A stretch of DNA of 64,000 nt from an uncultured Granulicella sp. GTDB taxonomy: Bacteria; Acidobacteriota; Terriglobia; Terriglobales; Acidobacteriaceae. Shown piece by piece: positions 1-64,000 of this stretch. Where the stretch lies: positions 2,538,085 to 2,602,084 of the forward strand of contig OZ240677.1 in assembly GCA_965198885.1 (NCBI GenBank). The letters run 5' to 3'. Positions within the stretch are counted from its first letter, which is position 1; every line of letters begins with the position of its first letter. The position numbers were made by a program, and so were the translations under genes. Below the pieces are notes generated by a model. It had not been told where the DNA came from and made no database searches. It saw nothing but the letters and a program-made list of their open reading frames with translations.

Positions 1-6
1 CTGTGT

Positions 7-2235
7 GTGGGGTCTGCGGGGGCTCGTCCGGTGCGAGGGATGAGTGCGTGGGATGTGGCGGTGAGGGATCGGGCGGGGTTTGAGGCGGAGATCGCGGGGA
101 CACACACGCCGGCGGAGTACACCAGCGTGTTGGATGAGTTTCGGGCGATTTATCACGGGAATCCGGCGGATATGCACGCGGCGGTGGCGGTCGAGGCGGT
201 CGCGGAACTGCTGGCGGAACAGGGGCGGGAATTTGGGGATGCGGGGAGCCTGAAGGCGGCGGTGGGACAGTACGAGTTTCTCAGGAAGGAGTATCCGGGG
301 AGTGCGGCTGCTTTCGGAGCAAAGGAGAGGATTGCGGGGCTGAAACGGGAACGGGTTGGAGTTGGGGTTCCCAATAATCCTACGCCACCGAGCAAAGAAC
401 GCTCCGCGGAGACCCCGGCTCACGATGATGCCGTGATGAATGGGGCACGGAAGATGGATGGGTTGGGGGAGGGAAAGGCAGCAACAGATGGAGTGGTTGT
501 GGGGGCTAGTCCCATACTGTCGGTTCCGGAGCGTGGAGGTGATGCTGTCGCGGCTCCGGTGGAGGCGGCCACGGTGAAGGCGGGGCGGAGCGGGCGGTTG
601 GCTTCGGTGACGGGGATCCGGCATTGGTCGACGGCGACGTATACGCGGGTGGCGATCGATCTGGGGGATGAGGTGACGTTCGAGGCGGCGCGAGTGCCGC
701 ACCCGGATCGGATCTACTTCGACCTGCATGGGGCGCGGCTGGCGCAGGAGCTCGTGGGGAAGAGCTTCGATGTGACGGATGATGGATTTCTGAAGCGGAT
801 CAGGGCGGCGCAGTTTTCGGGCGATATGACTCGGGTGGTGCTGGATGTGAGCGATGTGAGTGAATATTCAGCGTTTCTGCTGCCGAATCCTTATCGGTTG
901 ATCATCGACGTGCATGGGGGCAAGAAGAGCGCGGGAGCGGCGCAGGATGTGGCGGCGGTGAAGGCTCCGGTGGATGAGGTAGCGGAAGCTCCGGTGGCTC
1001 CGGCGGCCGTGGTGAAGGCGAGTGCGGCGGCGAATAGCTCGGGGCTGCCGGCTACGGCGCCGACGTTGCTGGCGGCGAATGAAGGAGCGCCAGTGGGAAC
1101 TGGTGGGGCTGGCAAGGAGTCCGGTCGAGCTTCGCTCGATACCCCACCCTATCCGGTGAAGCCGGAAAGGATGGGGCACCCGGATGCGTCGATTGCGAAG
1201 AGCGTGCCGGGGCCGCGGACAGGGACGGTGGCGAAGTCGACGGTGGCGAGGCCGGTGCCGAATACAGTGGCGGTCAAGGCTCCGGAGACGGCTACGGAGG
1301 TGGCGGCGGTGAGTGCGGCGCCGGGGAAGGTGGAGGCGACGAGGGAGGCTTCAACGAAGCCCATTGCCGCGACTGTGGCTGGGAGCGGAGTGAAAGATGT
1401 CTACCTGGGGAGTGCGGCGCGGCGGGGTAAGACTTCGAATCCGGGGAATGACAGCGCTCCGGCCAAGGCGGCGGCGAAGACGGCGGACGGGGAGACGAGC
1501 CTAGTAAGGGCGCTGGGGTTGAAGATTGGGCGAATCGTGATCGATGCGGGGCATGGAGGGCATGACTCGGGGACTCTGGGGGTGGACGGGATCGAGGAGA
1601 AGGACGTGGTGCTGGATGTGGCGCTGAGACTAGGTAAGCTGCTGCATGAACGGCTGGGGGCGGAGATCATCTACACGCGGAGCGACGATACGTTTATTCC
1701 GCTGGAGACGCGCACGGCGATTGCGAACAAGGCGCAGGCGGATCTGTTTCTGTCGATTCACGCGAACAGCTCCGAGGATGCGACGGCTCGGGGGGTGGAG
1801 ACGTATTACCTCAACTTTACGAGCGATCCGACGGCGTTGGATGTCGCGGCGAGGGAGAATGCGGTGAGTGGGTCGTCCATTCATCAACTGAGCGACCTGG
1901 TGAAGAAGATCACGCTCAAGGACAAGATTGCGGAGAGCCGGGAGTTTGCGGTGGATGTGGAGGGATCGCTGTATGGGGGTTTGCGGCGGGGGAATGAGGG
2001 GCTGAAGGATCGGGGGGTGAAGAAAGCTCCGTTTGTGGTGCTGATCGGGGCGAATATGCCTTCGATTCTGGCGGAGATCTCGTTTGTGACGAATCCGAAG
2101 GATGCGGAGGAGTTGCGGCGGCCGGAGTATCGGGAACGCGTGGCGGAGAGCCTGTTTGCAGGGGTGGCGAAGTACGAGAGTGGGCTTGGCGGGGTCAAGG
2201 CTCCGGCACCCATTGTGAGAGCCGCCGGCGAGTAG
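7..2235 (+). CDS. N-acetylmuramoyl-L-alanine amidase (AMIN domain, long Ala/Pro linker, Amidase_3); frame open to window edge so probably 5'-partial
   Basis: AMIN-like segment IRHWSTATYTRVAIDL; Zn-amidase motifs IVIDAGHGGHDSG, EEKDVVLDVA, SIHANS, LAEISFVTN. Confidence 0.92.
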   Translation: MGSAGARPVRGMSAWDVAVRDRAGFEAEIAGTHTPAEYTSVLDEFRAIYHGNPADMHAAVAVEAVAELLAEQGREFGDAGSLKAAVGQYEFLRKEYPGSAAAFGAKERIAGLKRERVGVGVPNNPTPPSKERSAETPAHDDAVMNGARKMDGLGEGKAATDGVVVGASPILSVPERGGDAVAAPVEAATVKAGRSGRLASVTGIRHWSTATYTRVAIDLGDEVTFEAARVPHPDRIYFDLHGARLAQELVGKSFDVTDDGFLKRIRAAQFSGDMTRVVLDVSDVSEYSAFLLPNPYRLIIDVHGGKKSAGAAQDVAAVKAPVDEVAEAPVAPAAVVKASAAANSSGLPATAPTLLAANEGAPVGTGGAGKESGRASLDTPPYPVKPERMGHPDASIAKSVPGPRTGTVAKSTVARPVPNTVAVKAPETATEVAAVSAAPGKVEATREASTKPIAATVAGSGVKDVYLGSAARRGKTSNPGNDSAPAKAAAKTADGETSLVRALGLKIGRIVIDAGHGGHDSGTLGVDGIEEKDVVLDVALRLGKLLHERLGAEIIYTRSDDTFIPLETRTAIANKAQADLFLSIHANSSEDATARGVETYYLNFTSDPTALDVAARENAVSGSSIHQLSDLVKKITLKDKIAESREFAVDVEGSLYGGLRRGNEGLKDRGVKKAPFVVLIGANMPSILAEISFVTNPKDAEELRRPEYRERVAESLFAGVAKYESGLGGVKAPAPIVRAAGE

Positions 2236-2326
2236 CACTTCGGTGAGCGGGACAGGATAAAAGGCGGTCGATCGCAGGGATGGCGTGGTGCTTACTTGTG
2301 GGGCGCAGTGATAGTCTCATGCTTCT

Positions 2327-3544
2327 ATGAGGTTATTTTCGGGGGGACTGCGCGTGGTGCTGGTGTTGCTTGGAGCGAGTGTGGGTGCGGGTGCGCAGAA
2401 GCCGGCGGTGACCGTGCTGGTGGAGCCTCCTACGCCGCTGCTCGCGGGTAAGACGGGTGGGCTGACGCTGGGGCAGAGCGCGGCGGGGAGTACGGCGGCG
2501 GGATTCGATGAGAAGACGTGTGCGCCAGTGGCTGCGGCGGGCGGGGGAACATGCGCGGCGGTGCTGAAGGAGAATGGGCTGACCCGGTATGCGGCGGGGA
2601 CGTATGCACGGGCGGCAGGGGTTCCGGTGCCGGTGTTTGCGTTTGAGTTTGGGGATGCTACGGGGGCTTATAGCGCCTACACGTTTTACCGGGCGCTGGA
2701 GCATGGGGCTCGGGTGACGGGGGGGGATGCGAAGTCGGGGAAGGCAAGCGAGACGACGATGGATGCGGATGGGGCGCTGGTCTGGGCGGGCACGGCGATG
2801 CTGCGGGTGCAGGGGAAGACGTCGGCTGGGGAGCTTGCGGCTTTAACAGCGATGCTGCCGAAGGTCGGCGGCCGGCGTGGACTTGCGCCGCTGCTGCCGA
2901 CGTATCTGCCGGCGAAGGGGATCGAGCCCGGAACGGAGCGGTATGCGCTGGGTCCGGTGAGCTACAAGGCAATGGGCGGAATGCTTCCGGCGGACCTGCT
3001 GGATTGGGATAAGAGTGCGGAGGTCGCGACGGCGGAGTATGCCGGGCGCGGCGGTAAGGGTGCGGTGACGCTGATGCTGTATCCGACGCCGCAGATTGCA
3101 GGGGATCGGGGGCGGGCGCTGGAGAAGTATGTGAACAGCGTGGGCGTGGGGCAGTTCGGGACGTTGAAGATGCGGCGGGTGGGTCCGATGCTCGGGATGA
3201 CGACGGGAGCGCTGGGGGCGGAGCAGGCGACCGAGTTCATTGCGGGGCTGCATTTGAACCAGGATCTGAGCTTCGACAAGCCGATGCCGCTGGAGTTTCA
3301 TGCGGAGGTCAAGAAGACGGCTACGCTGCTGCAGAGCATTGCGGCGTTTTGTGGGATAGGCGTGGTGGCGGCGCTCGTGCTGGGAACATTTCTGGGTGGG
3401 GCTCGGGCGGGCATACGGGTGCTGCAGGGGAAACCGGCGGCCAGTGAGCCGGAGTTTCTGACGATTAATCTGCGCAGCGATCAGCGTGGATTGTTTGCGC
3501 CGGGAGAGAAGACGGGCGACAGGGGTGTGAGCGGACTGCACTAG
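2327..3544 (+). CDS. Conserved exported/membrane hypothetical protein (DUF6599-like, acidobacterial)
   Basis: 405 aa ORF with signal peptide (LVLLGASVGAGAQ), C-terminal TM helix (FCGIGVVAALVLGTFLGG) and host-like codon usage; family call from memory. Confidence 0.7.
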   Translation: MRLFSGGLRVVLVLLGASVGAGAQKPAVTVLVEPPTPLLAGKTGGLTLGQSAAGSTAAGFDEKTCAPVAAAGGGTCAAVLKENGLTRYAAGTYARAAGVPVPVFAFEFGDATGAYSAYTFYRALEHGARVTGGDAKSGKASETTMDADGALVWAGTAMLRVQGKTSAGELAALTAMLPKVGGRRGLAPLLPTYLPAKGIEPGTERYALGPVSYKAMGGMLPADLLDWDKSAEVATAEYAGRGGKGAVTLMLYPTPQIAGDRGRALEKYVNSVGVGQFGTLKMRRVGPMLGMTTGALGAEQATEFIAGLHLNQDLSFDKPMPLEFHAEVKKTATLLQSIAAFCGIGVVAALVLGTFLGGARAGIRVLQGKPAASEPEFLTINLRSDQRGLFAPGEKTGDRGVSGLH

Positions 3545-3707
3545 GATTGAGGCAAGAGGGGAAGTAAGCGCTACATTCGAGACGGCTTTGCTTTGCTTGA
3601 ATTCCGGTGTTAGGAGAAGGAAAAGCGAAGCAGGTTTACCCTTCGGCCAACTTTCGGCGGATCTAACTTGTCGTGAATGAACAAGTTGCAACGAAGCTGA
3701 ATAGAGC

Positions 3708-3736
3708 TTGACACGGGTTTTTGGCGCTTCTAGTAT
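3708..3736 (+). promoter_or_regulatory. Sigma70-type promoter (TTGACA-17 bp-TAGTAT)
   Basis: TTGACA at 3708-3713, 17 nt spacer, TAGTAT at 3731-3736. Confidence 0.75.
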
Positions 3737-3788
3737 TTCGCCAGAAAGTTCCGATGGCTTTGCCTCCGTTGGAGCTATTCTCCCTAAG

Positions 3789-3829
3789 GAAGAGGCTGCC
3801 CTGTTGCCGGGCGGCCTCTTCGTCGTTTT
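3789..3829 (+). terminator. Putative intrinsic terminator
   Basis: 13 bp stem GAAGAGGCTGCCC (3789-3801) / GGGCGGCCTCTTC (3809-3821) with one G-U pair and a 7 nt loop, followed by GTCGTTTT. Confidence 0.65.
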
Positions 3830-3839
3830 GGTGCGCTTT

Positions 3840-3868
3840 TTGCGGGATCGGCGATGTGGCGATAGAAT
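3840..3868 (+). promoter_or_regulatory. Sigma70-type promoter of tRNA-Thr (TTGCGG-17 bp-TAGAAT)
   Basis: TTGCGG at 3840-3845, 17 nt spacer, TAGAAT at 3863-3868, 11 nt before the tRNA 5' end. Confidence 0.65.
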
Positions 3869-3879
3869 GACTGAGGTAC

Positions 3880-3955
<76 letters not shown>

Positions 3956-4547
3956 TAGATCCATCACTTCGAGCCTGCTTCACTGCGCAGCCTGGGTTGT
4001 GCGACAGAAAGTGTGACCATTCGCGGTGGTTTGCACTTTTTCTTTGTGCGTTGCGTTCATCGATGACGCCGGCGACTCTGCTGGTGCCTGGGTTTTGATA
4101 GTGAGCCGAGCTCTTGATGTCGACGTGGCCCAAAGTCTGGGTTGTCAGTTTTTGAGTCCCTGTCGCATCCTTGAGGTCAGTGCCAGATTTTTGGCGCGTC
4201 GCATATAGCACCAGGTCACTTGGCAGCTCCGCAGCTGCTCGATGCACTCATCGCGGTTGGGCGCGGTCAAGTTCAACCTGCTCGGTTTGGATCCACTCCA
4301 TGGGTCGATCAAGAATCGTTTGAACCTTCAATGAGTTACAGAAGAAGGAGTGACTCTTCGCCCAATTGCCGACGTAGATTGGACCGTGGACACTGAGCAA
4401 GATCTCTGACTCTTTCGAGGGCACCCTTGCGAATGGGAAGCGTCCTCTCCGAGGAGCGAAGAAGAATATGGCTCAGATGACTACTAGCCATGCTCGAAAG
4501 GGAAGGGTCAGGTCGCAATCCAGCCTAGCAAGTATCCGTCCAGACAG

Positions 4548-5948
4548 TTACATATTGGCAATCATTCGGGAGGCAAATTCGCTTGTTGCGACTCGAGTCG
4601 CACCCTGCATCTGACGCTCGAAATCGTAAGTGACGAATTTCTGCTGGATCGTCATTTCCATCGAGGATTCAATCAGACGGGCCGCCTCCGGCCACCCTAT
4701 GAAGTGGAAGAGCATGACCCCTGAGAGGATGACAGACCCCGGGTTGATCACGTCCTTATCGGCATACTTTGGGGCGGTGCCGTGTGTTGCTTCGAAGACA
4801 GCATAACCGTCTCCTATGTTCCCACCAGGAGCTATCCCTAGTCCTCCAACCTGTGCAGCGGCGGCGTCTGAAAGGTAGTCCCCATTCAGGTTTGTGGTGG
4901 CGAGCACGTCGTAATCGGATGGTCGAATAATAATCTGCTGAAAGATGGAATCTGCGATGCGGTCGTTAATCAAGAGTTTGTTCTTCCATTGGTTATTGCC
5001 GTGAGTTTCTCCAATTTGGGCTATCACGGACTCGACCTCCTTAACGATTGAGTCACCAAACTCTGTCGGAGCAAATTCTATGCCGGGCTCGATCATGGCT
5101 GCATTTTCACGGGCAGTGATTCCGGGGGACTTTTCCATGTTGTCCAAAATCCAGCTTTCTCGCTCTGTAATGGTCTCGGAACGAAACTCGTCGGTCGCCA
5201 CTTCATAACCCCATTCGCGAAATGCGCCTTCGGTGAACTTTTGGATATTGCCTTTATGAACGAGCGTAACGACTCTGCGACCCTCCTTTCTTGCATACTG
5301 AATGGCCGCTCGGACAAGGCGCTTTGAAGCAGTGATGGAGATGGGTTTCACTCCGACACCAGAGTCAAGGCGAATCTTCTTCTTCGTATCTTTCAGCATG
5401 TCATCGTTCAGAAAAGAGATGAACTTGGCTGCTTCCTTCGTGCCCTCTCGAAACTCGATGCCTGCATAGATGTCTTCCGTATTTTCTCGGAAGAGGACTA
5501 TGTCAAGCTTTTCCGGTTGTTTCACCGGACTAGGCACCCCGGCGTAGTACTTGACCGGTCTTACGCACTGGTAGAGATCCATCTTTTGACGCAATGCAAC
5601 GTTCAGGGAGCGGATACCACCTCCGACCGGTGTCGTGAGCGGTCCCTTGATGGAAACCCGGAAGTCCATCGCAGCTCTAACCGTGTCTTCAGGGAGCCAT
5701 TCCTGCGTCCTGCGATACGACTTCTCTCCCGCAAGTATCTCGTACCATTCAACGGCCCGGTTCCCGCCGTAGGATTTTTCGACAGCTGCATCAAACACCC
5801 GCCGAGAGGCGCGCCAAATATCGCGCCCGATTCCATCACCTTCAATGTATGGAATGATCGGCCGATCAGGGACGTTGTACTTGCCCTCACGGTATTCGAT
5901 CCGATGACCATTTGCGGGAATTGAGATGCCGTTGTAGCTCGTCTGCAT
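4548..5948 (-). CDS. icd: NADP-dependent isocitrate dehydrogenase (homodimeric type)
   Basis: [63 protein letters not shown]. Confidence 0.96.
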
Positions 5949-6085
5949 AGTGAAAACTCCAGGACCTCATTGTCGTCGCCGAAGAGTAGCACCCGTAAAG
6001 AAGGATGAGCAAGACAAATTTACCGATCGTTCACTAAAGCGTTTACGATCTGCTAAAATCCAACGCCAGCTACAAGAGGAGACCT

Positions 6086-6394
6086 ATGACGCAGCTTGAC
6101 TTGAACGAGATCGTAGACCTCGCGATGAAGGATCCGCGCATTTCTGGTTGCATCGTCAGCAATCTTCACGGAGATCAGTCAGCTGAACGTCACCGTGGAC
6201 AAGAGACGCTAAGTCTTAGCTGGTATGATCGCGGCGACTGTAGAAGATGCACGATTGTTGCAGAAGAGAGCTCTGCGAAGATGGTTGCTCAAGTTGATCT
6301 CGGCGAAAACGCAACGCTCCGAGTGGACGCCTTTCGACCTTGCCGCATCACCGTAGCACATGAAGAGGGCTTTCTGTCCCTTGTCCTGCTGTAG
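6086..6394 (+). CDS. Hypothetical protein, 102 aa
   Basis: GAGGAG RBS just before ATG; globular-looking composition; no recognised motif. Confidence 0.55.
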   Translation: MTQLDLNEIVDLAMKDPRISGCIVSNLHGDQSAERHRGQETLSLSWYDRGDCRRCTIVAEESSAKMVAQVDLGENATLRVDAFRPCRITVAHEEGFLSLVLL

Positions 6395-6837
6395 CTTACC
6401 CGGGCTTCTTTGCTGAGGTTGAGCAGAAGCTTATTCGGCAGAGATTACGACCTGCCTACGTCTTCTTGCGATTCGCTTCTGCAACTTCGGATTGGGTGAG
6501 CAGCTACGATGCCGCTACTCCTCGGCAGATGGACATCTCTAACCACCTCGCCTGAGCGAGTTCGAATCAAGAGCCGGATTCAGTTCGTGCTCAAATGCTC
6601 AAATCCATGAGCACACAGAACTTCGTGATAGGTCGTCGCCTGACGATACACACATCATCGCCCTTCTCACTGCGTCTGTTTCTGGTTGAGAGACAGAGTC
6701 TATAAGTTGGACCTAAGCCGACTGGACCGTGGGCTTTTCCGGGCGTAAGGCATGTCTCATGAAGAAGCGCTTCCCTGATGTGGGTAAGGTCTCAAGGCGC
6801 ACGGCTTGCCGGCAGAGGCAGAACCGTCCGTGACCCC

Positions 6838-7539
6838 TCAGGATGGGATCTTGCGCTTTCTCGTCTTGCTTGACTTGGGGCGCAGGCCACCCGTGAGAAT
6901 ATCCGTGAAGGCCTGCGCGATCTGGCTCGACGACAACTCTCCTGAAGGCTTGTACCAGGTTCCCGCCCAATTGATCGCGCCCGCTATGGCAAACGAAACG
7001 AGCTTTGGATTGCAGATAGCAATCGATCCGTCCAGTATGCCGTCTGCGACTAGACTCCGAACGGAGGCATCGATCTTGCGTTTCAGATCGCGCACACCAC
7101 GGCGTGTCTGAGCAGACAGTTCAGAGTCGTCAATCATCGCGACGCAACGCCCGAATTCATGCGTCAGCACCACCGTGGCGTACTCGTGGACATAGATTTT
7201 CAGTCGAGCCATAGCGGAACCAACGTCGGGGTTCAGCCGTCCCAAGCTCCCCTCGATTTCGGCAATGCCGCTGCGGTAACATTCCACTAGAATCTCTTCC
7301 TTGTTCCGGAAGTAATAGTAGAGCGCCGGTTTCGTGACTTTCAGCCGCGCCGCCAGAAGGCTCATCGAGGTCTTCTGGTAGCCGTGTTCAAGGAAAAGGT
7401 GGGCCGCCGTCTTCATAACGGCGTCCCGCTTGACTTCCATGCTGCGATGACGCACCTGAAAGGCCTTCCACGGCTCGTCTGCCTGTCTCTTCTCGGCATT
7501 CGGTTTGACTTTCTTCGAGGGCAAGGCACCGTCTCCCAT
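6838..7539 (-). CDS. TetR/AcrR family transcriptional regulator
   Basis: HTH AVMKTAAHLFLEHGYQKTSMSLLAARLKVTKPALYYYFRNKEEIL; C-terminal AIAGAINWAGTWYKPSG; divergent from the acyl-CoA dehydrogenase. Confidence 0.92.
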   Translation of the reverse strand: MGDGALPSKKVKPNAEKRQADEPWKAFQVRHRSMEVKRDAVMKTAAHLFLEHGYQKTSMSLLAARLKVTKPALYYYFRNKEEILVECYRSGIAEIEGSLGRLNPDVGSAMARLKIYVHEYATVVLTHEFGRCVAMIDDSELSAQTRRGVRDLKRKIDASVRSLVADGILDGSIAICNPKLVSFAIAGAINWAGTWYKPSGELSSSQIAQAFTDILTGGLRPKSSKTRKRKIPS

Positions 7540-7721
7540 TCTTGTTTGCGATCAGCCAAGGCACCGGTAGATCGGCGGCAGTTCGAGTCTCCGTCAATCC
7601 ATTGTCACCTTATTCATGCTTCAGCAGGGAATTTGACGATTCTGCAACCGAGGGGCTATCTATTTGAACGGCCGGTAGAATAGGATGATTGCGCATCTAG
7701 ATCATCACAAGGCGAAGTCAT

Positions 7722-8912
7722 ATGTTCGAAACAACAGAAACACTGCAGCGGCCCGACACAATCGACTACCGTTTTCCGCTCACCGTGCTGAGTGAAGATG
7801 AAATGCTTCTCCAGCAATCCGTGGCCAAGTTTGCGCGCAAAGAGATTGCGCCTCTGGCTCATGCGATGGATGAGGTGCAGAAGATGGATCCAGCGCTGAT
7901 TAAGAAACTATTCGATCAAGGATTGATGGGGATTGAGGTTCCCGTTGAATACGGCGGTAGCGGCGCATCTTTTTTCAGCTCGATTCTGGCTATTCAGGAG
8001 ATTTCCTCCGTTGATCCAGCAGTCGGCACCATGGTCGATGTACAAAACACATTGACGGTTAACGCACTGCTCTCCTACGGAAGTTCTGCGCAGAAAGATA
8101 AGTACCTTCCGCGAATCGTAACGGATCTCATTTGTTCGTATGCGCTGAGTGAGGCAGCCTCCGGCTCTGACGCTTTCGCTCTCAAGACGACAGCCCGAAA
8201 GGAAGGGAATGAGTACATTCTCAACGGCAGTAAGCTATGGATCTCAAATGCCGCAGAAGCCGGCCTCTTCATTGTCTTCACGACAGTTGACGCCTCCCTC
8301 GGCTACAAGGGGATCACGGCCTTCCTGGTTGAACGCGAAGCGGCCGGTTTCACAGTTGGTAAGAAGGAAGATAAGCTTGGCATCCGGGCCTCCTCGACGT
8401 GCGAACTGCGATTCACCGACTGCCGAGTCCCAGCTTCGGCCGTACTCGGCGAGGTGGGAAAAGGTTATAAGATTGCGATAGAAACCCTGAATGAAGGCCG
8501 CATCGGAATAGCCGCACAGATGCTTGGGCTGGCGATAGGAGCCTGGGGTCATGCGCTCAAATATACGAAAGAGCGGCGGCAGTTCGATAGGCCGATCGCG
8601 GAGTTCCAGGCGGTACAGTTTTCTCTCGCAAAGATGGCGACCGAGATTGAGGCGTGCAGGCTTATGGTCTATGACGCGGCTCGGCGCAAAGTTGCAGGGC
8701 TCCCCTTTGTGAAGGAAGCGGCCATGACCAAATACTTCGTTTCCCAGGTTGCAGAACACATAGCCAGCGAGTGCGTGGAGTTATTTGGCGGCTATGGGTT
8801 CGTGAAAGATTACCCCGTCGAAAAGCTTTATAGAGACGCCAAGATCGGACGCATCTACGAGGGAACGTCGAACATGCAGCTTGCGACGATCGCCAAGCAA
8901 ATCTTGGCGTGA
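7722..8912 (+). CDS. Short/branched-chain acyl-CoA dehydrogenase (ACADSB-like)
   Basis: LMGIEVPVEYGGSG, YALSEAASGSDAFAL, KLGIRASSTCEL, LNEGRIGIAAQMLG, catalytic RDAKIGRIYEGTSNMQ. Confidence 0.93.
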   Translation: MFETTETLQRPDTIDYRFPLTVLSEDEMLLQQSVAKFARKEIAPLAHAMDEVQKMDPALIKKLFDQGLMGIEVPVEYGGSGASFFSSILAIQEISSVDPAVGTMVDVQNTLTVNALLSYGSSAQKDKYLPRIVTDLICSYALSEAASGSDAFALKTTARKEGNEYILNGSKLWISNAAEAGLFIVFTTVDASLGYKGITAFLVEREAAGFTVGKKEDKLGIRASSTCELRFTDCRVPASAVLGEVGKGYKIAIETLNEGRIGIAAQMLGLAIGAWGHALKYTKERRQFDRPIAEFQAVQFSLAKMATEIEACRLMVYDAARRKVAGLPFVKEAAMTKYFVSQVAEHIASECVELFGGYGFVKDYPVEKLYRDAKIGRIYEGTSNMQLATIAKQILA

Positions 8913-9001
8913 TGAAAGCTCTCACACTCTCAAGAAGCTACCTTCTTAACGTAGGTCTCTCAGATTGTCCTGCTGAAGCTGTAGTGTCACAAGGTTAGGA
9001 G

Positions 9002-9427
9002 ATGCGAATGATCGTAAGTAAGAGATATCGGCTGTCCCTTCTGCTTAGTCTTTTCGTCGCTTGCACGTTCTTGGTGTGGCCAAACTCAGCCGCTGCCCAG
9101 TGCAAAGACAGCGATCCTGTTGGGTCATACACCGGTTCTGCAACCAGTACTCAGGCGGGCGTCCTCGACATCACACTTAACCTCAAGTGCGAAAAAGGTG
9201 ACTATGCTGGATCCATGAACACGTCGGTCGGTACGTACACGATCGTTTCCGGATCCTTTCAAGCAGGCATCTTGAAGTTGGATCTTGTTTATGCTGGGAA
9301 TCACATCGCGGTCGAGCTGAAACGGAGCGGCGACGAGTTTGAGGGAACATTTAGCTCAGCAGACGATTCCGGACCGGTCAAGCTGCATCGGAGCGGCGCT
9401 GCGACGCAGAGTCCCAAACAGAAGTGA
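9002..9427 (+). CDS. Secreted hypothetical protein
   Basis: Signal peptide ending SAAAQ; beta-rich, Gly-periodic mature region with two Cys. Confidence 0.65.
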   Translation: MRMIVSKRYRLSLLLSLFVACTFLVWPNSAAAQCKDSDPVGSYTGSATSTQAGVLDITLNLKCEKGDYAGSMNTSVGTYTIVSGSFQAGILKLDLVYAGNHIAVELKRSGDEFEGTFSSADDSGPVKLHRSGAATQSPKQK

Positions 9428-9467
9428 TTCTTCGCCGACGATTCAAAGCTGAAGCAGGGAAGGAAAA

Positions 9468-10856
9468 ATGGTGCGACGTGCCGCCAATAATCTGGTCGAC
9501 GGGCAGCCACAGACGTTGCCCCTTTCCAGCTTGATGGTACCTCTCCTCTTTTTCGGTTACCTCCTCAGTTATGGCGATCGCGTTGTCTTCGGGCTCGTAC
9601 TCAAGCCGATTGAGGCCACGTTACACCTCTCTGATGCAGAGGCCGGTTTGCTTTCGGGATTTGCTTTTGCGGTGACCTATGCACTTGCCAGCCCGCTCGC
9701 CGGCTATCTCGTGGATCGCACTTCGCGGAAGGCGATCTTCCTCTTTGCGGTCTTTTTCTGGAGTGCCGCGACCTTCTCCTGCGGCTTGGCAACGACCAAA
9801 CTTGCTATGGGGATCGGCCGCGGCGCCGTAGGCGTCGGGGAAGCGCTGATGGTGCCGCTCGCCGTCTCCATCATTGGGGATACCGTGGCCGCTGCTCGAC
9901 GCGCACGGTCCGTTGCCTTCTTTTTCACGGGCGGTCCGATCGGCAGTTTAAGCGTCCTTCTTCTCGGCGGTTTGCTGCTCAAACATCTCGGCGGTCGTCC
10001 CCTGTCAGTGCCCGTCCTCGGCACGATACAGCCGTGGCAAACCTTATTTCTTCTACTTGCGGGCCCAGGGCTGGTGCTGTTTCTCGTGATTCTCCTTGGG
10101 ATGGAAGACCCCACGCGTTCAGTCGACCAACTGCAGGAGGCGAAGGCGGGAGAACTTGGGGCGACCGTGAGGTTCCTACGAGGGCACCCAGTGCTCAGCT
10201 CAGCGCTCTTCGTCGGTTATCCGCTGATACAGGTGCCAGGCGTAGCCGTGGCCGCGTGGGCGTTCATCTACTTCGATCGGGTTTATGGAATGCCGCTTGA
10301 AGAGGCGGCGGTGGCGTTTAGCTTTACCGCCGGCATCACAAGCATCTTCGGGTGCCTGCTGAGCGGACGGCTCGTACTCCTGCTTCGGAGACGCGGGTAC
10401 ATTGACGCTTCGCTGCGCGCCTGCTTGATAGGCGGTATCCTCTTCGCCGCCTTTGCAGTCCTCGGTTTACTTGCGCCCAGTCCCCGAGGCGCTCTGGCAT
10501 TCTTCAGCGTGGCATTCTTCTTTTCCTATGTTCCTACTGTCGGTGCGTACAGCGCTATCAGCGAGATCGCACCACCCACGATCCGAGCCCGCGTTACCGG
10601 ACTGAATGCCCTTACCGCTGGTATTGTCGCCACATCACTGGGACCCTACATGGTCGGTGCCCTCTCCGATCATCTTTTCCCAGACAGCAAGCTAGGTATT
10701 CGCTGGGCCATTCTGACTACATTGGTATTTTCTGTGTTCGGCGGATTTGCGCTGCTCCTTCCAGGCCTGAAAGCACTGCGCAGCCGGATCGATGCTATGA
10801 GGCAGTCCTCAGAGGTAGATCAAACAATCAGCTCACATCTCCCGTCCACGCTGTAG
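9468..10856 (+). CDS. MFS transporter (spinster/organic-acid type)
   Basis: About 12 TM segments; LSYGDRVVFG; MFS motif A-like GYLVDRTSRK; GRGAVGVGEA. Confidence 0.9.
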   Translation: MVRRAANNLVDGQPQTLPLSSLMVPLLFFGYLLSYGDRVVFGLVLKPIEATLHLSDAEAGLLSGFAFAVTYALASPLAGYLVDRTSRKAIFLFAVFFWSAATFSCGLATTKLAMGIGRGAVGVGEALMVPLAVSIIGDTVAAARRARSVAFFFTGGPIGSLSVLLLGGLLLKHLGGRPLSVPVLGTIQPWQTLFLLLAGPGLVLFLVILLGMEDPTRSVDQLQEAKAGELGATVRFLRGHPVLSSALFVGYPLIQVPGVAVAAWAFIYFDRVYGMPLEEAAVAFSFTAGITSIFGCLLSGRLVLLLRRRGYIDASLRACLIGGILFAAFAVLGLLAPSPRGALAFFSVAFFFSYVPTVGAYSAISEIAPPTIRARVTGLNALTAGIVATSLGPYMVGALSDHLFPDSKLGIRWAILTTLVFSVFGGFALLLPGLKALRSRIDAMRQSSEVDQTISSHLPSTL

Positions 10857-10857
10857 C

Positions 10858-11919
10858 TCAAAGCGGCTCATTGAGCCTTAGATCGGAAGCCTGAGCCTTC
10901 CTCCCATCGAAGTGGTCTGCCAACATCTCGGGCGTAACGTCTTCCAGCTTTGCTGGAGACCACTTCGGATTTTGATCTTTATCTACGATCGCAGCTCGAA
11001 TACCTTCCACCATGTCGTGACCTCTCGCGCACGCCTGAGCCAGAAGGAATTCCTGCCTGAAAGAGACGGCAAGATTTCCGGCAACCCGAGCGTCCCGGAT
11101 CGCCTGTAAGGTGAGCTTGAGCGATGTTGGAGACATCTTCATCAGCTCTTCAACACATGCCTGTGCCTCAGCGTTTGGATGCTGAAGCAGGGCTCCCATG
11201 ATCTCTTCCATAGTCGATGCAGCAAAGCACTCATCGATCCACGCACGATGCACCTGTGACAGGCCCGGAGGTGCCTGCGCTGCGTAATCATGCAAACACT
11301 GCTCCATCGCAGTCGTAGTCGGGCAGGCTTCAAGGTCCAACGTTAGGCGAGGCAGGTCCTCGGCGCGAACCATGATGTTGGCCAAGCCGCAAAGGATTGC
11401 GTCTGCCGCACCTATCCGGCTGCCGGTCAGGCCCAAGTAAGTGCCGATCTCGCCGGGCGCGGCGCCGAGGAGATGGGTGCCGCCAACATCCGGAATGAAG
11501 CCGATGGCGGTCTCAGGCATGGCGAGCAGCGAGCGCTCCGTCACGACGCGGTGAGAACCGTGACTCGAAATGCCGATACCACCGCCCATCACGATACCGT
11601 CCATCATGACCACATAAGGCTTCGTATAACGTGAGATGTAGTAATTGAGCTGGTACTCGTTACGAAGGAAGTCGATGGCCAATTCTCGCTGGCCGGTGAC
11701 GATGGCATGATACATCGCGCGGATGTCGCCACCCGCACAGAGTCCGCGATCGCCCGCGCCGTCGACCAGCACGAACTGAACTTGAGCATCTTGAGCCCAT
11801 TCCCGAAGGGCCGTGTGCATCGCGTTCACCATAGTAGCGCTCAATGCGTTTATGGCGCGCGGGCGGTTGAGCGTGATTCTGCCGCAAGCGCCAGACACAC
11901 GTATCAAAATATCGCTCAT
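10858..11919 (-). CDS. 3-hydroxyisobutyryl-CoA hydrolase-like crotonase-family protein
   Basis: ITLNRPRAINALS, LCAGGDIRA, GIVMGGGIGIS, AMPETAIGFIPDVG, EGIRAAIVDKDQNPKW. Confidence 0.9.
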   Translation of the reverse strand: MSDILIRVSGACGRITLNRPRAINALSATMVNAMHTALREWAQDAQVQFVLVDGAGDRGLCAGGDIRAMYHAIVTGQRELAIDFLRNEYQLNYYISRYTKPYVVMMDGIVMGGGIGISSHGSHRVVTERSLLAMPETAIGFIPDVGGTHLLGAAPGEIGTYLGLTGSRIGAADAILCGLANIMVRAEDLPRLTLDLEACPTTTAMEQCLHDYAAQAPPGLSQVHRAWIDECFAASTMEEIMGALLQHPNAEAQACVEELMKMSPTSLKLTLQAIRDARVAGNLAVSFRQEFLLAQACARGHDMVEGIRAAIVDKDQNPKWSPAKLEDVTPEMLADHFDGRKAQASDLRLNEPL

Positions 11920-11941
11920 TTTTCACCCTTGGTTTAAAGGT

Positions 11942-13090
11942 TCAGGCAATCTCATGCGATTGTTCGAGGACGACGACCTGCCGAATGGCTTCTCCACTCG
12001 CCAGCCGATCAAAGCCGTGGTTGAGGTCTTCCAGTTGCAAACGATGAGTCAGGAGGCGGTCGACCGGGAGCAGCCCGGCACGATAGAGCGCGATGAAACG
12101 AGGCAAGTCGCGCGATGGCACCGAAGATCCCATATAGGATCCCTTGATGGTGCGTTCTTCTCCGACCAGACTGACCGCAGGGATACTCAACCGTTTGTCG
12201 GGAGCGGGCAAGCCGATGCTCACTGTCGTTCCGCCACGACGAGTTGCGGCGTAGGCCTGAGCAAGCACCGCTTCGTTCCCTACCGATTCGAATGCGAACT
12301 GAACACCTCCACGCGTGAAATCCCGCAGAGCTTCGACGAGATTTGTCGACCGCGCATCGATCGTATGGTGCGCTCCCAAAGCTAGCGCCAGCGACAACCG
12401 ATCCGCATTTACATCGACGGCGACGATCGGATAGGCACCCGAGCAGCGAGCCCCGAGCAGCGCCGCAAGACCCACGCCTCCAAGGCCAAAGATGGCGACA
12501 CTTTCCCCGGGTGCCACCTTCGCTGTGTTGACGACCGCACCAACCCCCGTCAGAACCGCGCAACCGAACAGCGCCGCAACCTCTGGGGAGAGTTCGCAGT
12601 CGATCTTGACGACCGACCGCGCCGAGGCCACCACATATTCGGCGAAGGCCGAGACACCGAGGTGATGCCTCAGAACATTATCTTTCGCGTCCGTCCACCG
12701 CCGCCCTCCCCTCAGCAGTTCTCCGGCAGCGTTGGCTGCGGCTCCTAACTCGCAGAGCGCTGGTCTGCCAATCTCGCATGGCTCGCATTGGCCACACATG
12801 GGTACAAACGCAAAGACCACATGATCGCCCACTTGCAAGTCCTCTACCCCCTCGCCAAGCTCCACGACTTCGCCGGCAGCTTCGTGGCCCAGCACCATCG
12901 GCAAAGGACGCGGCCGGGTTCCGTTGATGACTGACAGATCGGAATGGCAGAGACCCGCAGCGAGGATCCGCACCAGCAGTTCTCCGCGTTGGGGAGAACC
13001 TAGGTTCACCGTCTCAATAACCAGCGGTTGCGATGCCGCATAGGGCGGTGTCAGTCCGCTTTCGCGCAGGACCGCTGCTCTCACTTTCAT
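11942..13090 (-). CDS. Zinc-dependent alcohol dehydrogenase (MDR, class III-like)
   Basis: GLCHSDL, GHEAAG, structural Zn CGQCEPCEIGRPALC, FGCAVLTGVG, GLGGVG. Confidence 0.93.
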   Translation of the reverse strand: MKVRAAVLRESGLTPPYAASQPLVIETVNLGSPQRGELLVRILAAGLCHSDLSVINGTRPRPLPMVLGHEAAGEVVELGEGVEDLQVGDHVVFAFVPMCGQCEPCEIGRPALCELGAAANAAGELLRGGRRWTDAKDNVLRHHLGVSAFAEYVVASARSVVKIDCELSPEVAALFGCAVLTGVGAVVNTAKVAPGESVAIFGLGGVGLAALLGARCSGAYPIVAVDVNADRLSLALALGAHHTIDARSTNLVEALRDFTRGGVQFAFESVGNEAVLAQAYAATRRGGTTVSIGLPAPDKRLSIPAVSLVGEERTIKGSYMGSSVPSRDLPRFIALYRAGLLPVDRLLTHRLQLEDLNHGFDRLASGEAIRQVVVLEQSHEIA

Positions 13091-13518
13091 AACTGCACCC
13101 CTAGCCGCAATCTTTCAAGGGAGCTGCGCAAGATGGGCGACAGCTCAGCGGGGCGGCGACTCGCGCGATCGACAAAGACGTGTACAAACCATCCCTCTGC
13201 CACCGCCTCTACGCTTCCCTCGCGGAACAAGCCAATACCATAGCGGACGCTGCTTTTTCCCAGGTGTTCGACCCTTATCCCTGCTTCTATAATCTCGGGA
13301 AACGCAAGCTCGGCCAGAAATTTGCAATGCGATTCCGCACAAACGCCGATCGAAGCGCCTGCGTGAATGTCAAGTCCTCCACGCTCGATCAGGTACAGGT
13401 TGATGGACGTATCGAAGTAGCTGTAGTACTCGATATTGTTGACGTGCCCATAGAGATCATTGTCACGCCAGCGCGTCGCAATCGACACGAAGTGCTTGTA
13501 TTCCTTACGTTCTGCCAT
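13087..13518 (-). CDS. Acyl-CoA thioesterase (4HBT/hotdog family)
   Basis: RWRDNDLYGHVNNIEYYSYFD; start moved to ATG 13518 (MAERKEY) because the longer ORF runs antisense into the HMG-CoA reductase gene. Confidence 0.9.
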   Translation of the reverse strand: MAERKEYKHFVSIATRWRDNDLYGHVNNIEYYSYFDTSINLYLIERGGLDIHAGASIGVCAESHCKFLAELAFPEIIEAGIRVEHLGKSSVRYGIGLFREGSVEAVAEGWFVHVFVDRASRRPAELSPILRSSLERLRLGVQL

Positions 13519-13578
13519 CTCATCGATCCCTGGGGTACAAACATCGGAGGTCTTCCCTGCATGGTACGCTAACAGGCG

Positions 13579-14766
13579 ATGAAGACGAGCAATCTGGAAC
13601 GGACGCCAATTCCGCGCGACATGAACAATGACTACACGCACGAAGCCGCGGCTCGTCGGCGTGCATTCGTGGAGGATCGTACAGGCTGCCACCTTGAGCA
13701 TGTGGCGCAATACTCCTTCGCGCCTGACTTGCTGCCCGGGAATATCGAGAATTTTACCGGTATAGCGCAGGTGCCGCTCGGCATCGCAGGTCCTCTGCGC
13801 ATTCTGGGCGAGCATGCACGGGGTGACTTTTATATCCCGATGGCCACGACTGAAGGTACGCTCGTAGCCAGCTACAACCGAGGCATGCGGGTTCTAGCAG
13901 AGTGCGGCGGGGTCAAGGCAACTGTCGTCAAGCACAGCATGCAGCGTTCGCCGGTCTTCGAGCTCAACGACGCACTGCAGGCTCGCTCCTTAGGTGAGTG
14001 GATCGACTCCCATCTGCACGACATCAGGCAGGTCGCCGAAGCAACCACCTCTGCCGGCAAGCTTATCGAAATAGGCCGTTATGTTCTAGGACCGCTCCTC
14101 TATCTACGCTTCAACTACACCACCGGTGACGCAGCCGGGCAGAACATGGTCGGAAAGGCAACGCTTGCAGCGTGCCAGTGGATTCAGCAAAATCATCCCA
14201 CAAGTCCCCATTTCGTTCTCTCTGGTAACATCGACACCGATAAAAAGCACTCGCAGATGAACACCATTGAGACCCGCGGCAAACGCGTGGTTGCCGAGAT
14301 GACCGTCTCCAGCGAGATTCTGAAGCGCATCCTGGGCGTAGATGCGGTGACTCTGTTTCACGTTCGTCAGATCTCCCAAGCCGGCGCCTTCATGACGGGA
14401 TCCTCCAACAATGGAGCTCATTCCGCGAACGGGCTTACAGCGCTGTTCATCGCCACTGGTCAGGATGTCGCCAACATCGCTGAATCGCAGGCTGCCATCG
14501 TGTATGCGCAACTGCTCGCCAATGGGGATTACTACTGGTCCATTACGATCCCGTCTCTCGTCGTCGCCACGTATGGCGGAGGCACAGGATTGGCTACGCA
14601 GCGCGAATGCCTAAACCTGCTGGGCTGCTATGGCGAAGGACGAGCGAACAAGTTCGCAGAGATCTGTGCCGCCACCGTACTTGCGGGGGAGATTTCACTT
14701 TCGAGTGCGATCGTCCGCGGGGATTGGGTTTCCAGCCATGACCGGCTCGGGCGCAACCGCCCATAA
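13579..14766 (+). CDS. Class I 3-hydroxy-3-methylglutaryl-CoA reductase (catalytic domain only)
   Basis: ENFTG, PMATTEGTLVAS (catalytic Glu), GDAAGQNM, SGNIDTDKK (catalytic Lys), ATGQDVAN (Asp), ATYGGGTG, LAGEISL, C-terminal SHDRLG (His). Confidence 0.93.
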   Translation: MKTSNLERTPIPRDMNNDYTHEAAARRRAFVEDRTGCHLEHVAQYSFAPDLLPGNIENFTGIAQVPLGIAGPLRILGEHARGDFYIPMATTEGTLVASYNRGMRVLAECGGVKATVVKHSMQRSPVFELNDALQARSLGEWIDSHLHDIRQVAEATTSAGKLIEIGRYVLGPLLYLRFNYTTGDAAGQNMVGKATLAACQWIQQNHPTSPHFVLSGNIDTDKKHSQMNTIETRGKRVVAEMTVSSEILKRILGVDAVTLFHVRQISQAGAFMTGSSNNGAHSANGLTALFIATGQDVANIAESQAAIVYAQLLANGDYYWSITIPSLVVATYGGGTGLATQRECLNLLGCYGEGRANKFAEICAATVLAGEISLSSAIVRGDWVSSHDRLGRNRP

Positions 14767-14922
14767 CAAGCGCAATTACTTCCTGCACTGAAGCCCATTG
14801 CCGTTCGTTGCTGGAATCTGCTAGCATCCTCCGCGTTCCGTATTTTTCAAGTTTGGACTTGAGAAATGGCAGGGATCAGCCAATCCGCACCAGAGTCACT
14901 GGCGCTGGCAAAGGGAGAAACT

Positions 14923-16386
14923 ATGGCACTGTTGGAAGCGGAAGAGATAACCACGGCTTTGGCGGGCACCGAAGATGCGGAAGCAATTCGCAAAATGCAA
15001 TCAGCATTCCAGGCACAACGCCGGGGCTTCGCTGCGGATAGGCTGCCAACGTTTGACGACCGCCGTGGACGGATCGAGCAGATCATCACCATGATGGAAG
15101 CAAATAAGGAAGCTATCTACGCAGCGCTTAGTGCGGACTTTGGCGCACACTCTAGTGCCGCCGCCGATACCTTCGAAGTTATGCCCGTCACGGCGCGCGC
15201 CCGATTTGCCATCGCTCATCTAGAAGAGTGGATGCGGCCTGTTGCGCGCGAGGTCGACCCAGCCTATCAGGGCGCTCTGCGTGCCTTTGTTAAAAGCCAG
15301 CCTAAGGGTGTTGTCGGCAATATCGCCCCGTGGAACTTCCCGTTCGAGATCGGCATTGGGCCGATGGTTGACATCATCGCGGCCGGTAATCGCTTCATGC
15401 TGAAACCGTCTGAATATACACCTGCATGCTCGGCTCTCATGCAACAGATGGTGTCCGAGCACTTCGCAGAAGACCTCGCCTACGTTGCAGTCGGGGGCCT
15501 GGAACTCGCACGCGCCTTTAGCGCTCTGCCCTTCGATCATCTGCTCTATACGGGAAGTTCGAATGTAGGCAAAGAAATCATGGCGGCTGCCGCCCAGAAC
15601 CTCACCCCGGTAACACTCGAACTTGGCGGTAAATGCCCAGCGGTGTTCCTGCCCGGCAGTGTCACTCCTGACCTGGTCAATATGGTGGTAGGGGTCAAGA
15701 GCGTCAAAAACGGGCAAATGTGTGTCTCAGTCGATCATTGTTTTGTGCCACGAGGAGAGCTTGATAACTTTGCGCGGATGGCTACCGAGTTCATGACTGC
15801 GGCTATGCCCGGGTATGCGCGGTCGCAGGCTTGCACCGGTATCATCTCGGACCGGCACCTTGACCGTATCGGCGAAATGCTCGCGGAGGCGGAAGCGCGA
15901 GACGTGCGGATTGTGACGCTCGAGAAGGATGGCCAAGTGGATCGGCAGAGCCGCCAAATGCCGCTCTCATTGGTGCTGGATCCGCCTCAGGATTTACGAA
16001 TGATGAAGGAGGAGATCTTTGGGCCCATCATTCCAGTCATCCCTTACGACGAGCTCGATGAAGTCATTGAGCGCATCAATGACAGCGATCGTCCGTTAGG
16101 CGTCTACGTGATGGGGAACGACGTGCCGATGGTTGACCACGTGCTTAGCGAGACTATCTCAGGCGGCGCAGCAGTCAATGCGGCGGCCATCCAGGCTGGG
16201 TTGAAGGATTTGGGGTTCGGCGGCGTCGGCATGAGCGGCATGGGGCGCCATCACGGTCTTGACGGCTTCCGTGAATTTTCAAACCAGCGCGGCGTCGTCG
16301 TACGGGGAGAAGGACCGCACTTTGATGCATTTGTCTCGAGTGGCCAACATGCGGCGGAGTTGGTCGGCCAAGTTCCCAGTGGTTAG
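14923..16386 (+). CDS. Aldehyde dehydrogenase, coniferyl-aldehyde dehydrogenase (CalB)-like
   Basis: APWNFP, KPSEYTP, LELGGKCP, catalytic GQMCVS, EEIFGP; start at 14923 follows an AGGGAG RBS (alternative start 14866). Confidence 0.88.
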   Translation: MALLEAEEITTALAGTEDAEAIRKMQSAFQAQRRGFAADRLPTFDDRRGRIEQIITMMEANKEAIYAALSADFGAHSSAAADTFEVMPVTARARFAIAHLEEWMRPVAREVDPAYQGALRAFVKSQPKGVVGNIAPWNFPFEIGIGPMVDIIAAGNRFMLKPSEYTPACSALMQQMVSEHFAEDLAYVAVGGLELARAFSALPFDHLLYTGSSNVGKEIMAAAAQNLTPVTLELGGKCPAVFLPGSVTPDLVNMVVGVKSVKNGQMCVSVDHCFVPRGELDNFARMATEFMTAAMPGYARSQACTGIISDRHLDRIGEMLAEAEARDVRIVTLEKDGQVDRQSRQMPLSLVLDPPQDLRMMKEEIFGPIIPVIPYDELDEVIERINDSDRPLGVYVMGNDVPMVDHVLSETISGGAAVNAAAIQAGLKDLGFGGVGMSGMGRHHGLDGFREFSNQRGVVVRGEGPHFDAFVSSGQHAAELVGQVPSG

Positions 16387-16471
16387 ACGCTTTCCGAATT
16401 GAGCAACGAAAGAATTGATAGGCAGGAGTCGATCGTCAATCTGATCTGCTCCTGCCTTCCTTTCTTCAGCT

Positions 16472-17248
16472 TTAAGACTGACCAGCCAGACGGCCGAGGA
16501 TCTCCGTCCGAAAGCCGGCCAGACGGCCCCCGTCGACGATGATAGTTTGCCCTGTGATGTAACGACTCTCATCACTGACGAGGAAGTGATACACCCCTAC
16601 CAGATCGTCGATCTCCGCAATACGGCCTAGGGCTGAGAGGTTCTTCGCTAGTGCGTTGAGGATGTGGGTGGGTGGGAGCATTGGCGTCTTCACCGGACCC
16701 GGCGCTACGGCGTTGCAGCGAATGCCGCGCCGACCGAGCTCCACTGCCGATGTCTTCGCCAAGCTGATCGTGGCCGCCTTCGTCGCGCTGTAATCGAAGA
16801 AACCTTCATTTTGCTGAAGACCGGCGACGGAAGCCGTCAAAACGATCGAGCCGCCGTCCTGCATATGGGATGGCCCATACTTTAAGATGTAGTACGTTCC
16901 GTAGAAGTTTAGATTCACGACACCATCCAGCACCTCCTCGTCGGAGTCCGTGATGTGCTTTCCATTTCCCGGCTTACCCGCATTGTGGATGATCGCGTTG
17001 AGTTTGCCGATGGCCATCTCCGCCTGATCGAATGCCTCAATCACTTGCTCGCGCTCGCTCACATCGACCTTGCGGTAGATGCCTCCAGCATCTAGAACGG
17101 ATTGAGGAGGTGGATTCAGGTCCGCCACCACGACGCGGGCACCCTCCTGTAGACAGCGCTGCACGGTGCCCAGCCCAATGCCTGAAGCGCCCCCGGTTAT
17201 AAAGATCGACTTGTCACGAAGACTGAAATGCGCTGACGTTTCCACCAT
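16472..17248 (-). CDS. Short-chain dehydrogenase/reductase (SDR)
   Basis: TGGASGIG, HNAG, YSATK (YxxxK), NAVAPG, YITGQTIIVDGG; start at 17248 after AGGGAG. Confidence 0.93.
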   Translation of the reverse strand: MVETSAHFSLRDKSIFITGGASGIGLGTVQRCLQEGARVVVADLNPPPQSVLDAGGIYRKVDVSEREQVIEAFDQAEMAIGKLNAIIHNAGKPGNGKHITDSDEEVLDGVVNLNFYGTYYILKYGPSHMQDGGSIVLTASVAGLQQNEGFFDYSATKAATISLAKTSAVELGRRGIRCNAVAPGPVKTPMLPPTHILNALAKNLSALGRIAEIDDLVGVYHFLVSDESRYITGQTIIVDGGRLAGFRTEILGRLAGQS

Positions 17249-17298
17249 ATCTCTCCCTTTGGAATGTTCGTAACAATCTCCAATGATGATTCGCCGTT

Positions 17299-19008
17299 CT
17301 AGTAATTCGGCAGACCGCTGAAGGCGGTAACCGGCGGCATGGCATTCGGGTCGGCAATGATGTCGAGAAGCACCGAACCCTCCGCCGCCATCGCCTCTTG
17401 GATTGCTCCTGCAATATCCTGAGCGCGCTCGACGCGAATGCCCTTCACGCCACAAGCCTCCGCGATTGCCGCATGATCGACCGAAACGAAATCGCAAACA
17501 TTGGTATGGCGTCCAAGCCCGGCATCTTCGGCGTGCTTTTGGTAGCCGAGAACACCGTTATTCATCACGGCTACCACGACCTTGATGCCGTGGCGCCGAG
17601 TAGTCTCAAGTTCCGACCAGACATGCCCAAACCCACCGTCGCCGACGACGCACACTACCGGCCTTTCAGGGCTGCCAAGCCGCGCTCCCATTGCCATCGG
17701 AAAGCCCCAGCCCAGCCCAGCCTGGCCTCGTGGCGTGATGAAGCGGCGGTTGAACTTGGCGGATAGGTAATTGGCTACCCAAATGGACGAAAAGCTCGCA
17801 TCCGCCACGATGATGTGATCTCTGGATAGCTGCTTTTCAAGTTCGACAATGAAGCGTTCTGGACGAATCGGCGATGCATCCGATTGCGTCACGCCGGCAA
17901 TCTCTTCGTAATGACTGGCCCGCGCCGCTGCGATGGCCTCCTCAACCCCCGCACGCGCAGCCTCCCGCTTGCTTAGATCCTGACCAGCCAGAGCAGCGTT
18001 CAACGCAGCCAGAGTCACCTTGGCGTCGCCTTGCAGCCGAAATGCCTCATAGTTTCGGCCGATCTCCATGGGGTCAACGTCGAGATGGATGTATGTCGCG
18101 TCTTTCGGCAGTAGCTTCCAGGAATCTGTCCCGTTTTGGTTGGTGCGGTTGCCAATAAGCAGAATCAGGTCGGCGTTGGTGATCATCGGCTTGACGAACT
18201 TCGCCATACCGCGCGTCGCCATGTAGTAGCCGATAACACCCATCGACAAAGGATGCGTCTCATCGACGCCGCCTTTCCCCATTGTGGTGGTAGCTACCGG
18301 CAAGTGTGCAATTTCCTGTAATTCCCGCAACTCCTTATGCGCTCCCGACCCGATTACACCTCCGCCTGCGTAAACCATCGGCGCTCTGGAATGAGCGAGC
18401 ATCTCTGCCGCACGTGCAATTGAGCTCTGCTCCGGCTGGTTGCGGTCCAGCGGATAAGTGCCCAACTTCGCCATGCGCGTCGACGCAGGGCGCTCTTCCG
18501 CTTGCATGAGCAACTCCATCGAAACCAGGAGCACCGCTGGGCCGGAGCGCCCGCTCGCGGCGGCCGTAAATGCCATATCCACATAGTCTTCGATCCGATC
18601 GGCGGTGGTGACCCGACGAATCCACTTGGCTACGCCTTTGAACAGGTCCAATTGGTCCAGCTCCTGAAAGGCGTTCCGATCCTGGGTTCCGGGGCCGACA
18701 TCCTGTACAAGCGCCACGATGGGAACGGATGCGGACAAGCACTCCGCCAGCCCCGCCACCAGCAATGTAGCGGCAGGACCGTTCTGTGCGGTGACGACCG
18801 GGACCTTGCCGCTCACACGCGCGTAACCGTCTGCCATGTAAGTACCGGCGTTCTCCTGGCGGTAGCCAATCTGGCGAATGCCGAGATCGTCCGCCGCGAG
18901 AGTAATGCCCGGCGGATTACTTTGCCCAAACAAGTACTCAACCCCATGCCGCTTCAGCGCGTGGGCAAATCTTTGCGGAGGCCGCATCATCCATTGTGTT
19001 TCGCTCAT
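17299..19008 (-). CDS. Thiamine diphosphate-dependent enzyme (acetolactate synthase-like family, function unassigned)
   Basis: RQENAGTYMADGYARV (ThDP Glu), QNGPAAT, GLGWGFPMAMGA, ThDP motif GDGGFG...VMNN. Confidence 0.9.
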   Translation of the reverse strand: MSETQWMMRPPQRFAHALKRHGVEYLFGQSNPPGITLAADDLGIRQIGYRQENAGTYMADGYARVSGKVPVVTAQNGPAATLLVAGLAECLSASVPIVALVQDVGPGTQDRNAFQELDQLDLFKGVAKWIRRVTTADRIEDYVDMAFTAAASGRSGPAVLLVSMELLMQAEERPASTRMAKLGTYPLDRNQPEQSSIARAAEMLAHSRAPMVYAGGGVIGSGAHKELRELQEIAHLPVATTTMGKGGVDETHPLSMGVIGYYMATRGMAKFVKPMITNADLILLIGNRTNQNGTDSWKLLPKDATYIHLDVDPMEIGRNYEAFRLQGDAKVTLAALNAALAGQDLSKREAARAGVEEAIAAARASHYEEIAGVTQSDASPIRPERFIVELEKQLSRDHIIVADASFSSIWVANYLSAKFNRRFITPRGQAGLGWGFPMAMGARLGSPERPVVCVVGDGGFGHVWSELETTRRHGIKVVVAVMNNGVLGYQKHAEDAGLGRHTNVCDFVSVDHAAIAEACGVKGIRVERAQDIAGAIQEAMAAEGSVLLDIIADPNAMPPVTAFSGLPNY

Positions 19009-19078
19009 TGTTCAACCTTCCAGTTAGAAACCGTACAGCGTTGATGTTGAGGGGCTACGAGCCGACGATGCTTCACGC

Positions 19079-20098
19079 TCAGGGCTTGATGAGCACCTTG
19101 CAGTGGTCGTTCGGCTTGCCGAGATGTGCAAACATTGCGGAGGCTTCATCCAGGCCGACGATATCGGTGATCAAGTGATCTACCGATATCCTGCGGGCAG
19201 TCATCATCCGCTGCACGAAGTGGAAATCGCCCGGTACATAGGCGAAAGGAAATGTGATGCGCAGCCGTTTCATGGCGGCTGAGACCACCGTAAAGTTTTC
19301 CGGCTGCATTCCCGTCCCAACCATTACCAGTTGCGTATGCGAAGGCGCCATCGCAATCATTTTGTCGATCATTGGGCGGCCGACGCACTCAAAGATCGCG
19401 GTGGGTTTGCGTCCCGTACGACTCTCAAACTCTGCGACCGGGTTTGCGTGTTGCGCCGCGTCGATGATGAGGTCGAAACCGATCCGCTCAGCCCGTGTCC
19501 GGCGTGCGGGCACCATCTCGCTGATGCCTATGTCGCCGGCACCGAAGAACTCAGCCCATTTCGCAACAGCGAGGCCAATCACGCCGGCTCCCAGGATGAG
19601 AACGCTCGCGCCCGGTTCGATTTTGGCAGTCCTCCAGGCGTTCAACCCGACGGCCATTGGCTCGATCGTAGCCGCTTCATCGTCTGAGAGAGCGTCTGAA
19701 ATCTTGACTGCCAGAGCCGCCATGCACGTCGAGTATTCGGCGAACGCGCCCGGCATCCTGGGATCGAAGCCCTGTGCGATGATCTGACTGCACTGTCCGT
19801 AGAGGCCAGCCCGGCACTCCGGGCAGGCGCCGCAGGGACGTGCGGGAACCGCGGTCAGGCGATCTCCGACCTGCCACCCATCACAGCCCTGTCCAACCTC
19901 GACCACTTCACCCGAGTACTCGTGGCCGAGCGTGCTTCTTGGATGCAGCAGCCCGGGAACCTCGACGGCGTGAAGGTCCGATCCGCAGATGCCGCAAGCC
20001 TTCACCTTGAAGACTAGCCCTCCGGGCGATGCGCTCGGCTTTGCTACCTCTGCAAGTTCCAACGGTCTACCGATCTCCACAAACTGCAGCGTTTTCAT
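19079..20098 (-). CDS. Zinc-dependent alcohol/polyol dehydrogenase (MDR)
   Basis: GICGSDLH, GHEYSG, CGACPEC...C, GAGVIG; start MKTLQF at 20098 after GAGGGA. Confidence 0.92.
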   Translation of the reverse strand: MKTLQFVEIGRPLELAEVAKPSASPGGLVFKVKACGICGSDLHAVEVPGLLHPRSTLGHEYSGEVVEVGQGCDGWQVGDRLTAVPARPCGACPECRAGLYGQCSQIIAQGFDPRMPGAFAEYSTCMAALAVKISDALSDDEAATIEPMAVGLNAWRTAKIEPGASVLILGAGVIGLAVAKWAEFFGAGDIGISEMVPARRTRAERIGFDLIIDAAQHANPVAEFESRTGRKPTAIFECVGRPMIDKMIAMAPSHTQLVMVGTGMQPENFTVVSAAMKRLRITFPFAYVPGDFHFVQRMMTARRISVDHLITDIVGLDEASAMFAHLGKPNDHCKVLIKP

Positions 20099-20139
20099 CG
20101 TTCCCTCGTTTCCACTCTGTTCTTTTTGTAGCGCCTGAT

Positions 20140-20751
20140 CTAACGTTCCAGTCCCTTGAGAGCAAACATTTCGATCGAGTTCATTAGTCGGTCCACTGTC
20201 AGGCCATCGACCGACGGAACCCATTTGCCGAGCCAGATGAGCATCCCCAACAGAAGCTCCACTACCAACTCCGGCTCACATTGCACGATAGAGCGGTCCG
20301 CCATGCCTTCTTTGAAGAAGCGGATCAGGATCAACTTGAGCCGGTCGACCCATTGTCGAATTGCTTTCCGCTGCGCCGTGTCCAGATAGGAATAATCGCC
20401 CAGGTAGAGAAGCGCACCATTGTCTCTTGAATCGGTGAGCATGCTGTCGATGAAGCGACGCAGCTTTTCGGACCCAGATCCGGGGCATTTATCGGAGGCC
20501 TCCAAGAGGCGTTGCGCCCTCTCTAACGAACTGCGATGACACGCGTAGGCGAGCGTCCGCTTGTCGTGAAAGTAGTGGTACAGAGTGGCGTCGCGAAGAT
20601 CTACGGCCGCAGCGATGTCAACCATTGTGGCTTGCGCATAGCTTTTTGCGTTGATTGTTTGGATCGCCGCCCGAATGATCTCGGCACGGCGTTTATCTGA
20701 CTTGCGGCTCTTAGAAAGGTTCTTCTTCGGTTTTACTCTACTCGTCGCCAT
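20140..20751 (-). CDS. TetR/AcrR family transcriptional regulator
   Basis: IIRAAIQTINAKSYAQATMVDIAAAVDLRDATLYHYFHDK HTH; C-terminal LLGMLIWLGKW. Confidence 0.9.
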   Translation of the reverse strand: MATSRVKPKKNLSKSRKSDKRRAEIIRAAIQTINAKSYAQATMVDIAAAVDLRDATLYHYFHDKRTLAYACHRSSLERAQRLLEASDKCPGSGSEKLRRFIDSMLTDSRDNGALLYLGDYSYLDTAQRKAIRQWVDRLKLILIRFFKEGMADRSIVQCEPELVVELLLGMLIWLGKWVPSVDGLTVDRLMNSIEMFALKGLER

Positions 20752-20820
20752 AGGGATCGATGAACCGGCCTCTTCGCCAACTGTCTGACGCCAGTGAGCA
20801 TTCTGACACATCTAGCGTGT

Positions 20821-20866
20821 ACTAGAAAAGCTAGTGTTGACTAGAGTACTCAATTTGGACTAAATT
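20821..20866. promoter_or_regulatory. Cluster of inverted repeats overlapping a candidate sigma70 promoter (putative TetR operators)
   Basis: ACTAG-N5-CTAGT (20821-20835); TTGACTAGAGTACTCAA (20837-20853); AATTTGGACTAAATT (20852-20866); TTGACT and TAAATT are 18 nt apart. Confidence 0.5.
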
Positions 20867-21015
20867 CACGACCGTCAATGCGTAGCAGTTTGGCAGGGTG
20901 CGTAGTAGGTGCAGCCTCAAACCAACCGCAACGCAGGCGTCGCCGGAACAGGGCGTGGGCCATGACGTGAGGCGCATTTGCAGAGTACTTTTTCCGTTGG
21001 CGCGAGGATGAATCA

Positions 21016-24000
21016 ATGAACTTCAGAGGGTCAGCTTTCTATTGCAACGCAAGCACTAACGCAGCAACGGCGGTATGGAGTCTTCGTGGTACTTTAATCC
21101 GCTTCCTGATTCCGGCCTTATTGGCAGTTCTCGCTGCTCCTCCGAGTTCGGCGCAATCCGGTTATTCCACTGGAACGGTTCGCGGTTCCGTGACTGACGC
21201 ACAGGGTGCACTGGTTCCAAACGCAACCGTGCTGGTGAAAAACACAGGAACCGCCCAGGTCCGGACTGTGAAGACAGGCCTCGATGGAACCTATGAGGTT
21301 CCGACCCTCAATCCCGGCTCTTACTCGGTTGAAGTCACCGCTCCCGGCTTCAGTAAATTGGTAGCGGCTGAAATCGTGGTCTCAGTCGGTCAGACGGTTG
21401 CGTATGACGCTCACCTTAAAGTCGGAAGCGCCGACACGATTGTAGAAGTTACTGGGAACTCATCGCCTCTGATCGACGCGGCGCAGACCCAGCAGGCTAA
21501 TACGATCGATCAACGGCAGCAGGTGAATCTGCCGAACCTTTCGCGAAACTTTGCGCAGCAATTGTTTACGTTGCCGGGCGTCGTGGATTCGAACGCGCCT
21601 GCGATTCAGGACCCGAACGTCGGCACGGGATATCAGTCTTCAGGGGCGTCGTTTGGTGGCGGGAATGGCCGTGGAAACTTGTTTACCATCGACGGCGGCG
21701 AAAACGACTACGGCTCAGGTGCGCCTCGCGAAGCCCACGTGCCTCAGGACTCCGTGCAGGAGTTCCAGGTGAACCGCAACTCATTCGGCGCGGAGTTTGG
21801 TTTCACGTTGGGCTCCGCGATCAACGTGGTCACCAAGAGCGGAACCAATCAATTTCACGGCAGCGCCTTCGGGTACTTTCACGATGAGACCACCGATGCG
21901 GTGAATTACTTCAACAGCTACGGCCCCACCGCCGGACAGCGTCCATTTGAACAGAGCGCAATCTTTGGTGGCTCGGTTGGTGGTTTTCTAAAGAAGAACA
22001 AGCTGTTCTTCTTTACGTCCTATGAGCGACAGAAGCTGGACAGCAATATCACTACGAACCTGCTGGGAACGGCGGAGGCGCAGGGACTCAACGCGCAGGC
22101 AAACAACTTCAATGGCGTAACTTGCCCGGCCCCAGTGACGCAGGCTTGCTATTTAGCCCAGTTGACAGCCGTCGGCGCAGGTGCGATCGCGAGTGCGGTC
22201 GCACCTGCTTTGACACCGATCAACAACCCTCAGTTTGTCAATTTGATTGCACCGGATAGCGGCACCTTCGATGGTAACGCGCTGGGCGCGGTGCAGTCTG
22301 CTCCAGGACAGAACGGGCGATACAACAATCTCGTGACCCGTCTGGATTTCACGCAAAATGAGAAGAACACCTATTCCTTGCGCTTTGCTTACTCGCACGA
22401 GCAGAACGAAGTGACCGGCGCGGGTGGGGTCCCGCGTTTTACCTCGGTCATTCAGCAGTTGCGAGACTACACAATCACGGCGAACTGGAACCACATCTTC
22501 AATCCAAACGTGGTGAACACAGTGCGGGTGCAAGTGGTTCCGTTCAACTCTTCCGATAACAACACACCGCATGGTGGGGCAGAGTTCGATTTCGGCAGCC
22601 TTGGAACTGTTGGAACGATCTTCGATATTCCTTATAACCAGAGCCAAAACCAATATCAGTTCGACGATGATCTTTCGTACTCCAAGGGTAGCCATAACCT
22701 GAAGTTCGGCGGTTCGTTCCGGCCAGTGCAGTTCAACATCTTCCAAGCTTTTCTCTTTGGTGGCGACTATCAGTTTCAAGATGGAGCGGTCCGACTGTAT
22801 GACCTTTTTGCAGGGTCACCTGCAGCAATCGGTGCGCTCAACGCCATCAACGCTGCGTTCGGCTATCCAACAGGCGGCCCGCCGACGACCAATCTAAGCG
22901 CAGCGCAACTGTACAGTGTTGGCCTCCCGATTGTCTTGGAGCAGGGAGCAGGCAACGGACAATACAACGCCACCACGAAGCCCTTCGGCGTGTATGCACA
23001 GGATTCGTGGAAGGCAACCCACAATTTAACTCTCAACTATGGTGGCAGGTTCGACTACGATCCGATCCCAAACAACTATCCGACCGGCTACTTCTTCTCG
23101 CCACGGCTTGGTTTTGCGTGGGATCCGTTTGGCAATGGTAAGACGGTCATCCGGGCGGGCGGCGGCTTGTTTACCGCCCCCGAACTGTTCATTGTTCCGT
23201 TTACATCGACGGTCCTAGACGGAACGGCTAACCATATCTTTGCGACGGTGACGACGGCTGCGAACTCGGCTCCGCAATTAGAAGGAGCTCTTGCGATAGA
23301 GAAAAGCGAGGCGTTCGCCGCTAATCCCAACCCGGCGCTTACGGTCGGACAGCTAGGTACAGTTGGTATCAACGTGATCCCGAACGGGCCGACGAAGACC
23401 GGCGGCGCATTCTTTACAGTAGACCCTGACTTCAAGCAGCAATATTCGATTCAGGCGAGTGCAAGCGTAGCTCAGGAGCTTGCTCCTAATCTGTCGTTCG
23501 AACTTGGCTACATTTACTATGCGGGCATTCACATCCAACAAATTCAAGAAGCTAATCTAGCTCCCTACGCACCTGCGGGCGTTGATCCCTTTGTCGGTCC
23601 TTACTATCTTCCTAAGCCTGGTTCAACCGATGGAGAGGCGAACAACACTATTACACAGAACGATGAGACAACGTCCGCAGGTCACTCGACCTATAACGGT
23701 CTAACGGCTTCGTTGACCAAGAGATATGGACACGGGCTCCAGTTTCAAGCGAACTATACCTGGAGTAAGGCGATTGATAACGTCAGTGACTTCAGTTCGC
23801 AAAGCACGCCGTTCCGCCCCGGCCTCCTAAATCTAGACCGTGCTGTTTCGGACTTCAACATCAAGAACAGCTTTGTGGCGAATGCCGTCTACACAAGCCC
23901 TCTACATCACGGCGGGGACGGCCTCTTCAGGAATGTTTACTCCGATTTTGTTATAGCCCCGATCGTGCAGGTCCGTGATGGAGTCCCTTTCACGGAACTT

Positions 24001-24438
24001 GTCCCTGGCATCGGCGGAGCGGCGTCTAATGGCAACTCATCACACACGAGTGAAGCGCGGCCATTCCATGAAGGTCGTAACTTGGGTGTTGGTCCCGGCT
24101 ATGCATCGTTCGATCTGCGAATCTCGCGGGCGATCGTTTTGAGGCGGGATACGCCGCTGCGTTTGAATCTGATTGCGCAGTCATCCAACGTCCTAAACCA
24201 CACCAATTTTACAAGCGTGCAGAACATATTCCCCAATACGGGCAACTCGAACATGCCCGGCGTCGCCACAACCGCAGCTCTCGTCGACACGCCAGAGGGC
24301 ACCGTGGATCTACTCAATGGGCCATATAACCTGAAAGGATTCCGGCCCGCCGGCGCGGCCCAATTAACCAGTCCGCTAGCGTTCAAGACGGCGGCTCCTC
24401 CACGGCAGATCAGCTTTGGCCTTGAACTGGCTTTCTAG
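21016..24438 (+). CDS. TonB-dependent outer-membrane receptor with N-terminal carboxypeptidase-regulatory-like domain (acidobacterial Oar-like)
   Basis: GTVRGSVTDAQGALVPNATV, SVQEFQVNRNSFGAEFG, VTKSGTNQFHGSAFGYF, FSPRLGFAWDPFG, C-terminal LELAF. Confidence 0.92.
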   Translation: MNFRGSAFYCNASTNAATAVWSLRGTLIRFLIPALLAVLAAPPSSAQSGYSTGTVRGSVTDAQGALVPNATVLVKNTGTAQVRTVKTGLDGTYEVPTLNPGSYSVEVTAPGFSKLVAAEIVVSVGQTVAYDAHLKVGSADTIVEVTGNSSPLIDAAQTQQANTIDQRQQVNLPNLSRNFAQQLFTLPGVVDSNAPAIQDPNVGTGYQSSGASFGGGNGRGNLFTIDGGENDYGSGAPREAHVPQDSVQEFQVNRNSFGAEFGFTLGSAINVVTKSGTNQFHGSAFGYFHDETTDAVNYFNSYGPTAGQRPFEQSAIFGGSVGGFLKKNKLFFFTSYERQKLDSNITTNLLGTAEAQGLNAQANNFNGVTCPAPVTQACYLAQLTAVGAGAIASAVAPALTPINNPQFVNLIAPDSGTFDGNALGAVQSAPGQNGRYNNLVTRLDFTQNEKNTYSLRFAYSHEQNEVTGAGGVPRFTSVIQQLRDYTITANWNHIFNPNVVNTVRVQVVPFNSSDNNTPHGGAEFDFGSLGTVGTIFDIPYNQSQNQYQFDDDLSYSKGSHNLKFGGSFRPVQFNIFQAFLFGGDYQFQDGAVRLYDLFAGSPAAIGALNAINAAFGYPTGGPPTTNLSAAQLYSVGLPIVLEQGAGNGQYNATTKPFGVYAQDSWKATHNLTLNYGGRFDYDPIPNNYPTGYFFSPRLGFAWDPFGNGKTVIRAGGGLFTAPELFIVPFTSTVLDGTANHIFATVTTAANSAPQLEGALAIEKSEAFAANPNPALTVGQLGTVGINVIPNGPTKTGGAFFTVDPDFKQQYSIQASASVAQELAPNLSFELGYIYYAGIHIQQIQEANLAPYAPAGVDPFVGPYYLPKPGSTDGEANNTITQNDETTSAGHSTYNGLTASLTKRYGHGLQFQANYTWSKAIDNVSDFSSQSTPFRPGLLNLDRAVSDFNIKNSFVANAVYTSPLHHGGDGLFRNVYSDFVIAPIVQVRDGVPFTELVPGIGGAASNGNSSHTSEARPFHEGRNLGVGPGYASFDLRISRAIVLRRDTPLRLNLIAQSSNVLNHTNFTSVQNIFPNTGNSNMPGVATTAALVDTPEGTVDLLNGPYNLKGFRPAGAAQLTSPLAFKTAAPPRQISFGLELAF

Positions 24439-24466
24439 ATCTTCTGCCTTGTAAAGGACGGCGGCT

Positions 24467-24495
24467 CCTGCCCATTGAAGCAAACAGTGGGCGGG
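24467..24495 (+). other. Intergenic stem-loop after the TonB receptor gene
   Basis: CCTGCCCATTG / CAGTGGGCGGG, 11 bp with two G-U pairs, 7 nt loop, no U-tract. Confidence 0.4.
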
Positions 24496-24516
24496 CGACG
24501 CCGAGGAAAAATTCTC

Positions 24517-25008
24517 ATGCATAACAAGGCTCTGAAGTACGTTATTGTCGAGAGCACGGGGAGCGGAGTTGTGAACGGCATCCTAAACTGTGCCGCGGCC
24601 TTTCTCCTCTTTCACGGACGAGGCCAGATTCCAATTGCAGGACCTCTCGGTCTGGTCCGGGACTTGATTGGAGAGACCTTTCTCGTAGCATCCCTCAGCT
24701 ACATGGCGGCTGCACTTATTTCTCGCCAGCGCCATCGTGCCGGAAACCTGCCTACAATGAGAACCGGGCAAGCGGCTTCTCCAAGAAACGTTTATCTTTG
24801 GTCCCTTAGCCTTGGTATTCTTTTCACAAGCGTTCTGGTGCCAATGGGCGGGCTCCTCCTTCCTCGGGCTTTTCCCGATGGCATTAGTTTCAGGAACCTC
24901 GTGCTGTTCAAAACACTCTTCGGCGCAATCCTAGGCTCGATTGCAACTTGGCTTGCCATTCACCGAGCGTTAAGCGAGCTCCACCCCCTCGAAGGCCTGA
25001 CAAATTAG
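24517..25008 (+). CDS. Hypothetical membrane protein (about 4 TM)
   Basis: Hydrophobic segments (GVVNGILNCAAAFLLF; LSLGILFTSVLVPMGGLLL; LFGAILGSIATWLAI); same strand between the receptor and the monooxygenase. Confidence 0.7.
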   Translation: MHNKALKYVIVESTGSGVVNGILNCAAAFLLFHGRGQIPIAGPLGLVRDLIGETFLVASLSYMAAALISRQRHRAGNLPTMRTGQAASPRNVYLWSLSLGILFTSVLVPMGGLLLPRAFPDGISFRNLVLFKTLFGAILGSIATWLAIHRALSELHPLEGLTN

Positions 25009-25080
25009 CTTCTTCGCTCCAGTCGTCCTTTGTACCACTCCGACAGCGACGACTTGGAATTCACCGAAATTGAGGATTCT

Positions 25081-26532
25081 ATGCCAGAACATCTTGACGT
25101 ATTGATTGTTGGCGCGGGCCTGTCGGGCATCGCAGCTGCCTATCATCTCCAGGTTCATTGCCCCAAAAAGTCCTACCGCATCGTAGAAGGCCGAAGCGCT
25201 CTCGGCGGCACCTGGGATCTGTTCCGCTATCCCGGCATCCGCTCAGACTCCGACATGCACACGATGGGATTCTCCTTCAAACCGTGGACGAACGATAAGG
25301 TAATCGCCGACGGCTCGGAGATCTTCAGCTACCTAAAGGAGACGGCGGAACAATATCACATTGATCGCCATATCCAATACAACCTCCGCGTCGTAAAGGT
25401 CAGCTGGTCTGCCGAGCAAGCCCGCTGGACCGTTGAGATGGAGCGTGGCTCCACACGGGAGAGAAGCACGCTTACCTGTTCGTTCTTGTTCATGTGCAGT
25501 GGCTACTACAGCTACGAGAAGGGCCACACACCGGAGTTCGCCGGAGTTGATCGCTTCAAGGGCCGCATCGTTCATCCGCAGCGGTGGCCCACGGATCTCG
25601 ACTACGCGGGCAAGCAGGTGGTCATCATCGGGAGCGGCGCAACCGCGGTGACGCTCGTTCCTTCCATGGCAAAGACTGCGGGGCACGTCACGATGCTGCA
25701 GCGCTCGCCCACCTACATTGTTGCTCGGCCAGGAACGGATCCTTTCGCGATCCGGATGAAAAAGTACATGCCACAGAGTCTGGCGTCGCGGGTGACACGC
25801 TGGAGGAATATTCTGCTCGGGATGTACTTCTACAAGGTCGCACGCACGCAGCCGGAAAAGTTCAGCGCTGCATTGATCGGCGGGGCGAGGGCACAACTCG
25901 GTGAGAACTACGACGTCGACACTCACTTCACACCGAAGTACAAGCCATGGGACCAGCGGCTTTGCCTGGTGCCCGATGGCGATCTCTTCAAGGCGATCCG
26001 AGAAGGCCACGCCACCATAGTCACCGACACGATCGAAAGTTTCACCGAGACCGGCATCAGGCTGACTTCAGGCAAGGAACTTGTGGCCGATGTGATCGTG
26101 ACGGCAACCGGGCTTACGATGCAGTTGTTGAGCGGCGTTCAAGTCTACGTAGACGATAAGCGCGTCGAACTTGGAAAGACCTTTAACTATAAGGGCACCA
26201 TGTTTAGCGGTATACCAAACTTCGCCCTTAGCATCGGCTATACCAACGCCTCTTGGACTCTGAAGGCCGAGCTGAGTTGCCTGTACGTGTGCCGGCTTCT
26301 GAAGTACATGGACCGCCACAAGTACCGTAGCGCCGTCCCAAACTTTGTCGAAGGCACGATAGGCGAGCAGCCCATGGTCGGGCTCACATCCGGCTATGTA
26401 CAACGCGCCATCGGAGAGTTGCCTAGGCAAGGCCTCAAGAAGCCATGGACGCTGCAACAGAAGTTCACTCATGACTCGGTTTCTATGCGCTATGGAAAGG
26501 TTAACGATGGGTCCTTACGTTTTGCTCGCTAA
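25081..26532 (+). CDS. Baeyer-Villiger-type flavin monooxygenase (EthA-like)
   Basis: GAGLSG, GGTWDLFRYPGIRSDSD, BVMO fingerprint FKGRIVHPQRWP, GSGATA, MLQRSPTY, TATG. Confidence 0.93.
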   Translation: MPEHLDVLIVGAGLSGIAAAYHLQVHCPKKSYRIVEGRSALGGTWDLFRYPGIRSDSDMHTMGFSFKPWTNDKVIADGSEIFSYLKETAEQYHIDRHIQYNLRVVKVSWSAEQARWTVEMERGSTRERSTLTCSFLFMCSGYYSYEKGHTPEFAGVDRFKGRIVHPQRWPTDLDYAGKQVVIIGSGATAVTLVPSMAKTAGHVTMLQRSPTYIVARPGTDPFAIRMKKYMPQSLASRVTRWRNILLGMYFYKVARTQPEKFSAALIGGARAQLGENYDVDTHFTPKYKPWDQRLCLVPDGDLFKAIREGHATIVTDTIESFTETGIRLTSGKELVADVIVTATGLTMQLLSGVQVYVDDKRVELGKTFNYKGTMFSGIPNFALSIGYTNASWTLKAELSCLYVCRLLKYMDRHKYRSAVPNFVEGTIGEQPMVGLTSGYVQRAIGELPRQGLKKPWTLQQKFTHDSVSMRYGKVNDGSLRFAR

Positions 26533-26585
26533 TGGGTGATTTGAGTGCATCATCTGGGGCAGAAGGCGCCGTTGTTCTAAACGCT

Positions 26586-27794
26586 TTACTGCCAGAGTTC
26601 GCGATATAGGACACAAATCTCTTCAGCAGTCGGGATACGAGAATTGTTCTGAGGAGAGCCTGAGGCCAACGCCTGCGCCGCCATCGTGGGAGTAACGGCC
26701 AGGTAGTGCTCTCTGTCGATTCCATATTGCTGCGGTGATGGCACGCCGAGCTGAGCATTGCGTTCATAGAGACCGCGGACGAGAGCCTCAACAGCCTGGT
26801 CGTCCGTGCTACCTTCTACGGCCACTCCCATTGTTCGCGCACAAACCGCATAACGCTCGGGGGCAGCTGAAACCGAGAATGCAGTCACTGCCGGCAACAG
26901 CATGGCATTTGAAAGGCCGTGAGGAACATGAAAGTGCACACCCAAAGGACGGCTCATGCCGTGCACCAGTGCGACACTTGCATTTGAGAAAGCTATACCA
27001 GCTTGTGTCGCCGCCAGCATCATCGCCTCACGAGCCGTCCGATTGCGCGGTTCATGATAGCTGGTAGGAAGCTCTCTCCAGATCGTCTTCATCGCCGAGA
27101 GCGCGAATGCATCCGCAAACGGGTTTGCTCGGCGACTCACATAAGCTTCGATGGCATGGGTCAGGGAGTCGGTTCCCGTGTCTGCAGTTAAGCGAGCCGG
27201 CATTGTAAGCGTTAGCTCGAAATCCACAACTGCGGCTGTGGGAAGCAGAACGTCACCAGCGATAAGCATTTTCTCTTGTGTTTCCGTCTCTGTGATCACG
27301 GTAAACCGAGTCACTTCAGAACCCGTGCCGGCCGTAGTCGGAATCGCAAGATGTACTGGTCCGGCGAGCGCCGGCACGTTCGGAGACCTGTAATCGCGCA
27401 CCTTACCGCCGTTCTTCACCAGCATTCCGATCGCCTTCGCTGTATCGATTGGGCTCCCGCCGCCCAGACTTACTAAACCGTCGTGACCTCCGGCCAGATA
27501 AAGAGCGACGCCGTGCTCCACAATCGCTGACGTCGGATCAGGCAACGTGTCAAAAAAGATTGCGCAGGCGAGACCGGCTTCGCGTATCTGCGTCTGCAGC
27601 CTTTCAGGCAACCCGCTCTTCATCATGAATGGATCAGTCACGATGAGTGGACGCCTGCACCCGAGCTTTAACAACAATCCGAAGACTTCAGCGAAGGATC
27701 CACCACCGATTACTAACTGGGATGGGATACGGATATGAGAAATCACGGATCTCTCTAAAGGTTCATCGGGGCTGGTCTGCGCCATATGCATCAT
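26586..27794 (-). CDS. Iron-containing alcohol dehydrogenase
   Basis: LGGGSPIDTAK, IPTTAGTGSEVT, DSLTHAIEAY, VHGMSRPLG, PHGLSNAMLLP. Confidence 0.93.
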   Translation of the reverse strand: MMHMAQTSPDEPLERSVISHIRIPSQLVIGGGSFAEVFGLLLKLGCRRPLIVTDPFMMKSGLPERLQTQIREAGLACAIFFDTLPDPTSAIVEHGVALYLAGGHDGLVSLGGGSPIDTAKAIGMLVKNGGKVRDYRSPNVPALAGPVHLAIPTTAGTGSEVTRFTVITETETQEKMLIAGDVLLPTAAVVDFELTLTMPARLTADTGTDSLTHAIEAYVSRRANPFADAFALSAMKTIWRELPTSYHEPRNRTAREAMMLAATQAGIAFSNASVALVHGMSRPLGVHFHVPHGLSNAMLLPAVTAFSVSAAPERYAVCARTMGVAVEGSTDDQAVEALVRGLYERNAQLGVPSPQQYGIDREHYLAVTPTMAAQALASGSPQNNSRIPTAEEICVLYRELWQ

Positions 27795-28546
27795 CGATTC
27801 TGTGGGTGCCGAAATCCACTTTACGGCTCGAAGGGTCTGTCCGCCTGCTTGTCACAACTTTGCCGCGGGTACCACAGGCAAACTCAACATCCTCTATTCA
27901 TCGAGCGATCTCACCGCATGCATCAGCGAGAGACTTTCCTATTTCCTTCGAGGGAATGCGAGCCAGGTCCTCACATCGCTGGTCGATCATTGAACGTAAA
28001 CCAGGATAGGATCTCGGCGCGCGGCGAGTAGCTGACTGGCTCGCCAGGCGGAGAAAGCCGCCTGGCAGAATCGACATCCAGGATGACCTCAACGTCGGCG
28101 AAGTTGACGTGCGTGAAAGGCTGATGATTAGCGGGGTTCCAGACTGCCCCGTTTCGTCCGGATTGTGACGCGTGCGCGACTCCGCCGATGCTTGTGTCGA
28201 TCGTGTGCAAAAGGCCGTGAACGGAAGGTGTGAAGTCCGCGGAAGCGAGCTCAGGCACTGGCGGAACGATCATGATGGTACCTCCCTGGCACGTTCACCG
28301 ATTGCGGACTGCCTTTGTCTTTGTTTTTGGGCCCGCACCAAGTCTCCTCCCGCAGGAAAGACCTTGTCTCGCGGATGCGGCTGGACAGCAGTTGTCTGGG
28401 GCGAGTATCTTACCGATTGGTTAGTTAGTCAATCTTCATGGCAACTGGCAAATACGCAGGGTCAGCTTGGCTCCCATACGTTAGTGCCGTCACGCAAGCG
28501 ACGTTAGAGTCGCGCCGGATTACCAGGTTGGAGGCAGCACGCAAAC

Positions 28547-29707
28547 ATGTCCCACTTCGGCGACTTTCAAAACGAGATCTACCGAGACGGCCTGCGCGGT
28601 GTCCTCTCCCGTCTTCCAGTGGATTTCAGTTCACTGGAACAAAAGGCGCGAGCTGCCATGCCCGCCTCAGTGCTCTCCTACGTTCAGGGCGGATGTGGCG
28701 ATGAATTCACACAGCGACGCAATGCAGAGGCATTCCATCACTGGGGTTTAATCCCTCGGATGTTGGTCGACTGCGCCACACGCGATCTCTCGATCAAGCT
28801 TTTCGGGATGGAGCTCGCCACGCCCATCTTTCTCAGTCCGATCGGCGTTCTTGGTATCTGTACGCCGGATGGCCGCGGCGACGTCCATGTGGCCCGTGCT
28901 GCCGCTCAAACGGGCGTGCCGATGATAGCGTCAACCTTATCAAACGATCCACTTGAGACGATAGCCGAGACATTGGGCACGACTCCGGGTTTCTTCCAGC
29001 TCTACACGCCGAAGAACAAAGAGGTCGCTGAAAGCCTTGTCAGACGTGCAGAGACAGCCGGCTACAAGGCCATAGTCGTGACGCTCGACACGTGGGTCAC
29101 AGGATGGCGCCCCCAAGACCTCAACGCGGGCAATTTCCCGCAGCTGCGAGGCCACGTTCTGCAGAACTACTTCAGCGACCCATGCTTTCGGGGTATGCTC
29201 GCCAGACCCCCCGAAGAAGACCTGGCCGCGGCAATCGGTCAGTGGGCGCAAACCTTCGGCAAAGTGCTTACCTGGGCAGACATGCCGTGGTTACGTTCGC
29301 TTACAAAGCTTCCGCTGATCCTGAAAGGGATCTGTCACCCCGAAGACGCACGGCGAGCCATCGACGCAGGCGCTGATGGTATCTATTGTTCCAACCACGG
29401 CGGGCGGCAGGCAAATGGAGGCGCCGCAGCAATCGACATGTTGCCCGCGATCATCGAAGCATCCCGCAGCACACCCGTTCTGTTCGATTCCGGCGTGCGC
29501 TCCGGAAGCGACATCGTCAAAGGTCTTGCGATGGGAGCCGCCGCCATCGGGATCGGCCGGCCCTATGCTTACGGTCTCGCACTTGACGGAACCGCGGGCG
29601 TCGTCCATGTACTCAAGAGTTTGCTTGCCGAAGCCGACCTACTGATGGCCGTCGATGGCTTTCCTAACTTATCTACTCTGCGGCAGGCCGGCGTCATCCG
29701 GCTCTGA
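28547..29707 (+). CDS. FMN-dependent alpha-hydroxy acid oxidase, lactate 2-monooxygenase-like
   Basis: FFQLY, VVTLDT, LILKGI, SNHGGRQ, DSGVRSGSDIVK, IGRPYAYGLA; N-terminus FGDFQNEIY typical of LMO-like proteins. Confidence 0.9.
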   Translation: MSHFGDFQNEIYRDGLRGVLSRLPVDFSSLEQKARAAMPASVLSYVQGGCGDEFTQRRNAEAFHHWGLIPRMLVDCATRDLSIKLFGMELATPIFLSPIGVLGICTPDGRGDVHVARAAAQTGVPMIASTLSNDPLETIAETLGTTPGFFQLYTPKNKEVAESLVRRAETAGYKAIVVTLDTWVTGWRPQDLNAGNFPQLRGHVLQNYFSDPCFRGMLARPPEEDLAAAIGQWAQTFGKVLTWADMPWLRSLTKLPLILKGICHPEDARRAIDAGADGIYCSNHGGRQANGGAAAIDMLPAIIEASRSTPVLFDSGVRSGSDIVKGLAMGAAAIGIGRPYAYGLALDGTAGVVHVLKSLLAEADLLMAVDGFPNLSTLRQAGVIRL

Positions 29708-29786
29708 CCAGACTAAGTTCCACTCTGCGGCGCCAAGCGCGTGCTAAGACGGCAACACTTTACGGATTGTCCAAGGATTGAATCGT

Positions 29787-31382
29787 ATGAATATCCCACT
29801 TACTCCTATTCGCTTTCTTCGCCACGCTGAGCGCCAGTACGCAGGCCGCACTGCCATTGTCTCCAGGGGAGAACGGTTGACGTACGCGCAGTTCGCGCAG
29901 CGTTCCGCCCTGCTCGCCGGGGCATTGAAGCAAGTGGGCATTCGACCGGGCGAGCGCGTCGCTTTCCTCGGCACGAACTCTCATCGGCTGCTCGAGGCTT
30001 ACTACGGTGTCCTCGAAGCCGGAGCCATACTTTTGCCGCTGAACATCCGGCTCTCTCCCGCCGAGCTCACCTTTGTTCTCGAAGATTCCGGGGCCAGCAT
30101 ACTCTTCATCGACCCGCAGTTTTTGCCAATCGTCGAATCTTTTAAGTCACGCTTGAGCTCCGTCCGCATCTTCTGCCAGCTCGATGGCGATGTGAGCGCG
30201 GACTGGGTTTTGCCGACGAACTACGATCAGTGGATCGGCGCGGCAACGCCTTACCGATGCGATATCACACGTGTTGACGAAGATGCAGTTGCTGAAATCT
30301 TTTACACTAGCGGCACCAGTGCGCAGCCGAAGGGCGTCATGCTGACGCACCGCAACATCTATCTTCATGCGCTTGAAACAGCTCACGGATTCAGTGTTGA
30401 GAACGGCTCTGTGGAACTGCACACTATACCGTTGTTCCACGCGAACGGTTGGGGTATTGCTCATTTTCTGACCATGCTCGGCGGCAAGCACGTGATGGTC
30501 GAGACATTCGACCCGCTGGCCATCTTCAAGTTTATCGAGACCGAACGCGTGACACAGTTCAACGCGGTACCCTTCATGGCTACGGTACTGGTCAATCACC
30601 CAAAGATCAAAGAGTACGATCTGAGCAGTGTGACACGCATCGTCATCGGCGGGGCGGCGTCCTCACCCACCTTAATTCGCGAAGTGGAGCAAGCCTTCGG
30701 ATGTACTTGTTTTTCCGGTTACGGGCTGACTGAGACCTGCCCAGCCCTCACCTACTCGTCCATGAAGCCGGAGCTGGCCTGGAGCGACGAGCAGCGTTAC
30801 GCCGGTCAGGCTATGACGGGTTACCCATTCCCGGGCTGCGAGCTTCATATCGCTGGACCGAACGATGAGTGGCTTCCCGAGGACGGCATCTCCGTCGGAG
30901 AGTTGATTGCGCGCGGCGATGGAGTCATGAAAGGTTACTGGAACCAGCCCGAGCTAACAGCAGAGGCTCTACGCGGTGGCTGGCTGCGTACGGGAGATAT
31001 GGCGACGATCGATCAGAACGGCTACATCCTCATTGTCGATCGCAAGAAAGACATCATCGTAAGCGGCGGAGAGAACATCTCCTCGCTCGAGGTGGAAAAG
31101 GCCATGTTGGCCCATGCAGCGGTGCTGGAAATCGCCGTCATTCCCGTAGCGGACCAGCGCTGGGGCGAGGTTCCCAAAGCCCTCGTCGTTCTCAAGCCAG
31201 GCGCTGCAACGACAGAGGCGGAGCTGATCGAATTCAGCCGTTCCTGTCTGACGCACTACAAGTGTCCCAAGACGGTTCTCTTCGTGGAATCACTGCCCAA
31301 GACAGGCACAGGGAAAGTCTTGAAGAAGAATCTGCGGGCTCTATATGAGAATGTCCAGCCGCAGACAACAGTCCTTAGCTAA
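29787..31382 (+). CDS. Acyl-CoA synthetase / fatty-acid-CoA ligase (ANL family)
   Basis: YTSGTSAQPKG, YGLTET, RTGD, DRKKDIIVSGGENIS, PKTGTGK. Confidence 0.93.
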   Translation: MNIPLTPIRFLRHAERQYAGRTAIVSRGERLTYAQFAQRSALLAGALKQVGIRPGERVAFLGTNSHRLLEAYYGVLEAGAILLPLNIRLSPAELTFVLEDSGASILFIDPQFLPIVESFKSRLSSVRIFCQLDGDVSADWVLPTNYDQWIGAATPYRCDITRVDEDAVAEIFYTSGTSAQPKGVMLTHRNIYLHALETAHGFSVENGSVELHTIPLFHANGWGIAHFLTMLGGKHVMVETFDPLAIFKFIETERVTQFNAVPFMATVLVNHPKIKEYDLSSVTRIVIGGAASSPTLIREVEQAFGCTCFSGYGLTETCPALTYSSMKPELAWSDEQRYAGQAMTGYPFPGCELHIAGPNDEWLPEDGISVGELIARGDGVMKGYWNQPELTAEALRGGWLRTGDMATIDQNGYILIVDRKKDIIVSGGENISSLEVEKAMLAHAAVLEIAVIPVADQRWGEVPKALVVLKPGAATTEAELIEFSRSCLTHYKCPKTVLFVESLPKTGTGKVLKKNLRALYENVQPQTTVLS

Positions 31383-31478
31383 GTCGGATTGCAGCGGCTT
31401 TACTCCTTCAGCGGCCAAGAGATTCAAGCCTCGCCATAGTCTTGCTCTTCCGCCCGATTAAAGCAGCAGGAGGCATGC

Positions 31479-32906
31479 TTAGGATCCAGCCGGCAGAATG
31501 AGCAGACGCTCCTCGGTCATCTCGAAGATGGCGGATCTTACCCCTTCCCTGCCAATCCCCGAGTTCTTTACTCCTCCATACGGCAGGTGGTCGGCGCGCC
31601 ATGCAGACGACTCGTCCACCAGGACGGCGCCGACCTCAAGTTCATTCCAGGCCTGGGTCATCTTCTTCCACTCACCCGTGAAGACGGCCGCCTGCAAGCC
31701 GTACTTCGAGCCATTGACGGTGCTCAGTACCTCTGGGAAGCTCTCGTACGCCTCAAGGATAACCACCGGCGCAAAAACCTCCTCGCAGCTTAGTTGTGCC
31801 GTACCCGGAACATCGCTAAGCAGCGTCGGTTCCAGAATGCTTCCAATCCGCTTGCCGCCTGCATGCAGCGCTGCGCCCATGTCTACAGCCTCGTTGATCC
31901 AACTTTCAGCCCTCACGGCGGCCGCTTCGTTGATCATCGGGCCGATCCGGGTAGAAGCTTCTGCAGGGTCTCCCATCTTGAGGTTGCGCAATTCTTCCAC
32001 TAATCTGTCAACAAGATTCGACTTCAGCGAGGCATGAACGAACACCCGCTGTACTGAAATACAGCTCTGGCCCGCATAGGTATAGCCGCCCGCGATTATC
32101 TTCGGAACCGCCTTTGCAAGGTCTCCATCCTCGCAGACGATCACTGCCGCGTTTCCTCCTAGCTCGAGCGTAACCCGAGGCGTTGCGGATTGGCGTCGGA
32201 GCATCCATCCGATGTTTGCGCTACCGGTGAAGCTCAGCATGGCAACTCGCGCATCTGCCACAAGCTGCGCTGTCACTTCATTCGAACATGGCAGTACGCT
32301 GATGCCACCTATGGGCCAGCCGGCTTCACGGACGGCTCGCCCGAGCCACAGCGAGCTCAAAGGCGTTTGCGGCGCAGGTTTGATGATGATGGGATTGCCG
32401 GACGCAATGGCCGGAGCAAGCTTGTGCGCCACGAGATTAAGGGGAAAGTTAAAAGGGGTAATCCCCAGAATCGGTCCGATTGGAAACCGTCGGGAGAGAG
32501 CCACTCGGCCCTCTGTGCCAGCGGTCCAATCGGCCGGTGTCACCTCGCCACCGATCCGTTTTGCTTCTTCAGCCGCGACGCGAAACGTTTGAATCGCACG
32601 TGCAACTTCATTCCGGGCGTCTGTGATGGGCTTGCCCGCCTCCAACACAATCAAGCCCGCAACATGCGCTGCCTCCTGGATCAATTTATCAGCTATGTTG
32701 TGAAGAACCGACGCGCGCTGCCACGAGCTTAACTGCCGCGTCTGGACAAACGCCTGCCGCGCCAGTGCGGAGGCTCGTTCCGCATCGGCAAGGTTGGCCT
32801 GGCAGACTTCAGCCACAATCGAGCCATCATACGGATTGTGGATCTCCACAGTCTCCGAGCGAAGTGCATCCTCACTGCCCAGCAATATTCTCTCTACGTT
32901 GCGCAC
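31479..32906 (-). CDS. NAD(P)-dependent aldehyde dehydrogenase (lactaldehyde DH / GapN-related branch)
   Basis: GITPFNFPLNLVAHKLAPAIASGN, LELGGNAA, catalytic GQSCIS, EEVFAPV. Confidence 0.9.
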   Translation of the reverse strand: MRNVERILLGSEDALRSETVEIHNPYDGSIVAEVCQANLADAERASALARQAFVQTRQLSSWQRASVLHNIADKLIQEAAHVAGLIVLEAGKPITDARNEVARAIQTFRVAAEEAKRIGGEVTPADWTAGTEGRVALSRRFPIGPILGITPFNFPLNLVAHKLAPAIASGNPIIIKPAPQTPLSSLWLGRAVREAGWPIGGISVLPCSNEVTAQLVADARVAMLSFTGSANIGWMLRRQSATPRVTLELGGNAAVIVCEDGDLAKAVPKIIAGGYTYAGQSCISVQRVFVHASLKSNLVDRLVEELRNLKMGDPAEASTRIGPMINEAAAVRAESWINEAVDMGAALHAGGKRIGSILEPTLLSDVPGTAQLSCEEVFAPVVILEAYESFPEVLSTVNGSKYGLQAAVFTGEWKKMTQAWNELEVGAVLVDESSAWRADHLPYGGVKNSGIGREGVRSAIFEMTEERLLILPAGS

Positions 32907-33153
32907 CGACAGCTCCTGCTGGAGACGAGGTTAGATCGTCGCTCCAGACATCATCATAGTGAAAGGTAATCAACATCGACAGCCAGCGGATGGTGATTCA
33001 CAAGCAATTTGGCAGGGGCCGCAAGGATCGCGAGCGCGACCGTGAGGAAACCCCGCCCTTATTGCAAGAGACCTCGTCCGTCCAAGAAGGGGCCTCCTGC
33101 TCTCGCCCAGGCTGCTTTTATATATGGCTAGTTCCGCAGTATGGCACACAGCC

Positions 33154-33813
33154 TCAGAGGTGCCCGTACTTCTGAAGGGCGTCCAGCAGTGGCAAACCAG
33201 CGCGAATCTCGGCTCTTGCGTTGCTCTCCATTGCTGAGAGCTTTCGGACGTCGGCGGCGATGGCCGCCGCGAGCGTCGATGGCACTACGATCACCCCATC
33301 CGCGTCCCCTACCACAATGTCACCGGGTGATACCGTAAGCGCAGCACGTAGCGCCCCCTTGACCTGCACCGGTACGCCGTACGACGTTACGCGCCATCGG
33401 CCCACGCCTTGCGCAGGTGTTCGGTAACGCGCAACGACCGGCATGCCACAGTCCCGAAGAAATGCCACATCGCGGACGCCGCCGTCCACCACCGCTGCAG
33501 CGCATCCCCGGGAACGCATGGCGCTAGCCAGCAGATCCCCGAAGCAGCAGACACCTTGCGCCCCATTTCCGGCCCACATCGCCACCGCGCCGCTAGGCAT
33601 TCCATCGATCGCCTCCAGCTTCAGCCGGTCGCTTCCCGCGTAGATCCCGGGTTCGCCCATAATTGTGTAGCAAGGGCCCGCGAAGGCTTCGGACCGTGCC
33701 ACCGGCGAGAGGCTGTTGTCAACCACCGGTGGCTCCATCCCCAGGCGGTCAAATACATCGGCGATCACCGCCGTACCCGCCGCGCGTAGATCCTCAGTGT
33801 TGTTGTCACGCAT
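33154..33813 (-). CDS. RraA-family protein / 4-hydroxy-4-methyl-2-oxoglutarate aldolase-like
   Basis: FGDLLASAMRSRGCAAAVVDGGVRD, VSPGDIVVGDADGVVVVP; start 33813 after a GGGAGG RBS. Confidence 0.88.
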   Translation of the reverse strand: MRDNNTEDLRAAGTAVIADVFDRLGMEPPVVDNSLSPVARSEAFAGPCYTIMGEPGIYAGSDRLKLEAIDGMPSGAVAMWAGNGAQGVCCFGDLLASAMRSRGCAAAVVDGGVRDVAFLRDCGMPVVARYRTPAQGVGRWRVTSYGVPVQVKGALRAALTVSPGDIVVGDADGVIVVPSTLAAAIAADVRKLSAMESNARAEIRAGLPLLDALQKYGHL

Positions 33814-34018
33814 GCGAACTCCTCCCTGTGCCGGGATGTGCAAAGGCTCCATCGAGTTCGTCACAGTTCACCCTAGCAGCCCATTCGAAAGTGTACACAT
33901 CACAGCGAAACGAAGGCCTTGACCTCGCATGCTTATAGGACCTTTTCAAGGAGTATCTGAGCGCGGGATGGCGTGAAAACCAGCTACAATCGGGGCAACT
34001 TACCCGTTCCTACAATGT

Positions 34019-35404
34019 GTGTGTCAGGAGAGTCGCCGCGTGACTTCACTTCGGAAGCGTTTTCGTATTTCTGTATTCCTCCTGGTGCTTGGATTGGTGG
34101 GGGGCGAGTTCTGCGGCAGTGCGCAGGCACAGGGAAGAGTGAGTGAAAGCGATGCGGCGGTGATTGCGCATCCGCCGCTGGGGCCGGTGCCGGTGGAGGC
34201 GCAGTTCGATGCGGCGGGGCATCTTGATCCGGAACGGGCTACGCGGGCTTATCTGGATACGATTCCGGCGGATAAGCGGAAGGCTTCAGACAGGTACTTT
34301 GAGGGTGGGTACTGGCTGACGCTTTGGGATGCGGTGTATGCGATTGTGGTGACGCTGGTGTTGCTGTTCAGTGGGATCTCGGCACGGTTGAGGGATTTTG
34401 CGGCTCGGCGGACGCGGTTTGAGTGGCTGCAGACGACGATCTACTTTGTACCGTTCTTCTTCCTCTACCTGGTGCTGAGTGCGCCATTGAGTTTTTATGA
34501 GGGGTACTATCGCGAGCATCTGTACCAAGAGTCACATCAGAGCCTGGGGGGATGGCTGCACGATCAGGCGATTGGGATTGGTGTGGGGATTGTGCTGGGT
34601 GCGGTTCTGGTGACGGTGCTGTATGTGATTGCGCGACGGCTACCGAGGACCTGGCATCTCTGGGGCGCGGCGGTGGTTGTGGGGTTCGGTGTATTGGTAC
34701 AGATGTTCGCGCCGGTGTATCTGCTGCCGCTACTGAACACGTACTCTCGGCTGCAGGATCCGGCGGTGGTGACTCCGTTGCTGAAGATGGCGCGGGCGAA
34801 TGGGATCCCGGCGGATACGATCTACCAGGTGGATGCCTCCAAGCAGACGACGCACGTGAGCGCAAACGTGAGCGGCGTGTTCAAGACGATGCGGATTACG
34901 TTGAACGATAACCTGCTGAGAACGTGCAGCCTGGAAGAGATTGAAGATGTGACCGGGCATGAGATGGGGCACTATGTGTTGAACCACATCTACAAGGGGC
35001 TGACCGAGAGCATCGTGGTGGTCTTCTTGACGTTCTTTGTGTTGCGAGCCTGGCTGGAGAGCATGCAGAGGCGGCATGGGGAGAGATGGCGGACGACGTC
35101 CATCTATGATCCGGCGCTGTTGCCGGCGGTGATCCTGATTGTGACGGTGATCTCACTGCTGCTAACGCCGGTGACAAATACGATGACGCGGGCGATGGAG
35201 CGGGAGGCGGATATCTTCGGATTGAATGCGGCGCGGGAGCCGGATGGATCGGCGCAGGTGGACCTGAAGCTGGGGCAGTACCGGAAGTTGGATCCGGGGC
35301 CGGTAGAGGAGTTTATCTTCTTCGATCATCCGAGTGGGCATACGCGGATACTGGATGCGATGGATTGGAAGAGCCAGAACCAGGGGATGCCTGGGTATAA
35401 GTGA
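34019..35404 (+). CDS. M48 (Ste24/CaaX-type) membrane zinc metalloprotease
   Basis: HEMGH zinc motif, ANVSG, EREADIFG, DHPS; several TM helices. Confidence 0.92.
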   Translation: MCQESRRVTSLRKRFRISVFLLVLGLVGGEFCGSAQAQGRVSESDAAVIAHPPLGPVPVEAQFDAAGHLDPERATRAYLDTIPADKRKASDRYFEGGYWLTLWDAVYAIVVTLVLLFSGISARLRDFAARRTRFEWLQTTIYFVPFFFLYLVLSAPLSFYEGYYREHLYQESHQSLGGWLHDQAIGIGVGIVLGAVLVTVLYVIARRLPRTWHLWGAAVVVGFGVLVQMFAPVYLLPLLNTYSRLQDPAVVTPLLKMARANGIPADTIYQVDASKQTTHVSANVSGVFKTMRITLNDNLLRTCSLEEIEDVTGHEMGHYVLNHIYKGLTESIVVVFLTFFVLRAWLESMQRRHGERWRTTSIYDPALLPAVILIVTVISLLLTPVTNTMTRAMEREADIFGLNAAREPDGSAQVDLKLGQYRKLDPGPVEEFIFFDHPSGHTRILDAMDWKSQNQGMPGYK

Positions 35405-35416
35405 CGGCGAGCTACC

Positions 35417-36145
35417 TTAGGTCGGTTGGCTGAGGGTTTCGAACTCCGGTTCGTGGGTGGTTTCGGGCTGGAGTGTGGGTGTGGCTGTGTTGCGAAGATA
35501 GCGGCCACGGGCTTCTAAGAGCTCTTTGACCTGGTGGGCAGTAAGGGGTTGAGCGGTGCCGAGTTGATAGGTGGCCAAGGCCACGTGGGCGAGGTGCTCG
35601 AGGATTTCCATCTTCTGGAAGGCGTCGAGGAGGCTGGTGCCATAGGCGACGGCGCCGTGGTTGGCAAGGAGGATGGCGTCGTGGCGAGCGAGAAAGGGGA
35701 CGAGGCTGGCGGCGACCTCATCCGTGCCGGTGGTGGCGTAAGGTGCGAGTGGGACGATGCCGAGAGTCATGACGGCCTCCTGGCAGAGCATCTGGTCTAA
35801 TGCGCGGCCGGAGCAGGCGAAGGCGGTGGCGATGGGTGGGTGCGAGTGCAGGACGGCGGAGACGTCGGGGCGTTGCTGATAAACGGCGAGATGCATGCTG
35901 ATCTCGCTGGTGACCTTACGGGTTCCGGCGAGAAGGCGGCCGCAAAGATCGGTGACGACAACATCCCCGGGTTTGAGCAAGCCTTTACTGACACCCGTGG
36001 GGGTGACGAGCAGGCAATGCGGACTGAGGCGTACCGAGAGATTGCCGCTGGTGCCAGGGGTGAATCCTAGGCGATGCAGCCACTTGCTGAAACGCACAAG
36101 TTCCCGGCGAAGACGGAGTTCGGTTGCGTCTGAGTAGTCGATCAT
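35417..36145 (-). CDS. Class II aldolase/adducin family protein
   Basis: GTSGNLSVR, VTPTG, TSEISMHLAVY, HSHP, LLANHGAV; start MIDYSD at 36145. Confidence 0.9.
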   Translation of the reverse strand: MIDYSDATELRLRRELVRFSKWLHRLGFTPGTSGNLSVRLSPHCLLVTPTGVSKGLLKPGDVVVTDLCGRLLAGTRKVTSEISMHLAVYQQRPDVSAVLHSHPPIATAFACSGRALDQMLCQEAVMTLGIVPLAPYATTGTDEVAASLVPFLARHDAILLANHGAVAYGTSLLDAFQKMEILEHLAHVALATYQLGTAQPLTAHQVKELLEARGRYLRNTATPTLQPETTHEPEFETLSQPT

Positions 36146-36176
36146 CTCTGACTCCTTGCTGAGGCGAGTGGGGCGA

Positions 36177-37205
36177 TCAATTGAGGATCTTGAACTGGGA
36201 GAGGCCACGATCCAAGGGCTGTGGGGTCGAAGTGGCCCTTTGGAGCTTACGCCACAATCGGCCGATGCGGTCTGAAGCCATGAAGAGATGGCCGGCCGTG
36301 AGAGGGCCGGCGACCTTGAAGTGGCCCACGGCGGCAAGACCCATGGAGGCGATGCAGCCGCATTGCTCGCAATCTGGGTCACCGCCGAACTGGCAGGGGG
36401 TAATTGCGGTCTTGAGGTCGGCGGAGATGGTTTCGGTGGTGCGGGCGAAGATGCATTCGCTGGGATTGCTGGGCGGGTTGGCGATCTCGTCGATGACGAT
36501 GTCGTGCATGTCGAGCTTGGGGTACTTGGCGCGGAGGACGCGGAGTTCCGCGATGACGGCGAGGCGTTGGGCGGGTGAGAGGATCTCGGGGTCGGTGGCT
36601 CCGCGCTGGGGGGTAAAGAGGCTGAACCAGACTTTGGCGATCTCGGGCTGGCTGCTCCAGAACGCGAGGAACTCATCGAGATAGCCGGGGCGCTCGACGA
36701 TCTGGGAGGTGATGGTGCAGTGGATGGTGACCTTGGCACCCTGGATGCTCTTGAGGATGCGTTCGTAGGTGGCGGGTTTGCGGCGTTCGTCGTGTTCCGG
36801 CTGGAGACCGTCGATGGAGACGACTACGTTCAGCTTTTTATACCGCTGCCAAAGAGCTGGAACGGTGCGAAAGGCGCTGGTGACGACCTGAGTGTGGATG
36901 CCTCGGGCTTCGAGCTGAGGAAGTAAGGATTCGAGCTCGCGGTAGCGAACCATGGGATCGCCGCCGACAAGGGAGACGTGGAGGGGCCTGCGCTCGTCGA
37001 CGACGGCAAGAACGCGGCGGACAAGCTCTTCCCCTTTGAAGTCGGAGAGCTGGCGGAGTTGGAGGTCGCCGCCGAGGTGTGCTGCGTCAAAGGCGTAGCA
37101 GCCGGGGCAACGAAGCGGGCATTCCTTGGTGATTTCAATGGAAAGGGAGGGGGCGCGGCCTACGAGGATAGATCCCCAGGCGTGGATCACTTCTGACTTT
37201 TTCAT
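36177..37205 (-). CDS. Radical SAM protein with Cys-rich C-terminal extension, function unknown
   Basis: CPLRCPGC cluster motif, GGDP, SIDG; C-terminal ECIF...PCQFGGDPDCEQCGC; start MKKSEV at 37205. Confidence 0.9.
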   Translation of the reverse strand: MKKSEVIHAWGSILVGRAPSLSIEITKECPLRCPGCYAFDAAHLGGDLQLRQLSDFKGEELVRRVLAVVDERRPLHVSLVGGDPMVRYRELESLLPQLEARGIHTQVVTSAFRTVPALWQRYKKLNVVVSIDGLQPEHDERRKPATYERILKSIQGAKVTIHCTITSQIVERPGYLDEFLAFWSSQPEIAKVWFSLFTPQRGATDPEILSPAQRLAVIAELRVLRAKYPKLDMHDIVIDEIANPPSNPSECIFARTTETISADLKTAITPCQFGGDPDCEQCGCIASMGLAAVGHFKVAGPLTAGHLFMASDRIGRLWRKLQRATSTPQPLDRGLSQFKILN

Positions 37206-37317
37206 GAGTCTCTGCTCCGGAGTGCGGGAGGGGAGCGGCCGATGAGACGGCTCCTCGGGATAGAACGCTGCAGCGAACTCAGGTGAGCCGGCTGCCTGAC
37301 GTGGCCGAGGAAAGAGA

Positions 37318-37710
37318 TCAAACCTGCAGAGGCAGGGTATAGAGTCGGATCGACAGGCGGGAGATGGGCTGGTCCTCCAAGACCGCATGGAAGGTCGTTA
37401 CCGTATCGATCCCAGGCGCGGGCGGGAAGACGAAGCGCAGCCATCGGCGCAGCGCGAGGAGGAGCGAGCACTCGAGATTGGCGTTCTGGGCCAGCAGAAG
37501 GACAAGGCAGAGGACGACCAGCAAGGCGAGGAAGCCGAACTCGAAGTCCTGGCCGCCGCGGAGGAAGTGGTCGAAGTCCCAGAACCGTTCTGTGACGGGC
37601 ATGACAGCGAGCAGTAGAGCCGCGAGAAAGATCAACACGCCGCTCAGGACGGCGTAGGCACGGGATATGGTCGCAGTGTGGCTCCGGTTTGACGTCGTCC
37701 TAGCGTGCAA
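37318..37710 (-). CDS. Hypothetical two-TM membrane protein
   Basis: Two hydrophobic helices flanking TERFWDFDHFLRGGQDFE; same strand upstream of the radical SAM gene. Confidence 0.6.
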   Translation of the reverse strand: MHARTTSNRSHTATISRAYAVLSGVLIFLAALLLAVMPVTERFWDFDHFLRGGQDFEFGFLALLVVLCLVLLLAQNANLECSLLLALRRWLRFVFPPAPGIDTVTTFHAVLEDQPISRLSIRLYTLPLQV

Positions 37711-37810
37711 GGAGCCTCCGTGACACTCATCTTACCCCCTAGTAGCCCAGACCGGAAAGATCGGGGAAGCTGAGGACCTTGAGACTGGCCGAGAGGACAA
37801 GCGGAGACGT

Positions 37811-38932
37811 ATGCTTCGGTGCATGAGAGTTGCGGGCTGGGTGATGTTCTTTATTTTGCTGCCGGTGCGTGTTTCTGGAGTGATCGAGTCGAGTCAGGGT
37901 GGCCAGAGCGGGTGGATGATCGGGCCGTTCGCGCGGGTTGCGGAGGCACAGCCGATTATCCGGAAGGAGGCGGCGGCGAGTTTTGTGGACCCCATTCTGG
38001 GCAAGCCGGTGCACTGGGAGGCGCTACATACGTTCAACCCGGCGGCGGTGGTGAGGGATGGCAAGGTCATCGTTCTGTATCGGGCAGAGGATGACAGCGG
38101 GGCGATGGGGATTGGGCTGCATACGTCCAGGCTGGGGATGGCGGAGAGCGAGGATGGGCTGCATTTCACGACGCGGCCGGAGCCGGTGTTCTATCCGGCT
38201 AAGGATGCACAGCAGAGCCGGGAATGGCCGGGTGGGGTAGAGGATCCGCGGATCGTTGAGAGTGCGGATGGGCTTTATGTGCTGACCTATACGCAGTGGA
38301 ACCGAGTGACGTATTCCGTGGGAGTTGCGACCTCACGGGATCTGATCCATTGGACGAAGTATGGTCCGGCGTTTGGAGAGGCGGGCAAGTATGGAGGGCT
38401 GAAGTACAAGTCGGCGGGGATCTTGACGGAAGTAAGAGATGGGAGAGTTTTGGCCGTTCGAGTGAAGGGGAAGTACTGGATGTATTGGGGTGAAGGTGTG
38501 GTGAGTCTGGCGACATCAGACGATCTGATCCATTGGACGCCGGTGGAGGATGCGAAGGGGGTGCCGGTGAAGCTGCTCGAGGCTCGTGCAGGGAAGTTCG
38601 ATAGCGGGCTGCCGGAGGTGGGGCCGCCGCCGGTGCTGACGGAGAAGGGGATTGTGCTTCTATATAACGGCAAGAATGCTGTGAGCGGGGGCGATCCGGC
38701 GCTCGATCCGGGGGCGTACTCAGCGGGGCAGGCTTTGTTTTCGAGGGATGATCCGGGGAAGCTGCTGGATCGCACGGATACACCTATTCTGCGGCCGGCA
38801 CTAGATTGGGAGCGGAGCGGTCAGTATGCGGCGGGAACAACGTTCGTGGAGGGTTTGGTGCGGTTTCATGACCGATGGATGCTGTACTACGGGTCGGCGG
38901 ACTCGCTGGTCGGGGTTGTGGAGAGTCGCTAG
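37811..38932 (+). CDS. Secreted glycoside hydrolase family 130 (beta-mannoside-active, five-bladed propeller)
   Basis: FNPAAVV, LYRAED, GVEDPRIV, YWMYWGEG, TFVEG, LYYGSADS; N-terminal signal peptide. Confidence 0.88.
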   Translation: MLRCMRVAGWVMFFILLPVRVSGVIESSQGGQSGWMIGPFARVAEAQPIIRKEAAASFVDPILGKPVHWEALHTFNPAAVVRDGKVIVLYRAEDDSGAMGIGLHTSRLGMAESEDGLHFTTRPEPVFYPAKDAQQSREWPGGVEDPRIVESADGLYVLTYTQWNRVTYSVGVATSRDLIHWTKYGPAFGEAGKYGGLKYKSAGILTEVRDGRVLAVRVKGKYWMYWGEGVVSLATSDDLIHWTPVEDAKGVPVKLLEARAGKFDSGLPEVGPPPVLTEKGIVLLYNGKNAVSGGDPALDPGAYSAGQALFSRDDPGKLLDRTDTPILRPALDWERSGQYAAGTTFVEGLVRFHDRWMLYYGSADSLVGVVESR

Positions 38933-39216
38933 CGTTCTTCGATGGAACGGTGGCGGCGCAGATACCAGCAGGCTCCGGAGCCGGATTGTTGGAAAATGGA
39001 TTGGCTGCAGTCGACCTGTTCCACTCCGTCCGGGTAATACTCTTCGCGATTGCCTTTGAGCGGCGCGACTACGGTGCGAGTGACCTGAACGGTATCCATC
39101 CCGCCTCCGCGTGCGACCCGGATGCGCCATACGACGAAGTCCGCGAGATAGAGAAGAGCCAAGGCGACCACGAGCCCAAGAAGGCCCCTTGCCAAGGCTC
39201 GGAAGAGGATGCTCAT
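38929..39216 (-). CDS. Small membrane-anchored hypothetical protein
   Basis: N-terminal TM, then KGNREEYY and CSQSIFQQSGSGACWYLRRH with two Cys. Confidence 0.65.
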   Translation of the reverse strand: MSILFRALARGLLGLVVALALLYLADFVVWRIRVARGGGMDTVQVTRTVVAPLKGNREEYYPDGVEQVDCSQSIFQQSGSGACWYLRRHRSIEER

Positions 39217-39343
39217 CTGGGAGACTCCGGGTGCAGGTTAGCAGTGTATTGTTTGCGTGGAGAGTAAAGCCGGTATTCTATAGAGACTGATTTCAATCAG
39301 ATTCACTGAGTTCACGCACGTCGCTGCGTGACAGGAGTATCCC

Positions 39344-40467
39344 ATCCGTTTCGCCTCTCTTGTAGTGCTGATCTCCTTCCCTCTCTTCGCGCAGGGTCCG
39401 GTGGCTAAGCCGGAGGCCTCCAAAGTCCCGATGTGCTTCTCTTCGTGAATGGGGAGCAGCTTACGGGCGAGTTTGAGAGTGCGAACGCGGACGGAATCAC
39501 GTTCAAGAGTGCGATGGTGGGTGAGCTGAAGGTGAGCTGGAGGAACGTGAAAGAACTGCGGACGGATAAGGACTTCGCGTTGCTAAGCAAAAATGCGAAG
39601 TTGACGCGGCGGGGTGCGGTCGCAGTGGTTCCGCAAGGAACGATTACGGTCGAAGACAAGAACATCGTTGTGGCAACTTCAGGCGGCCCAAAGACGGTTC
39701 CCGTGGCGAACGTGGACCGGATACTGGATGCGAAAGCATTCGACAAGGCGCTGAATCATCCTCCGGGAGTGCTGAATGGCTGGCAGGGGACCGCGACGGG
39801 TGGCGTGAGCTTGGTTCGTGCGACACAGGACTCCACGACGTTCAACGGAGCGATTCATCTGACGCGGGCGACTCCGGGGGTGGATTGGCTGCCGCCGCGG
39901 AACCGAAGCACGGTGGCCTATACGCAGTCGTATGGGAATACGTCGCAGGCCGGCATGGACACGGTGAAGACGAATATCTTTCATGCGCAGGCGGAGCAGG
40001 ACCAGTACTTCAGCCAGCGGTTGTATGCCTTTAGGTCAACGACCTTCGATCATGACTTCTCCCAGTCGTTGGATCTTCAGCAGGCTTATGGCGCGGGAGT
40101 GGGAATCACGCTGGTTAAGAATGCGCTGCAAGAGCTCGATTTCAAAGGGGATATTCATTATGAGAAGGAGACGTTCTTCGTGGCCGGCATGGATCAGAAT
40201 CTGGTGGGGTCAACCTTTTCACAGAGCTACTTGCGACATCTAACGAAGGGGATTGCGTTGAACGAGTTGGCGAGTCTCTCGCCTTCGTGGAATGTGGAGA
40301 ATGCGTACTCGGCGCATGCGAATGCAACCCTCGTGTTTCCGGTGTACAAGGGACTGGGATTCAATCTAGGCGGGGTGGACGACTACCTGAACAATGCGCC
40401 GGTCGGCTCGAAGAAGAACTCCACGCAGGTGACTACAGGCATCACGTATTCGTTCAAGCCGAGATAA
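39344..40467 (+). pseudogene. DUF481-like outer-membrane beta-barrel protein with frameshifted N-terminus (pseudogene or sequencing error)
   Basis: Barrel ORF 39433-40467 lacks a signal peptide; IRFASLVVLISFPLFAQGPVAKPEASK (39344-39424) is in another frame and joins SPDVLLFVNGEQLTG if one base is added at AAA 39422-39424. Confidence 0.65.
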
Positions 40468-41109
40468 ATGGGATTGTTTAAGAAAAAACTGAAGCAGGAA
40501 CATAAGGTGATGCTGCAGGCGGAACGTGCCGGCGGCGCGCTGCTGCCGGAGTATCACCGGGCAACGCCGGAGTGCCCGCATCCCGAGCGTTGGCGGATGT
40601 ATGACTCAATGACAGCGGAGGCGGAGGTGCTGGAGTTTCTGCGGACGCTGGTGACTACGGTGAAGCCGGAACTGATCGTGGAGACGGGATCGTTTCTGGG
40701 GGTGAGCACGCTCTGGATGGCGGAGGGGATGAGAGCGAATGGGTTTGGACGGATCATCTCGTGCGAGTTCGATCCGGTGGTGTTCGCGAAGGCGCAGGAG
40801 AAGATTGCGGGGTCTGGGCTGGCGGAGTTCATTGAGCTGAGGAATGAATCGTCGCTGGAGATGGAGGTAAAGGGGACGATCGACCTCTTGTTTTCGGATT
40901 CGGATATGCCGATACGGGAGGCGGAGGTGAGACGATTTCTGCCGCAGATTCGGCCGACCGGATTGATCCTGTTGCACGATGCGAGCTCGCATTTGAAGAC
41001 GGTGAGGGATGCGGCGTTCTCTTTGGAGCAGGAAGGATTGTTGTCTTGCGTCTTTCTACCTACTCCTCGGGGTTTAGTGATGGCACAGGGGCGGCAGAGA
41101 AGGGCTTAG
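40468..41109 (+). CDS. Class I SAM-dependent methyltransferase (Methyltransf_24-like)
   Basis: LIVETGSFLGVS, SCEFD, DLLFSDSD, LILLHDA; ATG directly follows the DUF481 stop. Confidence 0.85.
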   Translation: MGLFKKKLKQEHKVMLQAERAGGALLPEYHRATPECPHPERWRMYDSMTAEAEVLEFLRTLVTTVKPELIVETGSFLGVSTLWMAEGMRANGFGRIISCEFDPVVFAKAQEKIAGSGLAEFIELRNESSLEMEVKGTIDLLFSDSDMPIREAEVRRFLPQIRPTGLILLHDASSHLKTVRDAAFSLEQEGLLSCVFLPTPRGLVMAQGRQRRA

Positions 41110-41157
41110 AAGATGGCTTCAAGGGGTTGGAGCCTAAGAGAATAGGGGTGCGGGGGA

Positions 41158-43914
41158 CTACTGGAGAAGGAGTGCGGTGGCGGTGTAGGAGGGGACGGTG
41201 ACGGTGAAGGTGCTGCCGGCAACAGGGTAGGGGGTGCCGGTGAGGGTGGGGGTGGATTGATTGGTGGCGTTGCCGAAGCTGTATTGGGTCGCGGTTGCGC
41301 CGACGGTTGAGCCAGAAACAGTAACCTGGACGAGGGCGGGATTCGCAGGGTCGGCGTTGAGGAGGAGGATGCCCTTCTGGCCGTTCGTTTTCTTCGTGGC
41401 AAAGCTGAGGACGGTGGCGCTGGAGGAGTTTGCGGTGACGACGGAGTCGCCCGGGGCTGCCACGAGGTGGGCGAGCTGGATGCCGAAGTAGGATGGGCCT
41501 GGGTTCTCAGATTCATCGAGGTAAGAGCCATTGTGGAGTTCGAGCCAGTCGATGTTCTGGACGCCTTGCTGGAGGGCGACGAGCTCTTCGTTGAGGGTGA
41601 AGAGACCGATGACCGGAGCGGGAAAGTTGGGCGCGAGTGTGCCGTTGGGCGAGGTTTCCGTGAGCCAGAACTGGATGGCGGAGGCGTTGGCGGGGCAGTA
41701 CTGGGCGAGGTTGGCCTTGATGCCGGCGATCTGGCGCGGTAGATCGGACTGCGGGAGACTGAGGAGCTCGGAGGGCATGACGGCGTTGTAGGTGCCGGGG
41801 TAATAGTGGATGATGGCGAGGTCGATGGCGGAGGCGGTGCAGACGGACTGAGCCAGCGATGGGTTCCAGCTGAGGTCGATTGGATCGGTGGCGCCGGGTG
41901 AGGCGAAGTCGACGCCGATGAGGATGGTGGGGTCAACGGCTTTCATGGCGGTGATGAAGGGGCCGGCGTTCTGGCCATAAGCGGTGGGGGAGAGCAGCGG
42001 GTTTGAGGCGCGCGAGGCGAAGGAGGCGTTGTCGTACTGGCCGGAGTAGAGATAGGGGGCGTGGAGGTCGGTCTCGGGGTTGAGGTTGTTGGACCAGCCG
42101 TTGTAATAGACCTCGTTTCCGATCTCCCAGTGCTGGATGCCGACTGGTGCGGGGTGGGCGATGCGGAGGAAGTTGTAGCCGTCGTCGGTGGCGATGGGGC
42201 CGGCGGCACGGAGCGCGGCCCAGAAGCCGACGGTCTTCCAGTCAAAGCCGGTGGCGTCGACGCCGATGACGTGGGTGTTGGCGGGAAGCCCATTGGCGTA
42301 GGCGACCCAGGCTGCGGCCTCTTCCGGCTGGCCGGCGGTGTTGGGCTCGGAGCAATGGTTGGGTACGTTGTTGCTGCCGGCGGAGAGGGAGGCGGTGGAG
42401 TTGGAGACGCTGGTGCCGTAATTGACGGTGATGATGCCTTGCGTGCCGGTGGCAAGGAGGGTTTTGACGAAGCTGCCGAAGTCTGCACCGGCTCCGAGGA
42501 AGACGTCCTGCGGGTTGAGGTTGCAGACGGGCGGAGTGGAGGCGTGCGGCGGGGTGACGCCGAAGTTCGACCAATGATAGCGATCGGAATAATTTCCGCC
42601 GGGGTAACGGAGGGTGGTGATGCCGGTGGTCTGGAGCAGCGCGGGGAGCTTGGCGGTGTCGTTGAGGCTGGTGTCGTAGACGGAGGTGTGCAGGCCGAAG
42701 AAGGTCTGGGGCACCGTGGCGAGGACGGTGGTGGTGTCGATCGTTACGGTGGCCGTGAGCACGTTGAGGTAGAAGGTGGTCGAGATGGTTTGCTGGGGCG
42801 AAGCGGAGTCCGTGGCGCGGAGGGTGAAGGTGTATGCGCCGCCCAGGGTAGGGGTGCCGGCGAGGCCGGTGCCATCGGTCGAGACGGTGATGCCGGGGGG
42901 ATAGCTTCCGCTGACCAGGGTGAGCGCGTACGGAGGGGTGCCGCCGGCGAGCTGGAGGTTGGTGCTGTAGGCCATATTGACGGTGGCTGAGGGCAGTGTG
43001 GCGGGGCCAAGGGTGAGCGGAGCGGCGGTCGCGGCGATGGTCAGGGTGTATGGGGCGGAGGCGGTGCCGCTGGTGGCGTCGGTGACCTGCACGGTGAAGT
43101 TGAAGGTGCCGGCAGTCGTGGGGGTTCCTGAGATGACGCCGCCGGAAGAGAGGGTCAGGTTCGCGGGCAAGGAGCCTGTTGAGATGGAGAAGCTATAGGG
43201 CTTGGTGCCGTTGGCGGCGGCGAAAGTCGTGGAGTAGGGGCTGCTGACGTTGCCCGGGGGAAGCGAGGTGGTGGTGAGGGAGACGGGTGTGGGTGCGATG
43301 ACCACCCTGAGGTTGGTATTGACCTTGAGGCCGGTGGAATCGGTGACGGAGACGCTGAATCCGAAGGTGCCGGCGGCAGTGGGGGTGCCGGAGAGGACGC
43401 CGGTGGCGCTGAGGGCGAGGCCTGGTGGGATACCGGCTCCAGCGGAGAAGATATAAGGCGCGGTGCCGCCGGCAGCGGCGAAGGTGACGGTGTAGGGAAC
43501 GCTTACAGTGCCGCCGGTAAGTGAGGATGGGGAGAGGGTGATGGTGCTCGCGGTGCCGGGGGCGATGACGAGAGTGTACGAGGCGGTGGCTTGTTTACCG
43601 GTGCCATCCTGGACGGTGACCGTGAAGGTGGCGGCGGCGGCGGCGGCGGGAACGCCGGCCAGGGTTCCGGCTGCGCTCAGGCTGAGGCCTGCGGGAAGGG
43701 TGCCGGCGGAGATGACGAAGGAATACGGCTGGGTGCCGTTGACGGCGGAGATAGAGGCGCTGTAGACAGTGCCGACGGTGCCGCCGGGCAAGGCGGAGGT
43801 GGTGATGGAAACGGCGGAGACGCTGGTCGAAGAACTGGTGCCGCAGGCGGCGAGGATGAGGAGGAAGCAGAGAGCGGCTGCGGCACGGAGAGAAGCGGTC
43901 TTAAGCTTGAACAT
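41158..43914 (-). CDS. Lipoprotein with about four putative-Ig repeats and a clan GH-A glycoside hydrolase domain
   Basis: Lipobox LILAAC; repeats of LPxGxVxxxYSxxxxAxxGTxPY...LSGTP; LRYPGG, WEIGNE (acid/base), FWLTET (nucleophile). Confidence 0.85.
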   Translation of the reverse strand: MFKLKTASLRAAAALCFLLILAACGTSSSTSVSAVSITTSALPGGTVGTVYSASISAVNGTQPYSFVISAGTLPAGLSLSAAGTLAGVPAAAAAATFTVTVQDGTGKQATASYTLVIAPGTASTITLSPSSLTGGTVSVPYTVTFAAAGGTAPYIFSAGAGIPPGLALSATGVLSGTPTAAGTFGFSVSVTDSTGLKVNTNLRVVIAPTPVSLTTTSLPPGNVSSPYSTTFAAANGTKPYSFSISTGSLPANLTLSSGGVISGTPTTAGTFNFTVQVTDATSGTASAPYTLTIAATAAPLTLGPATLPSATVNMAYSTNLQLAGGTPPYALTLVSGSYPPGITVSTDGTGLAGTPTLGGAYTFTLRATDSASPQQTISTTFYLNVLTATVTIDTTTVLATVPQTFFGLHTSVYDTSLNDTAKLPALLQTTGITTLRYPGGNYSDRYHWSNFGVTPPHASTPPVCNLNPQDVFLGAGADFGSFVKTLLATGTQGIITVNYGTSVSNSTASLSAGSNNVPNHCSEPNTAGQPEEAAAWVAYANGLPANTHVIGVDATGFDWKTVGFWAALRAAGPIATDDGYNFLRIAHPAPVGIQHWEIGNEVYYNGWSNNLNPETDLHAPYLYSGQYDNASFASRASNPLLSPTAYGQNAGPFITAMKAVDPTILIGVDFASPGATDPIDLSWNPSLAQSVCTASAIDLAIIHYYPGTYNAVMPSELLSLPQSDLPRQIAGIKANLAQYCPANASAIQFWLTETSPNGTLAPNFPAPVIGLFTLNEELVALQQGVQNIDWLELHNGSYLDESENPGPSYFGIQLAHLVAAPGDSVVTANSSSATVLSFATKKTNGQKGILLLNADPANPALVQVTVSGSTVGATATQYSFGNATNQSTPTLTGTPYPVAGSTFTVTVPSYTATALLLQ

Positions 43915-44100
43915 CTGTCGAGGACCCTGCGGAACACGGATAGAGATACACCAGTTTAGCGTGCGGGAGCGGCTTGAGAGGGGAAACGTCCGGGTCAGGA
44001 CCGGGTGTCTCTTTGGTGGGAGAAGGTGGATGAGAGCTGGTACGTTTTCATGCGAAGTGGAAGGATGATGGAACCCGGGTACCGAAGGTGGCAAGGTTTG

Positions 44101-44401
44101 GGTCTGCTGACGGCGAATACGAGTGACGTTGGAGTGTCGCCTGGCATTGTCTTCCCCAGGAATAAGGGGCAGCTGCCTTGGAGTCTCATATCGATGCGAA
44201 TGTGCAGCGGACGTTCAAGGTGACGCGGAATGCGAGGGCGGAACATCAGCAGAGTTTGACCGTGAATGTACGTTCATCGAACGTGATCAATCATCTGAAT
44301 GTGACGTCTGTGGGTGGGGTGCTGGGGTCGCCGCTGTTTGGGGTTCCGTATGCGGCGGATAAAGGGCGGCGGGTGGAGGGTGGCTGCGGTATAGCTTTTG
44401 A
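44101..44401 (+). pseudogene. 3' remnant of a TonB-dependent receptor gene with two frameshifts
   Basis: PRNKGQLPW | HIDANVQRTFKV...SNVINHLNVTSVGGVLGSPLFGVPYAADKGRRVEG | LRYSF-stop (TGA 44399-44401); no 5' part present. Confidence 0.72.
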
Positions 44402-44494
44402 GCGTGGCCGTTCTCCTGGATTCTCAGATTAAAGCGATTGCAATCCGAATTGCAGAACTCTATTTGATATGCTCCGACCGAGGAGCATCTGGTC

Positions 44495-45748
44495 TTGTCA
44501 ATTTTCAGCGTAACAAGGCCGAGGCGAATAGGGCGCCACATTATTGCGGCTGTCTTTTGGCTTCACGCTTTGTACGCAGCCTCGTTTCTAAATCTGCCTC
44601 TTCTTCGCACGCTTCAACCACCCAAGTATCTTGACACACTAATTTTTGCACTGATTATTGCCTTTTACTCATACTTTGCAGAATATGAGTGGTTATCTAT
44701 CCTCGCCGATTGTATTTACGTGTACCTGTGGCCATGCATCATCGTCGTCAAGGTCTCTTGGGTTAGCATCAAAGTCCTCTACAAGTGGCTGAAATCTAAC
44801 CTTGTTGTTCACTCGCCTGGTTTAATTACGCGTCCGATCAACGCTGCCGTCCCTGCGATCAACGCCACCCAAAAGCCTGAAAAGCCAAAAGAAGCACAAC
44901 CTGCCGCCCGAACCGTGTCGGCCTGGGTGCGGAAACCTTTTACAGAGTTTTCGATGCTCTGGTCGCTAATGATTATCACTACTGGTAACCGCTTCATCAT
45001 AGTCGTCGCGACACTAGTTGCTCTCTACTGCGCCGGGAGGGCAATTTATGAACTCTGGGATTTCACCTCCGATGCCTCTACATGGGTAGAAAAACTCAAA
45101 GGCACGTTCGCGAGCCGAATTGCGGCCCATGTGGGTCAGGTCAGGGCGTGGGAGGAGATGACGCAGATCGACGAGGTCACTAAGGCTGCAAACGCTCTCA
45201 AAATGTTGGAATCCATTTTCATGTTCATCGCGGACAACAAACGGTTTCTCACGAAGGTGACTGCTGGTGTTTCCATTGTTGTCTCACTCATCTTCTACTG
45301 TTACATCAGCTTCGTATTCTCGTGCGCCTACGTTGGTATTGCGAAGATTCAAGGATTGCCGACTAACTGGCCCGACTTCTTCGTGACCTCGCTCTTCATT
45401 CCTATTGCATTTACGAACCTTCCCAGAAACGTGCCTATCGAATTGATAGGGGGTCTGCAGGCAGTGGCAATCCTCGCTCTGGGCTGGAACATCCTCTTCA
45501 GGCATATGAACAGCGGCTTCAAGCGGGTTGCGCTCGCTGCCTCAGAACTCCGTGGGCCATTTGAGGATCGGGTTCTGAAAGTGAAATATGCTCTGATTGA
45601 AGAACAGGCGGCCAAACTGGGTCCTGTTGTCTCACCGCCGGCATCATCGTCGGCTGGCATACCGAAAACAGAGCCAACTTCAAAGCCAACACCAGCTCCC
45701 GGCGGGAAGGGCTTTAGGCAGCCTAAGAAGAAGGGGCGACAAAAATAG
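44495..45748 (+). CDS. Orphan multi-pass membrane protein, atypical composition
   Basis: TTG start after AGGAG; several TM helices; A/T-richer codons than neighbours; Lys/Pro-rich tail. Confidence 0.75.
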   Translation: MSIFSVTRPRRIGRHIIAAVFWLHALYAASFLNLPLLRTLQPPKYLDTLIFALIIAFYSYFAEYEWLSILADCIYVYLWPCIIVVKVSWVSIKVLYKWLKSNLVVHSPGLITRPINAAVPAINATQKPEKPKEAQPAARTVSAWVRKPFTEFSMLWSLMIITTGNRFIIVVATLVALYCAGRAIYELWDFTSDASTWVEKLKGTFASRIAAHVGQVRAWEEMTQIDEVTKAANALKMLESIFMFIADNKRFLTKVTAGVSIVVSLIFYCYISFVFSCAYVGIAKIQGLPTNWPDFFVTSLFIPIAFTNLPRNVPIELIGGLQAVAILALGWNILFRHMNSGFKRVALAASELRGPFEDRVLKVKYALIEEQAAKLGPVVSPPASSSAGIPKTEPTSKPTPAPGGKGFRQPKKKGRQK

Positions 45749-45899
45749 CGTGATCGTTCCCCGGTCATAGAGCGACTCCGCGAGCCTGCCTTCCATTCCT
45801 AGTGGGGCTGTGCGGGTGAGGGGAAAGCGTTTAGGATTGAGGGAATTTCTTAATTCTAAAACAAGCGGTCTTCTACTTCGGTAGAGAAAGGCTTACCCC

Positions 45900-47480
45900 A
45901 TGGGTGTTTCGCGGCGCGACTTCCTGATGCGCGTAGGACAGGCAGGCGGCTATAGCGCTGCCTTTGCGACGATGCAGGCGCTGGGGTTGATGCCGATGAA
46001 GGGCGCGGCGGCGGAGCCGATCCATGCGCAGCCGGGTACGGGGAACGGCGTTAAGGTGGTGGTGTTGGGTGGAGGGATCGGCGGGCTGGTGTCGGCTTAT
46101 GAGCTGCGGAAGCTAGGGTATACGGTGACGCTGCTGGAGGCTCGGGAGCGGCCGGGTGGGCGGAACTGGACGGGGCGTAAGGGGACCATCGTGGAGTTTG
46201 TGGATGGGACCAAGCAGGAGGTCAAGTGGGAGGACGGGAACTATCAGAACCTGGGGCCGGCTCGTCTGCCGAGCACGCATTGGACGATGCTCGGCTACTG
46301 CCGTGAGCTGAAGGTGCCGCTCGAGGTGGAGATCAATACGACGCGGTCGTCACTGCTGCAGAACGATACGGCGAACGGCGGTAAGGCGATTCCGCAGCGA
46401 AAGGCGATCAACGATACGCGGGGGCACGTGTCTGAGCTGCTGGCGAAGTGTATCCGGCAGGGGGCGCTCGATGCGGAGATTACGAAGGAGGACCGGCAGC
46501 GGATGGTCGACTTCCTGGGGATCTATGGGCCGCTGGACAAGACGGGTGCGTATGTGGGGTCGGACCGGGCGGGGCTCAGGGTGACCAATGGCGCTGGGGA
46601 TCAGGTGGAGATTCCGGAGGCGCCGCAGGATATACATATGCTGCTCGATGAGGATTTCTGGCAGGGGATGTTGTATGAGGAGATCTGGGACTGGCAGGCG
46701 ACGATGATGCAGCCGGTGGGCGGGATGGATGCGATCCCGTTTGCGTTTGCGAAGGCGCTGGGGACGGTGGTGCATTACAACTCGCCGGTGACGGAGATAC
46801 GGAAGACGTCACACGGGGTGCGGGTGGGTTACACACACGCGGGGCAGGCGCGGCAGATTGAGGCGGCGTACTGTGTGTGCGCGCTGCCGTTCTCGATGCT
46901 GAAGAAGATTCCGAACGATCTTTCGCCGGCGTTCCAGCAGGTGATCGACGGGAGCACGATGGGGGCGAGCTTCAAGATTGCGTGGGAGAGCCGACGGTTC
47001 TGGGAGCAGGACTACAACATCTATGGGGGGCTTTCGTTTGTGGCGCAGGGGCCGAGCCCGATCTGGTATCCGAGCTCTCGGCTGATGCATCCGACGGGGA
47101 TTGTGGTCTCCGGCTACATGGATGAGGTGCAGGTGGAAGGCTTCCATGCGATGACGATGGAGGAGAAGTTCGCGGTGTCACGGGCGTCGATTGAGAAGCT
47201 GCATCCGGGGCATGGAAAGGAACTGATGAATCCCATTTACTGTGGGTGGAAGAACATCAAGTGGAATGAAGGGTCGTGGATTGCCGACTATGGCGGCGGG
47301 GCTGCGGGGTATGAGGTGATTATCCAGAATGACGGGCCGATCTATCTCGCGGGGGATACGATCAGCCATATTGTGGGGTGGCAGGAGGGGGCGGCGCTGA
47401 GTGCTCGGAGAGCGGTGGGGATGATTAGTGAGAAGGTGAAGATGGCGGGGGCGGGAAGTCGGACAGGAGTGGTGGGGTAG
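45900..47480 (+). CDS. Tat-exported flavin monoamine oxidase / L-amino-acid oxidase family protein
   Basis: Tat motif SRRDFL; GGGIGGL, EARERPGGR, GPARLP, MQPVGGMD, YLAGD, WQEGAALSA. Confidence 0.92.
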   Translation: MGVSRRDFLMRVGQAGGYSAAFATMQALGLMPMKGAAAEPIHAQPGTGNGVKVVVLGGGIGGLVSAYELRKLGYTVTLLEARERPGGRNWTGRKGTIVEFVDGTKQEVKWEDGNYQNLGPARLPSTHWTMLGYCRELKVPLEVEINTTRSSLLQNDTANGGKAIPQRKAINDTRGHVSELLAKCIRQGALDAEITKEDRQRMVDFLGIYGPLDKTGAYVGSDRAGLRVTNGAGDQVEIPEAPQDIHMLLDEDFWQGMLYEEIWDWQATMMQPVGGMDAIPFAFAKALGTVVHYNSPVTEIRKTSHGVRVGYTHAGQARQIEAAYCVCALPFSMLKKIPNDLSPAFQQVIDGSTMGASFKIAWESRRFWEQDYNIYGGLSFVAQGPSPIWYPSSRLMHPTGIVVSGYMDEVQVEGFHAMTMEEKFAVSRASIEKLHPGHGKELMNPIYCGWKNIKWNEGSWIADYGGGAAGYEVIIQNDGPIYLAGDTISHIVGWQEGAALSARRAVGMISEKVKMAGAGSRTGVVG

Positions 47481-47532
47481 AACGAACAACGACAACTGCA
47501 ACTGCGGAGGTTCTTCGCTTCGCTCAGAATGC
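47481..47532 (+). repeat. Composite extragenic repeat, copy 1 (CAACTG-type hexamers plus GAGGTTCTTCGCTTCGCTCAGAA)
   Basis: AACGAACAACGACAACTGCAACTGC-GGAGGTTCTTCGCTTCGCTCAGAATG immediately after the oxidase stop; core shared with the copy ending at 57087. Confidence 0.75.
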
Positions 47533-47564
47533 CCGCCGCTAGTAGAGGTGGAAGCAAGAAGAAT

Positions 47565-47584
47565 CGGAGCCCTTTCGGGCTCCG
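47565..47584. terminator. Hairpin between convergent genes (likely bidirectional terminator)
   Basis: CGGAGCCC-TTTC-GGGCTCCG perfect 8 bp stem, A-rich before and T-rich after. Confidence 0.7.
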
Positions 47585-47608
47585 TCTTGTTTAGGCTAGG
47601 CCTGAGGG

Positions 47609-48511
47609 TTAGTAGCCGGGGCCGTATCCGTAGCGATAGGCCGGCGGGGGATAGCCGTAGGGGATGAAGACTCGGGGGGCTGGGGGTGGATAGTGGTAGA
47701 CGACCTGAGGCTGCGGTTGGCCGCCGTAGACTACGGTGGTCTGCTGCTGCTGTTGCGGCGGCGCGTAGTTCATCTGCGGTGGGGAGCTGTAGTTGTTCAG
47801 GATGATCTGCTGGGGCGGATTGTACTGCTGTTGAGGAGCGTAGTTCTGTTGGGGAGCGTAGCTGGGATTGTACTGGGGTTGGGGGGCGTACTGCGGCTGA
47901 GGGGCGTATTGGGGCTGGCGCTCGATCAGGGCAGTCTGCTGGTGGGGGTAGTCGGTGGGGCCGGGAATGCCTAGGTCGTCCATGAGCTTGAGGGTGAGGC
48001 GGGTCTCAGGCTTAAGGACGGGGCGGGGACCGCGACGCGGGAGATTGATGAGGTCGATGGGCCAGAGGACGGGGATCAGCCACTCGACGGTGTCGCGGAC
48101 GGGATGGCCGTTGCCAAGGATCTTGCCGTCGCGGTCCACGTTGTAGTGAGGCACTTCAACGACGCGGGCATCGAGGGGAATCTCGACGTCCGGCTCGATG
48201 ACCATGTGATCGAAGCGGAGCTCCATCCAGCCTTTGCCGACGAAGTGGCCGGGATCTTTGTAGGCTTCGAAGTGTCCGACGAGATAGCTGTTGTAGGGAA
48301 GGACGGATCTTCCGTGGAGTTCGACGTGGCTAAGTTTGCAGAGCACGGGGTCGCCAATGGCCGTCGTCTTCGAGGAGATCTTTCCCTCCGCGACGTTGCA
48401 TTGGATGAGGGAACCGGCTGGCACCAGCTGCTCCGTCGCGTAGCTTGCGAGGGGCGCGGAGAGCAGGGCCAGGGTTATAGCGGAGACGGCGGATTTCGTG
48501 CTCAACAGCAT
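47609..48511 (-). CDS. Secreted hypothetical protein (TrbI/VirB10-like beta domain, then a Gln/Pro/Tyr-rich repeat tail)
   Basis: Signal peptide ending LASYA; GHFVGKGWMELRFD...PETRLTLKL; repeats PQYAPQPQYAPQPQYNP. Confidence 0.7.
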   Translation of the reverse strand: MLLSTKSAVSAITLALLSAPLASYATEQLVPAGSLIQCNVAEGKISSKTTAIGDPVLCKLSHVELHGRSVLPYNSYLVGHFEAYKDPGHFVGKGWMELRFDHMVIEPDVEIPLDARVVEVPHYNVDRDGKILGNGHPVRDTVEWLIPVLWPIDLINLPRRGPRPVLKPETRLTLKLMDDLGIPGPTDYPHQQTALIERQPQYAPQPQYAPQPQYNPSYAPQQNYAPQQQYNPPQQIILNNYSSPPQMNYAPPQQQQQTTVVYGGQPQPQVVYHYPPPAPRVFIPYGYPPPAYRYGYGPGY

Positions 48512-48863
48512 AGAGCCTCCAGTTTCACAGGTCTTCGAAGGGCCTGTGTTCACGAACTGATTGCGTTCACTCGGCGGGTAAGCGCCGGCAGAGATGGGAG
48601 TGATCGAGCGTAAAAGCGTTCGCTTGCGGACTACTCTAAGCAGGGCCTGAGAGCGCGTCAATACTGCTTGGAGAGCAAAATTTCCGGCGAGGAGTTCGGG
48701 CTTTCGAACCCGGGATTGCGGAGAAAAGTTCCGGAGGGTGGTGAATTATTTCTGAGTGCGCTGGACTCCCACCCTGGTTTATTGCGCAAAATATTCAAAC
48801 GATGGGACTTAGGCTCGTATCAACCTTCGTCACTCCGGGAAAGTTACTTGGAGGGTGGACGAG

Positions 48864-50723
48864 TCAGTTAGAGGAGGTAAGGTCGCAGTGCTGGCCGGCG
48901 TAGGTGCCGCGGGTGACGAAGAGGCGGAGCTGGGGGTCGTCGGGATTGAGCAGTTGGAGACGCTGAAGGAGTTGGCGGGCTGCCTGCTTGTAGCCTAGCT
49001 TGCAGTCGATGAAGGCGAGATTGAGGCCGGCTGGGGTTTGGCTGGGGTCGGCCTGGATGAGGCGTTCGAGAAGGGCGATGCCCTCCGGAAGGTGGCCGGT
49101 TGAGGCGTCGAGGACGCCGAGGTTGGCGAGGGCGGCGGGCTCGTAGGGGTTCTGCTTGAGGGCGGCGAGATAGGCGGAGCGGGCGTATTGGGGCTGATTG
49201 TTGAGCTGGTAGAGGAAGCCTTGCTGGGTGCCCATGTCGGCGTCGAGTGGAGTGAGGTCGGCGGCGTGGGTGAGGAGGCGGAGGGCCTGCTCGCCGAAGT
49301 ACTGGTTGCCGTGGGCGGCGAGCTGGGCGTAGGCCATGCCGTACTCGGCTTCCGTGGCGTGAACCTGGCCGACGGGGATGAGCTCGTCGTGAGTGGGGAG
49401 GGTGGCGGGGCGGGTATGGTGGGGGGCGATCTCGATGTCGTGGTCGGTGGACTGCTCGTGGGAGATATCCGAGGTGTCGCGGGTGGGCATGTGGCAGGAG
49501 GCGCAGTTCTGCTGCTCGGGATGGTGAGTGGTGGCGATGGCGGGGGTGGTGTGGCAGGCGAGGCAGCGGTTGCGGAAGTACTGGACGCGTTCTGCGGGTG
49601 AGGGGCTGGAGTGGGGGTCGTGGCAGGTGGTGCAGGTGAGCTTGTCGCCGCTGGCGCGTTTGCAGGCGCTGCGCAGGAGGGCTTCATACTGGCTGGTGGC
49701 GCGGGCTCCGCCGGCTTGCTGACTGGCCCGGACGAAGTATACGGCGGTGTCGGCGAGGTCTTCGCCGGGGCGGAACTGGGCGAGGGAGCGGCCGGCCCGG
49801 TAGACGACGGCGTCGCCTTCGAGATGGCACTGGATGCAGGCGCTGTCGCGGCGGATGGGGGTGAGTTTGTCTGGGTTGAGGATCGGGCCTGGTTTGGAGT
49901 TTGGGCCGTTTTGGGCGAGGTGGGCGGTGGGGTCGCCGTGGCAGGCGCTGCAGCCTACGCCGCCCTGGAGGAATGGGGCGGCGGCGAAGCGGTTGCGGGC
50001 TTCGGGGAGCGCGGGCTGGACGTCCGTGGCGTGGCAGTGGAGGCAGTTGGGGTCGGTGGGGAGGACTGCGGGCATGGTCTTGGCGTCGTCGAATGCGGGG
50101 GCCATGTCCCAGGTGTTGCGGTGGGTGTAGAAGTTGATGGGGAGCTCGAACCACTGGCCGTCGAGCTGGTAGAGGTAGGTGCGGCCGCGCTTGCCGGAGC
50201 CGATGAAGTATTCGAGGCGGCGTTCGCCTTCGAGGGCTGGTGAGTCCGCCGTGGCGGGACGAAAGAAGGACATCCAGTCGGCGTTGTCGCGGGCGAAGAC
50301 GCGGTAGTCGATATTGGAGGGGGAATGGTGGGTGTGGCCGGGCTGGAAGGCGTCGGCGGCGAGGCCGGAGCCGCGGGCCATGGGGGTCTGTTCGTAGTGG
50401 TCGTAGATGGATTGGTGGCAGGTGGCGCACACGGCGTCTGGGTTGGCTAGGTGGGTGGGTTCCCCTGACCGGACGGATTGCCGGAAAGAGCTAGATTCTC
50501 GCGCGAAATGGGATGTGGTCGAGGTGGTTTCGGCCGCTTGGGGGTCCTTCGACTGCGGTTGGCGCAGAGCCGCCAACCTCCGCTCAGGATGACTACCACC
50601 TTTTGGTTCAGGAAGAACGGAGGCGAGGACGGGTTGCGGGTGGCGAGCGAGGGCTAAGGCGAAGGTGAGGCTGGCTAGCATCAGCGCCAGAGCTGCGATG
50701 CGGGCTGCGAGACGGGGGGTCAC
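48864..50723 (-). CDS. Multiheme cytochrome c (7 CxxCH) fused to C-terminal TPR repeats
   Basis: CATCH, CLHCH, CSACH, CIQCH, CTTCH, CLACH, CASCH; N-terminal hydrophobic leader; TPR-like ALANLG/AGLNLA. Confidence 0.88.
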   Translation of the reverse strand: MTPRLAARIAALALMLASLTFALALARHPQPVLASVLPEPKGGSHPERRLAALRQPQSKDPQAAETTSTTSHFARESSSFRQSVRSGEPTHLANPDAVCATCHQSIYDHYEQTPMARGSGLAADAFQPGHTHHSPSNIDYRVFARDNADWMSFFRPATADSPALEGERRLEYFIGSGKRGRTYLYQLDGQWFELPINFYTHRNTWDMAPAFDDAKTMPAVLPTDPNCLHCHATDVQPALPEARNRFAAAPFLQGGVGCSACHGDPTAHLAQNGPNSKPGPILNPDKLTPIRRDSACIQCHLEGDAVVYRAGRSLAQFRPGEDLADTAVYFVRASQQAGGARATSQYEALLRSACKRASGDKLTCTTCHDPHSSPSPAERVQYFRNRCLACHTTPAIATTHHPEQQNCASCHMPTRDTSDISHEQSTDHDIEIAPHHTRPATLPTHDELIPVGQVHATEAEYGMAYAQLAAHGNQYFGEQALRLLTHAADLTPLDADMGTQQGFLYQLNNQPQYARSAYLAALKQNPYEPAALANLGVLDASTGHLPEGIALLERLIQADPSQTPAGLNLAFIDCKLGYKQAARQLLQRLQLLNPDDPQLRLFVTRGTYAGQHCDLTSSN

Positions 50724-52555
50724 GGGGTCGGTGCCGGGGTGGATTGGAGGGCGGCGGCGCGCTGGCGTTCTATGACAGAGGCTCGCTGGCGTTCGAGGGC
50801 GGCTTCGGCTGGTTTGCCCTGGCGTTCGAGGGCTTCGGCGAGGAGGGTGTGGGGATCGGCGAGTTTGGGGTCGGCGGCGGTGGCGGCGTTGAGCTGAACG
50901 ATGGCTTCGGGGAGCTTGCCTTGTTCGAGCAGGGTGCGGCCGCTGCGGAGGGCGAAGGTGGCGCGCTGCTGGCTGACGGCGGAGCGGCTGAGGTCGGAGG
51001 CGAGCTTGCGTTCGGAGATGGCCTGGTCGGCATGGCCGGTCTTGACGTAGAGGGCGGCGAGCTGGACGTGGAGGCTGGGCTGCTCGGGCTGGAGGGCGAT
51101 GGCGTGCTGGAGGGCGTCGATGGCGCCGGGGGTGTCGCCGGAGTCTTTGAGGACGCCGCCGAGGACGGCCCAGGCCTGACCGTTCGAGGGCTGGAGGGTG
51201 GTGGCTTTGCGGAGCTGGGTTGCGGCGTCTGCGTACTTGCCCTGCTGCATGAAGATGATGCCGAGGGTGTAGCCGGGGTCGGGGAGGGTGGGGTCGAGTT
51301 CGGCGGCGCGCTGGAGCTCGGGGATGGCCCGGGCGAGGTCGTCTTTGAGCTTGAAGGCGAGGCCTAGATCGTAATGGAGCTGGGCGGATTGCGGATCTTG
51401 CTGAAGGCCGGCGCGGAACTGCTCGATGGCGTGGTCGAGGTCGGCTTTCTGGAGGTAGGCAACGCCATAGTCTTCGCGGAGGGTAGGGGAGTCGGGTCCG
51501 AGGGCGAGGGCTTTGGCGTAAAGGGGAAGTGCGCCTGCTGCGTCGCCGGTCTGGACTTTGGCGAGGGCGTAGTTGGTGAGGGCGGGGCTACCGAGGATGG
51601 GGGTTTCGGTGGCGGCGGCGAAGAGCGGGAGCGAGGCGAGGGAGTCGCCGCTGGCTTCCAGGGCAAGGGCGAGGGCGTAAGTTGCCGGGGGTGGGATCTG
51701 CGGAGTGCGGAGTTCGGCGGCGCGGTGGAGGGCGGTGAGGGCTTCGGCGTCCTGATGGAGGGCGGAGAGGGCACGACCTAGCTGGAGGTGGGCGTCGAAG
51801 TTGTTTGGGGTGGCTGCGATGGCGAGACGTAAAGGTGCCACGGCGGCTTCCGGGTGGCCGAGGAGCAGGGAGGAGACGCCGAGATGGTATTGGGCGAGGG
51901 AGGATGTGGGATCGAGGATGGTGGCTTGCTGGAAGTGGGGGAGGGCCTGGTCTATGTGGTTGGACTGGGCGAGAAGGGTGCCGAGGGCGTCCTGCAAGGG
52001 AGCGGAGTCCGGAGTCTGGGTGACGGCCTGGGTGAGCTGGGACTCGGCGTGGGGGAGGTCTCCGGTGGCGGCGAGGGTGGCGGCGTAGGCGATGAGTTCG
52101 TCTGGGGTGAGGGTGGGTGGGGCAGGCGAGGCGAGGGCCTGGCGGAAGAGGGTGAGGGCTTCGGTTGGATGACCGAGGGCGGCCTGGGTGCGAGCGAGAT
52201 TGAGGGTGGTGGGCAGGTCGTCGGAGCTGAGTTGATGGGCGGTCTGGAGCTCTTGCAGGGCGGATTGGAGGTCGCCCTGGGTGAGCAGGATGGAGCCGAG
52301 GGCGGCGTGGGCGGGCTCGGCCTGAGGAGCGAGTTCGACGGCGCGGGCGAACTGTACGTGGGCGGTGGCGAGGTCATTGCGGCCGGCGGCTTCGATGCCG
52401 GCGCGCATGGCCTCGGAGGCTGCGGCGAAGGCGGCTGGTGTTGGCGGAGGGATGGATTGCTGGGCGGCGGACGTCGGAAGGATCGAGACCAGGTTCAGCG
52501 CACCGATGAGACACAGGAGAGATACTCGGCGGGCAGATGGAGAGAGAGCGGGCAT
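50720..52555 (-). CDS. Exported tetratricopeptide-repeat protein
   Basis: Signal peptide; many TPR units (AHAALGSILL, AQYHLGV, AHLQLGRAL, LHYDLGLAF, GYTLGIIF); 4 bp overlap with the cytochrome gene. Confidence 0.88.
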   Translation of the reverse strand: MPALSPSARRVSLLCLIGALNLVSILPTSAAQQSIPPPTPAAFAAASEAMRAGIEAAGRNDLATAHVQFARAVELAPQAEPAHAALGSILLTQGDLQSALQELQTAHQLSSDDLPTTLNLARTQAALGHPTEALTLFRQALASPAPPTLTPDELIAYAATLAATGDLPHAESQLTQAVTQTPDSAPLQDALGTLLAQSNHIDQALPHFQQATILDPTSSLAQYHLGVSSLLLGHPEAAVAPLRLAIAATPNNFDAHLQLGRALSALHQDAEALTALHRAAELRTPQIPPPATYALALALEASGDSLASLPLFAAATETPILGSPALTNYALAKVQTGDAAGALPLYAKALALGPDSPTLREDYGVAYLQKADLDHAIEQFRAGLQQDPQSAQLHYDLGLAFKLKDDLARAIPELQRAAELDPTLPDPGYTLGIIFMQQGKYADAATQLRKATTLQPSNGQAWAVLGGVLKDSGDTPGAIDALQHAIALQPEQPSLHVQLAALYVKTGHADQAISERKLASDLSRSAVSQQRATFALRSGRTLLEQGKLPEAIVQLNAATAADPKLADPHTLLAEALERQGKPAEAALERQRASVIERQRAAALQSTPAPTP

Positions 52556-52570
52556 GAGGCTGGGCAGACG

Positions 52571-53149
52571 CTAGTGAGCGGGCGGGACAGGGTAGATGGC
52601 GACGAAGTTTCGGCCGGAGTAGAGGCGGAACTGACCGGCGGTGTAGGGATCGGGGACGAGCTGCATGGGATTGGGGCGGGCGAGCGCGGCGTCGTGGGTT
52701 GCGGGGACGGTAAACAAGGTATTGCCGCCGAGGTCGAGGACGATGAAGCGCTCGTTGGAGAGGAAGCCGAATCCGTAGGCTCCGGGGGGGAGCCTCTTTT
52801 CGCCCATCTCAATGGGGACTTCGGTGAGGAGGTAGGCCTGGTAGCTCTCCTGGACTGCGGAGGAGTAACCGGAGGTGTCGACCGTGGCGACGAGGACGAG
52901 CTTGTCTCCATCCTTTGCGGGGAGCTTGAGGCCGGCGGAGTTGCGGGCCTGGATGGAGGCGGTGCGGCCATGGAAGAAGACGGAGGATGGCAGGAGCGGG
53001 GCGGCCTGGTCGCGGGTGAGGACTATGATTGCGGTCGCTGCGGGCGCGGAGGTTAGGACGGGCGCGGGAGACTGGGCGGAGAGGATCAGGCTTGGCGGGA
53101 GGAGCAGGAAGAGCAGGAGGGAGAACCTGCGTGGAAGGCGAGTCTGCAT
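52571..53149 (-). CDS. Secreted conserved hypothetical protein
   Basis: Signal peptide MQTRLPRRFSLLLFLLL...LSA; VDTSGYSS, LPPGAYGFGF; first gene of the TPR operon. Confidence 0.7.
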   Translation of the reverse strand: MQTRLPRRFSLLLFLLLPPSLILSAQSPAPVLTSAPAATAIIVLTRDQAAPLLPSSVFFHGRTASIQARNSAGLKLPAKDGDKLVLVATVDTSGYSSAVQESYQAYLLTEVPIEMGEKRLPPGAYGFGFLSNERFIVLDLGGNTLFTVPATHDAALARPNPMQLVPDPYTAGQFRLYSGRNFVAIYPVPPAH

Positions 53150-53222
53150 CGTCTGGTTATAGTACGGAACGGCGAAGAGGGGTGGCAAGGTAGAATGGGG
53201 CCGCTTTGCGTGAGGTGATGGA

Positions 53223-55706
53223 TTGCGGGTTCTGCTTGGGTTGGGTTTGATCGGGATGCTGGCGGGAGTGGGGTTGGCGCAGGGTCCGTCGACGGAGATG
53301 CATGCGGTGGCGGCGTTTCCGATGAACGAGGAGGGGCTGTATATCCATCGGCATGTGGCGGCGGGGGAGCCGTTTACGGTGGCCGGGCCGCAGGGTGTGG
53401 TGCTGGGGGAACAGCAGGGGACGTTCGAGGCGTGGGTGCTGCCGGTGAAGCTGCTGAGCCACCTGACGATCGAGGCGCAGGTGGAGGGGTATGCGGTGCC
53501 GCTGGATTTGAACACGATGGCCCGGGAGATTGAGGTGCGGCCGGATCGGACGACGATCACGTACTCGCATATTGCGGTGACGGTGCGGCAGACGATGTTT
53601 GCGGCGGATGCCATGCCGGAGGGGACGGGGGCGGTGGTGATGTTCGCCGTGGACTCGGCGCGGCCGGTGGAGCTGACGCTGCGGTTTACGGGGGAGATGC
53701 GGGAGATGTGGCCGAAGCTGAGCAGCGGCGTGCCTTCGGCGGAGTGGGTGGCTCGGGGGAAGTCTGGGTTCTATGTGCTGCATACGGATTACGACAACCT
53801 GAGTGGGGCGGTGGCGCTGCCGGGGGCGACTCCGGGGATCATGGCTCCGTACCAGGAACGGCCGCAGGTGCATCCGCTGGAGTTTCACCTGCATGTGGAT
53901 CCGAAGGTGGATAACGGGAAGATGTATCCGCTGCTGATGGCGGTGGGGCGGACGAAGGAGACGGCTTCGACGGCTGCGTTGGAAGCGAAGATGAGGGAGG
54001 TGGATGAGGGGCTGGCGGGAATCTATGCGGCGCATGCGGCTCGATATAAGGCGCAAGCGGAGGAGTTGACGAGCATTCAGACGCCGGATCTGCGGTTGAA
54101 TGAGGATTTTTCGTGGGCGGTGACTTCGATCGGGCAGCTAAGGGCGAAGGCTCAGCCGACGGGGGAGATTGGGTTGGTGGCGGGGTATTACAGCTCGGGG
54201 GACTCGGCGCGACCGGGGTTTGGATGGTTTTTTGGTCGGGATTCGCTTTACACGCTGTATGCGGTGGACAGCTATGGGGATTTTGGGTTGGCAAAGGCGG
54301 AGCTGGAGTTTTTGATGGCTCGGCAGCGGGCGGATGGGAAGGTGATGCATGAGTACTCGCAGACGGCGGCGGACCTGGATTGGAAGGCGCTTCCGTACTG
54401 GTATGCGGCTGCGGATGCGACGCCGCTGTTCCTGACGACGATGCTGGATTATGTACGGGCGAGTGGGGATGTGGGGTTCCTGGAGGCGCACAAGGACAAG
54501 GTCATGAGTGCGTGGTCGTTTGAGACGACACATGATGCGGATGGCGACGGGATCTATGACAATGCGCAGGGTACGGGGTGGGTGGAGAGCTGGCCTCCGG
54601 GGATGCCGAAGCAGGAGATCTACCTGGCGCTGATGGATCAGCAGGGCTCGGCGGCGATGGGACAACTGGCGCGGCTGTTGAAGGATGGGGCGACTGCGGA
54701 TGCGGCTTCGGCGAGGGCGGGGAAGCTGAGGGGGGTGATTGAGCGGGAGTACTACTCGGCGGAGAAGGATGAGTACGGGTTCAGCCAGGATGGGGGGAAG
54801 ATCGACCGGACGTCTACGGTGTTTCCCACGGTGGCTTGGTGGAATGCGGGGGAGGGGTACGACGCGGGGCTTGGGCATGCGGGGGGGAGCCTGGGGCGTT
54901 GGAGCTCGCATGAGTTTGCGACGGACTGGGGGGCTCGGGATGTGGCAGCGAGCGATCCGATGTATGACCCGATCAGCTATCACCAGGGGTCGGTGTGGCC
55001 GCTGTTTACCGGATGGAATGCGATGGCGCAGTATCGGGGTGGGCGGCCGCTGGCGGGTTACCAAAGCTTGATGGAGAATGCGGATCTAACGGATGCGCAG
55101 GATCTGGGAGCGGTGACGGAGCTGCTATCGGGGGACTTCTTTGAGCCGTTCGGGCGGAGTACGAGCCACCAGCTCTGGTCTTCGGCGATGGTGGTGACGC
55201 CAGCGCTGCGAGGGATGTTCGGGGTGGAGGTGGATGCGGTGGCGGGGACGGTGAAGGTGACGCCGCGGCTGCCGGCGGATTGGGATGCGGCGGAGGTGAA
55301 GCGGCTGCATGTGGGAACGGCGGTGGTCGACCTGGAGTACAGGCGGGAGGGAGGGGCGATGTTGGTGGAGATGAAGCCGGTCTCGGGCGGGCTGGTGAAG
55401 CTGCTCGGTGCGGCGAACGGCTTGCTCCGCGTACCGCTGCCGGGAGTTGAGGTGAGCGTTGGGCATGGGCTGCCGCTTCCGGGTCGCCGGACAGCGCAGA
55501 TGAAGGTACTGAACGAGACGCTGAATGGGCGGGCGATGCGCCTTGAGGTGGAGGGGATCGGGGGGACGAAGGGTCAGTTCAAGATTCGGCGGAACGGGCA
55601 GGTGCAGAGGGTCATGGCGGAGGGTGGGGAGATGAAGGGGGATCAGCTGCTGGTGAAGTTTGAGGGCAGCGGCTATACGCGGTGCGTTGTGACACTCCGC
55701 TGGTGA
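53223..55706 (+). CDS. Secreted (alpha/alpha)6-barrel glycoside hydrolase (amylo-alpha-1,6-glucosidase / GDE C-terminal-like)
   Basis: GWFFGRDSLYT, ADATPLFL, YHQGSVWP, ELLSGDF, HQLWSS; signal peptide. Confidence 0.82.
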   Translation: MRVLLGLGLIGMLAGVGLAQGPSTEMHAVAAFPMNEEGLYIHRHVAAGEPFTVAGPQGVVLGEQQGTFEAWVLPVKLLSHLTIEAQVEGYAVPLDLNTMAREIEVRPDRTTITYSHIAVTVRQTMFAADAMPEGTGAVVMFAVDSARPVELTLRFTGEMREMWPKLSSGVPSAEWVARGKSGFYVLHTDYDNLSGAVALPGATPGIMAPYQERPQVHPLEFHLHVDPKVDNGKMYPLLMAVGRTKETASTAALEAKMREVDEGLAGIYAAHAARYKAQAEELTSIQTPDLRLNEDFSWAVTSIGQLRAKAQPTGEIGLVAGYYSSGDSARPGFGWFFGRDSLYTLYAVDSYGDFGLAKAELEFLMARQRADGKVMHEYSQTAADLDWKALPYWYAAADATPLFLTTMLDYVRASGDVGFLEAHKDKVMSAWSFETTHDADGDGIYDNAQGTGWVESWPPGMPKQEIYLALMDQQGSAAMGQLARLLKDGATADAASARAGKLRGVIEREYYSAEKDEYGFSQDGGKIDRTSTVFPTVAWWNAGEGYDAGLGHAGGSLGRWSSHEFATDWGARDVAASDPMYDPISYHQGSVWPLFTGWNAMAQYRGGRPLAGYQSLMENADLTDAQDLGAVTELLSGDFFEPFGRSTSHQLWSSAMVVTPALRGMFGVEVDAVAGTVKVTPRLPADWDAAEVKRLHVGTAVVDLEYRREGGAMLVEMKPVSGGLVKLLGAANGLLRVPLPGVEVSVGHGLPLPGRRTAQMKVLNETLNGRAMRLEVEGIGGTKGQFKIRRNGQVQRVMAEGGEMKGDQLLVKFEGSGYTRCVVTLRW

Positions 55707-55759
55707 TTCCGAAGCGGAGGCGCTCCAATTGCAGGGGGATTGGGCTATCCCTCTCCGGA

Positions 55760-56059
55760 TTATTGCTCTTCCGTAAGGCTGATGCGGAGGGACTTGAGGA
55801 ACGTGAGATCGTTGGAGGTGAAGGGACCCTCTACGGTTGAACCGTCGGTGAGTAGGGGCACCGTCGGCTCGGGTTCGGGCTCGACTTCATTGAGGCCGAT
55901 GGTGGCTTCGAGCATGAGCATGACGTCGAAACCCTGCTCACGGATGTTTTTGACGACGCCTGCAATGTGCTCAGACTCGGAGACGGACTCGTGAATGGCT
56001 TCGCCGAGTTTCTGGATGAGATTTTTGACTTTTTGATTGACGTTCTGGCTCAATGACAC
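55760..56059 (-). CDS. Small acidic conserved hypothetical protein
   Basis: KVKNLIQKLGEAIHESVSES...GFDVMLMLEATIGLN...FLKSLRISL; helical pattern, C-terminal part of ORF 55760-56194. Confidence 0.65.
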   Translation of the reverse strand: MSLSQNVNQKVKNLIQKLGEAIHESVSESEHIAGVVKNIREQGFDVMLMLEATIGLNEVEPEPEPTVPLLTDGSTVEGPFTSNDLTFLKSLRISLTEEQ

Positions 56060-56254
56060 CTCCGGGCTTGCTTCGCCTTGCTGGATACGGTTGGTTGACT
56101 CGCATCGGGTATTCCCCGGAGGACGTCGGGGAACGGCATTGCGGGTGCGCCGATTGATGTATTCAAGAATACGCTCAGGCGGGGACGGCTGCAATGGCGG
56201 AAAGCGGTAAGCCGGAGGTGCCGTTGGGTGATTCTTCCCATGCTGGGTTGCCGA

Positions 56255-56407
56255 TTAGGCGACGGTGTGATGGTCGGCCCAGGCGTCCTGGAGTTTGTGG
56301 GCGAGATCTGTGACCGGAATAGGCTGCCCAGGGCGTGCAGATTTGCTGATGAGGGCATACAGAGCAGCGGCACCGAGACCGGCGACGAGCCAGACGATTT
56401 TGTTCAT
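56255..56407 (-). CDS. 50 aa membrane-anchored small protein
   Basis: MNKIVWLVAGLGAAALYALI TM, then LAHKLQDAWADHHTVA; GGGAG RBS upstream. Confidence 0.6.
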   Translation of the reverse strand: MNKIVWLVAGLGAAALYALISKSARPGQPIPVTDLAHKLQDAWADHHTVA

Positions 56408-56499
56408 GGTGGTGAGTTCTCCCTTGATGGCGGCGGTGTCGCTGCCGCATGGAGAGGTTGGATGCACAGTTTGGGAGGTGCGGACGGTAGACTTGCGGT

Positions 56500-56922
56500 A
56501 TGGATTCGGTGCGGTTTGGACGGGCTCTGGGGATTGGAGTGAGAGAGGCGGCGAAGGCTGCGGCGAAGGCCGCTGAAGCGGCGGTCGCTCCAGGGGCGGG
56601 CGGCTCTGCGCGGAGTTCCGTGCAGGAGCGGGGGCGGGATGCGATGCAGACGGCGAGGGGATTGAAGGAAGGCGGGCGGCGTTTTGGACAGGCGGCAATG
56701 GCTCCGGTGGCGAAGGCGGGCGGAGTGCTTTGGCATGAGGTGATGGGGGTGCTCTTCGGGCTGTTTGTGCTGGTGGCGGGGGGCGAGGTTTGGCGGGGAC
56801 GGAGCGAGTTGATCCATGGACGGGGGCGGACGCATGAGTGGTTCGCGGTGGCAATGGTAGCGGGGTTCGGCTTCTTTATGGTTTCAAGCTTTTTGAAGGC
56901 GAGGCGGCGAGGGCGGCGGTAA
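56500..56922 (+). CDS. Hypothetical membrane protein, 140 aa
   Basis: MDSVRFGRALGIGVR N-terminus, two C-terminal TM helices, basic tail. Confidence 0.7.
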   Translation: MDSVRFGRALGIGVREAAKAAAKAAEAAVAPGAGGSARSSVQERGRDAMQTARGLKEGGRRFGQAAMAPVAKAGGVLWHEVMGVLFGLFVLVAGGEVWRGRSELIHGRGRTHEWFAVAMVAGFGFFMVSSFLKARRRGRR

Positions 56923-56966
56923 GGGCGGAGAAACAGATGCAGCTAGCCTTCGGGCATAGCATCAGA

Positions 56967-57087
56967 AACGACAACTGCAACTGCCAGGACAAGTGCAACT
57001 GCAACAACAAGCGCAACTGCAACAACAAGCGCAAATGCAACGACAAAAACAACTGCCAAGACTGAGGTTCTTCGCTTCGCTCAGAAG
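56967..57087 (+). repeat. Composite extragenic repeat, copy 2 with expanded hexamer array
   Basis: About 95 bp of degenerate CAACTG/CAACAA/CAAGCG/CAAATG units followed by GAGGTTCTTCGCTTCGCTCAGAA. Confidence 0.8.
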
Positions 57088-57152
57088 GAACGGGTTGGGG
57101 TGCGGGGCGTAGGCGTTCTTTTTGCGGCGAACGAGGGTAAGCTGAGGCGCGG

Positions 57153-58748
57153 ATGAAAGAGGAGAAGACGAGCTCCGGGATTGAGGTGAAGCTGGACTAT
57201 GCGCCGGAGGGGGCGGAGCGCGCCGGGGAGTATCCCTATACGCGCGGAATTCAGCCGACGATGTATCGGGGGCGGCTGTGGACGATGCGGCAGTATGCGG
57301 GGATGGGGGATGCGGAGGAGTCGAACCGGCGCTATAAGTTTCTGCTGGAACAAGGGGCTGGATCTGCCGGCGGCGCCCAGGGGTTAAGTGTGGCGTTCGA
57401 TCTGCCGACGCAGATCGGGTATGACTCGGACTCACCCTTCGCGCTTGGCGAAGTGGGTCGAGTGGGCGTGGCAATCGACTCGATTGAGGACATGGAGCGG
57501 CTGTTCGCCGGGATCAGGCTGGATACGATCTCGACTTCGATGACGATCAACGCGACGGCGTCCATCCTGCTGGCGCTGTATGTGGCGGCGGCGAAGCGGG
57601 CGGGATCTGAAGTGCGAAAGCTGACGGGGACGATTCAGAACGATATTTTGAAGGAGTACATCGCGCGGGGGACGTACATCTTTCCGGTGCGGCATGCGAT
57701 GCGGCTGGTGACGGACGTGTTCGCATGGGCGGCGGTGGAGGTGCCGGAGTGGAATACAATCTCGATCTCCGGCTACCACATGCGGGAGGCGGGATCGACG
57801 GCGGCGCAGGAGGTGGCGTTTACGCTGGCGGACGCGAAGACGTACGTGCGGGCGGCGGTGGATACGGGGATGGAGGTGGATGCATTTGCGGGCCGGCTGA
57901 GCTTCTTCTTCAACGCGCATAACAACCTGTTTGAGGAGGTCGCGAAGTTTCGCGCGGCGCGGCGGATGTGGGCGCGGATCATGCGGGAGGAGTTCGGGGC
58001 GAAGCTGCCGCGGAGCTGGATGATGCGGTTTCACGCGCAGACGGCGGGGAGCACGCTGACCGCAGTGCAGCCGGAGAACAATATCGTGCGGACAACGCTG
58101 CAGGCGCTCGCCGGCGTGCTGGGCGGCACACAGAGTCTGCATACGAATGGGTTCGACGAGGCGCTCGCGCTGCCGACCGAGGCGGCCGCGAGACTGGCAC
58201 TGCGAACCCAGCAGGTGATCGCGCATGAGAGCGGGGTAGCGCAGACGGTAGACCCTTTGGCTGGAAGCTACTTTATCGAAGCGCTGACGGACCAGCTTGA
58301 GGCCCGGGCTCAGGTCTATCTGAGGACGATCGCGGGGTTCGATGGGACCGGGCGCGGCATGGGAATGCTACGGGCGATCGAGCAGGGGTATGTGCAGCGG
58401 GAGATCCAGAATGCGGCGTATAGGTATCAGCGGGAGGTGGATGCGGGCGAGGCAGTGGTGGTGGGGGTGAATCGCTTTGCGGACGCGGGCGCCGACCAGA
58501 CGGTGACGGTGCAGCGGATCGATGAGCATCTGGAACGGCGGCAGGTGGAGCGGGTGAGAGCGCTTCGAGCGCGGCGGGATGCGGTGCGATGGGAGGCTTC
58601 GCTACGTCGCGTGGGAGATGCGGCGCGCGGCGCGGAGAATCTGCTGCCGGGGATACTGGAGGCGGTGGAGGCGAGCGCAACCGTGGGGGAGATTGCGGAT
58701 ACGCTGCGCGGGGTCTTTGGGGAGTACCGGGAGTCGGTGGTGGTTTAG
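57153..58748 (+). CDS. Methylmalonyl-CoA mutase, stand-alone substrate-binding (large) subunit
   Basis: [15 protein letters not shown] (Tyr specificity position), [47 protein letters not shown]; no DxHxxG cobalamin domain. Confidence 0.93.
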
Positions 58749-58887
58749 GTCGTTTGCGGCCGCAGACGGTACCGGAACGGCGACGGAACAGGCGGAGGCG
58801 GGATGCTCGCTGCGTTTCGGGGTGACCATCACCTCGGTTACCGGGTGCCGAAATAACGCGAAGGACGGTTGCGGCATCGCATTGCAG

Positions 58888-59400
58888 ATGATTGCAGCGG
58901 TGCTTGGTCTGGCGATGGGGATGGTGACGGCGGGCGATGGGCCGGTTGCGATTCCGGAGGTTCGTGGAACGACGTTTGCGGGAGAGACGGTGGCGCTGCC
59001 GGAGGCGCTCAAGGGAAGGGTCGGAGTGCTGATTGTGGGGTTCAGTGAGGCGTCCCGGAAGGAGGCGGCGGACTGGGGACACAAGCTGGCGGATGATCCG
59101 CAGCGGCCGGCGGAGCTTGCGTACTACGAGATGCCGGTGCTGGAGTCCGTGCCGAGATTGCTGCGCGGGTGGGTGCTGAAGAAGATCAAGGAATCGGTGT
59201 CGCAGAACGGGCAAAAGCACTTCCTGCCGATTCTGGGTCACGAAGCGGAGTGGAAGAAAGCTGTTCAATACAACAAAGCAGACGATGCCTATCTGCTGGT
59301 CGTGGATGGGAACGGGGTCGTGCGTTGGCGCGGCGAGGGGGCGCTGAGCGATGCGGCTTACGCGGAGGTGAAGCGGCAGGTGGCGGAAGTCGGGCGCTAG
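58888..59400 (+). CDS. Exported thioredoxin-fold protein without CxxC (ATP10-like)
   Basis: PEVRGTTFAGETVALP, VLIVGFS, YLLVVDGNGVVRWRGEG. Confidence 0.6.
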   Translation: MIAAVLGLAMGMVTAGDGPVAIPEVRGTTFAGETVALPEALKGRVGVLIVGFSEASRKEAADWGHKLADDPQRPAELAYYEMPVLESVPRLLRGWVLKKIKESVSQNGQKHFLPILGHEAEWKKAVQYNKADDAYLLVVDGNGVVRWRGEGALSDAAYAEVKRQVAEVGR

Positions 59401-59462
59401 GTTTGTTGATGGGATCGATTGCGGCGCTCGCCGGGAAGTAGGCTGGTGCTGAGCGAGGAACG

Positions 59463-59912
59463 GTGATGGACGCGAGTCAGAAGCGGTTGAACGAGATGGA
59501 TCGGCTGGGGGATATGGGGCATTTTCCGGCGGTGGTGAACGCCGGGGCTACGTTGAATGTGCTGGTGACGATGCTGGCTACTTGGTGGGTTGAGCCCAGA
59601 TGGCCGGCGTTGGCTGGGGTTTGGGTCGCGGTGGTGCTCGCGGCGAACCTGCTGCCGGTGGCTGTGTTGCGGATGACGATGGGGGCTGAGACGGAGTATC
59701 CGACGCTCGGGGAGATGGACTTCTTTCGGGATCAGCATAAGTTTTCGGATTGGGTGTACCTGGCGGCGAGTGCGGATATGGCTTTCTGGGTGCTGCTGGG
59801 GTGGACTTGCTCGGCTTTATGGCGGACGAAGGGGACGTTGGTGGGGTTGATGGTGGTGGCGGGGGTGGCTACGTTCTCGCCGGTGCTGGTGAGAGGGATG
59901 CGGAAGGGGTGA
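59463..59912 (+). CDS. Hypothetical membrane protein (about 4 TM)
   Basis: 149 aa hydrophobic ORF with host-like codon usage. Confidence 0.65.
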   Translation: MMDASQKRLNEMDRLGDMGHFPAVVNAGATLNVLVTMLATWWVEPRWPALAGVWVAVVLAANLLPVAVLRMTMGAETEYPTLGEMDFFRDQHKFSDWVYLAASADMAFWVLLGWTCSALWRTKGTLVGLMVVAGVATFSPVLVRGMRKG

Positions 59913-60049
59913 GTGCTGATGACGGGGGCGGCTGGTATAGCAAGGCTGGCGGGGATAGAACGGAAAAAGGGATCAAAGCGGATGAAAGGCTTATGAATGG
60001 AACGGTGCTAACCTTTTAGAGGCTCGGTTAATGGGCTTGAGGTGGTTGG

Positions 60050-61213
60050 ATGGCAGTGGATTCGCAGGTTGTGGAGGCGTTCGCGAAGCTGAGGGTGACG
60101 GCGCTGAACGTGACGCATCGGGCGCACAAGGCGAAGATGGTCGACTTTGGCGGGTGGGATATGCCGGTCCAGTATGAGGGGCTGATCGCGGAGCATATGG
60201 CGGTGCGGACGGCGGTGGGGCTGTTCGATGTGTCGCACATGGGGGATATTCAACTGCGCGGACCGGGGTCGCTGGCGGCGGTGCAGCGGCTGCTGATGAA
60301 CGATGCAAGCAAGCTGCAGACGGGGCAGGCGCACTACTCGGCGATGCTGTATGAGAATGGGACGTTTGTCGATGATGTGGTGCTGCATAAGCTGTCAGAC
60401 AACGACTATTTGATTGTGATCAATGCGGGGACGCGGGAGAAGGATGTGGCCTGGGTGCGGCGGCAGATCGGCCATATGCCGGGTGTGCACGTCAACGATT
60501 TTTCCGACTACTACACGCAGCTTGCGATCCAGGGGCCGAAGGCGGAGGCTACGCTGCAGAAGCTGACGAGCACGGATCTGAGTGGGATCAAGAACTACTG
60601 GTTCACGTGGGGGCAGGTGTGTGGGTGCCACAACGTGATGATCGCGCGGACGGGGTATACGGGCGAGGATGGGTTCGAGATTTATATCCCGAGCGATGAG
60701 CCGACGAGCAGCCGGGTGTGGGGTGAGGTGCTGGATGCGGGGGCGGAGTTCGGGATTGTGCCGTGTGGGCTGGGAGCGAGGAATACGCTGCGGCTGGAGA
60801 GCGCGATGGCGCTGTATGGGCATGAGATCTCTGAGACGATCAATGTGTTTGAGGCGGGGCTGGGGCGGTACTGCAAGCTGGATAAGGGATCGGAGTTTGT
60901 CGGGGCTGCGGCGCTCAGAGAAATTGAGGCGAGCGGTGGGCCGAAGCGGAAGCTGGTGGGGCTGGAGATGGTTGACCGCGGGATTGGACGGGATGGCTAC
61001 CCGGTGTTCAGCCTGAGCGGAGAGAAGATTGGGGAGGTGACAAGTGGGTCGCCGGGACCGTTTGTGAAGAAGAATCTTGCGCTGGCGTATGTGCCGGTGG
61101 AGTATGCGGGTGTGGATGAGGTTGTGGCGGTTGAGATACGCGGGGCCTTGGTGAAGGCGAAGGTTGTGGCGACGCCGTTTTATAAGAGGGCGAAGAAGAG
61201 TGTGGTTGTCTAA
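60050..61213 (+). CDS. gcvT: Glycine cleavage system aminomethyltransferase T
   Basis: [51 protein letters not shown]. Confidence 0.97.
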
Positions 61214-61216
61214 GGG

Positions 61217-61277
61217 GCAACGGCAAGTGCAATACGGAGGTTCTGACCCTGAGCTGCGCCTAGGGTCAGAATGACAA
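61217..61277 (+). repeat. Composite extragenic repeat, copy 3 (variant palindrome)
   Basis: GGCAACGGCAAGTGCAATAC-GGAGG-TTCTGACCCT...AGGGTCAGAA-TGACA between gcvT and gcvH. Confidence 0.7.
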
Positions 61278-61306
61278 GATTTTGGCAGATTCAAGAAGGA
61301 GAGTGG

Positions 61307-61705
61307 ATGGCTTATCCGAGTGGTTACAAGTACACGAAGACGCATGAATGGGTTGAGGTTGAGGGCAAGGCGGGGTCAGTGGGGATCACTGACTATGCGC
61401 AAAGTTCCCTGGGGGACATCGTCTTTGTCGAGTTGCCGAAGGTGGGCGATGCGTTGAAGGCGGGGACGATCTTTGGGTCAGTGGAGAGCGTGAAGGCCGT
61501 CAGTGATTTGTACGCGCCGGTAAGCGGAACCGTGACTGAGATCAATGAGGCGCTGAACGGTACCCCGGAGACGATCAATACAGATGCGAATGAGACCTGG
61601 CTGTACAAGTTTGAGCTTGCGGATGAAGGCGAGTTGACGTCGCTCGGGGCGCTGATCGATGCGGCGGCTTATGAGACGTTTGTCAGCGAAGAGACAGGAC
61701 ACTAA
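61307..61705 (+). CDS. gcvH: Glycine cleavage system H protein
   Basis: [15 protein letters not shown], lipoyl site VESVKAVSD; AAGGAG RBS before ATG 61307. Confidence 0.97.
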
Positions 61706-61707
61706 CG

Positions 61708-63066
61708 ATGCGCTATCTACCAAAGAGCCCTGTGGACCGCAAGGAGATGCTTGCGGAGATCGGCGTCGAGTCGATCGATGATTTGTTTGCGACGATTCCG
61801 GCTGAGTATCAACTCAAGCGGGATCTGAATGTGCCGCGGCAACATGCGGAGAGTGAGATTATCGACCGATTCCGCGGGTATGCGGAGAACAATGCGACGG
61901 GCTATGCGAGCTTCTTGGGTGCGGGGGTGTATCGGCACTACAAGCCGGTGATCATCGACAGCCTGGTGCAGCGCGGCGAGTTTTTGACGAGCTACACGCC
62001 GTATCAGCCGGAGATCGCGCAGGGGACGCTGCAGGCGATGTTCGAGTTCCAGACGATGATCTGTGAGCTGACCGGCATGGAGATTGCCAACGCGAGCATG
62101 TATGACGGGAGCACGGGCGCGGCTGAGGCGATCATGATGGCGGTGCGGGTGACCGGGCGCAACGGTGCGGTGGTCGCGCGAACGGTGCATCCGGAGTATC
62201 GCGAGGTGATCCAGACGTATGCGACGCACCAGGAGATTCCGCTGAGCGAGGTGGGATATGCCTCGAACGGGCGGGTGGATATGGCGGCGTTAGAGAAAGC
62301 GATTGGGGAAGATACGGCTTGTGTGCTGATCCAGTCGCCGAACTTCTTTGGGACGATTGAGGATGTGGCGGCGATTGCTGCGCTGGCGCATAAACGGGGG
62401 GCGTTGCTGATCGTTTCGATTGCGGAGGCGATCTCGCTGGGGATCGTGAAGGCTCCGAGCGAGGCGGATATTGTGTCGCTGGAGGCGCAGAGCTATGGGG
62501 TCTCGCTGGGGTATGGCGGGCCGTACTGCGGGGTGATTGCGTGCAAGGAGAAGTTCCTGCGGCAGATGCCGGGACGGCTGATCGGCGAGACGAAGGATGT
62601 GAACGGCAAGCGCGGCTATGTGTTGACCTTGAGTACGCGAGAGCAGCATATCCGGCGGGAGAAGGCGACGAGCAACATCTGTACCAACCAGGCGCTGGTG
62701 GCTTTGATGACGACCATCTACCTGACCGTATACGGCAAGGAAGGGATGCGAGAGCTGAGCGAGCATAACCTGGCGAAGGCTGATTATCTGCGTTCAGTCC
62801 TGAGCGATAAGGGGAAGGTCTTGTTCGATGGGGCGCCGCGGTTCCACGAGTTTGTGCTGGATGTGGCGCAGGGTGCGGAGGCGATGAACGCCGGGCTGCT
62901 GGAGAAGAAGATCATCGGCGGCCTGGCGCTGGAGCAGTGGTATCCGGAGCTTGGGCCGGGGGCGAGTTTGTGGTGTGCGACTGAGGTGACGACGCGGGTG
63001 CAAATGGATGCGGCTGCGGAGGCTCTGACAGCGGTTGCTCATCCGTTGATGCTGGTGAATGCTTGA
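61708..63066 (+). CDS. gcvPA: Glycine dehydrogenase (decarboxylating) subunit 1
   Basis: [46 protein letters not shown]. Confidence 0.97.
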
Positions 63067-63290
63067 GGGAATTGACGGGGTACAAGATGATGTTTCAGTT
63101 TCTGGAGGATCGGTACGATCGTCTGCCTTCGGATGAGCTGGGAGTGCTGCTCGGAGACTTATCGCTGTCTATCTGGGACGATGGAGAACCTGGTGATCCG
63201 GCGATCAAGGCGGAGTGGGAGCGGGCTTGCGAGCGTGCGTTGAAGGATGCGTCGATCGAGGATGTTGTGCCGATGCGGAGAGCGGGCTGA
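63063..63290 (+). CDS. Small acidic hypothetical protein inside the gcv operon
   Basis: TTG overlaps the gcvPA TGA (alternative ATG 63087); [32 protein letters not shown]. Confidence 0.6.
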
Positions 63291-63293
63291 CGC

Positions 63294-63638
63294 GTGGATA
63301 TCTCGGGGATTATCGGGCAGGAGGTCAAGTCGGTTGCATTTGTTGAGGATTTCCTGGAGCTGCGATTTGGGACGCCTTGCCTGACGCTGTATGACTGGCC
63401 GCATGTTTTGTTGACGGACTTCTCCGTTGCGTATGGCGAGCCGGAGTACCGGAATGCGCTGTGTGCGCAGATTGGCGAAGAGGTGGTTGAGGCATCGCTG
63501 GAGGAAGGCGATGCGTTGACGATCGAGCTGGCGAATGGAGTGGTGTTCGGGTTGAGTTTGCGGGAAGAGGATGTGGATGGACCGGAGTCGGGAAGTTACT
63601 CGGAGACCGGAATGGCTGTGGATGCGGAAGAGTTTTGA
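63294..63638 (+). CDS. Acidic hypothetical protein inside the gcv operon, 114 aa
   Basis: GTG start 3 nt after the preceding stop; beta-rich pattern VKSVAFVEDFLELRF...YRNALCAQIG. Confidence 0.7.
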   Translation: MDISGIIGQEVKSVAFVEDFLELRFGTPCLTLYDWPHVLLTDFSVAYGEPEYRNALCAQIGEEVVEASLEEGDALTIELANGVVFGLSLREEDVDGPESGSYSETGMAVDAEEF

Positions 63639-63710
63639 GGCGCTCCGCGGCGGCAGGTTTACCGAGTGGCAAGGGGTTCTCCGTTGAATGATCTGGTCAA
63701 GGGTGTAGCG

Positions 63711-63881
63711 ATGGAAGTTCGCGAGTTAAGCGTCGTTGGAGTGTTTCTGGCGGCGATGGTTCCGGGGTATCTTTGGGTCCGCAGGGCGGCTACATCGAAC
63801 GAGGTGATTGGGCGCACGGCGATTGTTGGCGCAGCGTTGTTTGGGGCTGCGGTGGCGGAAGGTATTCGGCGGCGCAAGTAG
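63711..63881 (+). CDS. Small two-TM protein
   Basis: 56 aa, two hydrophobic segments, basic tail IRRRK. Confidence 0.4.
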   Translation: MEVRELSVVGVFLAAMVPGYLWVRRAATSNEVIGRTAIVGAALFGAAVAEGIRRRK

Positions 63882-63912
63882 TACGCGAGATGTTTGAGAC
63901 AGTGAGGTTTCA

Positions 63913-64000
63913 ATGGCAACGATGACGCAGGTTCCGGAAGTAAGCGCGGCGAGCGAGACGAAGTTTGTAGGGACGCCGAAGAAGGCGACGACGCATGTCA
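63913..64000 (+). CDS. gcvPB: Probable N-terminus of glycine dehydrogenase subunit 2 (runs off the window)
   Basis: GAGG RBS then MATMTQVPEVSAASETKFVGTPKKATTHV, open to the edge; expected position after gcvPA; only 29 codons visible. Confidence 0.55.
   Translation, partial: MATMTQVPEVSAASETKFVGTPKKATTHV

Follow-up and report, generated by a model that had tools for sequence, protein, structure and literature searches.

Related gene clusters

Fatty acyl-CoA reductases of the FcrA type, for which pocket criteria are available, do not reduce HMG-CoA and have been described as reductive enzymes (PMC11948995). An association of genes for a Zn-dependent alcohol dehydrogenase (Zn-ADH), a ThDP enzyme and a short-chain dehydrogenase (SDR) is carried by a plasmid of S. 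meliloti, with 60% identity to the corresponding genes of the island described here. In Acidobacteriaceae other than the present host a catabolic supercluster occurs without tRNA linkage and often adjoins fadE-thiolase-fadB; Granulicella chromosomes carry rearranged versions of this cluster.

The stretch of DNA that we analysed (the window, 64,000 nt) contains a segment collinear with the supercluster at 6.8-32.9 kb (from the first TetR gene to the second aldehyde dehydrogenase gene, ~26 kb), with 80-93% amino acid identity. Against JGI contig Ga0683343_0000269 the segment is collinear with 81-83% identity in nucleotides and 80-93% in amino acids. The gene set is thus no one-off assembly but largely a conserved one. 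Relative to its nearest counterpart (L021/L027) the window carries additional genes, namely icd, a pair coding for a 141-aa protein and an MFS transporter, and an RraA-like gene, and it lacks an abhydrolase gene. All nearest relatives of the island proteins are from Acidobacteriaceae; the closest sequenced donor candidates reach no more than 92.7% identity in amino acids or 83% in nucleotides.

Extent and composition of the island

The presence of an island at the tRNA-Thr(CGT) gene (3880-3955, plus strand; ARAGORN, Rfam 75 bits) was confirmed. From the 3' end of this gene, its left boundary, the island extends to ~33,950 and includes 23 ORFs and one aldehyde dehydrogenase (ALDH) pseudogene. 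The first host-type gene on the right codes for an M48 peptidase (Pfam; 34,019-35,404, plus strand), with a third-position skew of +0.55; it is 99% identical in a second strain, where its neighbours are unchanged.

The change of codon style reported directly 3' of the tRNA gene is genuine and abrupt. On the plus strand, third-position skew averages -0.06±0.09 for the 23 island genes, all of which have near-zero values, and +0.535±0.17 for 18 genes of the flanks (p=2e-7, Mann-Whitney), and GC3 is 0.64 in the island versus 0.76 in the flanks (p=1e-6). Correlation of strand-symmetrised tetranucleotide profiles is 0.73-0.81 between island and flanks and 0.89-0.94 among the flanks themselves. The breaks are sharp at both ends: GC skew in 300-bp windows falls from +0.3 to ~0 over 3750-3950 and recovers at 33,950-34,100. 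Host DNA, in the flanks and in the core, has an extreme replication-strand GC skew, and host genes on the minus strand retain the plus skew.

Gene content

The gene families reported in the preliminary description were all recovered by Pfam/NCBIfam searches: two Zn-ADHs, an Fe-dependent ADH, an SDR, two intact ALDHs, an FMO-like Baeyer-Villiger monooxygenase (BVMO), an FMN_dh protein, a ThDP enzyme, an acyl-CoA dehydrogenase (ACAD), an ECH_2 hydrolase, a 4HBT thioesterase, an AMP-ligase, a class-I HMGR homologue, an RraA-like aldolase, two TetRs, an MFS transporter and a CarboxypepD_reg/OMP_b-brl_4 receptor. Three small ORFs had no family assignment. The earlier list had omitted icd, the first gene after the tRNA gene, and a third ALDH turned out to be a deleted pseudogene.

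A spacer without genes (3956-4547), whose ORFs have no Pfam, PHROG or PDB match, separates the tRNA gene from icd (4548-5948, minus strand), coding for a housekeeping-type NADP-dependent isocitrate dehydrogenase (NF005610, 648.6 bits, cut-off 585) with 80-85% identity to ICDH of Acidobacteriaceae. Composition of icd is island-like (GC3 0.59, third-position skew +0.11). A housekeeping-type icd within an island is unusual; in one relative the gene has the context GlnA-MscS-ICDH-glyoxalase-MDH. The hypothetical 102-aa ORF that follows (6086-6394, plus strand) has no family and was called as a gene in the second strain as well.

The first TetR gene (6838-7539, minus strand; TetR_N and TetR_C_24, with a weak match to Bacillus FadR) has 80% identity to the L021 orthologue and is divergent from the gene for an ACAD of the short/branched-chain type (SBCAD-like; 7722-8912, plus strand; Pfam ACAD domains), which in PDB matches human SBCAD best (2jif, 459 bits; runner-up 354). 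Genes for the secreted 141-aa protein of no assigned family and the MFS transporter (MFS_1) follow at 9002-10,856 (plus strand); this pair is present in the second strain and missing between ACAD and ECH_2 genes in the L021, L026 and L035 clusters. Three minus-strand genes code for a 3-hydroxyisobutyryl-CoA hydrolase (HIBCH; ECH_2; 10,858-11,919; NF004127 424 bits, cut-off 274; PDB 4hdt 296 bits), a class III-like Zn-ADH (11,942-13,090; ADH_N and ADH_zinc_N; TIGR03989 and TIGR02818 below cut-off) and an acyl-CoA thioesterase of 4HBT fold (13,087-13,563; 4HBT_2/4HBT) with an uncertain start codon, its orthologues having 143-158 aa. They are followed on the plus strand by the HMGR homologue (13,579-14,766; PF00368) and the first, MdlD-like ALDH (14,866-16,386; Aldedh; best NCBIfam match BenzalDHMdlD, 282 bits, below cut-off).

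An operon at 16,472-20,811 (minus strand) comprises genes for the second TetR, a Zn-ADH of polyol-dehydrogenase type, the ThDP enzyme (PRK06112 subfamily; 864 bits, cut-off 673) and a BudC-like SDR. The next operon (21,016-26,532, plus strand) codes for the outer-membrane receptor, a 177-aa membrane protein and an EthA-type BVMO with the fingerprint FKGRIVHPQRWP and Rossmann motifs; the three genes stay together in L024, L026 and L027, even when inverted. The receptor, previously called a TonB receptor, has CarboxypepD_reg and beta-barrel domains, and no Plug domain was detected in it with Pfam/NCBIfam. The Fe-dependent ADH (lactaldehyde-reductase/ErcA-like) is encoded at 26,586-27,794 (minus strand). 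The ALDH pseudogene (27,715-28,273, minus strand) has an internal deletion of ~1.07 kb: a tblastn search with the 517-aa ALDH of L027 covers only residues 1-90, 93-178 and 486-512, and blastn leaves a gap at L027 positions 16,888-17,955 that is the same in the second strain.

The operon at 28,547-31,382 (plus strand) codes for an FMN-dependent enzyme and a medium/long-chain acyl-CoA ligase (PRK06187, 536 bits, cut-off 476). The former, a member of the FMN_dh family listed earlier as a hydroxy-acid oxidase, is closest to lactate 2-monooxygenase, an oxidative decarboxylase (PDB 6dvh, 489 bits, full length). A lactaldehyde-dehydrogenase-like ALDH (31,479-32,906, minus strand; 432 bits, below cut-off) precedes the final island gene, which codes for an RraA-like protein of the class II aldolase/oxaloacetate decarboxylase family (33,154-33,864, minus strand; PF03737; PDB 3noj CHA aldolase, 64 bits). 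Its third-position skew is -0.08, and the gene is outside the L027 cluster, where the abhydrolase gene is found instead.

Predicted function

As judged from enzyme homology, the island likely serves to oxidise aliphatic compounds (alcohols, ketones, diols and 2-hydroxy acids, some with 2-methyl branches) to acyl-CoA; several of the enzymes do not reach the NCBIfam equivalog cut-offs. Its five operons are divergently transcribed, and two adjoin a TetR repressor gene; together they would take up aliphatic oxygenates and convert them to acyl-CoA, to be used in beta-oxidation. Predicted substrates are primary and secondary alcohols, ketones, vicinal diols and 2-hydroxy acids, some of them 2-methyl-branched, which would enter via the outer-membrane receptor and the MFS transporter. 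The ADHs and the SDR may carry out oxidation, the BVMO Baeyer-Villiger ester formation, the ThDP enzyme C-C cleavage and the lactate-monooxygenase-like flavoenzyme oxidative decarboxylation; further putative steps belong to the ALDHs with the CoA ligase, to the FcrA-type alcohol/acyl-CoA oxidoreductase (presumably acting in the oxidative direction) and to SBCAD with HIBCH. Of the enzymes required for a complete route, a crotonase, an esterase and one ALDH are missing or decayed in the genome.

The preliminary description suggested a hydrophobic, probably methyl-branched or cyclic substrate, perhaps a terpenoid. The enzyme families agree with oxidation of hydrophobic alcohols and ketones, and the SBCAD-like ACAD and HIBCH speak for 2-methyl-branched acyl-CoAs; the mevalonate/terpenoid cue of the 'HMG-CoA reductase' is weak since this protein has FcrA-type pocket changes. 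It retains the catalytic E/K/D/H residues (motifs DAAGQNM and WVSSH); when aligned with human HMGR it has Trp in place of Leu862 and lacks the HMG-binding Lys735, two changes that it shares with FcrA. The protein is probably an FcrA-type acyl-CoA/alcohol oxidoreductase. Terpenoid or mevalonate degradation, as well as production of fatty alcohols for wax esters, therefore appears improbable, even with a class-I HMGR homologue, SBCAD, HIBCH and BVMO present and with a reductive role on record for FcrA enzymes (PMC11948995): the island has no HMG-CoA lyase or synthase, Atu/Liu carboxylase or WS/DGAT, the HMGR homologue sits among TetR-controlled genes for ADHs, ALDHs and a thioesterase, and fad genes lie alongside in relatives.

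Origin of the island

We consider that the region from 3956 to ~33,950 of this Granulicella-like Acidobacteriaceae chromosome is probably a horizontally acquired catabolic supercluster with extras, used for oxidizing aliphatic oxygenates to acyl-CoA. A block without the host strand bias, whose cluster resides elsewhere in chromosomes of relatives, points to import from a related bacterium, and collinearity of ~26 kb in other Acidobacteriaceae suggests that the block was transferred as one unit and that its source lay within the family. OZ240672.1, for instance, has the cluster at 1.50 Mb and the tRNA locus at 3.41 Mb. The most likely donor is an unskewed relative belonging to this family; an unskewed copy of the cluster is present in an organism co-resident in the metagenome of the second strain. 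The block would consist of the Acidobacteriaceae supercluster with icd, the MFS/141-aa pair and the RraA-like aldolase gene added. The island is real but of an ordinary kind, a well-documented case of an ordinary process.

The AmiC-DUF6599-tRNA-Thr arrangement is kept in 16 out of 20 relatives, none of which has island or right-flank genes within 10 kb of it; no relative examined has the block at this site. Gene content 3' of tRNA-Thr varies among relatives (MerR-TPR, HK/RR/RND efflux, GH35, GH5, FG-GAP, PQQ-ADH or CTP synthase). The second strain (L031; independent assembly, 97-98% nucleotide identity) has both junctions and the complete island arrangement, along with strain-specific indels and an IS481 element inserted at about 4480-4488, in the tRNA-icd spacer.

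Separate acquisition of icd, the MFS/141-aa pair, the core supercluster and the RraA-like gene at this site, with no single 30-kb import, is rather unlikely. It would account for the differences in gene content from L021/L027, for the lower GC of icd and its spacers (0.50-0.55 versus 0.56-0.60 in the core) and for the variable content next to the tRNA gene. Near-zero skew, however, is shared by all 23 genes, the arrangement is already complete in either strain, and an unsampled donor could equally have held the extra genes.

That a classical integrase-mediated tRNA island lost its integrase and att repeats by deletion or decay seems still less likely. Foreign DNA does begin ~100 bp or less from the 3' end of the tRNA gene, L001, L003 and L006 likewise lose the skew immediately 3' of tRNA-Thr, and a minus-strand ORF at 3918-4247 has an LGHxxIxSSxxY string resembling, by eye, box II of tyrosine recombinases. 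This fragment, however, has no Pfam, PHROG or PDB match even at E<=10. In agreement with the preliminary description, no integrase or transposase was found in any ORF of at least 100 aa; the tested ORFs in the gaps (icd flanks and 32,970-33,284) gave no such match in Pfam at E<=10, those at 3956-4547 had no match in PHROGs either, and no duplication of the tRNA 3' end of 12 nt or longer is present near the right end. Among ten relatives the first large ORF 3' of the tRNA gene codes for no integrase, nor does any downstream ORF of L001. Of the 'tRNA-anchored island' proposed initially, it holds that the acquired block abuts the tRNA gene; with no integrase, att repeat or other direct repeat found, tRNA-directed integration is not supported. 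The tRNA gene marks a junction at which the chromosome varies, and is no proven attachment site. Overall, the earlier interpretation is partly supported.

A native region with composition altered by a local mutational or selective regime is very improbable: the nearest protein relatives are all Acidobacteriaceae and icd is a housekeeping gene, yet no mechanism is known by which 30 kb of DNA coding on both strands would escape replication-strand bias, host genes on the minus strand do show the plus skew, GC3 and tetranucleotide usage differ too, and relatives lack the block here and have the cluster elsewhere. A chimera with a contig of another organism, conceivable for a metagenome-type source with co-resident relatives carrying similar clusters, can be dismissed, since both junctions recur in the independently assembled, indel- and IS481-bearing second strain, which excludes an assembly artefact, and host-type sequence lies on either side within a single 4.46-Mb contig.

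Import of the block from a relative appears to predate the divergence of the two sequenced strains, which differ in about 2-3% of nucleotides (mismatches: island 1.74%, flanks 2.66%). Polarised island substitutions (71 C>T versus 52 G>A) show a weak, non-significant drift toward the host skew; thus either the block arrived recently on the time scale on which skew builds up, or skew forms slowly.

Boundaries and composition of the island

Directly 3′ of the tRNA-Thr(CGT) gene (3880–3955), the sole tRNA placed in the window by ARAGORN and Rfam, the composition of the DNA changes abruptly and does not return to the host type until ~33,950; the Rfam search found nothing beyond this tRNA. The tRNA 3′ end is directly abutted by the block (the island), with both GC skew and GC content shifting within ~100 bp of position 3955. 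In 300-bp windows the skew switches at 3750–3950 and again at 33,950–34,100. The host flanks have a GC content of 60–68% and a GC skew of ~+0.3, versus 53–60% and ~0 in the 4–34 kb region.

GC skew at third codon positions, counted on the + strand (skew3), falls between +0.36 and +0.69 in 17 of 18 flank genes independently of coding strand, and between −0.25 and +0.11 in all 23 island genes (means +0.535 vs −0.061, p = 2e-7). GC3 is 0.64 in the island vs 0.76 in the flanks. The GC and tetranucleotide profile, proposed as a check in the preliminary description, separates the block from its flanks (strand-symmetrised tetranucleotide usage, r 0.73–0.81 between island and flanks). Given this sharp shift and the gene families found inside, the original observation of a tRNA-adjoining island with a changed codon style is confirmed, far beyond chance.

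The locus in related genomes and in a second strain

A scan with the DUF6599 protein, encoded upstream of the tRNA, produced 20 loci (best match 81% identical), all of Acidobacteriaceae/Granulicella type except two MAGs labelled Rhodanobacteraceae. The order AmiC–DUF6599–tRNA-Thr(CGT) is kept in 16 of them, and island genes or right-flank genes were detected within 10 kb of the site in none of the 20. The comparison of synteny at this tRNA, likewise suggested earlier, thus gives a conserved left side and an island missing from all related loci; apart from the window, only one conspecific strain has the island at the tRNA-Thr site. Cargo 3′ of the tRNA varies between genomes. The right flank did not reveal an empty site: no relative has the tRNA next to M48, the first host gene on that side, and the surroundings of M48 in a 77% relative (L030) are unrelated.

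The closest relative (L001) has a GH28 gene (11564–13078) between DUF6599 and the tRNA. On the 3′ side of its tRNA (13298–21147) lies a block with a two-component system and RND efflux genes, with skew3 of +0.06 to −0.40 vs +0.7 upstream; either other imported DNA has settled next to this tRNA there, or the segment is inverted.

Exact-protein look-ups with the ICDH and M48 of the window gave no match. A similarity search with M48 led to another assembly (strain 2), in which a 2.56-Mb contig encodes a 99% identical protein; strain 2 shares both the left and the right island junction with the window. The island is not an assembly artefact. The two strains differ less in the island (1.74% mismatches) than in the flanks (2.66%), with block identities of 98.2% vs 97.0–97.7%. 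In strain 2 alone, the spacer that separates the tRNA from icd is interrupted by an IS481-family element (316-aa transposase), and there are small indels; the 9 bp at 4480–4488, where the element is inserted, match both sides of the insertion. Since both junctions are common to the two strains, of which strain 2 has this IS481 element and indels of its own, the block predates their divergence.

A 284-bp stretch 99.6% identical to this element, cut by the locus end, was observed at the end of one comparison locus (L029). A second foreign-looking patch was observed in the window at 44000–45900, with an ORF at 44495–45748 (+) of 417 aa (GC3 0.57, skew3 −0.04) to which no Pfam family could be assigned. 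Similarity to strain 2 is lost in this patch, and an IS481 transposase is located near there in strain 2.

Mode of insertion

No tyrosine or serine integrase was found among ORFs of at least 100 aa (Pfam/NCBIfam) or, with Pfam, among the ORFs in the gaps that flank icd and follow ALDH2; for ORFs of the 3956–4547 interval the search was extended to PHROGs and, for one fragment, to PDB. We found no transposase in the window's island, and blastn-short gave no match of at least 12 nt to the tRNA 3′ end (attR) near 33.9–34.0 kb. The reported absence of an integrase, a transposase and a tRNA 3′ duplication is borne out by these domain and repeat searches. The ORF at 3918–4247 (−), in which a string similar to box II of tyrosine recombinases can be picked out by eye, was rejected as evidence of an integrase remnant, since no Pfam, PHROG or PDB match supported it at E ≤ 10.

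The island resembles metabolic islands integrated at tRNA genes, among them catabolic islands and ICEs such as the clc element, in its position at a tRNA 3′ end, deviant composition, catabolic cargo and absence from relatives. Unlike these elements, it has no integrase, att direct repeats or conjugation genes, and its cargo is a family-wide conserved cluster that most likely came from a donor within the same family. Hotspots of horizontal transfer that lack integrases reportedly occur between core genes. Like them, the island is a variable stretch adjoining conserved core genes and a tRNA, has lineage-specific cargo and lacks mobile-element genes; unlike in such hotspots, relatives do not keep its right flank, and turnover by homologous recombination in the flanks is therefore not supported here. 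The tRNA-Thr gene may only mark a breakpoint.

Gene content and origin of the island

Between the tRNA and ~33,950 we identified 23 ORFs and one pseudogene (Pfam, NCBIfam). The products include two Zn-ADHs, one Fe-ADH, one SDR and two intact ALDHs; an FMO-like monooxygenase with a type-I BVMO fingerprint, an FMN_dh enzyme and an ALS-like ThDP enzyme (PRK06112, 864 bits); an ACAD, an ECH_2 hydrolase, a 4HBT thioesterase and an AMP-ligase; a class-I HMGR homologue and an RraA-like aldolase; and two TetRs, an MFS transporter and a CarboxypepD_reg/beta-barrel receptor. The families listed in the preliminary description were recovered, and two items it had missed were added: icd as the first gene and an ALDH pseudogene.

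The icd gene (4548–5948, −) encodes a full-length NADP-isocitrate dehydrogenase scoring above the equivalog cut-off. The protein is 80–85% identical to ordinary Acidobacteriaceae ICDH, yet the composition of the gene is of the island type; the icd gene of one relative sits in another, skewed, core context. The pseudogene (27715–28273, −) consists of fragments of a third ALDH, with ~1.07 kb deleted and ~300 internal codons gone compared with the 517-aa orthologue in L027, a locus with the closest cluster copy outside the two strains. Strain 2 aligns with the window unbroken there and has no called gene.

HMGR homologues 84–92% identical to that of the island exist in other Acidobacteriaceae. 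The JGI contig Ga0683343_0000269 is collinear gene for gene with the window from TetR1 to ALDH2 (6.8–32.9 kb), with 80–93% amino acid and 81–83% nucleotide identity; its cluster is bordered by fadE–thiolase–fadB on one side and by an abhydrolase gene on the other. Rearranged versions are present in Granulicella chromosomes, OZ240672.1 carries the cluster ~1.9 Mb from the tRNA-Thr locus, and an unskewed, fad-linked copy belongs to a different organism of strain 2's metagenome. These collinear copies elsewhere in the family indicate that the core, a family-level conserved supercluster, reached this genome in one piece, with a related bacterium as donor, and was not built gene by gene. Compared with other copies, the window has gained icd, unk141 with the MFS gene, and RraA, and has lost the abhydrolase gene and most of one ALDH. 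The island is thus real, well delimited, devoid of mobility genes and of intra-family origin; it presents an unusually clean case of a large catabolic unit moved within one family and leaves current concepts unchanged.

Enzymes and predicted function

The BVMO has the FxGxxxHxxxW(P/D)-type fingerprint FKGRIVHPQRWP at residue 176 and Rossmann motifs GAGLSG at 28 and GSGATA near 201; PDB BVMOs align with it over the N-terminal 220 aa only, as is typical of the EthA type. Its gene is kept together with those of the receptor and a 177-aa protein in all cluster versions. In the receptor, CarboxypepD_reg and OMP_b-brl_4 domains were detected and no Plug domain; the orthologue in L026, a rearranged Granulicella version, gives a weak TonB_dep_Rec_b-barrel match.

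Subterminal oxidation of alkanes and methyl ketones combines a BVMO with an esterase and ADH/ALDH enzymes (Pseudomonas veronii mekAB, Gordonia acmAB). The island similarly unites a type-I BVMO with secondary-alcohol dehydrogenases, other ADH and ALDH enzymes and a CoA ligase leading toward beta-oxidation. It differs from the mekAB/acmAB-type routes in that an esterase (abhydrolase, L027) is found only in the relatives' cluster and that its EthA-type BVMO is coupled to an outer-membrane receptor.

The ECH_2 protein is an HIBCH (NF004127, 424 bits vs a cut-off of 274; PDB 4hdt, 296 bits), and human SBCAD (2jif, 459 bits) is the nearest match of the ACAD. Both are in common with valine/isoleucine catabolism, from which the island differs by the absence of a crotonase, a 3-hydroxyisobutyrate dehydrogenase and a methylmalonate-semialdehyde dehydrogenase. 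The FMN enzyme matches mycobacterial lactate 2-monooxygenase (LMO) over its full length (489 bits), and a PRK06187 acyl-CoA ligase is encoded next downstream. The Fe-ADH resembles lactaldehyde reductase and ALDH2 resembles lactaldehyde dehydrogenase.

The ThDP enzyme shares the ALS-like superfamily with C–C hydrolases and lyases (cyclohexane-1,2-dione hydrolase, HACL, IolD), and its gene lies between those of two secondary-alcohol dehydrogenases, an arrangement also known from routes that cleave diols via diones. It forms a subfamily of its own, PRK06112, whose similarity to CDH and HACL (150–175 bits) does not exceed that to AHAS (196) or BbmA (216). The association with a Zn-ADH and an SDR recurs on a Sinorhizobium meliloti plasmid (NZ_CP021821.1, 317–329 kb), where the 60% identical PRK06112 orthologue is encoded in a GntR-regulated operon together with a Zn-ADH, FabG, shikimate dehydrogenase, a quinone oxidoreductase, FAD/GMC oxidoreductases and an ABC transporter. 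From these neighbours, the substrate of the Zn-ADH/ThDP/SDR module may be an alicyclic compound or a polyol.

Judging by these similarities, the most plausible role of the island is to turn aliphatic substrates (alcohols, ketones, diols and 2-hydroxy acids, some of them 2-methyl-branched) into acyl-CoAs. The supercluster itself, with its receptor–BVMO operon and its PRK06112 ThDP, lactate-monooxygenase-like and FcrA-type enzymes, is uncharacterised. It is widespread in a family dominating acidic soils and lichen-type metagenomes, so the identity of its substrate would inform carbon turnover there.

The HMGR homologue

The preliminary description had listed an HMG-CoA reductase, an identity that the pocket residues make less likely. 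The protein keeps the class-I catalytic Glu, Lys, Asp and His (motifs TTEGTLVAS, DTDKK, GQD and VSSH). Its DWVSSH aligns with human HLVKSH, which places Trp opposite Leu862, and its VRQISQAGAF has no Lys opposite human NKNLVGS, so that the HMG-binding Lys735 is lost; Ser684 is kept (LSGNIDTDKK).

FcrA is an HMGR-derived fatty acyl-CoA reductase that is inactive on HMG-CoA (PMC11948995). All FcrA proteins have a bulky Trp in place of Leu862 of human HMGR, and the pocket Lys (K735; printed as Lys795 in the paper) is replaced, while replacement of Ser684 (by Glu) is stated only for N. pharaonis FcrA (PMC11948995). The island protein is like FcrA in its class-I HMGR fold, catalytic residues, Leu862 to Trp change, loss of Lys735 and a gene context without mevalonate genes. 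It is unlike FcrA in keeping Ser684 and in lacking a Lad/ACP extension and a WS/DGAT neighbour. With the catalytic residues kept, Trp in place of Leu862 and the HMG-binding Lys lost, the protein is more likely to be an acyl-CoA/alcohol oxidoreductase than a mevalonate enzyme. Because it is encoded among oxidative catabolic genes, it may run in the direction from alcohol to acyl-CoA. This would place an FcrA-type enzyme in a catabolic setting, outside wax-ester synthesis.

Literature searches on HMGR and catabolic clusters of Acidobacteria returned nothing specific. A Nevskiaceae homologue (74% identity) and one from an Alteromonas plasmid (58%) stand alone or among unrelated genes, and their context was uninformative.

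Strand skew as a lineage trait

The extreme GC skew of the host is a more unusual feature than the island. It is of the replication-strand type, ~+0.3 over all positions in 1–3900 and 34000–64000, with G3/C3 of ~3–4 on the leading strand in the host lineage. The skew is common to several related Acidobacteriaceae MAGs (L001, L002, L006, L016, L028 and L030) and missing in G. rosea (L020) and L035; it is a lineage trait. Literature searches on extreme skew in Acidobacteriaceae gave nothing specific and no paper describing such a skew. A repair or polymerase defect is a possible cause.

Against the host strand bias, imported DNA can be told apart gene by gene, and the bias could serve genome-wide to list and roughly date acquisitions in uncultured Acidobacteriaceae. 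Substitutions polarised in the island since the strain split comprise 98 C losses vs 72 G losses (+ strand), which is not significant; this amelioration test shows a trend in the direction expected of the host skew, without significance.

A far-reaching combined reading would take the skew as a built-in clock and the ~26-kb multi-operon supercluster as circulating among (apparently lichen-type) Acidobacteriaceae without mobile-element machinery, with a xenologous icd having replaced the native copy; the FcrA-type HMGR homologue would run in reverse as an ATP-independent alcohol to acyl-CoA oxidoreductase, with HIBCH and the thioesterase 'swapping ends' on 2-methyl-branched hydroxy acids. That all these parts hold jointly we consider improbable.

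In L028, located in OZ240672.1, a GH79/PKD gene (2806–5409) with a skew3 of −0.15 stands out from the core genes around it (+0.3 to +0.7) and is probably another acquisition flagged by skew.

Follow-up and report, generated by a model that had tools for sequence, protein, structure and literature searches.

What does a stand-alone gene with the fold of a class I HMG-CoA reductase (HMGR) do among genes of catabolic appearance? Such a gene lies in the 64,000-nucleotide stretch of Granulicella DNA analysed here (the window). The original prediction, made from the letters of the window, offered two answers: oxidation of mevalonate or a related branched diol, or reduction of an acyl-CoA other than HMG-CoA. 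Either was presented as a function new to the class I fold.

An intact, ATG-started open reading frame (Table 1) encodes a class I-type HMGR-fold protein of 395 aa. This product matched the Pfam HMG-CoA_red profile (PF00368) with 412.8 bits (E = 1.6e-123) over profile positions 2–368 of 368, which confirmed the stand-alone gene, and it was the only PF00368 match in the whole genome (4.46 Mb, single contig). Its top solved-structure match was the archaeal class I HMGR 6hr7 (305 bits), and against the class I model TIGR00533 it scored 355.9 bits, below the cut-off of 441.8. The identity of a class II degradative HMGR was ruled out by TIGR00532 (34.5 bits versus a cut-off of 259.95). An N-terminal PF25653 domain (‘Lad’, long-chain alkyl carrier) is absent; the protein begins at the conserved IPRD...D(Y/W), which follows the linker in PF25653-bearing proteins.

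Table 1. Positions in the window of the fcrA-type gene, its diagnostic codons and its neighbours (residue numbers of the 395-aa protein, human equivalents in brackets)
Feature	Position	Strand	Evidence or remark
ECH_2 / 3-hydroxyisobutyryl-CoA hydrolase-type gene	10858..11919	-	22 nt after the ADH gene, same strand
Zn-dependent alcohol dehydrogenase (class I/III ADH-like)	11942..13090	-	Pfam ADH_N + ADH_zinc_N
Hotdog (4HBT) acyl-CoA thioesterase	13087..13518	-	Pfam 4HBT_2/4HBT; PDB 2av9 thioesterase, 164 bits
Motif CTGCATGGTACGCTA	13557..13571	+	7 nt upstream of the fcrA ATG; intergenic alignment
fcrA-type gene	13579..14766	+	ATG start, 395 aa, core domain only; Pfam PF00368
Glu57 codon (Glu559), catalytic	13747..13749	+	alignment
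DAAGQNM replacing DAMGMNM (aa 184–190)	14128..14148	+	alignment table
Ser215 (Ser684, retained) to Asp219 (Cys688 position)	14221..14235	+	alignments
NIDTDKK (aa 217–223)	14227..14247	+	
Lys222 codon (Lys691), catalytic, within NIDTDKK	14242..14244	+	alignment
Ser266 codon at the Lys735 position	14374..14376	+	HMMER alignments to 6hr7 and 8ecg; MAFFT columns
Asp296 codon (Asp767), catalytic	14464..14466	+	alignment
Trp383 codon at the Leu862 position, bulky FcrA signature	14725..14727	+	alignments; criterion from PMC11948995
His387 codon (His866), catalytic, on the C-terminal helix	14737..14739	+	alignment
Class 3-type aldehyde dehydrogenase	14866..16386	+	99 nt downstream of fcrA; Pfam Aldedh, 245 bits

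The window was correctly described as holding no mevalonate-pathway partner, and the same was found genome-wide. In a search of the 4.46-Mb genome that covered HMG-CoA synthase (HMGS), mevalonate kinase (MVK) and diphosphomevalonate decarboxylase (MDD), with alternative archaeal-type kinases outside its scope, no HMGS scored above the cut-off (29.8 bits) and no MDD was found; an MVK candidate (75 bits) was rejected as a galactokinase. DXR was present (444.6 bits), and isoprenoids in this genome are made by the MEP route. A complete mevalonate pathway elsewhere in the genome, one part of what the original prediction had named as counting against it, was not recovered.

Alignment placed the class I catalytic residues at Glu57, Lys222, Asp296 and His387, all four present as predicted, and both predicted motif variants, DAAGQNM for DAMGMNM and NIDTDKK for NYCTDKK, were borne out. 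The former is not peculiar to the window gene: it is common among HMGR look-alikes and was seen in two of three examined proteins that bear the N-terminal domain, and one look-alike branch retains DAMG(L/M)NM. All ten canonical HMGRs in the alignment have Lys735, Leu862 and DAMGMN(M/I). The window protein has Trp at the Leu862 position and Ser at the Lys735 position, with no Lys among residues 264–267, so that the HMG-carboxylate lysine is lost. Around Ser215 and Asp219 it carries the subfamily signature SGN(I/V/M)DTDKK; the examined relatives bearing the N-terminal domain have Glu or Asp at position 684 and Ala at 688. Arg is kept at the Arg590 position. The arginine that binds the NADPH 2′-phosphate in class I HMGRs (human Arg627) is replaced by Ser in the MAFFT columns; because close relatives and proteins with the N-terminal domain have Arg, Ser, Lys or Pro at this position, cofactor preference cannot be inferred from it.

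FcrA is an NADPH-dependent fatty acyl-CoA reductase derived from class I HMGR (Grossi et al. 2025, ISME J, February 2025; PMC11948995). In that study, Pb-FcrA from ‘Ca. Promineifilum breve’ was assayed and N. pharaonis FcrA was modelled; the assayed enzyme used NADPH, did not reduce HMG-CoA and was not inhibited by simvastatin. The FcrA group was monophyletic and distinct from characterised class I HMGRs, and according to its authors most bacterial ‘class I HMGRs’ belong to it (PMC11948995). Two substitutions mark it, a bulky residue for Leu862, stated for all FcrA, and a generally small residue for Lys735 (printed ‘Lys795’); together they keep HMG-CoA out and create a long hydrophobic pocket (PMC11948995). 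The window protein shares with FcrA the catalytic tetrad, the Trp at the Leu862 position, the loss of Lys735 and DAAGQNM, as well as a host without a mevalonate pathway. It differs in having Ser at 684 and Asp four residues later, whereas N. pharaonis FcrA, the only one for which the residue is given, has Glu360 in place of Ser684 (PMC11948995). It also lacks the N-terminal alkyl-carrier domain that both characterised FcrAs carry (PMC11948995), a difference that does not exclude FcrA membership, because the same study treats extra domains as variable.

The position of the window protein was examined in an IQ-TREE phylogeny that combined ten canonical class I HMGRs, among them PDB 6hr7 and the plant enzyme 8ecg, with 54 other proteins, a set without the two published FcrA sequences. 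A branch with 100/100 support set the ten canonical enzymes apart from the other 54 proteins, and the window protein fell within a ten-member Trp862 clade (support 95/84). Two further members of this clade are probably the PF25653-bearing proteins P0122 and P0123, because P0122 joins at the nine-member level. The link to N. pharaonis FcrA and Pb-FcrA thus runs via proteins of the same architecture, not via their own sequences. One such protein, P0398 (PF25653 plus PF00368), was chosen as a look-alike of Pb-FcrA on the basis of termini deduced from the published cloning primers (MALAIPS..., ...EKYGRNR), which its own ends resemble. The window protein is 58% identical to P0398, which has the architecture of the assayed enzyme, in a gap-free alignment of 384 aa; its identity to 6hr7 across the aligned core is 43%. 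Canonical class I HMGRs (EC 1.1.1.34; human 1dq8, M. thermolithotrophicus 6hr7) share its fold, the tetramer-type catalytic domain and the catalytic residues, at about 40% identity; the window protein differs from them in the altered Lys735, Leu862, DAMGMNM and NxCxDKK, in scoring below the equivalog cut-off, in its separate clade and in a genome without pathway partners.

The gene surroundings of DAAGQNM-type relatives were then compared across 80 related loci whose proteins are 66–87% identical. Members of this core-only FcrA subfamily with Ser684/Asp688 occur, at 66–87% identity, in Acidobacteriota, Pseudomonadota, Actinomycetota and other groups. DAAGQN(M/L) and SG..DTDKK occurred in all 80 loci, and W-V-x-x-H was recovered in 55, the search pattern having missed that segment in the other 25. 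Within 5 kb, 10 of the 80 loci had a WS/DGAT wax synthase and 13 had an AMP-binding acyl-CoA synthetase; relatives near either are 67–70% identical and have the same motifs. The Ser684/Asp688 signature was present in 10/10 orthologues near WS/DGAT and in those beside fatty acyl-CoA synthetases. Other recurrent neighbours at the related loci were PhaR, phasin-like proteins and alpha/beta hydrolases.

The diagnostic residues, the tree and the neighbourhoods of orthologues thus make an FcrA-type acyl-CoA reductase the most likely identity. We put the probability that the window gene belongs to the FcrA family, as a core-only enzyme that converts fatty acyl-CoA to a primary fatty alcohol, at roughly 0.7. 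One half of the original inference, an acyl-CoA reductase acting on a substrate other than HMG-CoA, therefore stands. The other half, oxidation of mevalonate or a branched diol, is disfavoured by Lys735→Ser and Leu862→Trp, which alter the HMG-carboxylate and pocket residues, and by same-motif orthologues beside wax-ester synthases. The proposed novelty has been overtaken by the February 2025 study that introduced FcrA and assayed it (PMC11948995): the enzyme is of a known type and does not put the HMGR fold to a new use.

The original description of the surroundings as catabolic-looking, with a thioesterase and an aldehyde dehydrogenase (ALDH) as neighbours, was correct. The thioesterase gene diverges from fcrA across a 60-nt spacer, and its stop overlaps the start of the alcohol dehydrogenase (ADH) gene by 4 nt. 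This Zn-ADH matched human and horse liver ADH structures in the PDB with 240–263 bits. Among 20 Acidobacteriaceae loci, 16 had the ADH orthologue and the thioesterase within 3 kb of fcrA, in at least four arrangements, and 12 had the ALDH orthologue within 5 kb (tblastn); in one Verrucomicrobia MAG, fcrA and ADH are 14 nt apart. The top PDB matches of the ALDH were steroid aldehyde dehydrogenase 9nxl (best), benzaldehyde dehydrogenase, ALDH3A1 and fatty aldehyde dehydrogenase 4qgk. The ECH_2 gene (Pfam ECH_2, 409 bits; NF004127, 424 bits, above cut-off) is conserved in only six of the closest loci, and the acyl-CoA dehydrogenase is likewise limited to the closest few genomes. The same cluster is found in Tunturiibacter psychrotolerans X4BP1, a culturable lineage.

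Further genes near fcrA encode the acyl-CoA dehydrogenase and TetR regulators. An outer-membrane TonB-type barrel and an FMO/BVMO operon lie 4 kb away and adjoin fcrA-ALDH in two other loci (L006, L010); in five Bryobacteraceae/Terriglobia loci a TonB-type barrel gene immediately precedes fcrA on its strand. In the fcrA–thioesterase spacer, the motif CTGCATGGTACGCTA is a possible promoter or operator, its core CATG(G/C)TA..CTA being conserved in eight Acidobacteriaceae loci; a promoter and terminator scan of 10.8–16.6 kb gave no more sites than shuffled sequence. A genomic island, suggested by a 30-kb unskewed block starting at tRNA-Thr, was rejected because the tRNA end is not directly repeated at the other boundary, no integrase was seen and roughly one third of the genome is as unskewed.

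By homology, the enzyme would reduce the acyl-CoA thioester in two hydride transfers, via a bound thiohemiacetal and aldehyde, with Glu57, Lys222, Asp296 and His387 performing the chemistry; Pb-FcrA, the relative that was assayed, drew its hydride from NADPH. Conserved linkage would place it at one metabolic node with the divergent thioesterase-ADH pair and the downstream class 3 ALDH, and together these enzymes may interconvert long-chain acyl-CoA, acid, aldehyde and alcohol. The types of neighbour fit hydrophobic alcohol and aldehyde chemistry, and the linkage has outlasted several rearrangements. No WS/DGAT was found in the genome, so the alcohol would not be bound for WS/DGAT wax esters; fcrA is often present without WS/DGAT, and its authors state that FcrA must have roles beyond wax esters (PMC11948995). 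The ADH, the ALDH and the two CoA-ester hydrolases nearby would undo the reduction, which counts against this reading. We consider fatty alcohol production, with the dehydrogenases serving as a return path and as aldehyde scavengers, the most likely arrangement.

These neighbours would also suit an FcrA-family enzyme that runs oxidatively in Acidobacteriaceae, turning long-chain alcohol, CoA and 2 NAD(P)+ into acyl-CoA, with alcohols taken up from outside or set free from esters or ketones through the Baeyer-Villiger monooxygenase route encoded nearby. By analogy with class II HMGR acting on mevalonate in Pseudomonas mevalonii, this would be an ATP-free entry to beta-oxidation. That enzyme (TIGR00532) sets the example of HMGR-type catalysis used oxidatively in catabolism; it is of another class and acts on another substrate. 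The proximity of ADH, class 3 ALDH, acyl-CoA dehydrogenase, ECH_2 hydrolase and TetR regulators, the barrel and FMO/BVMO operon with their recurrence in L006 and L010, the same kind of barrel upstream of fcrA in the five other loci, the missing consumer WS/DGAT and the Arg-to-Ser change at the 2′-phosphate position are all consistent with it. We nevertheless consider the oxidative direction unlikely: the assayed FcrA is an NADPH-dependent reductase (PMC11948995), orthologues with identical active-site motifs are tied to wax-ester synthesis, a process that requires reduction, the cofactor position is variable within the subfamily, and ADH plus ALDH already supply an oxidative route, so a second is not required.

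Less likely again is a four-electron reductase of the same fold that acts on a 3-hydroxy, branched, steroid-side-chain or aromatic acyl-CoA in place of an ordinary long-chain fatty acyl-CoA. The retained Ser215 and subfamily-specific Asp219 point in this direction, as do the steroid aldehyde dehydrogenase as closest PDB relative of the ALDH, the 3-hydroxyisobutyryl-CoA hydrolase-type gene in the divergent operon, the nearby acyl-CoA dehydrogenase and the 12 of 59 putative FcrAs whose modelled pockets could not accommodate a C14 chain (PMC11948995). The Ser/Asp signature, however, is shared by all ten WS/DGAT-linked orthologues and by the acyl-CoA synthetase-linked ones, and the ECH_2 and acyl-CoA dehydrogenase genes are retained only in the closest few genomes. 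A genuine HMGR, whether it serves biosynthesis through a mevalonate pathway that escaped recognition or degrades mevalonate, would account for the full fold, the catalytic tetrad and the Arg at the Arg590 position, but is highly improbable given the sub-cut-off TIGR00533 score, the change of both Lys735 and Leu862, the 100/100 branch separating the window protein from canonical HMGRs, DXR without HMGS, MVK or MDD, and an assayed family member that neither reduces HMG-CoA nor responds to simvastatin (PMC11948995).

If the gene is a core-only FcrA, its overall reaction (acyl-CoA plus NADPH to fatty alcohol) would be that of the SDR-type reductases, namely Marinobacter FarA/Maqu_2220 and AcrB/Maqu_2507 and the reductase domain of myxobacterial ElbD, which supply wax esters or ether lipids. 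Those enzymes have an unrelated Rossmann NAD_binding_4 fold and, unlike Pb-FcrA, reduce free aldehyde. A tentative and rather doubtful proposal is that the fcrA-ALDH / thioesterase-ADH module of Acidobacteriaceae without WS/DGAT serves a non-storage-lipid function. It could possibly carry out ATP-independent, CoA-acylating oxidation of imported long-chain alcohols to acyl-CoA, as a class I-fold counterpart of the degradative HMGR. It could possibly also be the missing fatty-alcohol source for Acidobacteriaceae ether lipids (iso-diabolic acid glycerol monoethers, brGDGT precursors), in which the origin of the ether bond is still debated (PMC10087280).

The practical gain is a correct annotation of the window gene. 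Together with hundreds of close relatives, it is labelled ‘hydroxymethylglutaryl-CoA reductase (NADPH)’ in public databases, and this label wrongly suggests mevalonate metabolism in MEP-pathway bacteria. In Acidobacteriaceae without WS/DGAT, a core-only FcrA gene is firmly linked to thioesterase, ADH and ALDH genes, and the locus offers a concrete, testable case of an FcrA role outside wax esters in a culturable lineage.

The HMGR-fold gene of the window, here called fcrA, is a real and intact open reading frame, and its product gave a full-length match to the Pfam HMG-CoA reductase domain (412.8 bits). The protein scored 355.9 bits against the class I model TIGR00533, below the equivalog cut-off of 441.8, and marginally (34.5 bits) against the class II degradative model; its nearest structure was the archaeal class I enzyme 6hr7 (305 bits). 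Alignments confirmed both the catalytic set, at Glu57, Lys222, Asp296 and His387 (human Glu559, Lys691, Asp767 and His866), and the variant motifs DAAGQNM (residues 184-190) and NIDTDKK (217-223) read earlier from the sequence. Trp383 occupies the position of human Leu862 and Ser266 that of Lys735, with no lysine in residues 264-267.

Grossi et al. (2025; PMC11948995) reported that the 'class I HMGR' homologues in one large and well-supported clade are fatty acyl-CoA reductases (FcrA); their hosts are bacteria and haloarchaea without the mevalonate pathway. Purified FcrA of 'Ca. Promineifilum breve' (Pb-FcrA) used NADPH to convert C14 and longer acyl-CoA to fatty alcohol, reduced neither HMG-CoA nor free aldehyde, and was not inhibited by simvastatin. 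According to the same study, FcrA retains the four catalytic residues, always carries a bulky residue in place of Leu862, and has a small one in place of Lys735 (printed 'Lys795', read here as Lys735 because the N. pharaonis numbering fits 735); N. pharaonis FcrA has Glu at the Ser684 position. Additional domains vary (a beta-rich 'Lad' domain or ACP), and the authors suggested further roles, for example in ether lipids, because fcrA is often found without a wax-ester synthase (WS/DGAT). They also cite Gophna et al. (2006), who had earlier proposed that orphan class I enzymes of bacteria serve functions other than HMGR. The original prediction is thus partly supported: action as a reductase of a non-HMG acyl-CoA agrees with the residues, phylogeny and orthologue context described here, whereas the role supposed to be new for this fold had already been published in 2025.

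The genome, a single 4.46-Mb contig with an estimated completeness of 98.8%, contains one HMGR-fold gene and clearly encodes DXR; no HMG-CoA synthase was detected in it above cut-off, and neither mevalonate kinase nor diphosphomevalonate decarboxylase was found. Therefore, fcrA stands alone in an MEP organism, and the lack of mevalonate-pathway partners first noted within the window holds genome-wide. The sole GHMP-kinase match, which carries a galactokinase signature domain, was rejected as a mevalonate kinase. By its closest relatives, the organism belongs to the Acidobacteriaceae, near Granulicella, Edaphobacter and Tunturiibacter.

An exhaustive HMMER search returned 4064 relatives at E-values up to 0.001, from which the best 150 cluster representatives were taken. 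Among these, 10 sequences, including 6hr7 and plant 8ecg, combined Ser684, Lys735, Leu862 and DAMGMN(M/I); nearly all others had Trp, Phe, Tyr or His at 862, the exceptions being two non-canonical sequences with Leu but without the other HMGR motifs. In an IQ-TREE phylogeny of 64 sequences, the 10 canonical enzymes were split from the rest by a branch with 100/100 support, and the window's protein fell into an eight-member core-only subfamily (100/100) nested in a ten-member Trp862 clade (95/84). The relative P0122 joins at the nine-member level, and the tenth member is probably P0123. A FastTree phylogeny of 129 sequences agreed with this, although its local support was weaker. Both P0122 and P0123 carry an N-terminal extension of 115-120 aa, assigned in Pfam to HMG-CoA_red_N (PF25653), an architecture shared by the characterised FcrAs. 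Another relative, P0398 (PF25653+PF00368), is 58% identical to the window's protein over 384 residues with zero gaps, and its termini (MAIGIPS..., ...EKYGRNR) resemble those of Pb-FcrA deduced from published cloning primers. The window's protein thus appears linked to the published FcrAs through architecture and signature rather than by direct comparison with their two sequences. Its subfamily has Ser at 684 and Asp at 688, whereas in most of the N-terminal-domain-bearing proteins examined position 684 is Glu or Asp and position 688 is Ala; one acidic residue may have shifted between these positions of the same loop. PF25653 already serves as a Pfam model for the N-terminal domain of longer FcrA-type proteins (P0122, P0123, P0125, P0292-P0410), all of which their sources label 'hydroxymethylglutaryl-CoA reductase (NADPH)'; NCBIfam release 20 holds no FcrA-specific model.

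Scanning a single genome for each species yielded 80 orthologous loci at 66-87% identity, spanning Acidobacteriaceae, Bryobacteraceae, Nevskiaceae, Burkholderiales, Methylobacteriaceae, Actinomycetota and others. Both DAAGQN(M/L) and SG..DTDKK are present in all 80; the search pattern picked up W-V-x-x-H in 55 and missed that segment in the other 25. Clustering of neighbours, the analysis suggested with the original prediction for DAAGQNM-type HMGRs, placed an AMP-binding acyl-CoA synthetase within 5 kb of fcrA in 13 of the 80 loci and a WS/DGAT (WS_DGAT_cat, 249 bits) among its neighbours in 10; other recurrent neighbours were PhaR, phasin-like proteins and alpha/beta hydrolases. By this context, the active-site variant is tied in other bacteria to fatty alcohol and wax-ester metabolism. 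In two Stenotrophobium loci (L022, 6-1070; L035, 3873-4937), the gene that immediately precedes fcrA on the same strand encodes a 'male sterility' SDR; its domain, NAD_binding_4, has the fold known from classical reductases of fatty acyl-CoA and aldehydes. These loci therefore pair two reductases that share a chemistry but are unrelated.

The Acidobacteriaceae genes form one clade (21 sequences, SH-aLRT 97), with conserved partners that differ from those in other phyla. WS/DGAT is absent from the window's genome, as judged by TIGR02946 and by tblastn with ten WS/DGATs from related loci. The thioesterase and aldehyde dehydrogenase noticed beside the gene were identified by Pfam as a 4HBT (hotdog) thioesterase and an ALDH. 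The thioesterase gene overlaps a Zn-ADH gene by 4 nt, and this pair is found no more than 3 kb from fcrA in 16 of 20 Acidobacteriaceae loci, in four or more layouts that include divergent and convergent ones and ones with an intervening gene; 12 of the 20 loci have an orthologous class 3-type ALDH at most 5 kb from fcrA. In a Verrucomicrobia MAG with fcrA of the Nevskia branch, a 69% identical ADH follows 14 nt downstream. The ADH is similar to alcohol dehydrogenases of the liver type and of class III, and the ALDH to class 3 members, among them fatty and steroid aldehyde dehydrogenases; the thioesterase is similar to PDB 2av9, P. aeruginosa PA5185.

Features of the fcrA region (positions in the window)
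Feature	Position	Strand	Remark
Skewed stretch	1-3900
tRNA-Thr	3880-3955		Left edge of the unskewed block
Unskewed stretch	3900-34000		Contrasts with both skewed stretches
Motif CTGCATGGTACGCTA	13557-13571		Separated by 7 nt from the fcrA start codon
fcrA	13579-14766	+
TetR / Zn-ADH (19079-20224) / ThDP enzyme (PRK06112 subfamily, 864 bits) / SDR operon	16472-20811	-	Beside fcrA-ALDH
CarboxypepD_reg + OMP_b-brl_4 outer-membrane barrel, small protein, FMO-like Baeyer-Villiger monooxygenase	21016-26532	+	Near fcrA-ALDH
Best match in the genome (36% identity) to acyl-CoA synthetases adjoining fcrA in other phyla	29778-31382	+	15 kb downstream of fcrA, same unskewed block
Skewed stretch	34000-64000

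The core of the upstream motif is kept in eight Acidobacteriaceae loci, the remainder of the 60-nt divergent spacer not; it could serve as an operator, or as the -10 region of a transcript with almost no leader. The ThDP-enzyme operon, whose reaction is possibly C-C cleaving or acyloin-type, accompanies fcrA in about 10 Acidobacteriaceae loci, including the rearranged L032, L034, L036 and L068. The barrel set directly adjoins fcrA-ALDH in L006 and L010. In five Bryobacteraceae/Terriglobia loci (L056, L062, L073, L084, L088), the gene that immediately precedes fcrA, on the same strand and with a gap of 39-137 nt, encodes a barrel of the same family; in L019 (Acidobacteriaceae), such a gene lies 215 nt upstream on the opposite strand.

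The genome shows extreme block-wise strand asymmetry, with GC skew from -0.43 to +0.39 in 5-kb windows (sd 0.20), 43% of which exceed 0.2 in absolute value. Strongly skewed blocks (median 10-12 kb) numbered about 80 of positive and about 80 of negative sign, beside about 160 unskewed ones, with a replichore-like trend superimposed. The skew resides in third codon positions; within the same block, GC3 skew was +0.36 to +0.69 for plus-strand genes and -0.34 to -0.67 for minus-strand genes, and therefore the skew goes with the DNA strand rather than the coding strand. Absolute skew and GC content were correlated (r = 0.57). A 30-kb unskewed block of lower GC3, for which no att-like repeat was found, contains the fcrA cluster; in a related Granulicella MAG (L030), the entire locus lies in a block of +0.2 to +0.3.

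By homology, we consider it likely (probability about 0.7) that the window's protein is a long-chain acyl-CoA reductase, which would carry out the four-electron reduction to alcohol with the HMGR catalytic residues, HMG-CoA being shut out by Trp383 and the lost lysine. FcrA, thioesterase, ADH and ALDH would jointly allow passage between acyl-CoA, acid, aldehyde and alcohol. In a rival reading, FcrA runs in reverse, so that imported alcohols would enter beta-oxidation at no cost of ATP. The catabolic look of the neighbourhood and the repeated linkage of TonB-type barrels to fcrA in two separate clades are in keeping with it; the assayed family member, however, is an NADPH reductase. The role in this genome would most likely be alcohol production: ADH and ALDH would then provide the way back and scavenge aldehyde, and the thioesterase would set the pool of acyl-CoA. 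The alcohols may possibly supply ether lipids. The gene probably encodes a further member of a known enzyme type, in a conserved gene context.
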